Under the pieces are notes generated by a model, which worked only from the letters and a program-made list of their open reading frames with translations, was not told the DNA's origin and did no database searches. A stretch of 64,000 nucleotides of DNA from Somniosus microcephalus (Eukaryota), in NCBI GenBank assembly GCA_052327205.1, contig CM126218.1, forward strand, positions 36,642,001-36,706,000, in the 5' to 3' direction. Of this stretch, positions 1-64,000 are shown piece after piece. A program made the position numbers and the translations under genes. Each line of letters starts with the position of its first letter. Position 1 is the first letter of the stretch.

Positions 1-399
1 TATTTTATTGTCTTTTGAATGAAATGTACAATTTACAATTCATGTTGCTAGGGATACTCTGCATACTTTCCAATTCCAATCCAATCATTATTAAATCTTG
101 TCAAAGGATGATCGCTGACACGTTGTGGCTGTTAATATTATTCCCTGTTTTCTATTGTCCAGTAACTTGAAAGAGTTCTTTTGAAACACAACCAATTATG
201 CAAATGCTGCTTTTTCAGTCTCGTGTTTATGTTTGCACTTTAGTATTTGAAGTAAGGAGACCTAGTTAGTAGCTGTAGTCAATAATTTCCTCATTCTTTA
301 TGCCCGTTTCTCAATAAAATAACCTAGTGGTCAAACTCTATTAACACTGCTGGATTTGCAGTCGGAATGCAGCGGTTTTAAAATATTTTTTTTCTTCAG

Positions 400-462
400 A
401 AGTTACGACTACAACAAAAGGGACAACAACCACAACTGTGTCTACTGCCAGTTCAACAACTG
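400..462 (+). CDS. PTS micro-exon type A, 63 nt, (E)VTTTTKGTTTTTVSTASSTT(G); further copies start at 3831, 9474, 12905, 16336, 19767, 25410, 28841, 32272, 35703
   Basis: Acceptor ttttttcttcag, donor GTAAGT, phase 1-1, open Thr-rich frame. Confidence 0.88.
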
Positions 463-3400
463 GTAAGTGATGGTTTCTTTCATTATAGACTAGCAAGTCC
501 TTTGACACAAGTGTGCTTTTTTCAACTTTGGCGAAGAAAATGCCAGCCCATCAGTTCAGTCCTGTAGACCTGTAGCCCATTCCTTTGGGATGGAATTACT
601 TGAGAAGTTCAGAACATCTCAATCTGCAAGCAATGGCACTTTCACAAGAATTACAGAAGCAGTTTTGTGTAAACCTCTCCCCTGACAGCTTGTCCCAGGC
701 AAAGAATAAAACAGTTAGGTTTGAACAGTTGCAACTGTAAAATTCCTCTCTTCTGCCCACCTCTGTCTCATTTAGTCTCCACTTATTCTCACACTCAAAT
801 TTTTTACGATATTTTTTCGACCTGCTAATAAAATATAGAATTTGTACGTCATGCTGATGCTCGTGGGCTGCATACTTCTAAATTCCAATAGCATCATTGG
901 CAAATATTGACAAATGTTGTTCCCTTGACATGTTGTGGTTGCTAATATTGTGACTATTACTGTTTTGGTCCAGTAGTATGAAAGACTTCTTTTGAAACAC
1001 TCTGCAACTGCTGCCTTGCTGCTCTCATATTTATGTTTCCTATTATTGGTTGGATCATGAGGGTCTAATATGTTCTCCTCCTTTTCTGTTACAGAGGTTG
1101 TCTGCCATGGCAAATGGTCCCCCTGGTTTAATGAACACACACCTTCTATAGACAGCCCGGGCGATTCTGAATTACTAGACCACCGAAGCAATAAATACTG
1201 TTCTTCCCCTTTTGATGACATTATTAACATTCAGTGTCAGTTTGTTGGTGAACCTGAGAGGCCAATAAGTGAGTCACCAGACAATGTGACGTGCGACAAA
1301 GACACAGGGCTCATCTGTAGAGTCTCGGAAAGTGCTTTGGAGGAGTCCAAGTTTTGTTATGACTACAAAATTCGAGTTTGCTGCGAGATAGGAACACCAG
1401 CGACCACAACAACCAGCAGCAGTACAAACACGGCTTCTGGTAAATGAGAAACTTACGTACGAGTTAATAATGTCTCCCATACGTTAAATCAAAGCTGACT
1501 TTTTACATCAAGCAGTCAAAGGAGTTAATATATCTACTTAGTAGCTGTAATTAACAATTTCCTCATCATTTGTGCCTTAGTATCAATAAAATAGACTAAC
1601 GGCGAAATTCTCAATATTGCAGGATTTGAAATTAGAGGTAAGAGGTTTTGAATTTTTTTTTGTTTTGTTCACAAGTGACGACTACAACAAAAGGGACAAC
1701 AACCACACCTATTATTGTTGAAACTTCTACAACAGGTAAGTGATGCCTGCTTTCAATGTACACCAGCAAGTCTGTTCACACCAGTGTGCTTTTCTCAAAT
1801 TCAGCTTTCAGACAATGTCAGTCCATTAGTTCAGTCTTGTAGACCCTTGCTTTAGGGTGGAAATGCTTGAAAATTTTAAGACATCTGAATCTGCAATTAG
1901 TGTTTTCAACATCACTTGTGCAGAAAGTGTAATTAAATAGTCTTATGTTGGAAATCTACAGGAATACTATATGAATTTAAGTTGTATTGAAGTGGTTTTG
2001 ATGATATTTCTTGTTCTTCAGAAGGAATCACTACAACAGTGAAAACAACTACAACCGGGTCCACTATTGGCTCCACACCGGGTGAGTGAGGGCTTCTTTC
2101 GATATCCAGTACTAAGACCAGTGACACAAGTTAACTTGTTTCAACAGCTCCCAGACAGTGGAAGTCCATTACTTCACTCCTTGTAGATATTTAGCTCATT
2201 CCATTTAGAGGGAAATAGTTGAAAACTTCACTATATTGATTAACCTAGATCAGTGGCTGCGCTGAGGGGAAATGTTGTGTCTATGTTTGTGCCGCCTCTG
2301 TCTCTCTTAGTCTCTGCTTCCTCACCAACATTTACTCAGATTTTTGGCAATAATTTCCTGACTTTTGAATGAAATGTATAATTTCATGTTGATGGTGGTA
2401 TTCAGCATACTTTCAAATTCCAATAGAATCATTATCAAATATTGTCAAAGGATGATCACCTTGACATGTTGTGGTTGTTAATATTCTTCCTTTTTTCTAT
2501 TGTCCAGTAACTTGAAACAGTTCTTTGAAAACACTAACAATTATGCAAATATTGTCTCGCCATTTTCATGTTTATATTTGTTTTTTATTACTTGACAAAG
2601 GAGAAAAAAGTTGATATAGTTAGTAGCTGTAGTGAAACATTTCCCTCATTCTTTGCACTTTAGCATCAATTAAATACCCAACTGGTGAAACTCTCAATAC
2701 TGCAGGATTTCATATTTGTGTGTAGTAATTTTGAATGTTTTTATTTTTGTTTTGAAGTGACGACTACAACAAAAGGGACAACAACCACACCTATTATTGT
2801 TGACACTTCTACAACAGGTAAGTGATGACTGCTTTCGATATAAACCAGCAGGTCTGTTCACACCAGTGTGCTTTTCTCAAATTCAGCTTTCAGGCAATGT
2901 CAGTCCATTAATTCAGTCTTGCTTTTGTTGGAAAATGGTTGAAAACTTAGACATCTGAATCTGCAATTAGTTTTTTCAACAGCATTTGTGCAGAAAGTGT
3001 AGTTAAATAGTCTTATGGAGGAACTTTACAGAAATAATATAGGATTTTAAAATGTAATGTATTGAATTTGATGAAGTTTCCTGTTCTGCAGAAGGAGTCA
3101 CTACAACAGTGAAAGCAACTACAACCGGGTCCACTACTGGCCCCACACCGGGTGAGTGAGGGCTTCTTTCCATATCTAGTAGCAAGACCAGTGACACAAG
3201 TTATCTTGTTTCAACAACTCCCAGACAGTGGAAGTCCATCACTTCACCCCTTGTAGATATTTAGCCCATTCCTTCCAGAGAGAAATAGTTGACAACTACA
3301 CTATATCGATAAACCTAGTTCAGAGGCTGTGCGGAGGAGAAATGCTGTGTCCACGTTTGTGCCGCCTCTCCTCAGTTCCCTGACAGTGGAGTCTCTGATT

Positions 3401-6400
3401 ACTCACTAACGCTTACTTAACTTTTTTGTAATATTTTATTGTCTTTTGAATGAAATGTACAATTTACAATTCATGTTGCTAGGGATACTCTGCATACTTT
3501 CCAATTCCAATCCAATCATTATTAAATCTTGTCAAAGGATGCTCGCTGACACGTTGTGGCTGTTAATATTATTCCCTGTTTTCTATTGTCCAGTAACTTG
3601 AAAGAGTTCTTTTGAAACACAACCAATTATGCAAATGCTGCTTTTTCAGTCTCGTGTTTATGTTTGCACTTTAGTATTTGAAGTAAGGAGACCTAGTTAG
3701 TAGCTGTAGTCAATAATTTCCTCATTCTTTATGCCCGTTTCTCAATAAAATAACCTAGTGGTCAAACTCTATTAACACTGCTGGATTTGCAGTCGGAATG
3801 CAGCGGTTTTAAAATATTTTTTTTCTTCAGAAGTTACGACTACAACAAAAGGGACAACAACCACAACTGTGTCTACTGCCAGTTCAACAACTGGTAAGTG
3901 ATGGTTTCTTTCATTATAGACTAGCAAGTCCTTTGACACAAGTGTGCTTTTTTCAACTTTGGCGAAGAAAATGCCAGCCCATCAGTTCAGTCCTGTAGAC
4001 CTGTAGCCCATTCCTTTGGGATGGAATTACTTGAGAAGTTCAGAACATCTCAATCTGCAAGCAATGGCACTTTCACAAGAATTACAGAAGCAGTTTTGTG
4101 TAAACCTCTCCCCTGACAGCTTGTCCCAGGCAAAGAATAAAACAGTTAGGTTTGAACAGTTGCAACTGTAAAATTCCTCTCTTCTGCCCACCTCTGTCTC
4201 ATTTAGTCTCCACTTATTCTCACACTCAAATTTTTTACGATATTTTTTCGACCTGCTAATAAAATATAGAATTTGTACGTCATGCTGATGCTCGTGGGCT
4301 GCATACTTCTAAATTCCAATAGCATCATTGGCAAATATTGACAAATGTTGTTCCCTTGACATGTTGTGGTTGCTAATATTGTGACTATTACTGTTTTGGT
4401 CCAGTAGTATGAAAGACTTCTTTTGAAACACTCTGCAACTGCTGCCTTGCTGCTCTCATATTTATGTTTCCTATTATTGGTTGGATCATGAGGGTCTAAT
4501 ATGTTCTCCTCCTTTTCTGTTACAGAGGTTGTCTGCCATGGCAAATGGTCCCCCTGGTTTAATGAACACACACCTTCTATAGACAGCCCGGGCGATTCTG
4601 AATTACTAGACCACCGAAGCAATAAATACTGTTCTTCCCCTTTTGATGACATTATTAACATTCAGTGTCAGTTTGTTGGTGAACCTGAGAGGCCAATAAG
4701 TGAGTCACCAGACAATGTGACGTGCGACAAAGACACAGGGCTCATCTGTAGAGTCTCGGAAAGTGCTTTGGAGGAGTCCAAGTTTTGTTATGACTACAAA
4801 ATTCGAGTTTGCTGCGAGATAGGAACACCAGCGACCACAACAACCAGCAGCAGTACAAACACGGCTTCTGGTAAATGAGAAACTTACGTACGAGTTAATA
4901 ATGTCTCCCATACGTTAAATCAAAGCTGACTTTTTACATCAAGCAGTCAAAGGAGTTAATATATCTACTTAGTAGCTGTAATTAACAATTTCCTCATCAT
5001 TTGTGCCTTAGTATCAATAAAATAGACTAACGGCGAAATTCTCAATATTGCAGGATTTGAAATTAGAGGTAAGAGGTTTTGAATTTTTTTTTGTTTTGTT
5101 CACAAGTGACGACTACAACAAAAGGGACAACAACCACACCTATTATTGTTGAAACTTCTACAACAGGTAAGTGATGCCTGCTTTCAATGTACACCAGCAA
5201 GTCTGTTCACACCAGTGTGCTTTTCTCAAATTCAGCTTTCAGACAATGTCAGTCCATTAGTTCAGTCTTGTAGACCCTTGCTTTAGGGTGGAAATGCTTG
5301 AAAATTTTAAGACATCTGAATTTGCAATTAGTATTTTCAACATCACTTGTGCAGAAAGTGTAATTAAATAGTCTTATGTTGGAAATCTACAGGAATACTA
5401 TATGAATTTAAGTTGTATTGAAGTGGTTTTGATGATATTTCTTGTTCTTCAGAAGGAATCACTACAACAGTGAAAACAACTACAACCGGGTCCACTATTG
5501 GCTCCACACCGGGTGAGTGAGGGCTTCTTTCGATATCCAGTACTAAGACCAGTGACACAAGTTAACTTGTTTCAACAGCTCCCAGACAGTGGAAGTCCAT
5601 TACTTCACTCCTTGTAGATATTTAGCTCATTCCATTTAGAGGGAAATAGTTGAAAACTTCACTATATTGATTAACCTAGATCAGTGGCTGCGCTGAGGGG
5701 AAATGTTGTGTCTATGTTTGTGCCGCCTCTGTCTCTCTTAGTCTCTGCTTCCTCACCAACATTTACTCAGATTTTTGGCAATAATTTCCTGACTTTTGAA
5801 TGAAATGTATAATTTCATGTTGATGGTGGTATTCAGCATACTTTCAAATTCCAATAGAATCATTATCAAATATTGTCAAAGGATGATCACCTTGACATGT
5901 TGTGGTTGTTAATATTCTTCCTTTTTTCTATTGTCCAGTAACTTGAAACAGTTCTTTGAAAACACTAACAATTATGCAAATATTGTCTCGCCATTTTCAT
6001 GTTTATATTTGTTTTTTATTACTTGACAAAGGAGAAAAAAGTTGATATAGTTAGTAGCTGTAGTGAAACATTTCCCTCATTCTTTGCACTTTAGCATCAA
6101 TTAAATACCCAACTGGTGAAACTCTCAATACTGCAGGATTTCATATTTGTGTGTAGTAATTTTGAATGTTTTTATTTTTGTTTTGAAGTGACGACTACAA
6201 CAAAAGGGACAACAACCACACCTATTATTGTTGACACTTCTACAACAGGTAAGTGATGACTGCTTTCGATATAAACCAGCAGGTCTGTTCACACCAGTGT
6301 GCTTTTCTCAAATTCAGCTTTCAGGCAATGTCAGTCCATTAATTCAGTCTTGCTTTTGTTGGAAAATGGTTGAAAACTTAGACATCTGAATCTGCAATTA

Positions 6401-9400
6401 GTTTTTTCAACAGCATTTGTGCAGAAAGTGTAGTTAAATAGTCTTATGGAGGAACTTTACAGAAATAATATAGGATTTTAAAATGTAATGTATTGAATTT
6501 GATGAAGTTTCCTGTTCTGCAGAAGGAGTCACTACAACAGTGAAAGCAACTACAACCGGGTCCACTACTGGCCCCACACCGGGTGAGTGAGGGCTTCTTT
6601 CCATATCTAGTAGCAAGACCAGTGACACAAGTTATCTTGTTTCAACAACTCCCAGACAGTGGAAGTCCATCACTTCACCCCTTGTAGATATTTAGCCCAT
6701 TCCTTCCAGAGAGAAATAGTTGACAACTACACTATATCGATAAACCTAGTTCAGAGGCTGTGCGGAGGAGAAATGCTGTGTCCACGTTTGTGCCGCCTCT
6801 CCTCAGTTCCCTGACAGTGGAGTCTCTGATTACTCACTAACGCTTACTTAACTTTTTTGTAATATTTTATTGTCTTTTGAATGAAATGTACAATTTACAA
6901 TTCATGTTGCTAGGGATACTCTGCATACTTTCCAATTCCAATCCAATCATTATTAAATCTTGTCAAAGGATGCTCGCTGACACGTTGTGGCTGTTAATAT
7001 TATTCCCTGTTTTCTATTGTCCAGTAACTTGAAAGAGTTCTTTTGAAACACAACCAATTATGCAAATGCTGCTTTTTCAGTCTCGTGTTTATGTTTGCAC
7101 TTTAGTATTTGAAGTAAGGAGACCTAGTTAGTAGCTGTAGTCAATAATTTCCTCATTCTTTATGCCCGTTTCTCAATAAAATAACCTAGTGGTCAAACTC
7201 TATTAACACTGCTGGATTTGCAGTATCAATAAAATAGACTAACGGCGAAATTCTCAATATTGCAGGATTTGAAATTAGAGGTAAGAGGTTTTGAATTTTG
7301 TTTTGTTTTGTTCACAAGTGACGACTACATCAAAAGGGACAACAACCACACCTATTATTGTTGAAACTTCTACAACAGGTAAGTGATGCCTGCTTTCAAT
7401 GTACACCAGCAAGTCTGTTCACACCAGTGTGCTTTTCTCAAATTCAGCTTTCAGACAATGTCAGTCCATTAGTTCAGTCTTGTAGACCCTTGCTTTAGGG
7501 TGGAAATGCTTGAAAATTTTAAGACATCTGAATCTGCAATTAGTGTTTTCAACATCACTTGTGCAGAAAGTGTAATTAAATAGTCTTATGTTGGAAATCT
7601 ACAGGAATACTATATGAATTTAAGTTGTATTGAAGTGGTTTTGATGATATTTCTTGTTCTTCAGAAGGAATCACTACAACAGTGAAAACAACTACAACCG
7701 GGTCCACTATTGGCTCCACACCGGGTGAGTGAGGGCTTCTTTCGATATCCAGTACTAAGACCAGTGACACAAGTTAACTTGTTTCAACAGCTCCCAGACA
7801 GTGGAAGTCCATTACTTCACTCCTTGTAGATATTTAGCTCATTCCATTTAGAGGGAAATAGTTGAAAACTTCACTATATTGATTAACCTAGATCAGTGGC
7901 TGCGCTGAGGGGAAATGTTGTGTCTATGTTTGTGCCGCCTCTGTCTCTCTTAGTCTCTGCTTCCTCACCAACATTTACTCAGATTTTTGGCAATAATTTC
8001 CTGACTTTTGAATGAAATGTATAATTTCATGTTGATGGTGGTATTCAGCATACTTTCAAATTCCAATAGAATCATTATCAAATATTGTCAAAGGATGATC
8101 ACCTTGACATGTTGTGGTTGTTAATATTCTTCCTTTTTTCTATTGTCCAGTAACTTGAAACAGTTCTTTGAAAACACTAACAATTATGCAAATATTGTCT
8201 CGCCATTTTCATGTTTATATTTGTTTTTTATTACTTGACAAAGGAGAAAAAAGTTGATATAGTTAGTAGCTGTAGTGAAACATTTCCCTCATTCTTTGCA
8301 CTTTAGCATCAATAAAATACCCAACTGGTGAAACTCTCAATACTGCAGGATTTCATATTTGTGTGTAGTAATTTTGAATGTTTTTATTTTTGTTTTGAAG
8401 TGACGACTACAACAAAAGGGACAACAACCACACCTATTATTGTTGACACTTCTACAACAGGTAAGTGATGACTGCTTTCGATATAAACCAGCAGGTCTGT
8501 TCACACCAGTGTGCTTTTCTCAAATTCAGCTTTCAGGCAATGTCAGTCCATTAATTCAGTCTTGCTTTTGTTGGAAAATGGTTGAAAACTTAGACATCTG
8601 AATCTGCAATTAGTTTTTTCAACAGCAATTGTGCAGAAAGTGTAGTTAAATAGTCTTATGGAGGAACTTTACAGAAATAATATAGGATTTTAAAATGTAA
8701 TGTATTGAATTTGATGAAGTTTCCTGTTCTGCAGAAGGAGTCACTACAACAGTGAAAGCAACTACAACCGGGTCCACTACTGGCCCCACACCGGGTGAGT
8801 GAGGGCTTCTTTCCATATCTAGTAGCAAGACCAGTGACACAAGTTATCTTGTTTCAACAACTCCCAGACAGTGGAAGTCCATCACTTCACCCCTTGTAGA
8901 TATTTAGCCCATTCCTTCCAGAGAGAAATAGTTGACAACTACACTATATCGATAAACCTAGTTCAGAGGCTGTGCGGAGGAGAAATGCTGTGTCCACGTT
9001 TGTGCCGCCTCTCCTCAGTTCCCTGACAGTGGAGTCTCTGATTACTCACTAACGCTTACTTAACTTTTTTGTAATATTTTATTGTCTTTTGAATGAAATG
9101 TACAATTTACAATTCATGTTGCTAGGGATACTCTGCATACTTTCCAATTCCAATCCAATCATTATTAAATCTTGTCAAAGGATGCTCGCTGACACGTTGT
9201 GGCTGTTAATATTATTCCCTGTTTTCTATTGTCCAGTAACTTGAAAGAGTTCTTTTGAAACACAACCAATTATGCAAATGCTGCTTTTTCAGTCTCGTGT
9301 TTATGTTTGCACTTTAGTATTTGAAGTAAGGAGACCTAGTTAGTAGCTGTAGTCAATAATTTCCTCATTCTTTATGCCCGTTTCTCAATAAAATAACCTA

Positions 9401-12400
9401 GTGGTCAAACTCTATTAACACTGCTGGATTTGCAGTCGGAATGCAGCGGTTTTAAAATATTTTTTTTCTTCAGAAGTTACGACTACAACAAAAGGGACAA
9501 CAACCACAACTGTGTCTACTGCCAGTTCAACAACTGGTAAGTGATGGTTTCTTTCATTATAGACTAGCAAGTCCTTTGACACAAGTGTGCTTTTTTCAAC
9601 TTTGGCGAAGAAAATGCCAGCCCATCAGTTCAGTCCTGTAGACCTGTAGCCCATTCCTTTGGGATGGAATTACTTGAGAAGTTCAGAACATCTCAATCTG
9701 CAAGCAATGGCACTTTCACAAGAATTACAGAAGCAGTTTTGTGTAAACCTCTCCCCTGACAGCTTGTCCCAGGCAAAGAATAAAACAGTTAGGTTTGAAC
9801 AGTTGCAACTGTAAAATTCCTCTCTTCTGCCCACCTCTGTCTCATTTAGTCTCCACTTATTCTCACACTCAAATTTTTTACGATATTTTTTCGACCTGCT
9901 AATAAAATATAGAATTTGTACGTCATGCTGATGCTCGTGGGCTGCATACTTCTAAATTCCAATAGCATCATTGGCAAATATTGACAAATGTTGTTCCCTT
10001 GACATGTTGTGGTTGCTAATATTGTGACTATTACTGTTTTGGTCCAGTAGTATGAAAGACTTCTTTTGAAACACTCTGCAACTGCTGCCTTGCTGCTCTC
10101 ATATTTATGTTTCCTATTATTGGTTGGATCATGAGGGTCTAATATGTTCTCCTCCTTTTCTGTTACAGAGGTTGTCTGCCATGGCAAATGGTCCCCCTGG
10201 TTTAATGAACACACACCTTCTATAGACAGCCCGGGCGATTCTGAATTACTAGACCACCGAAGCAATAAATACTGTTCTTCCCCTTTTGATGACATTATTA
10301 ACATTCAGTGTCAGTTTGTTGGTGAACCTGAGAGGCCAATAAGTGAGTCACCAGACAATGTGACGTGCGACAAAGACACAGGGCTCATCTGTAGAGTCTC
10401 GGAAAGTGCTTTGGAGGAGTCCAAGTTTTGTTATGACTACAAAATTCGAGTTTGCTGCGAGATAGGAACACCAGCGACCACAACAACCAGCAGCAGTACA
10501 AACACGGCTTCTGGTAAATGAGAAACTTACGTACGAGTTAATAATGTCTCCCATACGTTAAATCAAAGCTGACTTTTTACATCAAGCAGTCAAAGGAGTT
10601 AATATATCTACTTAGTAGCTGTAATTAACAATTTCCTCATCATTTGTGCCTTAGTATCAATAAAATAGACTAACGGCGAAATTCTCAATATTGCAGGATT
10701 TGAAATTAGAGGTAAGAGGTTTTGAATTTTTTTTTGTTTTGTTCACAAGTGACGACTACAACAAAAGGGACAACAACCACACCTATTATTGTTGAAACTT
10801 CTACAACAGGTAAGTGATGCCTGCTTTCAATGTACACCAGCAAGTCTGTTCACACCAGTGTGCTTTTCTCAAATTCAGCTTTCAGACAATGTCAGTCCAT
10901 TAGTTCAGTCTTGTAGACCCTTGCTTTAGGGTGGAAATGCTTGAAAATTTTAAGACATCTGAATCTGCAATTAGTGTTTTCAACATCACTTGTGCAGAAA
11001 GTGTAATTAAATAGTCTTATGTTGGAAATCTACAGGAATACTATATGAATTTAAGTTGTATTGAAGTGGTTTTGATGATATTTCTTGTTCTTCAGAAGGA
11101 ATCACTACAACAGTGAAAACAACTACAACCGGGTCCACTATTGGCTCCACACCGGGTGAGTGAGGGCTTCTTTCGATATCCAGTACTAAGACCAGTGACA
11201 CAAGTTAACTTGTTTCAACAGCTCCCAGACAGTGGAAGTCCATTACTTCACTCCTTGTAGATATTTAGCTCATTCCATTTAGAGGGAAATAGTTGAAAAC
11301 TTCACTATATTGATTAACCTAGATCAGTGGCTGCGCTGAGGGGAAATGTTGTGTCTATGTTTGTGCCGCCTCTGTCTCTCTTAGTCTCTGCTTCCTCACC
11401 AACATTTACTCAGATTTTTGGCAATAATTTCCTGACTTTTGAATGAAATGTATAATTTCATGTTGATGGTGGTATTCAGCATACTTTCAAATTCCAATAG
11501 AATCATTATCAAATATTGTCAAAGGATGATCACCTTGACATGTTGTGGTTGTTAATATTCTTCCTTTTTTCTATTGTCCAGTAACTTGAAACAGTTCTTT
11601 GAAAACACTAACAATTATGCAAATATTGTCTCGCCATTTTCATGTTTATATTTGTTTTTTATTACTTGACAAAGGAGAAAAAAGTTGATATAGTTAGTAG
11701 CTGTAGTGAAACATTTCCCTCATTCTTTGCACTTTAGCATCAATAAAATACCCAACTGGTGAAACTCTCAATACTGCAGGATTTCATATTTGTGTGTAGT
11801 AATTTTGAATGTTTTTATTTTTGTTTTGAAGTGACGACTACAACAAAAGGGACAACAACCACACCTATTATTGTTGACACTTCTACAACAGGTAAGTGAT
11901 GACTGCTTTCGATATAAACCAGCAGGTCTGTTCACACCAGTGTGCTTTTCTCAAATTCAGCTTTCAGGCAATGTCAGTCCATTAATTCAGTCTTGCTTTT
12001 GTTGGAAAATGGTTGAAAACTTAGACATCTGAATCTGCAATTAGTTTTTTCAACAGCATTTGTGCAGAAAGTGTAGTTAAATAGTCTTATGGAGGAACTT
12101 TACAGAAATAATATAGGATTTTAAAATGTAATGTATTGAATTTGATGAAGTTTCCTGTTCTGCAGAAGGAGTCACTACAACAGTGAAAGCAACTACAACC
12201 GGGTCCACTACTGGCCCCACACCGGGTGAGTGAGGGCTTCTTTCCATATCTAGTAGCAATACCAGTGACACAAGTTATCTTGTTTCAACAACTCCCAGAC
12301 AGTGGAAGTCCATCACTTCACCCCTTGTAGATATTTAGCCCATTCCTTCCAGAGAGAAATAGTTGACAACTACACTATATCGATAAACCTAGTTCAGAGG

Positions 12401-15400
12401 CTGTGCGGAGGAGAAATGCTGTGTCCACGTTTGTGCCGCCTCTCCTCAGTTCCCTGACAGTGGAGTCTCTGATTACTCACTAACGCTTACTTAACTTTTT
12501 TGTAATATTTTATTGTCTTTTGAATGAAATGTACAATTTACAATTCATGTTGCTAGGGATACTCTGCATACTTTCCAATTCCAATCCAATCATTATTAAA
12601 TCTTGTCAAAGGATGCTCGCTGACACGTTGTGGCTGTTAATATTATTCCCTGTTTTCTATTGTCCAGTAACTTGAAAGAGTTCTTTTGAAACACAACCAA
12701 TTATGCAAATGCTGCTTTTTCAGTCTCGTGTTTATGTTTGCACTTTAGTATTTGAAGTAAGGAGACCTAGTTAGTAGCTGTAGTCAATAATTTCCTCATT
12801 CTTTATGCCCGTTTCTCAATAAAATAACCTAGTGGTCAAACTCTATTAACACTGCTGGATCTGCAGTCGGAATGCAGCGGTTTTAAAATATTTTTTTTCT
12901 TCAGAAGTTACGACTACAACAAAAGGGACAACAACCACAACTGTGTCTACTGCCAGTTCAACAACTGGTAAGTGATGGTTTCTTTCATTATAGACTAGCA
13001 AGTCCTTTGACACAAGTGTGCTTTTTTCAACTTTGGCGAAGAAAATGCCAGCCCATCAGTTCAGTCCTGTAGACCTGTAGCCCATTCCTTTGGGATGGAA
13101 TTACTTGAGAAGTTCAGAACATCTCAATCTGCAAGCAATGGCACTTTCACAAGAATTACAGAAGCAGTTTTGTGTAAACCTCTCCCCTGACAGCTTGTCC
13201 CAGGCAAAGAATAAAACAGTTAGGTTTGAACAGTTGCAACTGTAAAATTCCTCTCTTCTGCCCACCTCTGTCTCATTTAGTCTCCACTTATTCTCACACT
13301 CAAATTTTTTACGATATTTTTTCGACCTGCTAATAAAATATAGAATTTGTACGTCATGCTGATGCTCGTGGGCTGCATACTTCTAAATTCCAATAGCATC
13401 ATTGGCAAATATTGACAAATGTTGTTCCCTTGACATGTTGTGGTTGCTAATATTGTGACTATTACTGTTTTGGTCCAGTAGTATGAAAGACTTCTTTTGA
13501 AACACTCTGCAACTGCTGCCTTGCTGCTCTCATATTTATGTTTCCTATTATTGGTTGGATCATGAGGGTCTAATATGTTCTCCTCCTTTTCTGTTACAGA
13601 GGTTGTCTGCCATGGCAAATGGTCCCCCTGGTTTAATGAACACACACCTTCTATAGACAGCCCGGGCGATTCTGAATTACTAGACCACCGAAGCAATAAA
13701 TACTGTTCTTCCCCTTTTGATGACATTATTAACATTCAGTGTCAGTTTGTTGGTGAACCTGAGAGGCCAATAAGTGAGTCACCAGACAATGTGACGTGCG
13801 ACAAAGACACAGGGCTCATCTGTAGAGTCTCGGAAAGTGCTTTGGAGGAGTCCAAGTTTTGTTATGACTACAAAATTCGAGTTTGCTGCGAGATAGGAAC
13901 ACCAGCGACCACAACAACCAGCAGCAGTACAAACACGGCTTCTGGTAAATGAGAAACTTACGTACGAGTTAATAATGTCTCCCATACGTTAAATCAAAGC
14001 TGACTTTTTACATCAAGCAGTCAAAGGAGTTAATATATCTACTTAGTAGCTGTAATTAACAATTTCCTCATCATTTGTGCCTTAGTATCAATAAAATAGA
14101 CTAACGGCGAAATTCTCAATATTGCAGGATTTGAAATTAGAGGTAAGAGGTTTTGAATTTTTTTTTGTTTTGTTCACAAGTGACGACTACAACAAAAGGG
14201 ACAACAACCACACCTATTATTGTTGAAACTTCTACAACAGGTAAGTGATGCCTGCTTTCAATGTACACCAGCAAGTCTGTTCACACCAGTGTGCTTTTCT
14301 CAAATTCAGCTTTCAGACAATGTCAGTCCATTAGTTCAGTCTTGTAGACCCTTGCTTTAGGGTGGAAATGCTTGAAAATTTTAAGACATCTGAATCTGCA
14401 ATTAGTGTTTTCAACATCACTTGTGCAGAAAGTGTAATTAAATAGTCTTATGTTGGAAATCTACAGGAATACTATATGAATTTAAGTTGTATTGAAGTGG
14501 TTTTGATGATATTTCTTGTTCTTCAGAAGGAATCACTACAACAGTGAAAACAACTACAACCGGGTCCACTATTGGCTCCACACCGGGTGAGTGAGGGCTT
14601 CTTTCGATATCCAGTACTAAGACCAGTGACACAAGTTAACTTGTTTCAACAGCTCCCAGACAGTGGAAGTCCATTACTTCACTCCTTGTAGATATTTAGC
14701 TCATTCCATTTAGAGGGAAATAGTTGAAAACTTCACTATATTGATTAACCTAGATCAGTGGCTGCGCTGAGGGGAAATGTTGTGTCTATGTTTGTGCCGC
14801 CTCTGTCTCTCTTAGTCTCTGCTTCCTCACCAACATTTACTCAGATTTTTGGCAATAATTTCCTGACTTTTGAATGAAATGTATAATTTCATGTTGATGG
14901 TGGTATTCAGCATACTTTCAAATTCCAATAGAATCATTATCAAATATTGTCAAAGGATGATCACCTTGACATGTTGTGGTTGTTAATATTCTTCCTTTTT
15001 TCTATTGTCCAGTAACTTGAAACAGTTCTTTGAAAACACTAACAATTATGCAAATATTGTCTCGCCATTTTCATGTTTATATTTGTTTTTTATTACTTGA
15101 CAAAGGAGAAAAAAGTTGATATAGTTAGTAGCTGTAGTGAAACATTTCCCTCATTCTTTGCACTTTAGCATCAATAAAATACCCAACTGGTGAAACTCTC
15201 AATACTGCAGGATTTCATATTTGTGTGTAGTAATTTTGAATGTTTTTATTTTTGTTTTGAAGTGACGACTACAACAAAAGGGACAACAACCACACCTATT
15301 ATTGTTGACACTTCTACAACAGGTAAGTGATGACTGCTTTCGATATAAACCAGCAGGTCTGTTCACACCAGTGTGCTTTTCTCAAATTCAGCTTTCAGGC

Positions 15401-18400
15401 AATGTCAGTCCATTAATTCAGTCTTGCTTTTGTTGGAAAATGGTTGAAAACTTAGACATCTGAATCTGCAATTAGTTTTTTCAACAGCATTTGTGCAGAA
15501 AGTGTAGTTAAATAGTCTTATGGAGGAACTTTACAGAAATAATATAGGATTTTAAAATGTAATGTATTGAATTTGATGAAGTTTCCTGTTCTGCAGAAGG
15601 AGTCACTACAACAGTGAAAGCAACTACAACCGGGTCCACTACTGGCCCCACACCGGGTGAGTGAGGGCTTCTTTCCATATCTAGTAGCAAGACCAGTGAC
15701 ACAAGTTATCTTGTTTCAACAACTCCCAGACAGTGGAAGTCCATCACTTCACCCCTTGTAGATATTTAGCCCATTCCTTCCAGAGAGAAATAGTTGACAA
15801 CTACACTATATCGATAAACCTAGTTCAGAGGCTGTGCGGAGGAGAAATGCTGTGTCCACGTTTGTGCCGCCTCTCCTCAGTTCCCTGACAGTGGAGTCTC
15901 TGATTACTCACTAACGCTTACTTAACTTTTTTGTAATATTTTATTGTCTTTTGAATGAAATGTACAATTTACAATTCATGTTGCTAGGGATACTCTGCAT
16001 ACTTTCCAATTCCAATCCAATCATTATTAAATCTTGTCAAAGGATGATCGCTGACACGTTGTGGCTGTTAATATTATTCCCTGTTTTCTATTGTCCAGTA
16101 ACTTGAAAGAGTTCTTTTGAAACACAACCAATTATGCAAATGCTGCTTTTTCAGTCTCGTGTTTATGTTTGCACTTTAGTATTTGAAGTAAGGAGACCTA
16201 GTTAGTAGCTGTAGTCAATAATTTCCTCATTCTTTATGCCCGTTTCTCAATAAAATAACCTAGTGGTCAAACTCTATTAACACTGCTGGATTTGCAGTCG
16301 GAATGCAGCGGTTTTAAAATATTTTTTTTCTTCAGAAGTTACGACTACAACAAAAGGGACAACAACCACAACTGTGTCTACTGCCAGTTCAACAACTGGT
16401 AAGTGATGGTTTCTTTCATTATAGACTAGCAAGTCCTTTGACACAAGTGTGCTTTTTTCAACTTTGGCGAAGAAAATGCCAGCCCATCAGTTCAGTCCTG
16501 TAGACCTGTAGCCCATTCCTTTGGGATGGAATTACTTGAGAAGTTCAGAACATCTCAATCTGCAAGCAATGGCACTTTCACAAGAATTACAGAAGCAGTT
16601 TTGTGTAAACCTCTCCCCTGACAGCTTGTCCCAGGCAAAGAATAAAACAGTTAGGTTTGAACAGTTGCAACTGTAAAATTCCTCTCTTCTGCCCACCTCT
16701 GTCTCATTTAGTCTCCACTTATTCTCACACTCAAATTTTTTACGATATTTTTTCGACCTGCTAATAAAATATAGAATTTGTACGTCATGCTGATGCTCGT
16801 GGGCTGCATACTTCTAAATTCCAATAGCATCATTGGCAAATATTGACAAATGTTGTTCCCTTGACATGTTGTGGTTGCTAATATTGTGACTATTACTGTT
16901 TTGGTCCAGTAGTATGAAAGACTTCTTTTGAAACACTCTGCAACTGCTGCCTTGCTGCTCTCATATTTATGTTTCCTATTATTGGTTGGATCATGAGGGT
17001 CTAATATGTTCTCCTCCTTTTCTGTTACAGAGGTTGTCTGCCATGGCAAATGGTCCCCCTGGTTTAATGAACACACACCTTCTATAGACAGCCCGGGCGA
17101 TTCTGAATTACTAGACCACCGAAGCAATAAATACTGTTCTTCCCCTTTTGATGACATTATTAACATTCAGTGTCAGTTTGTTGGTGAACCTGAGAGGCCA
17201 ATAAGTGAGTCACCAGACAATGTGACGTGCGACAAAGACACAGGGCTCATCTGTAGAGTCTCGGAAAGTGCTTTGGAGGAGTCCAAGTTTTGTTATGACT
17301 ACAAAATTCGAGTTTGCTGCGAGATAGGAACACCAGCGACCACAACAACCAGCAGCAGTACAAACACGGCTTCTGGTAAATGAGAAACTTACGTACGAGT
17401 TAATAATGTCTCCCATACGTTAAATCAAAGCTGACTTTTTACATCAAGCAGTCAAAGGAGTTAATATATCTACTTAGTAGCTGTAATTAACAATTTCCTC
17501 ATCATTTGTGCCTTAGTATCAATAAAATAGACTAACGGCGAAATTCTCAATATTGCAGGATTTGAAATTAGAGGTAAGAGGTTTTGAATTTTTTTTTGTT
17601 TTGTTCACAAGTGACGACTACAACAAAAGGGACAACAACCACACCTATTATTGTTGAAACTTCTACAACAGGTAAGTGATGCCTGCTTTCAATGTACACC
17701 AGCAAGTCTGTTCACACCAGTGTGCTTTTCTCAAATTCAGCTTTCAGACAATGTCAGTCCATTAGTTCAGTCTTGTAGACCCTTGCTTTAGGGTGGAAAT
17801 GCTTGAAAATTTTAAGACATCTGAATCTGCAATTAGTGTTTTCAACATCACTTGTGCAGAAAGTGTAATTAAATAGTCTTATGTTGGAAATCTACAGGAA
17901 TACTATATGAATTTAAGTTGTATTGAAGTGGTTTTGATGATATTTCTTGTTCTTCAGAAGGAATCACTACAACAGTGAAAACAACTACAACCGGGTCCAC
18001 TATTGGCTCCACACCGGGTGAGTGAGGGCTTCTTTCGATATCCAGTACTAAGACCAGTGACACAAGTTAACTTGTTTCAACAGCTCCCAGACAGTGGAAG
18101 TCCATTACTTCACTCCTTGTAGATATTTAGCTCATTCCATTTAGAGGGAAATAGTTGAAAACTTCACTATATTGATTAACCTAGATCAGTGGCTGCGCTG
18201 AGGGGAAATGTTGTGTCTATGTTTGTGCCGCCTCTGTCTCTCTTAGTCTCTGCTTCCTCACCAACATTTACTCAGATTTTTGGCAATAATTTCCTGACTT
18301 TTGAATGAAATGTATAATTTCATGTTGATGGTGGTATTCAGCATACTTTCAAATTCCAATAGAATCATTATCAAATATTGTCAAAGGATGATCACCTTGA

Positions 18401-21400
18401 CATGTTGTGGTTGTTAATATTCTTCCTTTTTTCTATTGTCCAGTAACTTGAAACAGTTCTTTGAAAACACTAACAATTATGCAAATATTGTCTCGCCATT
18501 TTCATGTTTATATTTGTTTTTTATTACTTGACAAAGGAGAAAAAAGTTGATATAGTTAGTAGCTGTAGTGAAACATTTCCCTCATTCTTTGCACTTTAGC
18601 ATCAATTAAATACCCAACTGGTGAAACTCTCAATACTGCAGGATTTCATATTTGTGTGTAGTAATTTTGAATGTTTTTATTTTTGTTTTGAAGTGACGAC
18701 TACAACAAAAGGGACAACAACCACACCTATTATTGTTGACACTTCTACAACAGGTAAGTGATGACTGCTTTCGATATAAACCAGCAGGTCTGTTCACACC
18801 AGTGTGCTTTTCTCAAATTCAGCTTTCAGGCAATGTCAGTCCATTAATTCAGTCTTGCTTTTGTTGGAAAATGGTTGAAAACTTAGACATCTGAATCTGC
18901 AATTAGTTTTTTCAACAGCATTTGTGCAGAAAGTGTAGTTAAATAGTCTTATGGAGGAACTTTACAGAAATAATATAGGATTTTAAAATGTAATGTATTG
19001 AATTTGATGAAGTTTCCTGTTCTGCAGAAGGAGTCACTACAACAGTGAAAGCAACTACAACCGGGTCCACTACTGGCCCCACACCGGGTGAGTGAGGGCT
19101 TCTTTCCATATCTAGTAGCAAGACCAGTGACACAAGTTATCTTGTTTCAACAACTCCCAGACAGTGGAAGTCCATCACTTCACCCCTTGTAGATATTTAG
19201 CCCATTCCTTCCAGAGAGAAATAGTTGACAACTACACTATATCGATAAACCTAGTTCAGAGGCTGTGCGGAGGAGAAATGCTGTGTCCACGTTTGTGCCG
19301 CCTCTCCTCAGTTCCCTGACAGTGGAGTCTCTGATTACTCACTAACGCTTACTTAACTTTTTTGTAATATTTTATTGTCTTTTGAATGAAATGTACAATT
19401 TACAATTCATGTTGCTAGGGATACTCTGCATACTTTCCAATTCCAATCCAATCATTATTAAATCTTGTCAAAGGATGCTCGCTGACACGTTGTGGCTGTT
19501 AATATTATTCCCTGTTTTCTATTGTCCAGTAACTTGAAAGAGTTCTTTTGAAACACAACCAATTATGCAAATGCTGCTTTTTCAGTCTCGTGTTTATGTT
19601 TGCACTTTAGTATTTGAAGTAAGGAGACCTAGTTAGTAGCTGTAGTCAATAATTTCCTCATTCTTTATGCCCGTTTCTCAATAAAATAACCTAGTGGTCA
19701 AACTCTATTAACACTGCTGGATTTGCAGTCGGAATGCAGCGGTTTTAAAATATTTTTTTTCTTCAGAAGTTACGACTACAACAAAAGGGACAACAACCAC
19801 AACTGTGTCTACTGCCAGTTCAACAACTGGTAAGTGATGGTTTCTTTCATTATAGACTAGCAAGTCCTTTGACACAAGTGTGCTTTTTTCAACTTTGGCG
19901 AAGAAAATGCCAGCCCATCAGTTCAGTCCTGTAGACCTGTAGCCCATTCCTTTGGGATGGAATTACTTGAGAAGTTCAGAACATCTCAATCTGCAAGCAA
20001 TGGCACTTTCACAAGAATTACAGAAGCAGTTTTGTGTAAACCTCTCCCCTGACAGCTTGTCCCAGGCAAAGAATAAAACAGTTAGGTTTGAACAGTTGCA
20101 ACTGTAAAATTCCTCTCTTCTGCCCACCTCTGTCTCATTTAGTCTCCACTTATTCTCACACTCAAATTTTTTACGATATTTTTTCGACCTGCTAATAAAA
20201 TATAGAATTTGTACGTCATGCTGATGCTCGTGGGCTGCATACTTCTAAATTCCAATAGCATCATTGGCAAATATTGACAAATGTTGTTCCCTTGACATGT
20301 TGTGGTTGCTAATATTGTGACTATTACTGTTTTGGTCCAGTAGTATGAAAGACTTCTTTTGAAACACTCTGCAACTGCTGCCTTGCTGCTCTCATATTTA
20401 TGTTTCCTATTATTGGTTGGATCATGAGGGTCTAATATGTTCTCCTCCTTTTCTGTTACAGAGGTTGTCTGCCATGGCAAATGGTCCCCCTGGTTTAATG
20501 AACACACACCTTCTATAGACAGCCCGGGCGATTCTGAATTACTAGACCACCGAAGCAATAAATACTGTTCTTCCCCTTTTGATGACATTATTAACATTCA
20601 GTGTCAGTTTGTTGGTGAACCTGAGAGGCCAATAAGTGAGTCACCAGACAATGTGACGTGCGACAAAGACACAGGGCTCATCTGTAGAGTCTCGGAAAGT
20701 GCTTTGGAGGAGTCCAAGTTTTGTTATGACTACAAAATTCGAGTTTGCTGCGAGATAGGAACACCAGCGACCACAACAACCAGCAGCAGTACAAACACGG
20801 CTTCTGGTAAATGAGAAACTTACGTACGAGTTAATAATGTCTCCCATACGTTAAATCAAAGCTGACTTTTTACATCAAGCAGTCAAAGGAGTTAATATAT
20901 CTACTTAGTAGCTGTAATTAACAATTTCCTCATCATTTGTGCCTTAGTATCAATAAAATAGACTAACGGCGAAATTCTCAATATTGCAGGATTTGAAATT
21001 AGAGGTAAGAGGTTTTGAATTTTTTTTTGTTTTGTTCACAAGTGACGACTACAACAAAAGGGACAACAACCACACCTATTATTGTTGAAACTTCTACAAC
21101 AGGTAAGTGATGCCTGCTTTCAATGTACACCAGCAAGTCTGTTCACACCAGTGTGCTTTTCTCAAATTCAGCTTTCAGACAATGTCAGTCCATTAGTTCA
21201 GTCTTGTAGACCCTTGCTTTAGGGTGGAAATGCTTGAAAATTTTAAGACATCTGAATTTGCAATTAGTATTTTCAACATCACTTGTGCAGAAAGTGTAAT
21301 TAAATAGTCTTATGTTGGAAATCTACAGGAATACTATATGAATTTAAGTTGTATTGAAGTGGTTTTGATGATATTTCTTGTTCTTCAGAAGGAATCACTA

Positions 21401-24400
21401 CAACAGTGAAAACAACTACAACCGGGTCCACTATTGGCTCCACACCGGGTGAGTGAGGGCTTCTTTCGATATCCAGTACTAAGACCAGTGACACAAGTTA
21501 ACTTGTTTCAACAGCTCCCAGACAGTGGAAGTCCATTACTTCACTCCTTGTAGATATTTAGCTCATTCCATTTAGAGGGAAATAGTTGAAAACTTCACTA
21601 TATTGATTAACCTAGATCAGTGGCTGCGCTGAGGGGAAATGTTGTGTCTATGTTTGTGCCGCCTCTGTCTCTCTTAGTCTCTGCTTCCTCACCAACATTT
21701 ACTCAGATTTTTGGCAATAATTTCCTGACTTTTGAATGAAATGTATAATTTCATGTTGATGGTGGTATTCAGCATACTTTCAAATTCCAATAGAATCATT
21801 ATCAAATATTGTCAAAGGATGATCACCTTGACATGTTGTGGTTGTTAATATTCTTCCTTTTTTCTATTGTCCAGTAACTTGAAACAGTTCTTTGAAAACA
21901 CTAACAATTATGCAAATATTGTCTCGCCATTTTCATGTTTATATTTGTTTTTTATTACTTGACAAAGGAGAAAAAAGTTGATATAGTTAGTAGCTGTAGT
22001 GAAACATTTCCCTCATTCTTTGCACTTTAGCATCAATTAAATACCCAACTGGTGAAACTCTCAATACTGCAGGATTTCATATTTGTGTGTAGTAATTTTG
22101 AATGTTTTTATTTTTGTTTTGAAGTGACGACTACAACAAAAGGGACAACAACCACACCTATTATTGTTGACACTTCTACAACAGGTAAGTGATGACTGCT
22201 TTCGATATAAACCAGCAGGTCTGTTCACACCAGTGTGCTTTTCTCAAATTCAGCTTTCAGGCAATGTCAGTCCATTAATTCAGTCTTGCTTTTGTTGGAA
22301 AATGGTTGAAAACTTAGACATCTGAATCTGCAATTAGTTTTTTCAACAGCATTTGTGCAGAAAGTGTAGTTAAATAGTCTTATGGAGGAACTTTACAGAA
22401 ATAATATAGGATTTTAAAATGTAATGTATTGAATTTGATGAAGTTTCCTGTTCTGCAGAAGGAGTCACTACAACAGTGAAAGCAACTACAACCGGGTCCA
22501 CTACTGGCCCCACACCGGGTGAGTGAGGGCTTCTTTCCATATCTAGTAGCAAGACCAGTGACACAAGTTATCTTGTTTCAACAACTCCCAGACAGTGGAA
22601 GTCCATCACTTCACCCCTTGTAGATATTTAGCCCATTCCTTCCAGAGAGAAATAGTTGACAACTACACTATATCGATAAACCTAGTTCAGAGGCTGTGCG
22701 GAGGAGAAATGCTGTGTCCACGTTTGTGCCGCCTCTCCTCAGTTCCCTGACAGTGGAGTCTCTGATTACTCACTAACGCTTACTTAACTTTTTTGTAATA
22801 TTTTATTGTCTTTTGAATGAAATGTACAATTTACAATTCATGTTGCTAGGGATACTCTGCATACTTTCCAATTCCAATCCAATCATTATTAAATCTTGTC
22901 AAAGGATGCTCGCTGACACGTTGTGGCTGTTAATATTATTCCCTGTTTTCTATTGTCCAGTAACTTGAAAGAGTTCTTTTGAAACACAACCAATTATGCA
23001 AATGCTGCTTTTTCAGTCTCGTGTTTATGTTTGCACTTTAGTATTTGAAGTAAGGAGACCTAGTTAGTAGCTGTAGTCAATAATTTCCTCATTCTTTATG
23101 CCCGTTTCTCAATAAAATAACCTAGTGGTCAAACTCTATTAACACTGCTGGATTTGCAGTATCAATAAAATAGACTAACGGCGAAATTCTCAATATTGCA
23201 GGATTTGAAATTAGAGGTAAGAGGTTTTGAATTTTGTTTTGTTTTGTTCACAAGTGACGACTACATCAAAAGGGACAACAACCACACCTATTATTGTTGA
23301 AACTTCTACAACAGGTAAGTGATGCCTGCTTTCAATGTACACCAGCAAGTCTGTTCACACCAGTGTGCTTTTCTCAAATTCAGCTTTCAGACAATGTCAG
23401 TCCATTAGTTCAGTCTTGTAGACCCTTGCTTTAGGGTGGAAATGCTTGAAAATTTTAAGACATCTGAATCTGCAATTAGTGTTTTCAACATCACTTGTGC
23501 AGAAAGTGTAATTAAATAGTCTTATGTTGGAAATCTACAGGAATACTATATGAATTTAAGTTGTATTGAAGTGGTTTTGATGATATTTCTTGTTCTTCAG
23601 AAGGAATCACTACAACAGTGAAAACAACTACAACCGGGTCCACTATTGGCTCCACACCGGGTGAGTGAGGGCTTCTTTCGATATCCAGTACTAAGACCAG
23701 TGACACAAGTTAACTTGTTTCAACAGCTCCCAGACAGTGGAAGTCCATTACTTCACTCCTTGTAGATATTTAGCTCATTCCATTTAGAGGGAAATAGTTG
23801 AAAACTTCACTATATTGATTAACCTAGATCAGTGGCTGCGCTGAGGGGAAATGTTGTGTCTATGTTTGTGCCGCCTCTGTCTCTCTTAGTCTCTGCTTCC
23901 TCACCAACATTTACTCAGATTTTTGGCAATAATTTCCTGACTTTTGAATGAAATGTATAATTTCATGTTGATGGTGGTATTCAGCATACTTTCAAATTCC
24001 AATAGAATCATTATCAAATATTGTCAAAGGATGATCACCTTGACATGTTGTGGTTGTTAATATTCTTCCTTTTTTCTATTGTCCAGTAACTTGAAACAGT
24101 TCTTTGAAAACACTAACAATTATGCAAATATTGTCTCGCCATTTTCATGTTTATATTTGTTTTTTATTACTTGACAAAGGAGAAAAAAGTTGATATAGTT
24201 AGTAGCTGTAGTGAAACATTTCCCTCATTCTTTGCACTTTAGCATCAATAAAATACCCAACTGGTGAAACTCTCAATACTGCAGGATTTCATATTTGTGT
24301 GTAGTAATTTTGAATGTTTTTATTTTTGTTTTGAAGTGACGACTACAACAAAAGGGACAACAACCACACCTATTATTGTTGACACTTCTACAACAGGTAA

Positions 24401-27400
24401 GTGATGACTGCTTTCGATATAAACCAGCAGGTCTGTTCACACCAGTGTGCTTTTCTCAAATTCAGCTTTCAGGCAATGTCAGTCCATTAATTCAGTCTTG
24501 CTTTTGTTGGAAAATGGTTGAAAACTTAGACATCTGAATCTGCAATTAGTTTTTTCAACAGCAATTGTGCAGAAAGTGTAGTTAAATAGTCTTATGGAGG
24601 AACTTTACAGAAATAATATAGGATTTTAAAATGTAATGTATTGAATTTGATGAAGTTTCCTGTTCTGCAGAAGGAGTCACTACAACAGTGAAAGCAACTA
24701 CAACCGGGTCCACTACTGGCCCCACACCGGGTGAGTGAGGGCTTCTTTCCATATCTAGTAGCAAGACCAGTGACACAAGTTATCTTGTTTCAACAACTCC
24801 CAGACAGTGGAAGTCCATCACTTCACCCCTTGTAGATATTTAGCCCATTCCTTCCAGAGAGAAATAGTTGACAACTACACTATATCGATAAACCTAGTTC
24901 AGAGGCTGTGCGGAGGAGAAATGCTGTGTCCACGTTTGTGCCGCCTCTCCTCAGTTCCCTGACAGTGGAGTCTCTGATTACTCACTAACGCTTACTTAAC
25001 TTTTTTGTAATATTTTATTGTCTTTTGAATGAAATGTACAATTTACAATTCATGTTGCTAGGGATACTCTGCATACTTTCCAATTCCAATCCAATCATTA
25101 TTAAATCTTGTCAAAGGATGCTCGCTGACACGTTGTGGCTGTTAATATTATTCCCTGTTTTCTATTGTCCAGTAACTTGAAAGAGTTCTTTTGAAACACA
25201 ACCAATTATGCAAATGCTGCTTTTTCAGTCTCGTGTTTATGTTTGCACTTTAGTATTTGAAGTAAGGAGACCTAGTTAGTAGCTGTAGTCAATAATTTCC
25301 TCATTCTTTATGCCCGTTTCTCAATAAAATAACCTAGTGGTCAAACTCTATTAACACTGCTGGATTTGCAGTCGGAATGCAGCGGTTTTAAAATATTTTT
25401 TTTCTTCAGAAGTTACGACTACAACAAAAGGGACAACAACCACAACTGTGTCTACTGCCAGTTCAACAACTGGTAAGTGATGGTTTCTTTCATTATAGAC
25501 TAGCAAGTCCTTTGACACAAGTGTGCTTTTTTCAACTTTGGCGAAGAAAATGCCAGCCCATCAGTTCAGTCCTGTAGACCTGTAGCCCATTCCTTTGGGA
25601 TGGAATTACTTGAGAAGTTCAGAACATCTCAATCTGCAAGCAATGGCACTTTCACAAGAATTACAGAAGCAGTTTTGTGTAAACCTCTCCCCTGACAGCT
25701 TGTCCCAGGCAAAGAATAAAACAGTTAGGTTTGAACAGTTGCAACTGTAAAATTCCTCTCTTCTGCCCACCTCTGTCTCATTTAGTCTCCACTTATTCTC
25801 ACACTCAAATTTTTTACGATATTTTTTCGACCTGCTAATAAAATATAGAATTTGTACGTCATGCTGATGCTCGTGGGCTGCATACTTCTAAATTCCAATA
25901 GCATCATTGGCAAATATTGACAAATGTTGTTCCCTTGACATGTTGTGGTTGCTAATATTGTGACTATTACTGTTTTGGTCCAGTAGTATGAAAGACTTCT
26001 TTTGAAACACTCTGCAACTGCTGCCTTGCTGCTCTCATATTTATGTTTCCTATTATTGGTTGGATCATGAGGGTCTAATATGTTCTCCTCCTTTTCTGTT
26101 ACAGAGGTTGTCTGCCATGGCAAATGGTCCCCCTGGTTTAATGAACACACACCTTCTATAGACAGCCCGGGCGATTCTGAATTACTAGACCACCGAAGCA
26201 ATAAATACTGTTCTTCCCCTTTTGATGACATTATTAACATTCAGTGTCAGTTTGTTGGTGAACCTGAGAGGCCAATAAGTGAGTCACCAGACAATGTGAC
26301 GTGCGACAAAGACACAGGGCTCATCTGTAGAGTCTCGGAAAGTGCTTTGGAGGAGTCCAAGTTTTGTTATGACTACAAAATTCGAGTTTGCTGCGAGATA
26401 GGAACACCAGCGACCACAACAACCAGCAGCAGTACAAACACGGCTTCTGGTAAATGAGAAACTTACGTACGAGTTAATAATGTCTCCCATACGTTAAATC
26501 AAAGCTGACTTTTTACATCAAGCAGTCAAAGGAGTTAATATATCTACTTAGTAGCTGTAATTAACAATTTCCTCATCATTTGTGCCTTAGTATCAATAAA
26601 ATAGACTAACGGCGAAATTCTCAATATTGCAGGATTTGAAATTAGAGGTAAGAGGTTTTGAATTTTTTTTTGTTTTGTTCACAAGTGACGACTACAACAA
26701 AAGGGACAACAACCACACCTATTATTGTTGAAACTTCTACAACAGGTAAGTGATGCCTGCTTTCAATGTACACCAGCAAGTCTGTTCACACCAGTGTGCT
26801 TTTCTCAAATTCAGCTTTCAGACAATGTCAGTCCATTAGTTCAGTCTTGTAGACCCTTGCTTTAGGGTGGAAATGCTTGAAAATTTTAAGACATCTGAAT
26901 CTGCAATTAGTGTTTTCAACATCACTTGTGCAGAAAGTGTAATTAAATAGTCTTATGTTGGAAATCTACAGGAATACTATATGAATTTAAGTTGTATTGA
27001 AGTGGTTTTGATGATATTTCTTGTTCTTCAGAAGGAATCACTACAACAGTGAAAACAACTACAACCGGGTCCACTATTGGCTCCACACCGGGTGAGTGAG
27101 GGCTTCTTTCGATATCCAGTACTAAGACCAGTGACACAAGTTAACTTGTTTCAACAGCTCCCAGACAGTGGAAGTCCATTACTTCACTCCTTGTAGATAT
27201 TTAGCTCATTCCATTTAGAGGGAAATAGTTGAAAACTTCACTATATTGATTAACCTAGATCAGTGGCTGCGCTGAGGGGAAATGTTGTGTCTATGTTTGT
27301 GCCGCCTCTGTCTCTCTTAGTCTCTGCTTCCTCACCAACATTTACTCAGATTTTTGGCAATAATTTCCTGACTTTTGAATGAAATGTATAATTTCATGTT

Positions 27401-30400
27401 GATGGTGGTATTCAGCATACTTTCAAATTCCAATAGAATCATTATCAAATATTGTCAAAGGATGATCACCTTGACATGTTGTGGTTGTTAATATTCTTCC
27501 TTTTTTCTATTGTCCAGTAACTTGAAACAGTTCTTTGAAAACACTAACAATTATGCAAATATTGTCTCGCCATTTTCATGTTTATATTTGTTTTTTATTA
27601 CTTGACAAAGGAGAAAAAAGTTGATATAGTTAGTAGCTGTAGTGAAACATTTCCCTCATTCTTTGCACTTTAGCATCAATAAAATACCCAACTGGTGAAA
27701 CTCTCAATACTGCAGGATTTCATATTTGTGTGTAGTAATTTTGAATGTTTTTATTTTTGTTTTGAAGTGACGACTACAACAAAAGGGACAACAACCACAC
27801 CTATTATTGTTGACACTTCTACAACAGGTAAGTGATGACTGCTTTCGATATAAACCAGCAGGTCTGTTCACACCAGTGTGCTTTTCTCAAATTCAGCTTT
27901 CAGGCAATGTCAGTCCATTAATTCAGTCTTGCTTTTGTTGGAAAATGGTTGAAAACTTAGACATCTGAATCTGCAATTAGTTTTTTCAACAGCATTTGTG
28001 CAGAAAGTGTAGTTAAATAGTCTTATGGAGGAACTTTACAGAAATAATATAGGATTTTAAAATGTAATGTATTGAATTTGATGAAGTTTCCTGTTCTGCA
28101 GAAGGAGTCACTACAACAGTGAAAGCAACTACAACCGGGTCCACTACTGGCCCCACACCGGGTGAGTGAGGGCTTCTTTCCATATCTAGTAGCAAGACCA
28201 GTGACACAAGTTATCTTGTTTCAACAACTCCCAGACAGTGGAAGTCCATCACTTCACCCCTTGTAGATATTTAGCCCATTCCTTCCAGAGAGAAATAGTT
28301 GACAACTACACTATATCGATAAACCTAGTTCAGAGGCTGTGCGGAGGAGAAATGCTGTGTCCACGTTTGTGCCGCCTCTCCTCAGTTCCCTGACAGTGGA
28401 GTCTCTGATTACTCACTAACGCTTACTTAACTTTTTTGTAATATTTTATTGTCTTTTGAATGAAATGTACAATTTACAATTCATGTTGCTAGGGATACTC
28501 TGCATACTTTCCAATTCCAATCCAATCATTATTAAATCTTGTCAAAGGATGCTCGCTGACACGTTGTGGCTGTTAATATTATTCCCTGTTTTCTATTGTC
28601 CAGTAACTTGAAAGAGTTCTTTTGAAACACAACCAATTATGCAAATGCTGCTTTTTCAGTCTCGTGTTTATGTTTGCACTTTAGTATTTGAAGTAAGGAG
28701 ACCTAGTTAGTAGCTGTAGTCAATAATTTCCTCATTCTTTATGCCCGTTTCTCAATAAAATAACCTAGTGGTCAAACTCTATTAACACTGCTGGATCTGC
28801 AGTCGGAATGCAGCGGTTTTAAAATATTTTTTTTCTTCAGAAGTTACGACTACAACAAAAGGGACAACAACCACAACTGTGTCTACTGCCAGTTCAACAA
28901 CTGGTAAGTGATGGTTTCTTTCATTATAGACTAGCAAGTCCTTTGACACAAGTGTGCTTTTTTCAACTTTGGCGAAGAAAATGCCAGCCCATCAGTTCAG
29001 TCCTGTAGACCTGTAGCCCATTCCTTTGGGATGGAATTACTTGAGAAGTTCAGAACATCTCAATCTGCAAGCAATGGCACTTTCACAAGAATTACAGAAG
29101 CAGTTTTGTGTAAACCTCTCCCCTGACAGCTTGTCCCAGGCAAAGAATAAAACAGTTAGGTTTGAACAGTTGCAACTGTAAAATTCCTCTCTTCTGCCCA
29201 CCTCTGTCTCATTTAGTCTCCACTTATTCTCACACTCAAATTTTTTACGATATTTTTTCGACCTGCTAATAAAATATAGAATTTGTACGTCATGCTGATG
29301 CTCGTGGGCTGCATACTTCTAAATTCCAATAGCATCATTGGCAAATATTGACAAATGTTGTTCCCTTGACATGTTGTGGTTGCTAATATTGTGACTATTA
29401 CTGTTTTGGTCCAGTAGTATGAAAGACTTCTTTTGAAACACTCTGCAACTGCTGCCTTGCTGCTCTCATATTTATGTTTCCTATTATTGGTTGGATCATG
29501 AGGGTCTAATATGTTCTCCTCCTTTTCTGTTACAGAGGTTGTCTGCCATGGCAAATGGTCCCCCTGGTTTAATGAACACACACCTTCTATAGACAGCCCG
29601 GGCGATTCTGAATTACTAGACCACCGAAGCAATAAATACTGTTCTTCCCCTTTTGATGACATTATTAACATTCAGTGTCAGTTTGTTGGTGAACCTGAGA
29701 GGCCAATAAGTGAGTCACCAGACAATGTGACGTGCGACAAAGACACAGGGCTCATCTGTAGAGTCTCGGAAAGTGCTTTGGAGGAGTCCAAGTTTTGTTA
29801 TGACTACAAAATTCGAGTTTGCTGCGAGATAGGAACACCAGCGACCACAACAACCAGCAGCAGTACAAACACGGCTTCTGGTAAATGAGAAACTTACGTA
29901 CGAGTTAATAATGTCTCCCATACGTTAAATCAAAGCTGACTTTTTACATCAAGCAGTCAAAGGAGTTAATATATCTACTTAGTAGCTGTAATTAACAATT
30001 TCCTCATCATTTGTGCCTTAGTATCAATAAAATAGACTAACGGCGAAATTCTCAATATTGCAGGATTTGAAATTAGAGGTAAGAGGTTTTGAATTTTTTT
30101 TTGTTTTGTTCACAAGTGACGACTACAACAAAAGGGACAACAACCACACCTATTATTGTTGAAACTTCTACAACAGGTAAGTGATGCCTGCTTTCAATGT
30201 ACACCAGCAAGTCTGTTCACACCAGTGTGCTTTTCTCAAATTCAGCTTTCAGACAATGTCAGTCCATTAGTTCAGTCTTGTAGACCCTTGCTTTAGGGTG
30301 GAAATGCTTGAAAATTTTAAGACATCTGAATCTGCAATTAGTGTTTTCAACATCACTTGTGCAGAAAGTGTAATTAAATAGTCTTATGTTGGAAATCTAC

Positions 30401-33400
30401 AGGAATACTATATGAATTTAAGTTGTATTGAAGTGGTTTTGATGATATTTCTTGTTCTTCAGAAGGAATCACTACAACAGTGAAAACAACTACAACCGGG
30501 TCCACTATTGGCTCCACACCGGGTGAGTGAGGGCTTCTTTCGATATCCAGTACTAAGACCAGTGACACAAGTTAACTTGTTTCAACAGCTCCCAGACAGT
30601 GGAAGTCCATTACTTCACTCCTTGTAGATATTTAGCTCATTCCATTTAGAGGGAAATAGTTGAAAACTTCACTATATTGATTAACCTAGATCAGTGGCTG
30701 CGCTGAGGGGAAATGTTGTGTCTATGTTTGTGCCGCCTCTGTCTCTCTTAGTCTCTGCTTCCTCACCAACATTTACTCAGATTTTTGGCAATAATTTCCT
30801 GACTTTTGAATGAAATGTATAATTTCATGTTGATGGTGGTATTCAGCATACTTTCAAATTCCAATAGAATCATTATCAAATATTGTCAAAGGATGATCAC
30901 CTTGACATGTTGTGGTTGTTAATATTCTTCCTTTTTTCTATTGTCCAGTAACTTGAAACAGTTCTTTGAAAACACTAACAATTATGCAAATATTGTCTCG
31001 CCATTTTCATGTTTATATTTGTTTTTTATTACTTGACAAAGGAGAAAAAAGTTGATATAGTTAGTAGCTGTAGTGAAACATTTCCCTCATTCTTTGCACT
31101 TTAGCATCAATAAAATACCCAACTGGTGAAACTCTCAATACTGCAGGATTTCATATTTGTGTGTAGTAATTTTGAATGTTTTTATTTTTGTTTTGAAGTG
31201 ACGACTACAACAAAAGGGACAACAACCACACCTATTATTGTTGACACTTCTACAACAGGTAAGTGATGACTGCTTTCGATATAAACCAGCAGGTCTGTTC
31301 ACACCAGTGTGCTTTTCTCAAATTCAGCTTTCAGGCAATGTCAGTCCATTAATTCAGTCTTGCTTTTGTTGGAAAATGGTTGAAAACTTAGACATCTGAA
31401 TCTGCAATTAGTTTTTTCAACAGCATTTGTGCAGAAAGTGTAGTTAAATAGTCTTATGGAGGAACTTTACAGAAATAATATAGGATTTTAAAATGTAATG
31501 TATTGAATTTGATGAAGTTTCCTGTTCTGCAGAAGGAGTCACTACAACAGTGAAAGCAACTACAACCGGGTCCACTACTGGCCCCACACCGGGTGAGTGA
31601 GGGCTTCCTTCCATATCTAGTAGCAAGACCAGTGACACAAGTTATCTTGTTTCAACAACTCCCAGACAGTGGAAGTCCATCACTTCACCCCTTGTAGATA
31701 TTTAGCCCATTCCTTCCAGAGAGAAATAGTTGACAACTACACTATATCGATAAACCTAGTTCAGAGGCTGTGCGGAGGAGAAATGCTGTGTCCACGTTTG
31801 TGCCACCTCTCCTCAGTTCCCTGACAGTGGAGTCTCTGATTACTCACTAACGCTTACTTAACTTTTTTGTAATATTTTATTGTCTTTTGAATGAAATGTA
31901 CAATTTACAATTCATGTTGCTAGGGATACTCTGCATACTTTCCAATTCCAATCCAATCATTATTAAATCTTGTCAAAGGATGCTCGCTGACACGTTGTGG
32001 CTGTTAATATTATTCCCTGTTTTCTATTGTCCAGTAACTTGAAAGAGTTCTTTTGAAACACAACCAATTATGCAAATGCTGCTTTTTCAGTCTCGTGTTT
32101 ATGTTTGCACTTTAGTATTTGAAGTAAGGAGACCTAGTTAGTAGCTGTAGTCAATAATTTCCTCATTCTTTATGCCCGTTTCTCAATAAAATAACCTAGT
32201 GGTCAAACTCTATTAACACTGCTGGATTTGCAGTCGGAATGCAGCGGTTTTAAAATATTTTTTTTCTTCAGAAGTTACGACTACAACAAAAGGGACAACA
32301 ACCACAACTGTGTCTACTGCCAGTTCAACAACTGGTAAGTGATGGTTTCTTTCATTATAGACTAGCAAGTCCTTTGACACAAGTGTGCTTTTTTCAACTT
32401 TGGCGAAGAAAATGCCAGCCCATCAGTTCAGTCCTGTAGACCTGTAGCCCATTCCTTTGGGATGGAATTACTTGAGAAGTTCAGAACATCTCAATCTGCA
32501 AGCAATGGCACTTTCACAAGAATTACAGAAGCAGTTTTGTGTAAACCTCTCCCCTGACAGCTTGTCCCAGGCAAAGAATAAAACAGTTAGGTTTGAACAG
32601 TTGCAACTGTAAAATTCCTCTCTTCTGCCCACCTCTGTCTCATTTAGTCTCCACTTATTCTCACACTCAAATTTTTTACGATATTTTTTCGACCTGCTAA
32701 TAAAATATAGAATTTGTACGTCATGCTGATGCTCGTGGGCTGCATACTTCTAAATTCCAATAGCATCATTGGCAAATATTGACAAATGTTGTTCCCTTGA
32801 CATGTTGTGGTTGCTAATATTGTGACTATTACTGTTTTGGTCCAGTAGTATGAAAGACTTCTTTTGAAACACTCTGCAACTGCTGCCTTGCTGCTCTCAT
32901 ATTTATGTTTCCTATTATTGGTTGGATCATGAGGGTCTAATATGTTCTCCTCCTTTTCTGTTACAGAGGTTGTCTGCCATGGCAAATGGTCCCCCTGGTT
33001 TAATGAACACACACCTTCTATAGACAGCCCGGGCGATTCTGAATTACTAGACCACCGAAGCAATAAATACTGTTCTTCCCCTTTTGATGACATTATTAAC
33101 ATTCAGTGTCAGTTTGTTGGTGAACCTGAGAGGCCAATAAGTGAGTCACCAGACAATGTGACGTGCGACAAAGACACAGGGCTCATCTGTAGAGTCTCGG
33201 AAAGTGCTTTGGAGGAGTCCAAGTTTTGTTATGACTACAAAATTCGAGTTTGCTGCGAGATAGGAACACCAGCGACCACAACAACCAGCAGCAGTACAAA
33301 CACGGCTTCTGGTAAATGAGAAACTTACGTACGAGTTAATAATGTCTCCCATACGTTAAATCAAAGCTGACTTTTTACATCAAGCAGTCAAAGGAGTTAA

Positions 33401-36400
33401 TATATCTACTTAGTAGCTGTAATTAACAATTTCCTCATCATTTGTGCCTTAGTATCAATAAAATAGACTAACGGCGAAATTCTCAATATTGCAGGATTTG
33501 AAATTAGAGGTAAGAGGTTTTGAATTTTTTTTTGTTTTGTTCACAAGTGACGACTACAACAAAAGGGACAACAACCACACCTATTATTGTTGAAACTTCT
33601 ACAACAGGTAAGTGATGCCTGCTTTCAATGTACACCAGCAAGTCTGTTCACACCAGTGTGCTTTTCTCAAATTCAGCTTTCAGACAATGTCAGTCCATTA
33701 GTTCAGTCTTGTAGACCCTTGCTTTAGGGTGGAAATGCTTGAAAATTTTAAGACATCTGAATCTGCAATTAGTGTTTTCAACATCACTTGTGCAGAAAGT
33801 GTAATTAAATAGTCTTATGTTGGAAATCTACAGGAATACTATATGAATTTAAGTTGTATTGAAGTGGTTTTGATGATATTTCTTGTTCTTCAGAAGGAAT
33901 CACTACAACAGTGAAAACAACTACAACCGGGTCCACTATTGGCTCCACACCGGGTGAGTGAGGGCTTCTTTCGATATCCAGTACTAAGACCAGTGACACA
34001 AGTTAACTTGTTTCAACAGCTCCCAGACAGTGGAAGTCCATTACTTCACTCCTTGTAGATATTTAGCTCATTCCATTTAGAGGGAAATAGTTGAAAACTT
34101 CACTATATTGATTAACCTAGATCAGTGGCTGCGCTGAGGGGAAATGTTGTGTCTATGTTTGTGCCGCCTCTGTCTCTCTTAGTCTCTGCTTCCTCACCAA
34201 CATTTACTCAGATTTTTGGCAATAATTTCCTGACTTTTGAATGAAATGTATAATTTCATGTTGATGGTGGTATTCAGCATACTTTCAAATTCCAATAGAA
34301 TCATTATCAAATATTGTCAAAGGATGATCACCTTGACATGTTGTGGTTGTTAATATTCTTCCTTTTTTCTATTGTCCAGTAACTTGAAACAGTTCTTTGA
34401 AAACACTACCAATTATGCAAATATTGTCTCGCCATTTTCATGTTTATATTTGTTTTTTATTACTTGACAAAGGAGAAAAAAGTTGATATAGTTAGTAGCT
34501 GTAGTGAAACATTTCCCTCATTCTTTGCACTTTAGCATCAATAAAATACCCAACTGGTGAAACTCTCAATACTGCAGGATTTCATATTTGTGTGTAGTAA
34601 TTTTGAATGTTTTTATTTTTGTTTTGAAGTGACGACTACAACAAAAGGGACAACAACCACACCTATTATTGTTGACACTTCTACAACAGGTAAGTGATGA
34701 CTGCTTTCGATATAAACCAGCAGGTCTGTTCACACCAGTGTGCTTTTCTCAAATTCAGCTTTCAGGCAATGTCAGTCCATTAATTCAGTCTTGCTTTTGT
34801 TGGAAAATGGTTGAAAACTTAGACATCTGAATCTGCAATTAGTTTTTTCAACAGCATTTGTGCAGAAAGTGTAGTTAAATAGTCTTATGGAGGAACTTTA
34901 CAGAAATAATATAGGATTTTAAAATGTAATGTATTGAATTTGATGAAGTTTCCTGTTCTGCAGAAGGAGTCACTACAACAGTGAAAGCAACTACAACCGG
35001 GTCCACTACTGGCCCCACACCGGGTGAGTGAGGGCTTCTTTCCATATCTAGTAGCAAGACCAGTGACACAAGTTATCTTGTTTCAACAACTCCCAGACAG
35101 TGGAAGTCCATCACTTCACCCCTTGTAGATATTTAGCCCATTCCTTCCAGAGAGAAATAGTTGACAACTACACTATATCGATAAACCTAGTTCAGAGGCT
35201 GTGCGGAGGAGAAATGCTGTGTCCACGTTTGTGCCGCCTCTCCTCAGTTCCCTGACAGTGGAGTCTCTGATTACTCACTAACGCTTACTTAACTTTTTTG
35301 TAATATTTTATTGTCTTTTGAATGAAATGTACAATTTACAATTCATGTTGCTAGGGATACTCTGCATACTTTCCAATTCCAATCCAATCATTATTAAATC
35401 TTGTCAAAGGATGCTCGCTGACACGTTGTGGCTGTTAATATTATTCCCTGTTTTCTATTGTCCAGTAACTTGAAAGAGTTCTTTTGAAACACAACCAATT
35501 ATGCAAATGCTGCTTTTTCAGTCTCGTGTTTATGTTTGCACTTTAGTATTTGAAGTAAGGAGACCTAGTTAGTAGCTGTAGTCAATAATTTCCTCATTCT
35601 TTATGCCCGTTTCTCAATAAAATAACCTAGTGGTCAAACTCTATTAACACTGCTGGATTTGCAGTCGGAATGCAGCGGTTTTAAAATATTTTTTTTCTTC
35701 AGAAGTTACGACTACAACAAAAGGGACAACAACCACAACTGTGTCTACTGCCAGTTCAACAACTGGTAAGTGATGGTTTCTTTCATTATAGACTAGCAAG
35801 TCCTTTGACACAAGTGTGCTTTTTTCAACTTTGGCGAAGAAAATGCCAGCCCATCAGTTCAGTCCTGTAGACCTGTAGCCCATTCCTTTGGGATGGAATT
35901 ACTTGAGAAGTTCAGAACATCTCAATCTGCAAGCAATGGCACTTTCACAAGAATTACAGAAGCAGTTTTGTGTAAACCTCTCCCCTGACAGCTTGTCCCA
36001 GGCAAAGAATAAAACAGTTAGGTTTGAACAGTTGCAACTGTAAAATTCCTCTCTTCTGCCCACCTCTGTCTCATTTAGTCTCCACTTATTCTCACACTCA
36101 AATTTTTTACGATATTTTTTCGACCTGCTAATAAAATATAGAATTTGTACATCATGCTGATGCTCGTGGGCTGCATACTTCTAAATTCCAATAGCATCAT
36201 TGGCAAATATTGACAAATGTTGTTCCCTTGACATGTTGTGGTTGCTAATATTGTGACTATTACTGTTTTGGTCCAGTAGTATGAAAGACTTCTTTTGAAA
36301 CACTCTGCAACTGCTGCCTTGCTGCTCTCATATTTATGTTTCCTATTATTGGTTGGATCATGAGGGTCTAATATGTTCTCCTCCTTTTCTGTTACAGAGG

Positions 36401-39400
36401 TTGTCTGCCATGGCAAATGGTCCCCCTGGTTTAATGAACACACACCTTCTATAGACAGCCCGGGCGATTCTGAATTACTAGACCACCTAAGCAATAAATA
36501 CTGCTCTTCCCCTTTTGATGACATTATTAACATTCAGTGTCAGTTTGTTGGTGAACCTGAGAGGCCAATAAGTGGGTCACCAGACAATGTGACGTGCGAC
36601 AAAGACACAGGGCTCATCTGTAGAGTCTCGGAAAGTGCTTTGCAGGAGTCCAAGTTTTGTTATGACTACAAAATTCGAGTTTGCTGCGAGATAGGAACAC
36701 CAGCGATCGCAACAACCAGCAGCAGTACAAACACGGCTTCTGGTAAATGAGAAACTTACGTACGAGTTAATAATGTCTCCCATACGTTAAATCAAAGCCG
36801 ACTTTTTACATCAAGCAGTCAAAGGAGTTAATATATCTAGTTAGTAGCTGTAATTAACAATTTCCTCATCATTTGTGCCTTAGTATCAATAAAATAGCCT
36901 AATGGCGAAATTCTCAATACTGCAGGATTTGATATTAGAGTTAAGAGGTTTTGAATGTTTTTTGTTTTTGTTCACAAGTGACGACTACAACAAAAGGGAC
37001 AACAACCACACCTATTATTGTTGAAACTTCTACAACAGGTAAGTGATGCCTGCTTTCAATGTACACCAGCAAGTCTGTTCACACCAGTGTGCTTTTCTCA
37101 AATTCAGCTTTCAGACAATGTCAGTCCATTAGTTCAGTCTTGTAGACCCTTGATTTAAGGTGGAAATGCTTGAAAATTTAAAGACATCTGAATCTGCAAT
37201 TAGTGTTTTCAACATCACTTGTGCAGAAAGTGTAATTAAATAGTCTTATGGTGGAAATCTGCAGGAATACTATATGAATTTAAGTTGTATTGAAGTGGTT
37301 TTGATGATATTTCTTGTTCTTCAGAAGGAATCACTACAACAGTGAAAATACCTACAACCGGGTCCACTATTGGCTCCACACCAGGTGAGTGAGGGCTTCT
37401 TTCGATATCCAGTAGCAAGACCAGTGACACAAGTTAATTTTTTTCAACAACTCCCAGACAGTGGAAGTCCATTATTTCACCCCTTGTAGATATTTAGCCC
37501 AATCCTTTCAGAGGGAAATGGTTGCAAACTCAACCACTTTAATGAAGCTAGCTCAGATTCTGTGCCTCAGGAGTTATACTGGGGGAGAAATTCAGTTGTT
37601 AGCGCCTTAAGAGGGCGATAAGTGGGGCGCAATGCGGCTAGCGCCCGGGCACGGCGAGACCTGTGCCTCTGGCGAAATTGAGCAGACATTTAGCGTCGGC
37701 GCGAAACCGCAATGCCCGCTCAGCTGCGCGCGCCGATCCTGACGTCCTTTCATGGTGCAACGCCCTTGGGGCACCCTGAACCGGAACTTCAGTGGTGCCC
37801 CCCTCCTTTCCGCCTGGCGCTCCCAGTGACTGGTTGACTGGAATGATTCCCAGTTACTGTGGGGCTGGGGGGGCACTATTTAAAGGGGTCTCTTCCTGGC
37901 TTCTTTGTGGTCGCCATTTTTGGACCACTCCTTCTGTGAGAGAGAGAGAGAGATTTGCAGAGAGACAAAGGGAGAGAGCTTTCTGCATTGAGTCAGCGCT
38001 CGCATAGGTACTTCTGGCTTCGGCCCAGAACTTTGTAGTTGGTTTGATTTTTCACTGGCATAACCTTGAGTGGCCACATACTATGGGGGCTGCAATGGGT
38101 GGAAACGTTGGGTTTTTCCATTGCATTGAGAAGGCTCAGAGACGCCGAGAGAGAGTGCCAATCATGGCCAGACGGAGGAGGGCCAACAGGCATCGGCACA
38201 GGAGGCCTTACCCTCCCAGGGTATTCCGCCAACAGTTCTCATACCTCAACATGTCCGAGGAGCAGTGTTTGCGGAGGCTTCGATTCAGCAGGGAGGTGGT
38301 CACTGAGCTCTGCCACCTGCTTCAGCCAGATCTGCAGCCTCAACTGAGGAGCAGGATGTCTCTGTCGGTGTCAGTGAAGGTGACAGTGGCTCTCAACTTC
38401 TATGCCACCGGCTCCTTCCAATCCGCTACTGGGGACATTGCCAATGTCTCCCAGTTCGCGGTGCATTGCATCTGCCAAGTCACGAATGCCCTCTTTAAAA
38501 GTAGACGTCAGTACATTTCCTTCCCCATGACCCTGGACAAGCAGCAAGAGCGCGCAATGGGATTTGCAAGAATAGCGGGCTTCCCCATGGTCCAGGGCAC
38601 CATTGACTGCACGCATATGGCTTTGCGGGTGCCGCAAGAGAATGCCGAGGATTACCGCATCCAGAAGGGGTTCCATTCGTTGAACATCCAGTTGGTGTGT
38701 GACCACAGACAGCTGATACTAGCTGTCAATGCTCGCTTTCCAGGCAGCAGCCATGACACCTTCATCCTGAGCCAGACTTCTGTGGCAGACCTTTTCGAAG
38801 CCCCGGCTCACCCAGGAGGCTGGCTTCTCTGGGACAAGGGCTATCCTCTGTGCACCTGGCTGATGACCCCGCTCCGTGCGCCCAGCACCTCTGCTGAAGA
38901 ACGATACAATGAGAGCCATCAAGTGACCAGGAACATCATTGAGCACACAATCGGCGTGCTAAAGCAACGGTTCCGCTGTCTGGAGCATTACAGGGAGCCC
39001 TTCAGTACTCACCTGAGCGAGTCTCCCATTTCGTTGTAGTGTGCTGCATGCTGCATAACCTGGCAATCCTCAGGACTCAGCCACTGCCACCAGACATTGG
39101 AGCACCAGCAGAGGAGGAGGAGGAGGAGGAGGAGGACGAGGACGAGCACCAAAATGGGAGGGAGGCACAAAGTGCAAGGGCCGTCCGTCAGCAGCTTATT
39201 GCAAGTCGGTTCTAGGCCCCTTCTGAGGGAATGGCTTGTGCCATTGAAAGAACATGAATGGAACCGTTCCGCAACCCCTGAGCCGGTCAAGGCAACAAAT
39301 AGTTCAAAGAGCAAACATGCACAATCTGAATAAAGACACTTCTTTATTTAACAAACTGTGTGCCCTTCCCGCATGACAAAGTAATAGAGAGAAACCCCCC

Positions 39401-42400
39401 AAAAAGCAGTCAGTCACAAAACTGGCTCTCACAACCTGGAGACAATGAACAAAAAAGTTAACAAGAAATGACCACGATCCTCGACCTTCACTAAAAAAAT
39501 TAACAGCATTTTGCCACACCTACTTTTTGCCCTTCGAGGGTGATCTGCTTCGCTTGCGAGATTGGCCCCTTCCCACCCTGCAGCTCCTCCGCAATGGGAC
39601 CCCAGTGGCTGCAGCAAGGCTGGGGGAAGGCTGCTGAGTGTCAGAAACTGAGTTGGCAGATGCCCTTGAGGGACGGCCTGGACCAGCTCTGGGCCTGGAG
39701 GGCCCGGCTGCTGACTGCTCCAACTCTGCATGGGCGGCAGCAGTCTGTCCTACAGGTGGTGGCAGCTGCAGTGGAGAAGTGACAGTGTTGGCAGCAGGAA
39801 TGCTGCCATCCTGACAGAGGACAGCCACTCCCTGGTCAGACGACACACTGGCACTCCCACGGGGCAGCACTGCAGCATGCGGAGCAATCTGCTGAAGCAC
39901 AGACTGCTGGCCTGCTGTGGCGCTGCGAGGGCTCTGGCGATTGTTGCCCGATCCAGCGAGGGTGGCAGCAGTCAGTGCTCGTGTGGCCTCAATCTGTGTC
40001 TGCATCAGACCAGCCACTGACTGCATTGCACCACTAAGCACTTGCGTGGAAGCCGCCTGTGCTGCCTGTGCTGCACCGAAGTCCTGCAGACTCCTTCCCA
40101 GTGCAGCACCGAAGTCCTGCAGACTCCTTGCCTGTGCTGCACCGAAGTCCTGGACACTCCTTGCCAGTGACTCAATGGATTCGGGCATCCTTGCCACTGC
40201 AGCCATGAGCTCAGTGTGCCTCTGCTCCGCCTGGGTGCCCATTTCAGCGAGGAGCCGCACCTCCTCTGCGCTCACTGTAGCAGGACTGGAGGCCAGACTC
40301 TCCCTCCGGGGAGAAGGCCGCCGAGCTTCCCTACCGCCCCCCCCCCCCGCGTTGCTGCAGCCCGCTGGGCCCCGGAGCTTCACCCTCCTCAGACCCTTCC
40401 CCCCTGCTCCCCTCCAGGGAAGACGTGTCCCCATTATGGCCATGGGCTGCCTCGGCTGAGGGTGGCACTGATGGTCCGGCTTCCTCTTCCTCCCCGCCTT
40501 CAGAATCACTCACAGTGGCAGCTTGAGGACCCGCATCCTCACCTGGCGATTCAGCATCTGAAAGCAGGGAGGTACAAGAGTTGCTTTAGTGTGAGGACAG
40601 GGCGGCAGCGAGGGAGGCACGAGTGCTGCAATGCACTGTATTGGTTCGATAGTGGCAAAGGATGCTGGTGTGAGGCACAAGTGGAAGGAGAGAGGTCAAA
40701 AAGGTGATGACCTTACCATTGCTGTCCAGAACGGGGTCGGCATCTCCAGTGGTGATGGGACCAATCATCTGGCCTGCCATAATGCGCTGGGCTCGCTGCC
40801 CCAGATCGTTGAGGTCTTGAAGGTGAGGCCGGCCTCCCCTGGTCCGTTGCTGCTGCCTCCTGTTATGGGCCAGCTTGCCCTGCAAGAGAAAGGACGGGCT
40901 CTGAGTACAGTGTGAAGCCCTGATCTTGGCTGCACTGCCTCCCATGGTCGAATAGCCCTTACAGTGTGTAAAGTGCTGAATGTGCGTGTGAGTTTCATGA
41001 AAGGCCCATAGGTGTTAGTTGAGGGTTGGGCATTGGGGCTTTCAGGACCCTTTGGCCATAAAGTGAGGTGCACATGCAGGGATGAAGAGGATACTGAAAA
41101 GGGTACTCACCCTGACGACCTGAGTGAGGTCGTTGAACTTCTTCCTGCATTGCACAGGGGCCCTAGGCACCATGCTGCTGGAGGTCACTCTGTGAGCCAC
41201 CTCCCTCCAAGCTTTGTGATAGTCGAGTGGCAGGCGGCCTCCTGCCACTGTCCGGAAACAGGATAGAACGCCTGCGCTCCACCGCATCAACCAGAACCTG
41301 CAGGGTCCCCTCACTGAACCGCTCCGCTCACTCCCTGGCCCTTTCCATGGTCCTAGGCGTTAGAATGTGGCAGCAGGTCTGTCCAGGCTGAGAATCAGGG
41401 CTCCGATGTGCAGGGTGTGGCTGCAATCCAAGATCGACCCTCCCCTTTAAGAGTTGACCGGCGCCAGCGTGTCTGCGTGCAATCGCTAACTGGCCGCACC
41501 TGCGCTGCGCCCGCCCTCGGTGGTAGAGCCTCGCTTCTCCGGCTTAGCGCCTTAGGACAGTCGTGCAGCGCCTGTTTTAGCGCTCCAAGCACCTCCTGGG
41601 GCGAAGCAGGTCAATTTAGCAGTAGGTGGCGATAATTTGCGCCGGGCGCTAAATTTCGCGCCAGCTCGAGTATAACGCCCCAAACGTGGTGATACTGAAT
41701 TTCTCCCCCACTGTGTCCACGTTTGTGCCACCTCTGTCTCTCTTAGTCTCTACTTGCTCACCAACCTTTACTCAACATTTTTGAAATATTGCCCTGATAT
41801 TTGAATGAAAGGTAAAATTAGCATTTTGTGTTGATGGTGGTAGTACTCTGCATTTTTTCCAATTCCAAGAGAATCATTATCAAATATTATATACATAGAA
41901 TTACATAGGATATACGGCACAGAAACAGGCCATTCGGCCCAACCAGTCCATGCCAGCGTTTATTCTCCACTCGAGCCTCCTCTCGTCTTTCCTCATCTAA
42001 CTCTATCAGCATAACCCTCTATTCCCTTCTCCCTCATATGCTTGTCTAGCCTCCCCTTAAATGCATCTATACTTTTCGCTTCAACCACTCCCTGTGGTAG
42101 CGAGTTCCACATTCTTACCACTCTCTGGGTAAAGAAGCTTCTTCTGAATTCCCTATTTGTGTTCCTGGTGACTGACTATCTTATATTGATGGCCTCTAGT
42201 TTTGCTTTTCCGCAGAAGTGGAAACATTCTCCGTCTGTCTACTCTATCAAAATTTTCATAATTTTAAAGACCTCTATTTGGTTACCCCTCAACTTTCTCT
42301 TATCAAGAGAAAAGAGACCCAGCCTGTTCATCCTTTCCTGATGGGTTTAACCTCGCATTTCTGGTATCGTCCTTGTAAGTCTTGTTTGCTCCCTCTCCAG

Positions 42401-45400
42401 TGCCTCTCTAGGTGACCAGAATTGTATACAGTACTCCGTGTGTCTAGCCAAGGTTCAGTACAAGTTTAACACAATGGCTGCAATTTTGCTGGTGCTCAAT
42501 GGACCCAATTGGTGGCGGGTCAGCTGTGAAATTTAAAGTGATTGACAGCGGGTCGGGAACCTACTGTCAAAATGCACACACCTGCATTTCCCAATATCGG
42601 GTCTGCCAGCACTGAGCAGACCCAACAGGCAGCGGCAGGGGAACCAATTCAAATCATTAGTGGTTTGTTTACAGCCACTTAACAATGCTTTTTCCCCCAG
42701 CTTTTTGGATTTGACAGGTTGCCCACTGGATTCCTGCTGTGCCTAGACCTTGTCTGTAAAATTGAGGCAGGAGGTTACTTGACATTGAATCAGCTAATGA
42801 GTTGACAGCTTCAAATGTCAAGTCAAAGCTCCCAGCTGATTGAGACATGTTCCCTTAACCACTAGCTTCTCTTAATTGCATTTCCACTGCAGATTCAGAA
42901 CGCTGCAAGTCTTTACACAAGTCTCCATCCAGCCTGACCTCATTACCTCTCCCACCATTGACAGATCACTTCTGTCATGTCTACTTCACCTGCCATCTAT
43001 TCCATCAGCATGGGTGCACTTTATACTCTCTCACCTTGGTCTTCAGAAGCTGACCATGATCAGCCGCATCACCAGGCACACCAGCAACACCAACAACCAC
43101 ACCAACCTTCTCCGCAATCACCTGATGCTGCAGAGGACTGAGGGCATCAGCACCCGACCACATTGCTGCCCGGGACACCAGGGGTGGCCTTGCCATGGCC
43201 AGATTTACTTCACTTGACGCTGCACACCCTGGCTGCCACATGATGTGCCAGGTTGGCACCACACCATCACCATAAAGCATCCCTAAAATGCCCAAGCCAT
43301 TCCTTTCACGCTCATCAGCATTGTGGGGGGCTACCATTATGTCTCACCATTCACTGCAACTCACTAAGCCACTTCCAAAGGTGCACACAAATCTGTCCAA
43401 GAACGCAAAGAGTTGAAAATAAAGATTTCAATGTTTGACAGCACATTAACAGAAACTTCACATGAACATTGGCTAAAACACACACGTGCCTACCCTTGTG
43501 TGTTGTTAGTTGGTATGATTGGACTAGGATGAGGGTGAGTGCGAGGGGTGCTAATGAGATGGGGAAGTGATAATATGTAGATATAGAGGGATGGGTGGAT
43601 TTATAAGGTAAGTTGGTGTGAGTGAGGATGTGCAGGAGTAGGGTAGGGAAGGCAGAGTGATGGGGATGTGAAGAGTGGCACAGCAGGATGAGGTTGAGTG
43701 TGGCTTTGCAGTAGCATTTCGTGATCTACTGAGATCATTAAAAGGTTTGTGCCACTGCAGCTTGGTCCTCCTGACAACATCCCTGCTTGTGCCCTCCTGT
43801 GCAATGTGCAGCCAGGCTGCATTGGTCTCCTCGGGAGGTCTCTTCCGCTAACTGGAAGGGAAGGGAACCCCCCTGCGTGCTGTAACTCCCTCCATAAGCA
43901 TATGGAGGGAGTTATAGGAGAGCCTAAGTGCAGCCATGCACCTCTGTGCAGTGCTTGTCAGTGTTTGCAGCACCGCAATGCTATAGAACACTGACAACAC
44001 AAATGTCCAAGTAAATTTGCGCATGGTCCCTTTAAAGAAACCAGCTGATGACGCGTCATCAAATGATGTCGTCAGACCCGCTTCCTTCAGTTGGCCGGGA
44101 AACTCGCTGGGCGGGCTTAACAAGCCCAATTAGGGGAAAGTCATGTCAGAGGCCGGGATGGAGCCAGCAGCGAGGCCGCAACCCGCCACCGATCTCACCC
44201 GCCACGGACCTGCCGAGGTAGGGAAACCCGTAGCCAACATCTCTACTTTTCAAATATATCCCTCTAGAAATAAACCCTAGTGCTTGGTTTGCTTTTTTAA
44301 TGGCCTTATTAACCTGCATTTCTACTTTTAGTAATTTGTGTATTTGTACTCTGAGATCCCTTTGCTCCTCTACCCCATTTAGATTCTTATTTTCCAAGTA
44401 ATATGTGACCTCCTTATTTTTCTTACCAAAATATTCTACCTCACAATTATTTGTGTTGAAATTCATTTGCCAATGATATGCCCATTCTGCAAGTTTATTA
44501 ATGTCTTGTAATTTGTTGCCATCCTCCTCAGTATTGACTATTCTACTGAATTTGGCATCATCCGCCAATTTAGAAATTGTGTTCATGATTCCAAAGTCTA
44601 AATCGTTAATATGAATTGAGAACAACATTGGTCCCAGCACTGATCGTTGTGGGACCCTACTTACCAACTTCTACCACTCTGAATAGCTACCCTTTACCCC
44701 ACTCTCTACTTCCTGTCTTGAAGCCAGCTAGCTATCCATTCTGCTACTTCTCCCCGGACTCTGCATACTCTGACCTTATTCATTGGTCTATTATGGGGCA
44801 CCTTCTCGAAGGCCTTTTGGAAATCTAGGTAACTTGCATCTACTACATTATCCTTGTCTACTCTCTCTGTTACCTCTTCAAATAATTCAATGAGGTTGGT
44901 CAAGCAAGACCTTTCCTTTTGAAATCTATGCTGACTATTTATTATTATATTTTTGGTTTCTATATGTTTTTCTATTTTCTCCTTTAGTAGGGATTCCATT
45001 ATTTTTCCTGCCAGCGATGTTAAGCTGACTGGTCTATAGTTCCCTGGGCATGTTCTACCTCCCTTCTTAAATATGGGTATTACGTTAGCTATCCACCAGT
45101 TCTCTGGCACTACACCTTTTTCTAATGAATTATTGAATATGTGTACTAGTGTCTCTACTATCTCTTCCCTAGATTCTTTTAAAATGTGTGGATGTAATCT
45201 GTCCAGACCAGGGGTTTTATCCTCTTTGAGTTTGATTAGTTTATTTACTATTTCTCCTCTTTTTATTTTAAATGTAGTTATATCATTTCTATCATCTTCT
45301 GATGTTATGTCCACCTGAACTGTCTCTCTGGTAAATACTGAAGCAAAGTAATTATTTAATATTTCTGCCATTTTGCTATCGCTGCCTGTGATTTTATCCT

Positions 45401-48400
45401 ATCCATCCTATGCCCATCCCAACTTTTCTTTTTTTATTTATGTGCCTATAGAATATTTTTACTATTTTGTTTTATGTTCCTTGATAATTTAATTTCATAG
45501 TTCCCCTTTGCCTTCCTAATTGTTTTGTGACTTCTCTCCTAATCTTTGTATTATTCCTTGTCGTGCTCTCCCCTGCTGTCCATGTACTTCTTTTATGCCT
45601 CTTTTCATACCCTCAATTTTTCCCATATGTCTTTATTCACCCATGGTGTCTCATTAGTGTTTAACTTGTTCTTGTTTTTTTATCGGAATATATTTTTCCT
45701 GGACTCTGTTGAACAACGTTTTAAATGTTTCCCATTGCTGTTCTACATCATTGTTTGCCAATATTGTTGTCAATTTTATTTTCCAAAATTCTATTCTCAA
45801 CCCCTCAAAACTGGCTTTTCTCCAGTCTATTACCCTGGTCTTCCTCAGGCTTATGTCCTTTTAATTATTATCTTAAAGCATATTATATAATGGTCACTAT
45901 TGCCTGGATGTTCCCCTAATTTTACATCTCTTATCTGCTCTGTTTCATTCCCCATTATTAGATCCAGTAGCGAATCCTCCCTTGTTGGGCTTCTTACATA
46001 TTGGGTTGGAAAGGAGTCCTGCACACATTCCCTTATCCCCTTTACCTACCTCTTCTGGCCAATTAATTTAAGGATATTCAAAATCCCTCATGATTATTAT
46101 TCTATGTATTTTACTCATTTCCCTAATTTGTTTGCATATTTCTTCCTCCACCTCCCTTCCACTATTAGTTGGTCAGTAGACTACCCCTACTAGTGTGATT
46201 GATTCTTTAATATCTTTTATCTCTAACCACATGGATTCTATTTCTGTCTTACTGATAGCTGTGTCACTTTATTCTACGGCGATTATGATATCTCTAACAA
46301 ATACAACAACTCCACCTCCCCTTTTTCCCTTCTATCTTTTCTAAATATACCCTGCCATTTTAATTCCCAATCATGATTCTTCTGTAACCCTACTATGTCT
46401 GGTTCCTTGCAATGTATTATTGCCTCCAGTTCCACTGTTTTATTATGGACACTGTGTGCAATACTGTACAGCCAGTTTAACTAATTTTTACCATTGCCAA
46501 AGAATGTTCCCCTTGACATTTTGTGATGGTTAATATTCTTCCCTGGGATGAGAGGGTTGTCCTATGAGGAGAGATTGAGTTTAGAAGAATGAGAGGTGAT
46601 CTCATTGACACATATAAGATTCTGAGGGAGATTGACAGGGTAGACGCTGAGAGATTGTTTCCCCTGCCTGGAGAGTCTAGAACTAGGAGACATAGTCTAA
46701 GGATAAGGGGTCGGCATTTAAGACTGAGATGAGGAGGAATTTCTTCACTCAGAGGATTGTGGATCTTTGGAATTCTCTACCCCAGATGCTGAGTTGTTGA
46801 GTATATTCAAGGCAGAGATCGATAGATTTTAGACTCTAGAGGAATCAAGGGATAGGGGGATCAGGCGGGAAAGTAGAGTTGAGGTCGAAGATCAGCCATG
46901 ATCTTATTGAATGGTGGAGCAGACTCAAAGGGCGGTATGGCCTACTCCTGCTCCTAATTCTTATGTTTTTATGTTCTTCCCTTTTCTTCTTTTGTCCAGT
47001 ACCTTGAAATAGTTCTTTTGAAACACAACCAATTATGCAAATGTTATCTTGCCACTCTCATGTTTATGTTTGCTTTTTTTACCTGACAGAAGGAGAAAAA
47101 AGTTGATCTAGTTATTGCTGTAGTAAAACATTTTCCTCATTGCACTTTAGTATCAGTAAAATAGCCTACTGGTGAAATTTTCAGTACTGCAGGATTTGAA
47201 ATCGGAGTTCAGCGGTTTTGAATTTTTTCTTTTGTTGTAGTCATCACTGCTGAACAAAAGGGGACAACAACCACACGTTGAAAGGATAATTACTAGTCCT
47301 AGCCCCTTTAGGGCTACCCCGGATCAGGCATATTCCCCAGATGTTCATTTTCAACTAAAGTTTGAGGTAGCCAAATCCTAAAGATGCTTAATTGGGTCTA
47401 AAGGTCTGGACTATCTCTCCCTAAAGGAAAGGAACAACCTGAAAATGTTACCATCCTCCAGATAGCACTTTTAATAAGTTTAGCTAGACTGTAACATTCT
47501 GGATATTTATGAGAGTCTGGAAAACTCCCCCAGAATTCTGCAACTCCTCACCAAAGAGTATACAGAGATTGAGTTTGCGAGTTTGATACAGAAGTATTAT
47601 GTGAGACAATTCTAAAAATATATAGATTTATTAAAGAACCGACATATAATTTACAGTTGGTGAGTCAATCACAACATTAACAATTCCAAAAAGAGAGAGC
47701 TTTACAATTCTATTAGCAGAGAACCTACTCTCAAATCTTAACTTCGCTACAGTTTTACAGTTCTCAGTTTATTCAGGATATCCACCAAAATCAAATACAG
47801 TACCTTGATCCCCGAGGTACAAAGAGTTGAAGACTTACAGAGCTAGCCCTGAAGCCAAGAATCACTTTGCACCTTTAAGTGAGTCTATTATCCCATTTGA
47901 GAGTTCAATTTTTATACCCTTTCCCATTGGTATTTTATTTAAGGTTTTCTGCTGATGTAAGCTAATTATCTCTAGTCATTTTTCTGCTGACCCTTGCAGC
48001 TCTTACAGTCACCTCAGCTGGTAGTACTACAGAAATATGTCTCTTTAGGTGTTCTAAGTTTACCATAAAAAATGATGTAACTGCAGGTGTGTTTTACTTG
48101 ATGTAATTTTCATGAAGGCAAATGTTTGTTACTTTTATGTGCTCCATTACCAGGTGTAAATGAAAACCTTATACCGGGTAACTATTGTCTTATTCCCAAA
48201 GGTTTAGACTTCCAGGAGCCTCTAACCTTCTGTTTCAATAAGGTTATTGATTCAGTGTCAACAACTTATCTTATCTCAATAACCAGAATGCTATCACAGC
48301 TTTTTCATTGTTCGGTTTCTAGATTTCCAGACCCAGTTTGTCATGTTCTGATAAGGCCAGAATTCTTTCATAGAATGGTGTATTTTTCTGAATAGGTTCT

Positions 48401-51400
48401 ATTGCTTATTCCTTCACAACCTGTTATTGCTGACACTACTACACCAGGTAAGCAATGTCTTCTTTCAATATACACCAGCAAGTCTGTTCACAACAGTGTG
48501 CTTTTCTCCAATTCAGATTTCAGACAATGTCAGTCCATTAGTTCAGTCTTGTAGACCTTTCCTTTTGGGTGGAAATGGTTGAAAATTAAAAGACATCTGA
48601 ATCTGCAGTTAGTTTTATCAACATCACTTTTGCAGCCAGAGCAATAAAATAACCTTATGGCGGAACTCTACAGGAACACTGTAGGTATTTAGGTTGAATT
48701 AAAGTAGTTTTCATTATTTTTCTTGTTCTTCAGCAGGAATCACTACAACAGTGAAAGCAACTACAACCGGGTCCACTACTGGCTCCACACCGGGTGAGTG
48801 AGGGCTTCTTTTGATATCCAGTAGCAAGACCTTCACACTTGTAGATATTTAGCCCATTCCTTCCAGATGGAAATGGTTGAAAACATAATTATTTGCATGA
48901 AACTAGATCAGAGGCTCTAACTGAGGAGAAATGCTGTGTCCATGTTTGTGCCGCTTCTGTCTCTCTCAGTCTTTGCTTCCTCACCAACCTTTACTCAAAT
49001 TTCTGACAATATTTCTCCAACTTTTGAATGAAACGTACAATTTTCATTTCATGATGGTGGTACGCTGCATTCTTTCAAATTCCAATACAATCATTACCAA
49101 ATATTGTCAAAAGTTGTTCCTCTTGACATGCTGTGACTGTTAATATTTTTCCTTTTTCTTCTTTTGTCCAGTAACTTGAAAGATTGCTTTTGACACACAA
49201 CCATTTATGCAAATGTTGCTTTGTTGGTCTCGTGTTAATGTTTGCACTTTAGTATTTGAAGTAAGGAGACCTAGTTAGTAGCTGCCGTCAATAATTTCCT
49301 CATGCTTTATGCCCTTTTGTCAATGAAATAACCGAGCAGTGGAACTCTAGTAATATTGCTGGATTTGCAATCGGAGTGCAGTGGTATTGAATATTTTTCT
49401 TTTTGATCAGAAGTGACGACTACAACAAAAGGGACAACAAGCACAACTGTATCTACTGCCAGTTCTACAACTGGTAAGTGATGTCTTCTTTCAATATAGA
49501 CCAACAAGTCTGTTCACACAAATGCACTTTTCTCAAATTCAGCTTTCAGCCAATGTCAGTCCGTCAGTTCAGTCTTGTAGACCCTTCCTTTTGGGAGGTA
49601 ATAGTTGAAAAATTATTGGATGTCTGAATCTGCAGTTCATTTTATCAGCATCACTTTTGCAACAAGAGCAATAAAATAGTCTTCTGGTGGAACACTACAG
49701 GAACACTGTAGGAATTTACGTTGTATTGTCGTGGTTTTGATGAACTTTCTTGTTCTTCAGAAGGAATCACTACAACAGTGAAAGCAACTACAACCGGGTC
49801 CACTACTGGCTCCACACCGGGTGAGTGAGGGCTTCTTTCGATATCCAGTAGCAAGACCAGTGACACAAGTTATCTTGTTTCAACAACTCAGCAGACAGTG
49901 GAAGTCCATCACTTCACCCCTTGTAGATATTTAGTCCATTCCTTTCAGAGGGAAATGGTTGAAAACATTTGAATATTTGAATGAAGCTCAATCTGAGGCT
50001 GTGCTGAGGAGAAATGCTGTGTCCAAGGTTTTTGCCGCCTCTGTCTCTCTTAGTCTCTGCTTACTCATCAACTTTTACTCAACTACTACAACGGATAAGT
50101 AAAATGAAGTCTTCCTTCAATATACTCGAACAAATCTGTTCACACCAGTATGGTTTTCTCAAATTCAGGATTCAGGCAATGTCAGTCCATTAGTTCAGTC
50201 TTGTAGGCCCTTTTGGATGAAAATGGTTGAAAATTTAAAGACATCTGAATCTGCAATTTGTTTTTTCAACATCACTTTTGCAGCAAGAGCAATAAAATAG
50301 TCTTGTATGGTAACTCTATGGGAATACTATAGGAATTTACATTGTATTGTGGTTTTGATTAATTTTGTTGTTCTTCAGGAGTCACTACAACAGTGAAAAC
50401 AACTACAACCGGGTCCACTATTGGCTCCACACCGGGTGAGTGAGGGTTTCTTTCGATATAAAGTAGCAAGACCAGTGACACAAGTTATCTTGTTTCAACA
50501 ACTCCCACACTGTGGAAATCCATTACTTCACCCCTTGTAGATATTTAGCTCATTCCTGTCAGAGGGAAATGGTTGGAAACATAGGCCCGTAATTTCCGAT
50601 AGGAGGCTTCCTGCGTGCGGATACCTCCTAGCGGAAAAAAATCTATGCACTTACTTGAGGGCTCACGAGGTCCGGACACTTCCGATCCTGGGCCTGCCCA
50701 CAGTCGAAATGCGCAGGGTCTACGTATCCCAGGGGCGCAGGCGGTTCGCAAGCGTCCCTGGGATCACGTGGGCCAGGTGAGCCAATGAAAGAAGGGAATC
50801 CCCTTTCATACTTTTGACAGATAGAACTGTCAAAAGTATGAATGGGGATCACTGAAAAAAGATACTAAAACATTAAATACATTTTTAAAAAACCATCACG
50901 TTTTTAAAATGAGTTAAAATTACATTAAATTAAAGTTTTTTACGGGGCTAAAAATAAACTTACCTTTTTTAAAAGTATTTTTAAATTATAAATGAGGTTT
51001 TTTTTACTTTTTTAAACTCTTATGCTGGTAAAAGCAGGCCTTGTGCCTGCTTTTACCAGGCGTAAGATTTCTAAGTGTTTTCAGCGGGCGGAGGTTCTGC
51101 AGAAAGTGGAACTCTCCCTCTGCAGAGGCCCTTCTCCAGGGCAGGTGTGCGATTCTTGACAGATCGGAAATGCCAGTTTTCAGCACATGTGCTTAGCATG
51201 CCTGAAACCGGCATTTCCGATGTCCCTACACCTGTAGGCATCGGAAAATACAGGCCATTATCTATTTGAATGAAGCTCGATCAGTGGCTCTGCCTGAGAA
51301 GTGCTGTGTCTATGTTTGTGCCACCTATGTTTCTCTTAGTCTCTGCTTATTCATCTATTTTCCCTCAGCTCTATTGGCAATACCCTCTGACTTTTGAATG

Positions 51401-54400
51401 AAACGTACAATTTGCATTTGATGTTGATATTGGTTGTCTGCATACTTTCAAATTCCAATAGAATTATTATCAGATATTGTCAAAGGATCTTCCCTGACCC
51501 GTTGTGATTGTTAATATTGTTATATTTCCTTCTTTTATCCAGTACCTTGAAAGAGTTGTGTCACAACACAACCAATTATGCAAAACTTGCCTTGCATCTC
51601 TCATGTTTGTTTTCTCTTTTTTACTCAACAAAGGGGGAAATAAATGGATCTAGTTAGTAGGGTGTAGTTAAAGCTTTCCTCATTCTTTGCACTTTATTAT
51701 CAATAAAATTACTGACTGGTCAAACGGTAAGGATTGAATTTGAAGCACAGTAGTAGTTAATATTGTTCTCTTTTCAGAAGTAAGAACTACTACGTCAGAG
51801 ACAACAACTACAACTGGGTCTACTGCCAGTCCTACAACAGGTGAGTGATGTCTTCTTTCAAGATACATAAACAAGTTGTTTGACACAATTGTGCATTTTT
51901 CAATCTCGGCTTCCAGGCAATGTCTGTCCATTGGTTCAGTCTTGGAGACCCTTCCTTTGGGGTAGAAATGGTTGAAAATTTAAGGATATCTGAATCTGCA
52001 GCTAGTACTATCAAATTTTAGTTGCAGTGTTGTGGTTTTGATTGCTTTTTTTGTTCTTCAGAACGAATCACTACAACAGTGACAGCAATTACAACCGGGT
52101 TTACTGCCAGCTCCACTACTGGTAAGTGTTTTAAAAAAAATGTTTACTTCTTACAGTGACCAGATTGACAGGTGTGTTTTTTTTCCCTCCTACTTTCATC
52201 TTCGTCCCACCTGTCAGCCTGCTCATCGCACTCAACAGTTAGAAATGATTTTGATAGCTGTCTATTTATATTTTGTATTAAGTATGTCACTATCTTAACT
52301 TACAGAAGTGGTTTGCAACGGTGTATGGTCTGACTGGTTTAATGAAAATTCACCATCTATTTACAACAAAGGCGATTCTGAATTACTGGAGCCAATACGT
52401 GACAAATTGTGTTCCGTTTTCCCTTCTAAAATAAGCAAAATTCAATGTGAAGCTGTCAAATTTCCACAGCGTCCAATCAGTGAAACAAAGAACAACGTCA
52501 CTTGTGATATAAAGAACGGACTGATTTGCAGTTACAATGAAGACACTTCTCAGAATGACATAATGTGCTTGGACTATAGAATTAGAGTCTGCTGTGAGTC
52601 TGTAACAACTTTAAGCCCGAGCACAGTTACTACAGTCTATTCAACACCGGCAGTCACCTCACCTACAAGTGAACCAGGATGTTATTGTGATATAAACCCA
52701 CCGAGAAAGGTAAGTTCAAACTTCTTATTGCAAGAGTTCATACACTGTTGACAAGCCAAGATAAATGACATTGGATGGAAGCGATGATTTTTATTTTCAG
52801 CTTTAATGATTTTTGATCACTTTGGGGAAAATCTAGGTTTGAGACTCACAGGGGAGATTTATAAAGCTATTATAATAGAAGCAGAAGACTTTGTTGAAAT
52901 AAATAGAAAGAAATTATTATAAGACAAGAAAGGGAAAGAAAGAAGCTATTAAATAGTGAGAGATGAAAACGCTGTTAGAAGGGCGAATTGATATGCAAGA
53001 ATTAAGACAGGAAAGAGAATAAGGATCAATGTTCCAAAAAAAAACACAAAATTGGAGTGCTGTAAGCATTAATAACTATGGAGGAATGTGATATAGTAAC
53101 TAAAGCAGGAACATGGCTTACATTTGAACAGAACTGGGGCCTTAATATTCCTGGATACAACATTTTCGGAAAAAACACGGAGGACAAAAAGTTGGGTGGG
53201 GTGCCAATGTTAGCGAAAGACTCTTGCAGCATTTGAACTTAAGGCTGTCCTGGGGGATTGCTGGAAGACAGATTCCGTGTGGACAGAGTTAGAAATAGGA
53301 AGGAAATTGGTACAAATCGTGATGTACACTAGAGGACACCATACAGTGGAAATGAGATAGAGGTGGAGATCTGCAAACGCTTTAGAGCTATATGTAAAAA
53401 CAACAGGGCATTAACAAGGTAAGGCTTGAGAAATAACTGCTTTGGCGAGGCACCACAGGACTAACAGCACCTGTGAAATCAAACCACAACAGGAGCCACT
53501 ATTTTTCAAGAGAAAAAGGGAAGGAAATTGGGGGGGACTAAAGTAATGATCCCTGACCTGAAAACCTCAAAACTACACAACCAATCACACACTTTTTTAG
53601 TTGCTTTTTAAAGTGGAATAGGTAACTGCCCTTGACATCAAGGCAGCATTTAACCGAGTGTGGCATCAAGGAGCCCTAGTAAAATTGAAGTCAATGAGAA
53701 TCGGGGGGAAAACTCTCCACTGGCTGGAGTCATACCTAGCACAAAGGAAGATGGTTGTGGTTGTTGGAGGCCAATCAACACAGCCCCAGGACATCGCAGC
53801 AGGAGTGCCTCAGGGCAGTGTCCTAGGCCCAACCATCTTCAGCTGTTTCATCAATGTCCTTCCCTCCATCATAAGGCCAGAAGTGGGGATGTTCGCTGAT
53901 GACTGCACAGTGTTCAGTTCCATTCACAACTCCTCAGAAATTGAACCAGTCTATGTCGCATGCAGCGAGACCTGGACAACATTCAGGCTTGGGCTGATAC
54001 GTGCCAAGTCACATTTGCTCCACACAAGTGCCAGGCAATGACTATCTCCAACAAGCGAGAGTCCAACCACCTCCCCTTGACATTCAATGGCATTACCATC
54101 GCCGAATCCCCCACCATCAACATCCTGGGGGTCATAATTGACCAGAAACTTAACAGGACCAGCCACATAAATACTGTGGCTACAAGAGCAGGTCAGAGGC
54201 TGTGTATTCTGCGGCGAGTGTCTCACCTCCTGACTCCCCAAAGCCTTTCCACCATCTACAAGGCACAAGTCAGGAGTGTGGTGGAATACTCTCCACTTGC
54301 CTGGATGAGTGCCATTCCAACAACACTCAAGAAGCTCAAAACCATCCAGGACAAAGCAGCCCACTTGATTGGCACCTCATCCAACACCTTAGACATTCAC

Positions 54401-57400
54401 TCCCTGCAGCACCGGCGCACCGTGGCTGCAGTGTGTACCATCTACAAGATGCACTGCAGCAACTTGCCAAGGCTTCTTCGGCAGCATCTCCCAAACCCTC
54501 GACCACTACCACCTAGATGGACAAGGGCAGCAGGCGCATGGGAACACCATCACCTGCAAATTCCCCTCCAAGTTACACACTGTCCTGACTTGGAAATATA
54601 TCGTCGTTCCTTCATTATCTCTGGGTCGAAATCCTGGAACTCCCTCCCTCACAGCACTGTGGGAGTACCTTCACCACATGGACTGCAGCGGTTCAAGAAG
54701 GCAGCTCACCACCACCTTCTCAAGGGCAATTAGGGATGGGCAATAAATGCTGGCCTTGCCAGCGACGCCCACATCCTGGAACGAATAACAAAAAAGGTAA
54801 GTTAGCACTGTGCAATGCTAAACTGTGCCCCACTCCGGCTGCACTACTGAGAGAAGGCTGGGGAGTTCACCTACTATATGCTAGCAGCCTAAGACCAGAA
54901 GATCAGCTGGGGTCAGGGGTGCACCTTTGCACCCCGAGTTCACTAAAGTGGAAAATTCCTGTTCATTTCTTTACCCGTTTAGCATTGGCTGAGTTTCTAA
55001 GAGCCAATAATTTCAACAATATAAGGTAGAGATTTACCATATTCCTGCTTCTAGTACACGTCAGGAAATTGCACATCTCCTGCCCCTGCTTTTCCAACCT
55101 TTATGAACAATGGATGGCAAATCACAGGTTGGGACTGCACAATTTATTAGTTTGTGTTCCCATTGTGTGGAAAGGCGAGAGGGGTAGGGGGGCAGCGATG
55201 TTGGGGGGTGCAAAGCAGAAAATCTCCCTAATAATTTTCCAAAAGAATCAAAGCCCCCGGTTTTCCTCTCTGGATGTTGTCTAGTGTGCATTGCAGTGCT
55301 CTGCCAGGACCTTTATCTCAGCGCCCCAACGTTCCATTTGGTGTTTCATTATTTATCATCAGCACACTTCAGATGCACCTAGTGGTGGACTATTGGGTGC
55401 CAGACTAGACAGAGGAGAACGTTTGGGTGCTTAAAGGCACCTGCACCATTAAAGGGACAGCCCCATGGGAGAGCCAGAAGGGCTTGTGGCTACTGGGGCT
55501 AGAGTTTTATCCGGACCCCTTCATATGAACAGTGGTATGTTTTTTAGTTAATGCATGCATGCCAGAAGCAGCGATTTGCAGGTCAGTGGTCTTCATGTTG
55601 AAGGTTACAGTCCCGTGAATGATCTGGTGCTGCTGTGTCATGGCAGGGATGGCAGCAGTTCCCCAAGCAGCCGTCTGTTTTAGAGGGAGCTGATAAGAGG
55701 GCGGTACTGTAGTGCCAAGCAGTAGATGGAGGAGCAGGGAAAACAAGGATGAGTATGAAGAATGATGGCACAAGTATAGGCAGAACAAAATAATTTATTT
55801 CAAGCAGAAAGATTTTTTTTAAATCGTAAACCAAACAGAAGCTACATCAGCTAATTTTGGTTATATATGATCAGTTATGTTCAGGCATTTTGAAAATACT
55901 AGTAAACAAAGATAACATAGTATTCAAATAGGCAGCTTTTTACTCTTGCTAATTAAAGTACCAGTAGAGACACGTGGTTTTCACGTTCACAAGTTATGTT
56001 TGATAATTAATCCAACTCAAAGTTTACTTATGAATGAATTTCTTGTTCATTTTCTTTCTAGTGCAATGAAAGTTGGGAGGTAAACTGCTCCAAACATACT
56101 TGTTTGGGAGGAAGTATTTATGAGATAACAGACATCATTTGTCCACCACTGATTAAACCAACATGCAGTCGTGACATCGAGCCTGTGAAAGTCCAAACTA
56201 AAAATGGCTGTTGTGAGCAATGGGAATGTGATTGTTAGTATCATTACTCTGTGCAACAATTTAAGTTTAACAGTTATTTGGAAATTTGTAGCATTCTTGC
56301 TTTTCTACCATATTGAAATTCTATCTTTGTCTAATTTTAGGTGAATGTGAAATATGGGGAGAGCCACATTATCGCACGTTTAATGGCATACAATACGACT
56401 TCTTTGGGAATTGCACATATACTCTTGTCGAAGAACAAGTTCCAAAATACAATTTCAGAGTTCTAATTGATAATTATTTTTGCTTGCCCGGTATACCTAA
56501 ATCTTGTCCAAAAGGGCTAGTTATTTTTTACAAAGAAACTGTTGTAACTATTTCAACTGGGGCTAGATATATGGTAAGTGCCCTATGGTATTACAAATTA
56601 TTAGTAATAGATGCTATCAATGAATTTATAGTCCAAGCCTAACACACTTAGGAAGCCAACAATGCATTCATTTGTTGCTGCCCTTCCAACTGTTTCTGTA
56701 GAAATGGATGAACCAGCAAGCTATCTGGAACAGTGCATTTGTCATCTCGTAGGTAAGGGTGAAAATGGCCCCTTAGAACACCTTGGTAGCTTAATAGGTA
56801 AAGATACTGCCCAGTCTATTGCAGTGATACAAACCAGAAGATTATAAATCTGATCCCCTAGTGAGTTGGACTCAGCTGGGATTGTAACGGGGACTGCAGA
56901 AGGGAAATGGGTAGCCAGTGTCCTGCTCCTGATTGTGTTGCACTCACAGTTAAGTAGCTTGCGAACACTCACTGACAGGATCACAAATTACAATGGCCAC
57001 TTGGACAAGATATCAGAGGGCTACCGGTGCCTGTGGAACCATACTCTGGCATTATTTAATGCTTTCAGGAGTGGAGAGGAGAGAATTATCCAGTGCTGGA
57101 AAAATTATCTTTTGATGACTGGAAAGGCTCAGTATCCAGAAATTAATGGTTGTTGACATTTTCACAGCCATAGGCAGAACAGATGGAATCTCTGAGGAAT
57201 TCCATTAACTCACAAATCTTGTATAGTACCTTCCGAGAAAACCTGAACCAGCATAAACTCGTTTTCTGATAGGTCTAAGTATGACATGTGGGGTCAATAC
57301 ATCCATTCCTAAGGGTAAGACCTTCTTCTGTGATCTTACACCTGTTCCTCAAGAAATAATTTTTTTTGTTTATATGATGCCAAATCACATTGCTCAGAAA

Positions 57401-60400
57401 CACCTCCAAGCACTTTTCTTAGTCATTTACTTTGAAGTGCAGTAGCTGCTGTTATGTAGGCAAACATGGCAGCTGTTTTATGCATAGCAAGATTCTACCA
57501 ACGACCAGAAGAGGAATGGCCAGTTAATTTACTATTGGATAAGGGAGGTATGCTGGACAGAACACAGGAGAGCTCACTGTTCTTCTTTGAATAGTGTCAT
57601 GGGATGTTTAATATCCACCTGAACCATTGGAACAGGTAGATGGAGCCTTAGTTCAACACCTCATCCAAAGGAATGCAACTCTGACAATGCAACATTCACT
57701 CAGCACTACACTGATGTGTTCAGCTCAGATCGAATGACCGACAAATGATGAACAAACTTGTATTTATACAGTGCCTTTCATGACCTCAGGACGTCCCAAA
57801 GCGCTTTATAGCCAATGAAGTACTTTTGAAGTGTAGTTCACTGTTTTAATGTAGATTATATACTCAAGTCACTCATGACACAAATTCCATGCTTCCTCTT
57901 GTTAAAGAACACTCTTTAAATCGCTTATCATTATTAAAACCTGGAGTAATGTGGATTAGCATTGGTATCATATCCTATTTTGAAATTTGAAATATACAAC
58001 ATGCGACATGGTTTCAGTTAATTTGATAAATCCTCCATGTTTTTAGTCCACTGGCATGAAGTGATTTCCACAATATTAAATCTATCACTGACTAAGCAAG
58101 TTGGAGTCAATGTTGTCCAAAATAGCCTTAACTTCTGGACTCCCTTTAGGAGTCTGGGCATATTAAAAAGAGTACTATCATAATAGGGAACCAAGGATCT
58201 AGTGAGAAGGAGGAATTAAAGGAAATCAGTATTAGTAAAAAAAATAGTGCTGGAGAAATTAATGGGACTGAAAGCTGATAAATCCCCAGGGCCTGATAAT
58301 CTGCATCCCAGAGAACTAAAAGAGGTAGCCATGGAAATAGTGGATGCATTGGTTGTCATCTTCCAAAATTCTATAGATTATGGAACAGTTCCTGCAGATT
58401 GGAGGGTGGCAAATGTAACCCCACTATTTAAAAAAGGAGGGAGAGAGAAAACAGGAAACTACAGACCGGTTAGCCTAACATCAGTAGTAGGGAAAATGCT
58501 AGAGTCTATTATAAAGGATGTGATAACAGGACACTTAGAAAATATCAACGGGATTAGACAAAGTCAACATGGATTTATGAAAGGGAAATCGTTTTTGACA
58601 AACCTACTGGAGTTTTTTGAGGATGTAACTGATAGAATAGATAAGGGAGAACCAGTGGATGTGGTGTATTTGGATTTTCAGAAGGCCTTTGATAAAGTCC
58701 CACATAAGAGGTTAGTGTGCAAAATTAAAGCACATGGGATTGGGGGTAATATACTGGCATGGATTGAAAATTGATTAACAGACAGGAAACAGAGAGTAGG
58801 AATAAATGGGTCTTTTTTGGGGTGGCAGACGGTGACTAGTGGGGTACTGCAGGGATCAGTGCTTGGGCCCCAGCTATTCACAATATATATCAATGATTTG
58901 AATGAGGGAACCAAATATAATATTTCCAAGTTTGACGACGCGAAACTAGGTGGGATTGTGAGTTGTGAGGAGGATGCAAAGAGGCTTCAAGGCGACTTAG
59001 ACAAGTTGAGTGAGTGGGCAAATACATGGCAGATGCAGTATGACGTGGATAAATGTGAAGTTATCCACTTCGGTAGGAAAAACAGAACGGTAGAGTATTA
59101 TTTAAATAGTGATAGATTGGGAAATGCTGATGTACAAAGGGACCTGGGTGTCCTTGTACACCAGTCACTGAAAGCAAACATGTAGGTGCAGCAAGCAGTT
59201 AGGAAGGCAAATGGTATGTTGGCCTTCATTGCAAGAGGATTTGAGTACAAGAGCAAGGATGTCTTACTACAGTTGTACAGGGCCTTGGTGAGACCACACC
59301 TGGAGTACTGTGTGCAGTTTTGGTCTCCTTACCTAAGAAAGGATATACTTGCCATAGAGGGAGTGCAGCGAAGGTTCACCAGACTGATTCTTGGGATGGC
59401 CGGACTGTCATATGAGGAGAGTTTGGGTCGACTAGGCCTGTATTCGCTAGAGTTTAGAAGAATGAGAGGGGATCTCATTGAAACATATACAATTCTGACA
59501 GGGCTAGACAGACTGGATGCAGGGAGGATGTTTCCCTTGGCTGGGGGGACTAGAACGAGGGGTCACTGTCTCAGCATACGGGGTAGGACATTTAGGACTG
59601 AGATGAGGAGAAATTTCTTCACTCAGAGGGTGGTGAACCTGTGGAATTCTCTACCACAGAAGGCTGTGGAGGCCAAGTCACTGAATATATTTAAGAAGGA
59701 GATAGATAGATTTCTAGACACAAAAGGCATCAAGGGGTATGGGGAGAGAGCGGGAATATGGTATTGAGCTAGAGGATCAGCCATGATCATATTGCATGGC
59801 GGAGCAGACTCAAAGGGCCGAACGGCCTACTCCTGCTCCTATTTTTCTATGTTTCTATAATGTTAAACCAACTGACCAATATAGCAAAGCACTAAAACAG
59901 TACAACAAATTACAAATAAGCATAAAGAGTGTTAAACATAGCAACAGCACCTGTCATTACCCATCTGCTGAGTCTCTTTCACTTTATTTGGCTCATAAGC
60001 TCCAGTTAATGTAATTGTCCCGAAACATTCGATGTACTGCATTAATCAGATAGGTTGATATCATTTTCTTTCTTGTAGCTTGGAGATTTTTCTTAAAGTT
60101 CTATTTTATTCTTTCACAGTTAACTGTCAATGGAAATGATGTGAGTCTTCCCTATAGTTCAAATGGATTTAAGATTATTAAACTGGGCAGGAGCACATAT
60201 ATTTCTATTCCTGAAATTCGAACAAGCATTATTGCTTTTCGTAATGATTTTACAATCAGAGTGCCAGAAAACTACTTCTTTAATAACACCCAAGGACAAT
60301 GTGGTATGTGATATACATTACATAATAATATCATACAACTTTAAATCATGTCAAATGACTTGCATTTTATTCTATTGATAATTTTGCTGGTAATGTGAAC

Positions 60401-63400
60401 TTTGTTTGGTACATAACATACTGCATCATTTTTGCTTATCTTAGGATCCTGCTCACATTCCCCAGCCCAATGCACAAGAAAGAATGGGACAGTCGAGCCT
60501 TCTGACTGTTGTCACCAAACTGCATATGATTGGAGAGTTGATGATCCCACTAAACCTTATTGTCAATCAACTCCTACTAATGTGCCTTGTACTCCAGTTA
60601 CTCCTCCGCCAACTTGCAAAACTGAGAAAACAATCTGTGATATCATTCAAGAAAAGTAAGTGAACTCATTCTTCCAATTTAATTTTTTCAAAATTAGTAT
60701 CTGAAAGCCAATTTACAAATATATTAAATTACATAGCATTATATCGAGTCTGCAGCATGGAAACAGGCCATTCGGCCCAACTAGTCTATGCCGATATTTA
60801 TGCTCCACACGAGTCCCCTCCCACGCCTCCACATCTAACCCTATCAGCATAGCCTTCTATTCCTTTCTCCCTCATATGATTATCTGGCTACCTCTGAATT
60901 CCCCTTAAATCAATTACGCTATTTAAATGATATCCACAGGGGTTTTGCAATTTGAATTCTTTCTGCATTATGACTTCATCTTTATAAACACTGCTGGTGC
61001 AGTTGACTCCCAACAAATAACATCTATAATCCTACCATAAAATTAAATTATTCTTCAAACAGTGAATAAACTTAGTGATCCATAAATATGCATAGCAATT
61101 TTACACAGGACCTATCAAAAGAAATGTAGGACGAGGATCAGTGAAGGACTGCAACTGATTAAAGTGGTCAGTGTTCCTCCTTGTCAGTTATCAAAATCTC
61201 AGCAGTTAGAAAGACAATGCCCTGAATTTGCGGTCGGAGGCTTCCCGCGGGGAAATGCCTCCAATCCGCAAATAAAATACCCACGTACTTGGTGGTCTTG
61301 GAGGTACGGAGACTCGCGGTCCTGGGCCTTTCTGGATACCCGCAAAAAATACATCTACACATCAAATTAATTTTTTTAAATTACATATTTAAAATTAATT
61401 AAAATGCCATTTAATTAAATATTTAAAACAAAAATTAAATTTTTTGAAAAATAAATTTAAATGTTTTAAAGAGGCTAAAAATAACCTTACCTTATTGCAC
61501 AGGTTTTTGTAATGTTTAAATGATTGAAAAAAAGGTATTTTAAAGTTTTTTTACAGAACTCTTACACTGGTAAAAGGAGGCCTTACGTCTGCTTTTACCA
61601 GGCGTAAGAATTACACGGGCATTCGCTGGGCAGAAGTTGGGCAAACTCGCCACCCACGGAGGCCCTTTTCCCGGGGATGCGGATGAAATGGGGCCGCAAA
61701 TTACGAGCCATTAAAGTTCTCGCTTTAAATGCCTGCCACTGTAAAGGTAATAGGTGCAGAGTTGTCTTGTGCTCAGTGTATCTCTTAGTGAAACACGCCT
61801 ACATAGTAAAGTCTTGCATTGGGACACCTATGGGAGCTTGGAATTAAGAGGCTGAGAATAGAAATAGTCCTCACTTCAGCAGCAAATTTATTCTTAGGGT
61901 GGAATTATAGATGAAAGGTTGGTGTACACATTTGGCCTGCAGTTAACAAAAAAACTGTTTTTGGACAGATTCAGTGAGATATATTTAATCAGTGCTTAAT
62001 TCTCAAATATTTAGGTATCAGACTATTACATTATAGAACCATAGAATCTTACAGCACAGAAGGAAGCCATTCGGCCCATCATGCCTGTGCTGGCTCTTTG
62101 AAAGAGCTGTCCAATTGGTCCAACTATCCCGCTCTTTCCCAATAGCCCCGCTAATGTTCCCTTTTCAAGTATATGTCTAATTCCCTTTTGAAAGTTACTA
62201 TTGAATCTGCTTCCACCATCCTTTCAGGCATTCCAAATCATAACAACTCACTGCGTAAAAACAATTCTCCTCATCTCCCCCCAGGTTCTTTTGCCAGTTA
62301 CCTTAAATCTGTGTCTTCTGGTCACCAACCCTCCCGTCAGTGTAAACAGTTTATCCCTCTCCCTATCAAAACCTCTCATAATTTTGAACACCTCTATTAA
62401 ATTCCCCCTTAGCCGTCTCTGCTCTAAGGGAGAACAATCCCAGTTTCTCTAGTTTCTCCACATAACTGAAAGTTCCTCTTCCCTGATGCCATTCTAGTAA
62501 AACTCCTCTGTATCCTTTCCAAAGCCTTGACTTCTTTACTCAATTGTGTTTTAAACTATTAATTAATTATTAATTTAACATTAATGTCAGTTTCCGTAAA
62601 TCCCTCCTCCTTTCAAAACTCGTACAGATTTAAGCATTTCCCTTGAAAATACTTGGGGGGTAAAATTCGATGTTTGCGATGCTCGCGAAATTGACCAGAC
62701 ATTTTGCGGCGGCGCTAAACACTACCGCCATGATCTCCTGCGCCCGCAGATCATGACGTCAGTCGAGCATGCAATGCCCCGGACCGGATATTGAGTGGCG
62801 CCCCCTGTCTTTCCGCCTGCCGCTAGCAACGACAGGTAGAGGGGAATGTTTTGCAGTCGGGAAGGGACTGGGGGAGCGCTATTTAAAGGCGGCCGCTTCC
62901 TGCCTTTTTTTTGTCTGCGACATTTTTGCACCACGCATTCAGAAAGAGAGAGAGAGACTTCTGGAGAGATTCAACGCTGTGTGAAGGAGTTTTGGGTACT
63001 GAGCAGCACTTTGCAGATTCATTTTGATTTGACCTTCCTTGCATCGATTTAATAGAGACTATGGGGGCTACACTCTGAGCTTTTTCCCTGGGCCTCTCCA
63101 TTGTTCTTTCAGCAGAATTGATGTACAGGTCTCTCCAGGCCGAGATTCAAGGCTGCAATGAGCAGGGTGTGGATGGAGAGCAAGATCGACTCTCCCCTTT
63201 AAGAACTGGCCGGCGCCAGTGTGTCTGTGTTCCATTGCTGACTGACATCACATGAGCTTCGCCAACGCTCTGATGTAGCGCCTTGCTCCTCGGCGTTAGT
63301 GCCTTAAGAGAGGTGTGTAGCGCCTGATTTAGCGCTCAAATCACCTCCGGGACGATAGTATCAAGTTTGCAGTCAGAGGCGATAATTAGCGCCAGGCGCT

Positions 63401-63921
63401 AAACTTTTCACCCGGCCGATAATTGCGCCCCAAATGGGGCGATACTGAATTTCTCCCCCTTGTAGTCTTAAAAAGGTTATCTACATTGATGTGTAATTGC
63501 ATTTAGAATCATTGAAATTGGACATCTGTTATATTTATGTGACCAATAAATGGCAGTTTACATCTGGGCAAAGCAGGGAAAAAAATACCTTTTCAATTAA
63601 ATAGTGACAGGTTGCAACAAGCGAAGCACCAGAAACCTAAAAATTTAAATAGGCCAACTGTTCTCACATGAACGAAACATATAGGAATTAATAGAAAATG
63701 GTCCATTCACAATTTTTAAGCACGCTTCTCTTTCCTACTATTCAGGCCATTTGATCAATGCAGAAAGAAGATCAACCTTGACAAGTACATCAAGAGTTGT
63801 CACTTTGACCATTGCCAGCTAAATTCAACCGTTGACTGTACTAGCCTGGAAGCTGCTGCTATGGCTTGTGCAAGTATAGGCATATGTGTCAATTGGAGGG
63901 CTTTCACAAATGGACTGTGCA
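400..63921 (+). CDS. MUC2-like: Gel-forming mucin (MUC2/MUC5AC/MUC5B family), internal part: multi-exon PTS/CysD region followed by vWD (D4) and C8 exons; gene is partial at both ends
   Basis: About 78 AG/GT-bounded exons splice in frame. They encode Thr-rich repeats, CysD domains (WSPW...GDSE...CxDYxIRVCC), then ...[25 protein letters not shown]... (cf. MUC2 [25 protein letters not shown]), NNTQGQCGSC and a C8-type PFDQC...CHFDHC...C.SLEAAA..CASIGICVNWR. The exact paralogue is uncertain. Confidence 0.9.
1095..1439 (+). CDS. CysD (Mucin2_WxxW) exon copy 1, 345 nt
   Basis: Acceptor ttttctgttacag, donor GTAAAT. Encodes EVVCHGKWSPWFNEH...CYDYKIRVCC plus a short Thr/Ser tail; 8 Cys; WxxW motif; phase 1-1. 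Confidence 0.93.
1676..1735 (+). CDS. PTS micro-exon type B, 60 nt, (V)TTTTKGTTTTPIIVETSTT(G); further copies at 5107, 7319, 10750, 14181, 17612, 21043, 23255, 26686, 30117, 33548, 36979
   Basis: T-rich tract followed by a weak AAG acceptor (gttcacAAG), strong donor CAG|GTAAGT, phase 1-1. Confidence 0.75.
2022..2081 (+). CDS. PTS micro-exon type C, 60 nt, (E)GITTTVKTTTTGSTIGSTP(G); further copies at 5453, 7665, 11096, 14527, 17958, 21389, 23601, 27032, 30463, 33894, 37325
   Basis: Acceptor ttcttgttcttcag, donor GTGAGT, phase 1-1. Confidence 0.88.
2758..2817 (+). CDS. PTS micro-exon type B', 60 nt, (V)TTTTKGTTTTPIIVDTSTT(G); further copies at 6189, 8401, 11832, 15263, 18694, 22125, 24337, 27768, 31199, 34630
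   Basis: Weak acceptor ttttgAAG, donor CAG|GTAAGT, phase 1-1; paralogue of B. Confidence 0.72.
3092..3151 (+). CDS. PTS micro-exon type C', 60 nt, (E)GVTTTVKATTTGSTTGPTP(G); further copies at 6523, 8735, 12166, 15597, 19028, 22459, 24671, 28102, 31533, 34964
   Basis: Acceptor ttcctgttctgcag, donor GTGAGT, phase 1-1; paralogue of C. Confidence 0.88.
4526..4870 (+). CDS. CysD exon copy 2
   Basis: Same translation as copy 1 (ORF 4501..4878). Confidence 0.92.
7222..9433 (+). repeat. Short 2,212-bp cassette lacking exon A and the CysD exon (1,219-bp deletion)
   Basis: Junction ggatttgcAGTatcaataaa fuses unit positions 360-362 with 1579-1581 through 3-bp AGT microhomology. Confidence 0.92.
10169..10513 (+). 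CDS. CysD exon copy 3
   Basis: Same translation as copy 1. Confidence 0.92.
13600..13944 (+). CDS. CysD exon copy 4
   Basis: Same translation as copy 1. Confidence 0.92.
17031..17375 (+). CDS. CysD exon copy 5
   Basis: Same translation as copy 1. Confidence 0.92.
20462..20806 (+). CDS. CysD exon copy 6
   Basis: Same translation as copy 1. Confidence 0.92.
23158..25369 (+). repeat. Second short 2,212-bp CysD-less cassette
   Basis: Same junction and same private variants as the 7222 unit (gaattttgtttt; ACA>TCA in exon B; cagcaattgtg). Confidence 0.92.
26105..26449 (+). CDS. CysD exon copy 7
   Basis: Same translation as copy 1. Confidence 0.92.
29536..29880 (+). CDS. CysD exon copy 8
   Basis: Same translation as copy 1. 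Confidence 0.92.
32967..33311 (+). CDS. CysD exon copy 9
   Basis: Same translation as copy 1. Confidence 0.92.
36398..36742 (+). CDS. CysD exon copy 10 (diverged edge copy)
   Basis: Five amino-acid differences from copies 1-9 (R>L, E>G, E>Q, TT>IA); splice sites intact. Confidence 0.9.
38083..39215 (+). pseudogene. Harbinger (HARBI1-like, DDE_Tnp_4) transposase with a frameshift near 38,993
   Basis: Motifs FYATGSFQ, GTIDCTH, KGFHSLNIQLVCD, PGSSHD, L(W)DKGY, RNIIEHTIGVLKQRFRCL. The C-terminus GALQYSPERVSHFVVVCCMLHNLAI...acidic run...RF* is in another frame. AATAAA at 39329. Confidence 0.88.
39520..41348 (-). pseudogene. Harbinger Myb/SANT-like DNA-binding partner gene, 3 exons (41348-41111, 40879-40717, 40557-39520), disabled
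   Basis: MERARE*AERFSEGTLQVLVDAVERRRSILFP...AWREVAHRV...QCRKKFNDL with GT-AG introns. Disablements: premature TGA (likely CGA), a frameshift in exon 1, a frameshift at the C-run near 40,330. Minus-strand AATAAA at 39343-39348. Confidence 0.8.
41889..46492 (-). mobile_element. CR1 LINE, near-complete decayed ORF2 (APE endonuclease + RT), interrupted by a nested element
   Basis: ORFs 44706..45371 (GNYRPVSLTS, YLDFQKAF) and 44146..44667 (VPQRSVLGP, KLADD). Endonuclease-like GGGVVVFVRD near 46,310. CR1 3' tail at about 41,890-41,945. Confidence 0.88.
42476..44235 (-). mobile_element. Degraded Harbinger-derived non-autonomous element nested in the CR1
   Basis: GC-richer block splitting the CR1 RT; imperfect GGCT... 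termini; relic Myb-like peptide (LRLSYNSLHMLMEGVTARRGVPFP...KPFNDL) on the minus strand. Confidence 0.55.
46544..46973 (+). mobile_element. 5'-truncated CR1 3' fragment
   Basis: Relic coding LSYEERL...RMRGDLI...FFTQR; tail cctgctcctaattcttatgtt; flanked by duplicated ttcttccc. Confidence 0.8.
47241..48448 (+). pseudogene. B-type micro-exon split by an insertion (pseudo-exon)
   Basis: The 5' half (...gggacaacaaccacac) ends at about 47,276 and the 3' half (ctgttattgctgacactactacaccag|gtaagc) resumes at 48,421. The 5' half also carries indel-like damage. Confidence 0.75.
47277..48420 (-). mobile_element. About 1.14-kb insertion, probable solo LTR
   Basis: Short terminal inverted repeats (tgaaaggataa / ttattccttca). 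On the minus strand CCAAT (~47,928), TATAAAA (~47,913) and AATAAA (~47,770) occur in LTR order. No convincing ORF; TSD not resolved. Confidence 0.5.
48734..48793 (+). CDS. Diverged C-type micro-exon (A)GITTTVKATTTGSTTGSTP(G)
   Basis: cagCAG acceptor, GTGAGT donor, 60 nt, phase 1-1. Confidence 0.8.
49411..49473 (+). CDS. Diverged A-type micro-exon (E)VTTTTKGTTSTTVSTASSTT(G)
   Basis: AG acceptor, GTAAGT donor, 63 nt, phase 1-1. Confidence 0.8.
49761..49820 (+). CDS. Diverged C-type micro-exon
   Basis: ttcttcag acceptor, GTGAGT donor, 60 nt. Confidence 0.8.
50379..50435 (+). CDS. C-type micro-exon, 57 nt (first codon lost)
   Basis: ttcttcag|GAGTCACT...ACCGG|gtgagt; frame preserved. Confidence 0.78.
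50584..51256. mobile_element. MITE-like non-autonomous DNA element with internal hairpins
   Basis: Imperfect TIRs GGCCCGTAATTTCCGAT / ATCGGAAAATACAGGCC, AT-rich core, interrupts cassette intron; related copy at 61218-61709. Confidence 0.7.
51778..51840 (+). CDS. Diverged A-type micro-exon (E)VRTTTSETTTTTGSTASPTT(G)
   Basis: ttttcag acceptor, GTGAGT donor, 63 nt. Confidence 0.8.
52062..52121 (+). CDS. Diverged C-type micro-exon (E)RITTTVTAITTGFTASSTT(G)
   Basis: ttcttcag acceptor, GTAAGT donor, 60 nt. Confidence 0.8.
52306..52709 (+). CDS. Terminal divergent CysD exon + short PTS + start of the C-terminal Cys-rich region (phase 1-0)
   Basis: EVVCNGVWSDWFNEN...CLDYRIRVCC...GCYCDINPPRK followed by donor gtaagt. 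Confidence 0.9.
53620..54796 (+). mobile_element. 5'-truncated non-LTR retrotransposon (CR1/L2-group RT), frameshifted
   Basis: ORFs 53658..54041 (GVPQGSVLGP, MFADD) and 53960..54733; 3' AATAAA and short A-rich tail. Confidence 0.85.
56062..56233 (+). CDS. Mucin Cys-rich pre-D4 exon CNESWEVNCSKHTC...GCCEQWECD
   Basis: tttctag acceptor, GTTAGT donor, phase 0-1; Cys spacing matches the MUC2 region before vWD4. Confidence 0.88.
56341..56573 (+). CDS. vWD (D4) exon 1: [32 protein letters not shown]...
   Basis: Classic vWD N-terminus; ttttag acceptor, GTAAGT donor, phase 1-0. Confidence 0.92.
57380..57855 (-). mobile_element. DeuSINE/SacSINE1-like SINE fragments
   Basis: Recognised from memory: ttgtatttatacagtgcctttca...cccaaagcgcttt...tacttttgaagtgtag tail and a ctgacaatgcaacattcactcagcactacactg segment. 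Confidence 0.5.
58183..59858 (+). mobile_element. CR1 LINE, 5'-truncated RT region
   Basis: ORFs 58247..58774, 58817..59185 and 59186..59767 carry CR1 RT motifs (KSPGPD, NYRPVSLTS, YLDFQKAFDKV, RPHLEYCVQFW); tail ttctatgtttctat. Confidence 0.92.
60120..60303 (+). CDS. vWD (D4) exon 2: LTVNGNDVSLPYSSNGF...FFNNTQGQC(G)
   Basis: ttcacag acceptor, GTATGT donor, phase 0-1; GQCG motif. Confidence 0.9.
60445..60655 (+). CDS. vWD end / linker exon: (G)SCSHSPAQCTRKNG...ICDIIQE(K)
   Basis: ttag acceptor, GTAAGT donor, phase 1-2. Confidence 0.88.
60730..60910 (-). mobile_element. CR1 3'-end fragment
   Basis: acaggccattcggcccaac hairpin and following sequence match the CR1 tail at 41,920-42,060. Confidence 0.65.
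61218..61709. mobile_element. MITE related to 50584-51256
   Basis: Shared ggctaaaaataa..ttacctt and ctggtaaaag.agg...tgcttttaccaggcgtaaga blocks; imperfect terminal IR (aatttgcgg / ccgcaaatt). Confidence 0.65.
62030..62530 (-). mobile_element. CR1 3'-end fragment
   Basis: atagaaccatagaa tail and gccattcggccc motif followed by relic RT C-terminus. Confidence 0.65.
62656..63459. mobile_element. 804-bp non-autonomous Harbinger derivative related to the 37581-41709 element
   Basis: Right end gatactgaatttctccccc is identical to that of the large element; left end GGGGGTAAAATTC; TSD TTG; subterminal regions homologous. Confidence 0.85.
63746..63921 (+). CDS. C8 domain exon: (K)PFDQCRKKINLDKYIKSCHFDHC...CASIGICVNWRAFTNGLC
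   Basis: ttcag acceptor, GTAAGT donor, phase 2-1; C8 cysteine pattern. Confidence 0.9.
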
Positions 63922-63929
63922 GTAAGTAT

Positions 63930-64000
63930 TAACAATATATATTAATGATCTAGACGAGGGAACTAGATGTAATATCTCCAAGTTTTCAGACAACACAAAG
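63930..64000 (+). mobile_element. Start of another CR1 RT fragment
   Basis: TIYINDLDEGTRCNISKF, similar to 58,880-58,935; runs off the window. Confidence 0.6.

Follow-up and report, generated by a model that had tools for sequence, protein, structure and literature searches.

The window, a 64,000-nucleotide stretch of Somniosus microcephalus DNA, holds a mucin gene whose repeats are spread over many very small exons, and it raises the question of whether the length of the mucin and the spacing of its CysD domains are set by splicing or in the DNA. The original prediction counted 62 PTS micro-exons of 57, 60 or 63 nt and 11 CysD exons, gave the repeated CysD exons as 345 nt and these and the micro-exons as phase 1-1, and proposed tuning by exon skipping as well as by copy number. 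The PTS/CysD core is a tandem array of phase 1-1 blocks, each of exons with their introns, that transcript contigs show in spliced form; we find it probable that length and CysD spacing are set mainly in the DNA and that splicing is mostly constitutive.

A search for AG...GT-bounded, open phase 1-1 segments rich in T, S and P recovers the micro-exons as predicted: from 400 to 52121 it finds 62 donors, belonging to 49 exons of 60 nt, 12 exons of 63 nt and a single exon of 57 nt, compared with none in five shuffles of the first 53 kb and none on the reverse strand. A 39-nt candidate at 60598 was dropped, as it sits within a downstream VWD-C8 exon. The count of 11 CysD exons holds as well. Ten are 345 nt and phase 1-1 (Pfam Mucin2_WxxW, E 2.6e-17), and the eleventh (52306..52709, forward strand, identified by Pfam and sequence) is 404 nt and phase 1-0, making it an obligatory exit from the array and not a skippable cassette. 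When joined, the 72 symmetric exons (62 micro-exons and 10 CysD exons) read through 2,400 codons without a stop. A tandem NAGNAG acceptor is found in 38 of the 62 micro-exons, so these may be 3 nt shorter.

The repeat unit is a 3,431-bp block of six exons and their introns, A D B C B' C', all on the forward strand. Exon A (63 nt, phase 1-1, tandem acceptor, 400..462, supported by the A-D joint in transcript contigs) occurs at 400, 3831, 9474, 12905, 16336, 19767, 25410, 28841, 32272 and 35703. Exon D (345 nt, phase 1-1, 1095..1439, supported by Pfam and joints) encodes a CysD domain with the WxxW motif and eight Cys, followed by a short T/S tail, and recurs at 4526, 10169, 13600, 17031, 20462, 26105, 29536, 32967 and 36398, the last copy with six substitutions. 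The other four exons are 60 nt each: B (1676..1735, AAG acceptor, 12 copies in the window, supported by the D-B joint), C (2022..2081, with a tandem acceptor of which a transcript contig uses the first AG), B' (2758..2817, 11 copies, 1 nt different from B by sequence comparison) and C' (3092..3151, 11 copies, 4 nt different from C by sequence comparison and also seen in transcript contigs). Two long units of 5,643 bp each carry an additional B C B' C'. Most CysD exons are predicted to be separated by 101 residues of micro-exon PTS, a distance that rises to 181 in the long units. From one regular unit to another, 0-3 of the 3,431 sites vary, introns included, which bears out the proposal that the genomic block itself is what repeats. 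Limited to periods of 500 bp at most, Tandem Repeats Finder overlooks the array. The acceptors of B and B' are AAG, and the nearest 60 nt hold no branch-like motif; the donor of D is a non-consensus GTAAAT.

The array had been placed wholly within 400..52709, and this must be corrected. Its homogeneous higher-order part (56 micro-exons and 10 CysD exons at 400..37384, by sequence scan) extends upstream to about -17,486, so that the array begins 17.5 kb before the window. Including this upstream part, there are 89 micro-exons and 15 CysD domains as their own symmetric exons, 3,655 codons without a stop and 46% T+S+P (CysD included); 16 CysD exons are counted in the full gene. Within the window the 3,431-bp units and the two 5,643-bp units give way to A D B C, after which come an intron of 11.3 kb and the diverged tail of the array. 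The intron contains a PIF/Harbinger-like DNA transposon (37581..41709) with 16-bp terminal inverted repeats, a 3-bp ACT target duplication and ORFs for DDE_Tnp_4 on the forward strand and a Myb/SANT-like protein on the reverse strand (below the Pfam cut-off), as well as LINE reverse-transcriptase fragments on the reverse strand (44146..45398). The tail (48734..52121, forward strand) has six intact micro-exons in the order C A C C A C (48734, 49411, 49761, 50379, 51778 and 52062), and its earlier description needs the addition of two broken relics: a B'-like micro-exon that is split by a 1,140-bp insertion and predicted to be skipped (47241..48447), and an exon remnant without a valid donor (50081-50094).

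Downstream, five C-terminal exons of a fourth VWD-C8 region (56062-56233, 56341-56573, 60120-60303, 60445-60655 and 63746-63921, forward strand) are in frame with the terminal CysD exon over 459 codons without a stop, and the VWD exon at 56341-56573 matches Pfam with E 3.8e-15. Three N-terminal VWD-C8-TIL units are encoded by exons 37-83 kb upstream (1,128 of 1,195 residues covered by tblastn with shark N-termini). Cystine-knot exons at window-equivalent positions 71,789-73,477 match the ends of P0002 and P0004, after which there is a stop. The predicted product would be about 5,300 residues long, with three VWD-C8-TIL units, a PTS/CysD array of about 3,650 residues, a fourth VWD and a cystine knot.

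This arrangement, D1-D3 followed by PTS with CysD, D4 and a cystine knot, is that of MUC2 and MUC5. Like MUC2/MUC5AC/MUC5B, the gene combines CysD domains inside its PTS region with a fourth VWD, and most shark orthologues are named mucin-2-like or mucin-5AC-like in databases. A MUC2- or MUC5-type mucin minus the giant central exon, the family to which the gene had been compared, is nevertheless a very improbable reading and already disfavoured. The gene lies beside LRRK2 and not AP2A2, in a cluster of nine genes directly downstream of LRRK2 on contig C17. The LRRK2 domain, located by its beta-propeller family profile, is at 33.63-33.65 Mb and the first of the nine paralogs at 33.73 Mb, 75 kb on (a COR-domain search gave one match, on C27, and did not mark the LRRK2 locus). 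AP2A and giant-exon CysD mucins, with open frames of 6,246 and 6,458 codons, are on a separate contig (C15). At its N-terminus, the closest relative shares 41-47% identity with the MUC19 proteins of tetrapods and coelacanth and 37-40% with MUC5AC. A shark homolog scores about equally against human MUC2, MUC5AC and MUC5B (770-796 bits). A quick, unrooted tree of the N-terminal region (36 rows, with no true MUC2 or MUC6, the two "Mucin-2" rows having fallen inside MUC5AC) groups this gene and those of other sharks with MUC19, and a branch of 1.26 (SH-aLRT 100) separates them from MUC5. MUC5 is set apart by the tree, and MUC2 by score and synteny only. By locus, scores and tree the gene is not a MUC2/MUC5 orthologue, and it is probably a Muc19-clade gel-forming mucin. 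Its architecture is not that of mammalian-type MUC19, as it has a fourth VWD and 16 CysD exons. Zhu et al. 2011 are said to have described human MUC19, too, with very many small exons and splice variants.

Three other paralogs of the cluster have micro-exon arrays and their neighbours have large VNTR exons, an architecture partly known from scans of 90 kb at 33.73 Mb and 20 kb each at 35.39, 35.77 and 34.85 Mb. One of the three is a near-identical gene copy 1.9 Mb away (copy 2). The two copies share a 23.8-kb tract that is 99.87% identical, with flanks at 96.5-99.3%. In copy 2, a 585-bp deletion has removed C from four units, and a 108-bp deletion has beheaded B' in three of these four; reading the B' stump to any of four downstream GT sites gives a stop or a frameshift. 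The deleted units have CysD spacings of 61 or 81 residues (101 in most units). Cassette loss by intronic deletion therefore does occur in the DNA, and tuning by copy number, as originally proposed, is supported by the array extent and by these rebuilt units. Between sub-blocks, exons are more alike (B/B' 98.3% and C/C' 93.3% identity) than introns (82-87%). The two long units, 15,936 bp apart, have diagnostic changes in common, and an identical SNP pair is present in units of both gene copies.

The predicted junctions were looked for in transcript contigs, and the A-D, D-B, entry and exit joints are present, in support of the exon model. We read run X12 as spliced RNA from its coverage pattern, its record carrying no RNA label: exon bins are covered at a depth of 200-3,600, intron-only bins at 0-2.2. 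The search for runs listed none labelled as RNA, which says nothing about expression. The A-D joint removes 632 nt (GT..AG, depth 1,591) and the D-B joint 236 nt (GT..AG, depth 1,363), matching the depth of the CysD body (1,074-1,363). Loose contig ends in X12 lead from B/B' to C, from B/B' to C', from the entry exon to C and from the last micro-exon (52121) to the terminal CysD exon (52306). A run from a relative (X1) has A-D, D-B-type, C-B', B'-C-type and C'-A joints, of which C-B' and C'-A are seen there and not in X12. For X12, the listing on which these statements rest comprised 6 joints, 12 of the 18 loose ends and 16 of the 85 pieces, and contigs lose rare variants.

Combinatorial cassette splicing could instead be the main source of diversity, with one gene giving mucins of varied length and CysD spacing, possibly under tissue regulation. 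Every one of the 72 symmetric array exons in the window is phase 1-1, and the B/B' acceptors and D donor described above would suit such a mechanism. For the Scyliorhinus canicula orthologue, RefSeq predicts 39 isoforms or more, numbered up to X39. They include single- and multi-exon losses and comprise 1-residue NAGNAG changes, losses of 15 and 20 residues and losses of 96-524 residues that take one or two CysD, and 15 of the 16 compared have peptides missing from isoform X2. Reedfish mucin-19-like isoforms step by 16 residues. One in-frame skip within the PTS region has been demonstrated for chicken Muc2, and splicing is said to make Xenopus FIM-C.1 polymorphic. However, the isoforms in RefSeq are predicted automatically, the 13 differences among reedfish isoforms are all repeat-equivalent and could arise from mis-mapped reads, and in chicken Muc2 infection brought no widespread change in splicing. 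In the present gene, none of the joints listed for X12 and X1 requires the skipping of an intact exon, junction depth matches exon depth, and the contigs that carry A-D and D-B have no branches. The A-D contig includes 32 nt of A, where a simulated D-skipping isoform would cap at 30, a thin margin. The 13 nt of B found ahead of C and C' fit a model in which both gene copies are spliced in order and the stumps are skipped. A B-C' join is apparently present and may come from copy 2 or from a skip in copy 1, with the same ambiguity for B'-C. Two raw-read RNA runs, X14 and X15, placed 9 and 38 reads, none of them on CysD and too few for junction counts of this gene. The exon reads of X15 derive from a paralog at 36.16 Mb, and its two junction types (12 and 3 reads), considered as skips, were rejected as such since both join genomically adjacent exons. 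Short reads are blind to the skipping of entire units. We regard splicing as the main source of diversity as doubtful, perhaps one chance among several.

It is also unlikely that the exon types are real while assembly errors account in part for the number of units, for their near-identity and for copy 2, either because a repeat was expanded wrongly or because a second haplotype was set in tandem; both unit number and copy 2 are given here as assembled. Ordinary accurate reads are shorter than 55 kb of 99.9% identical units, the two copies share the 99.87% tract, and X12 contig breaks at 1162, 1236 and 1374 fit no variant shown for the units of the assembly. Against this, neither array region contains an N gap, the duplicated block comprises two genes only with three other paralogs between the copies, and the copies differ by many insertions and by 1-3.5% substitutions over most of 200 kb. 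The X12 contig ends also fit copies 1 and 2 together better than copy 1 alone.

If length is set mainly in the DNA, as we prefer, unequal crossing-over and gene conversion would amplify and homogenise the blocks. With introns making up 81% of each block and symmetric exons throughout, the frame would survive most breakpoints, and damaged exons would fall out of the mRNA. By analogy with MUC2, CysD domains may act as non-covalent cross-links whose spacing would influence the gel mesh. It is mainly in this spacing that the two gene copies differ, with 101 residues in one and 61-81 in deleted units of the other. The gap-free array enables a test of the 2006 hypothesis that splicing sets mucin length within one individual, since every type of skip leaves a distinct junction, and a single cluster offers a paired comparison of exon-array and single-exon VNTR mucins. 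More speculatively, the CysD+PTS cassette array of shark Muc19 genes may be remodelled in DNA between paralogs and individuals and also re-sampled in each cell by skipping, with programmable cross-link spacing. Should this tentative reading be true, the nine-gene cluster would indicate that CysD and a fourth VWD were already part of ancestral Muc19, and giant mucin exons could be followed there as they arise from, or decay into, exon arrays.

Likely orthologues are represented by RefSeq 'mucin-2-like' models in Pristiophorus japonicus, Carcharodon carcharias, Scyliorhinus canicula and Mustelus asterias. Their CysD domains are 65-80% identical and alternate with the same kinds of 19-21-residue units, which does not support the expectation that standard annotation would probably miss the micro-exons, although several models are truncated or split. 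The order of units is species-dependent in these models, which were compared as proteins. Shark genes labelled mucin-2-like or mucin-5AC-like appear to be Muc19 paralogs, which is relevant to shark skin-mucus proteomics. A literature search found no paper on exon-cassette arrays or a CysD-bearing Muc19 cluster in sharks; the supplements and web domain maps of PMC4948705 may show CysD in ghost-shark Muc19.

Among known systems, the Muc19/spiggin clade is alike in its locus beside LRRK2, apart from the MUC2/5/6 cluster, and stickleback spiggins show tandem expansion, unequal crossing-over and gene conversion, some retaining the fourth VWD. In contrast, mammalian MUC19 is without a fourth VWD, CysD is described as typical of Muc2/Muc5, and the human MUC19 VNTR studied lies within one exon of about 12 kb (PMC4948705, PMC2180178, PMC4989455, PMC10557577). 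Chicken Muc2 is a gel-forming mucin with PTS and interspersed CysD over many exons (10 cassettes, exons 32-45), with intronic elements that recur and a single splice variant that stays in frame, but belongs to another clade and has 69-residue repeats, four CysD and assembly gaps (PMC3549977). The present gene has instead a six-exon higher-order unit and no gaps, and each of 15 CysD copies occupies a symmetric exon of its own. Chicken and zebrafish Muc13 have one PTS repeat per near-identical exon, but are transmembrane SEA mucins without CysD or VWD; their authors proposed that alternative splicing sets length and that the design is possibly ancestral (PMC1552070). One repeat per symmetric exon, spliced in the mRNA, is a trait of chicken Muc13 and FIM-C.1-type mucins that we also find here. 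Xenopus FIM-B.1 is a skin mucin with a cassette-splicing model. Xenopus FIM-C.1, likewise a skin mucin with repeat cassettes, is called highly polymorphic via alternative splicing, and has trefoil modules instead of CysD (PMC7177656). The principle is known, with one-repeat-per-exon mucins and the splicing idea already published for chicken Muc13 and chicken Muc2, and for specialists the shark gene would be a clean, extreme example rather than a surprise.

The array repeats with a period of 3,431 bp in the window, which begins at G000:C17:36,642,001; units of 5,643 bp are rare. Scanning for open, T/S/P-rich AG...GT segments in phase 1-1 gave 62 donor sites between 400 and 52121, belonging to exons of 60 nt (49), 63 nt (12) and 57 nt (one), and none in five shuffles or on the reverse strand. 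Ten CysD exons of 345 nt are also in phase 1-1 and an eleventh (52306-52709) has 404 nt and phase 1-0, so the original prediction of 62 micro-exons and 11 CysD exons was correct. This terminal CysD exon continues in frame, without a stop over 459 codons, into five more exons that encode a fourth VWD-C8 region. A unit comprises the micro-exon A (63 nt), the CysD exon D (345 nt) and the micro-exons B, C, B' and C' (60 nt each); it holds 216 codons per 3,431 bp and is therefore 81% intron. Tandem acceptors occur at 38 of the 62 micro-exons. The CysD exon at 1095-1439 encodes eight cysteines and one N-glycosylation sequon.

With flanking stretches included, the array starts 17.5 kb upstream of the window and comprises 89 micro-exons (counting the entry exon), 15 CysD exons of 345 nt and the terminal CysD, in total 3,655 stop-free codons. 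Exons for the N-terminal VWD-C8-TIL units are found between 37 and 83 kb upstream of the window, and the cystine-knot exons terminate 9.5 kb downstream, giving a predicted protein of about 5,300 residues. Its nearest proteins are all from sharks (CysD identity 65-80%), and the source is accordingly assumed to be a cartilaginous fish.

We compared one array unit with four sequencing runs (X12, X1, X14 and X15). X12 is not recorded as RNA, yet its depth is limited to the exon bins, at 200-3,600 compared with 0-2.2 where bins hold intron only; it carries the same species label as two runs containing all sampled CysD words. The original prediction named junctions that would be seen in transcripts, and X12 contains A-D (632 nt skipped, depth 1,591) and D-B (236 nt skipped, depth 1,363), both with GT..AG and near the CysD body depth. 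Among the 12 of 18 loose ends listed for X12 are B/B'-C and B/B'-C' joins; others link the entry exon with C over an intron of 11.3 kb, and the terminal CysD with the final micro-exon. X1, from a relative whose exons match at about 90-95%, adds the predicted C-B' and C'-A junctions, besides A-D, D to a B-type exon and B' to a C-type exon. X14 and X15 matched 9 and 38 reads to the unit, none on CysD. Exons B/B' (98% identity) and C/C' (93%) are more alike than their paired introns (82-87%), as expected under selection on exons. The cassette exons are real and, judged by the depth and junction pattern, expressed. X12 contigs break within the CysD exon at 1162, 1236 and 1374, corresponding to no variant printed for the assembly units, which suggests other alleles or errors.

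Combinatorial cassette skipping is unlikely to be a main mechanism. None of the six joints listed demands the loss of an intact exon, with the proviso that the listing covered 12 of the 18 loose ends and 16 of the 85 pieces and that contigs lose rare forms. In a de Bruijn simulation, a D-skipping isoform would leave the A-D contig with no more than 30 nt of A; 32 nt are observed. Before both C and C', 13 nt of B are seen, which fits a model with B and B' each preceding C and C', versus 44 nt predicted from the gene in the window (copy 1) alone. These extra joins are present by adjacency in a second gene copy (copy 2), and skips in copy 1 would look identical. Skipping gains some support from the catshark (Scyliorhinus canicula) orthologue, where RefSeq isoform numbers reach X39 and 15 of 16 isoforms compared with isoform X2 contain new peptides; the changes are one-residue tandem-acceptor shifts, losses of 15 and 20 residues, and losses removing CysD domains. 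These isoforms are predictions in a repeat region, and reedfish isoform differences are all repeat-equivalent (13 of 13).

We consider it probable that the cassette array is constitutively spliced and remodelled in the DNA. Copy 2 lies 1.9 Mb upstream, with flanks 96.5-99.3% identical and a 23.8-kb tract at 99.87% identity extending into the array start. Tuning by copy number is supported by copy 2, which has 44 micro-exons, nine CysD exons and units cut by deletions. A 585-bp deletion including exon C affects four of its units, three of which additionally lack 108 bp containing the B' donor; the B' stump, if included, leads to a stop or frame shift. In the window, the array tail carries a B' interrupted by 1,140 bp of inserted DNA, as well as an exon remnant. 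The 3,431-bp unit is in turn built as a higher-order repeat from an older ~1.08-kb block (79% over 1,413 bp), and rare SNPs recur in distant units and in both gene copies. Unit deletions, nested repeats and shared rare SNPs form the pattern expected from unequal exchange and gene conversion. These processes would reshape the array, and symmetric phase would let exchange events and transposon hits pass with the frame unbroken.

One such element is a Harbinger-like transposon with intact ends (37581-41709), whose transposase frame stops early near 39039 and whose counterpart in copy 2 is shorter by ~1.6 kb. At 62656-63460 lies another, shorter element, identified by eye; its terminal repeats resemble those of the first, and it is likely a non-autonomous relative. 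LINE-like reverse-transcriptase remnants (53622-54760 and 58220-59780) lie in introns of the C-terminal region. Long intronic open frames elsewhere on the contig, at C17:36,407,141 (1,362 codons) and 34,920,394 (1,330 codons), are likely retrotransposon polyproteins.

LRRK2 is located at C17:33.63-33.65 Mb, 75 kb ahead of the first of nine related genes reaching 37.12 Mb. In human, MUC19 and LRRK2 lie within one region (PMC10557577), and MUC19 is separate from the MUC2/5/6 cluster (PMC2180178). The N-terminus of the closest relative shares 41-47% identity with MUC19 of tetrapods and coelacanth, against 37-40% with MUC5AC, and a quick tree (unrooted, true MUC2 and MUC6 absent) splits sharks plus MUC19 from MUC5 with a branch of 1.26 and full support. 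LRRK2 linkage, N-terminal identity and the tree place the gene in the Muc19 clade, as a mucin that, judged from its predicted domains, retains CysD and a fourth VWD; the MUC5AC/MUC5B/MUC2 family to which it had been compared is not supported as its own. CysD and a fourth VWD have been described as typical for Muc2/Muc5, some spiggins have a fourth VWD, and ghost shark has three Muc19 paralogs (PMC4948705). The CysD family also occurs in bichir and reedfish mucin-19-like proteins. Another contig, C15, carries an AP2A gene and, within 6 Mb, six further mucin-like N-termini. A group of six mucin-like genes near AP2A, likely the Muc2/5/6 cluster, includes a pair of near-identical, oppositely oriented CysD mucins (11.35 and 11.77 Mb; open frames of 6,246 and 6,458 codons). 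Further CysD-family matches lie outside both mucin clusters (C13:5.83 Mb; C25:2.6-2.8 Mb; C27:0.17 and 41.5 Mb).

The nine Muc19-like paralogs (C17:33.73-37.12 Mb) lie directly downstream of LRRK2, the first eight on the plus strand and the last on the minus strand, and a block of two genes (34.65 and 34.85 Mb) has a duplicate at 36.56 and 36.78 Mb. The 36.16 Mb paralog has 163 micro-exon candidates in phase 1-1 alternating between 63 nt (80) and 60 nt (79), spread over 251 kb (C17:36,186,969-36,438,100) in which no CysD was found; it has its own higher-order repeats (3,903 and 2,579 bp), and X15 and X12 junction reads show its transcription. The 37.12 Mb paralog, with a first VWD exon 94% identical, has ~49 micro-exons of 60 nt (C17:36.96-37.07 Mb, minus strand; period ~3,065 bp) as well as a single internal CysD exon. 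The 34.85 and 36.78 Mb paralogs have a single large exon, with CysD then an 8-residue VNTR (C17:34,926,742, 1,564-codon frame; 36,849,099, 983-codon frame). Micro-exon arrays and single large VNTR exons therefore coexist in one cluster. The 35.39 and 35.77 Mb paralogs have mid-sized PTS exons (20 kb scanned).

In the literature searched, neither the shark cluster nor its arrays of exons turned up. The same repeat units are already in RefSeq models of other sharks, contrary to the expectation that standard annotation would probably miss them. A shark skin proteomics study names mucin-2-like and mucin-5B-like proteins without mucin-19 (PMC10707392). In the spiggins, a tandem expansion of Muc19, conversion and chimeras occur (PMC2180178, PMC4989455), and FIM-C.1 polymorphism has been attributed to splicing (PMC7177656). 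Like the shark gene, chicken Muc13 has one repeat per exon, with splicing proposed to set PTS length (PMC1552070), and chicken Muc2 spreads PTS and CysD across many exons, with one in-frame skip shown (PMC3549977). The array is a clean case, yet a variant on an already known design.
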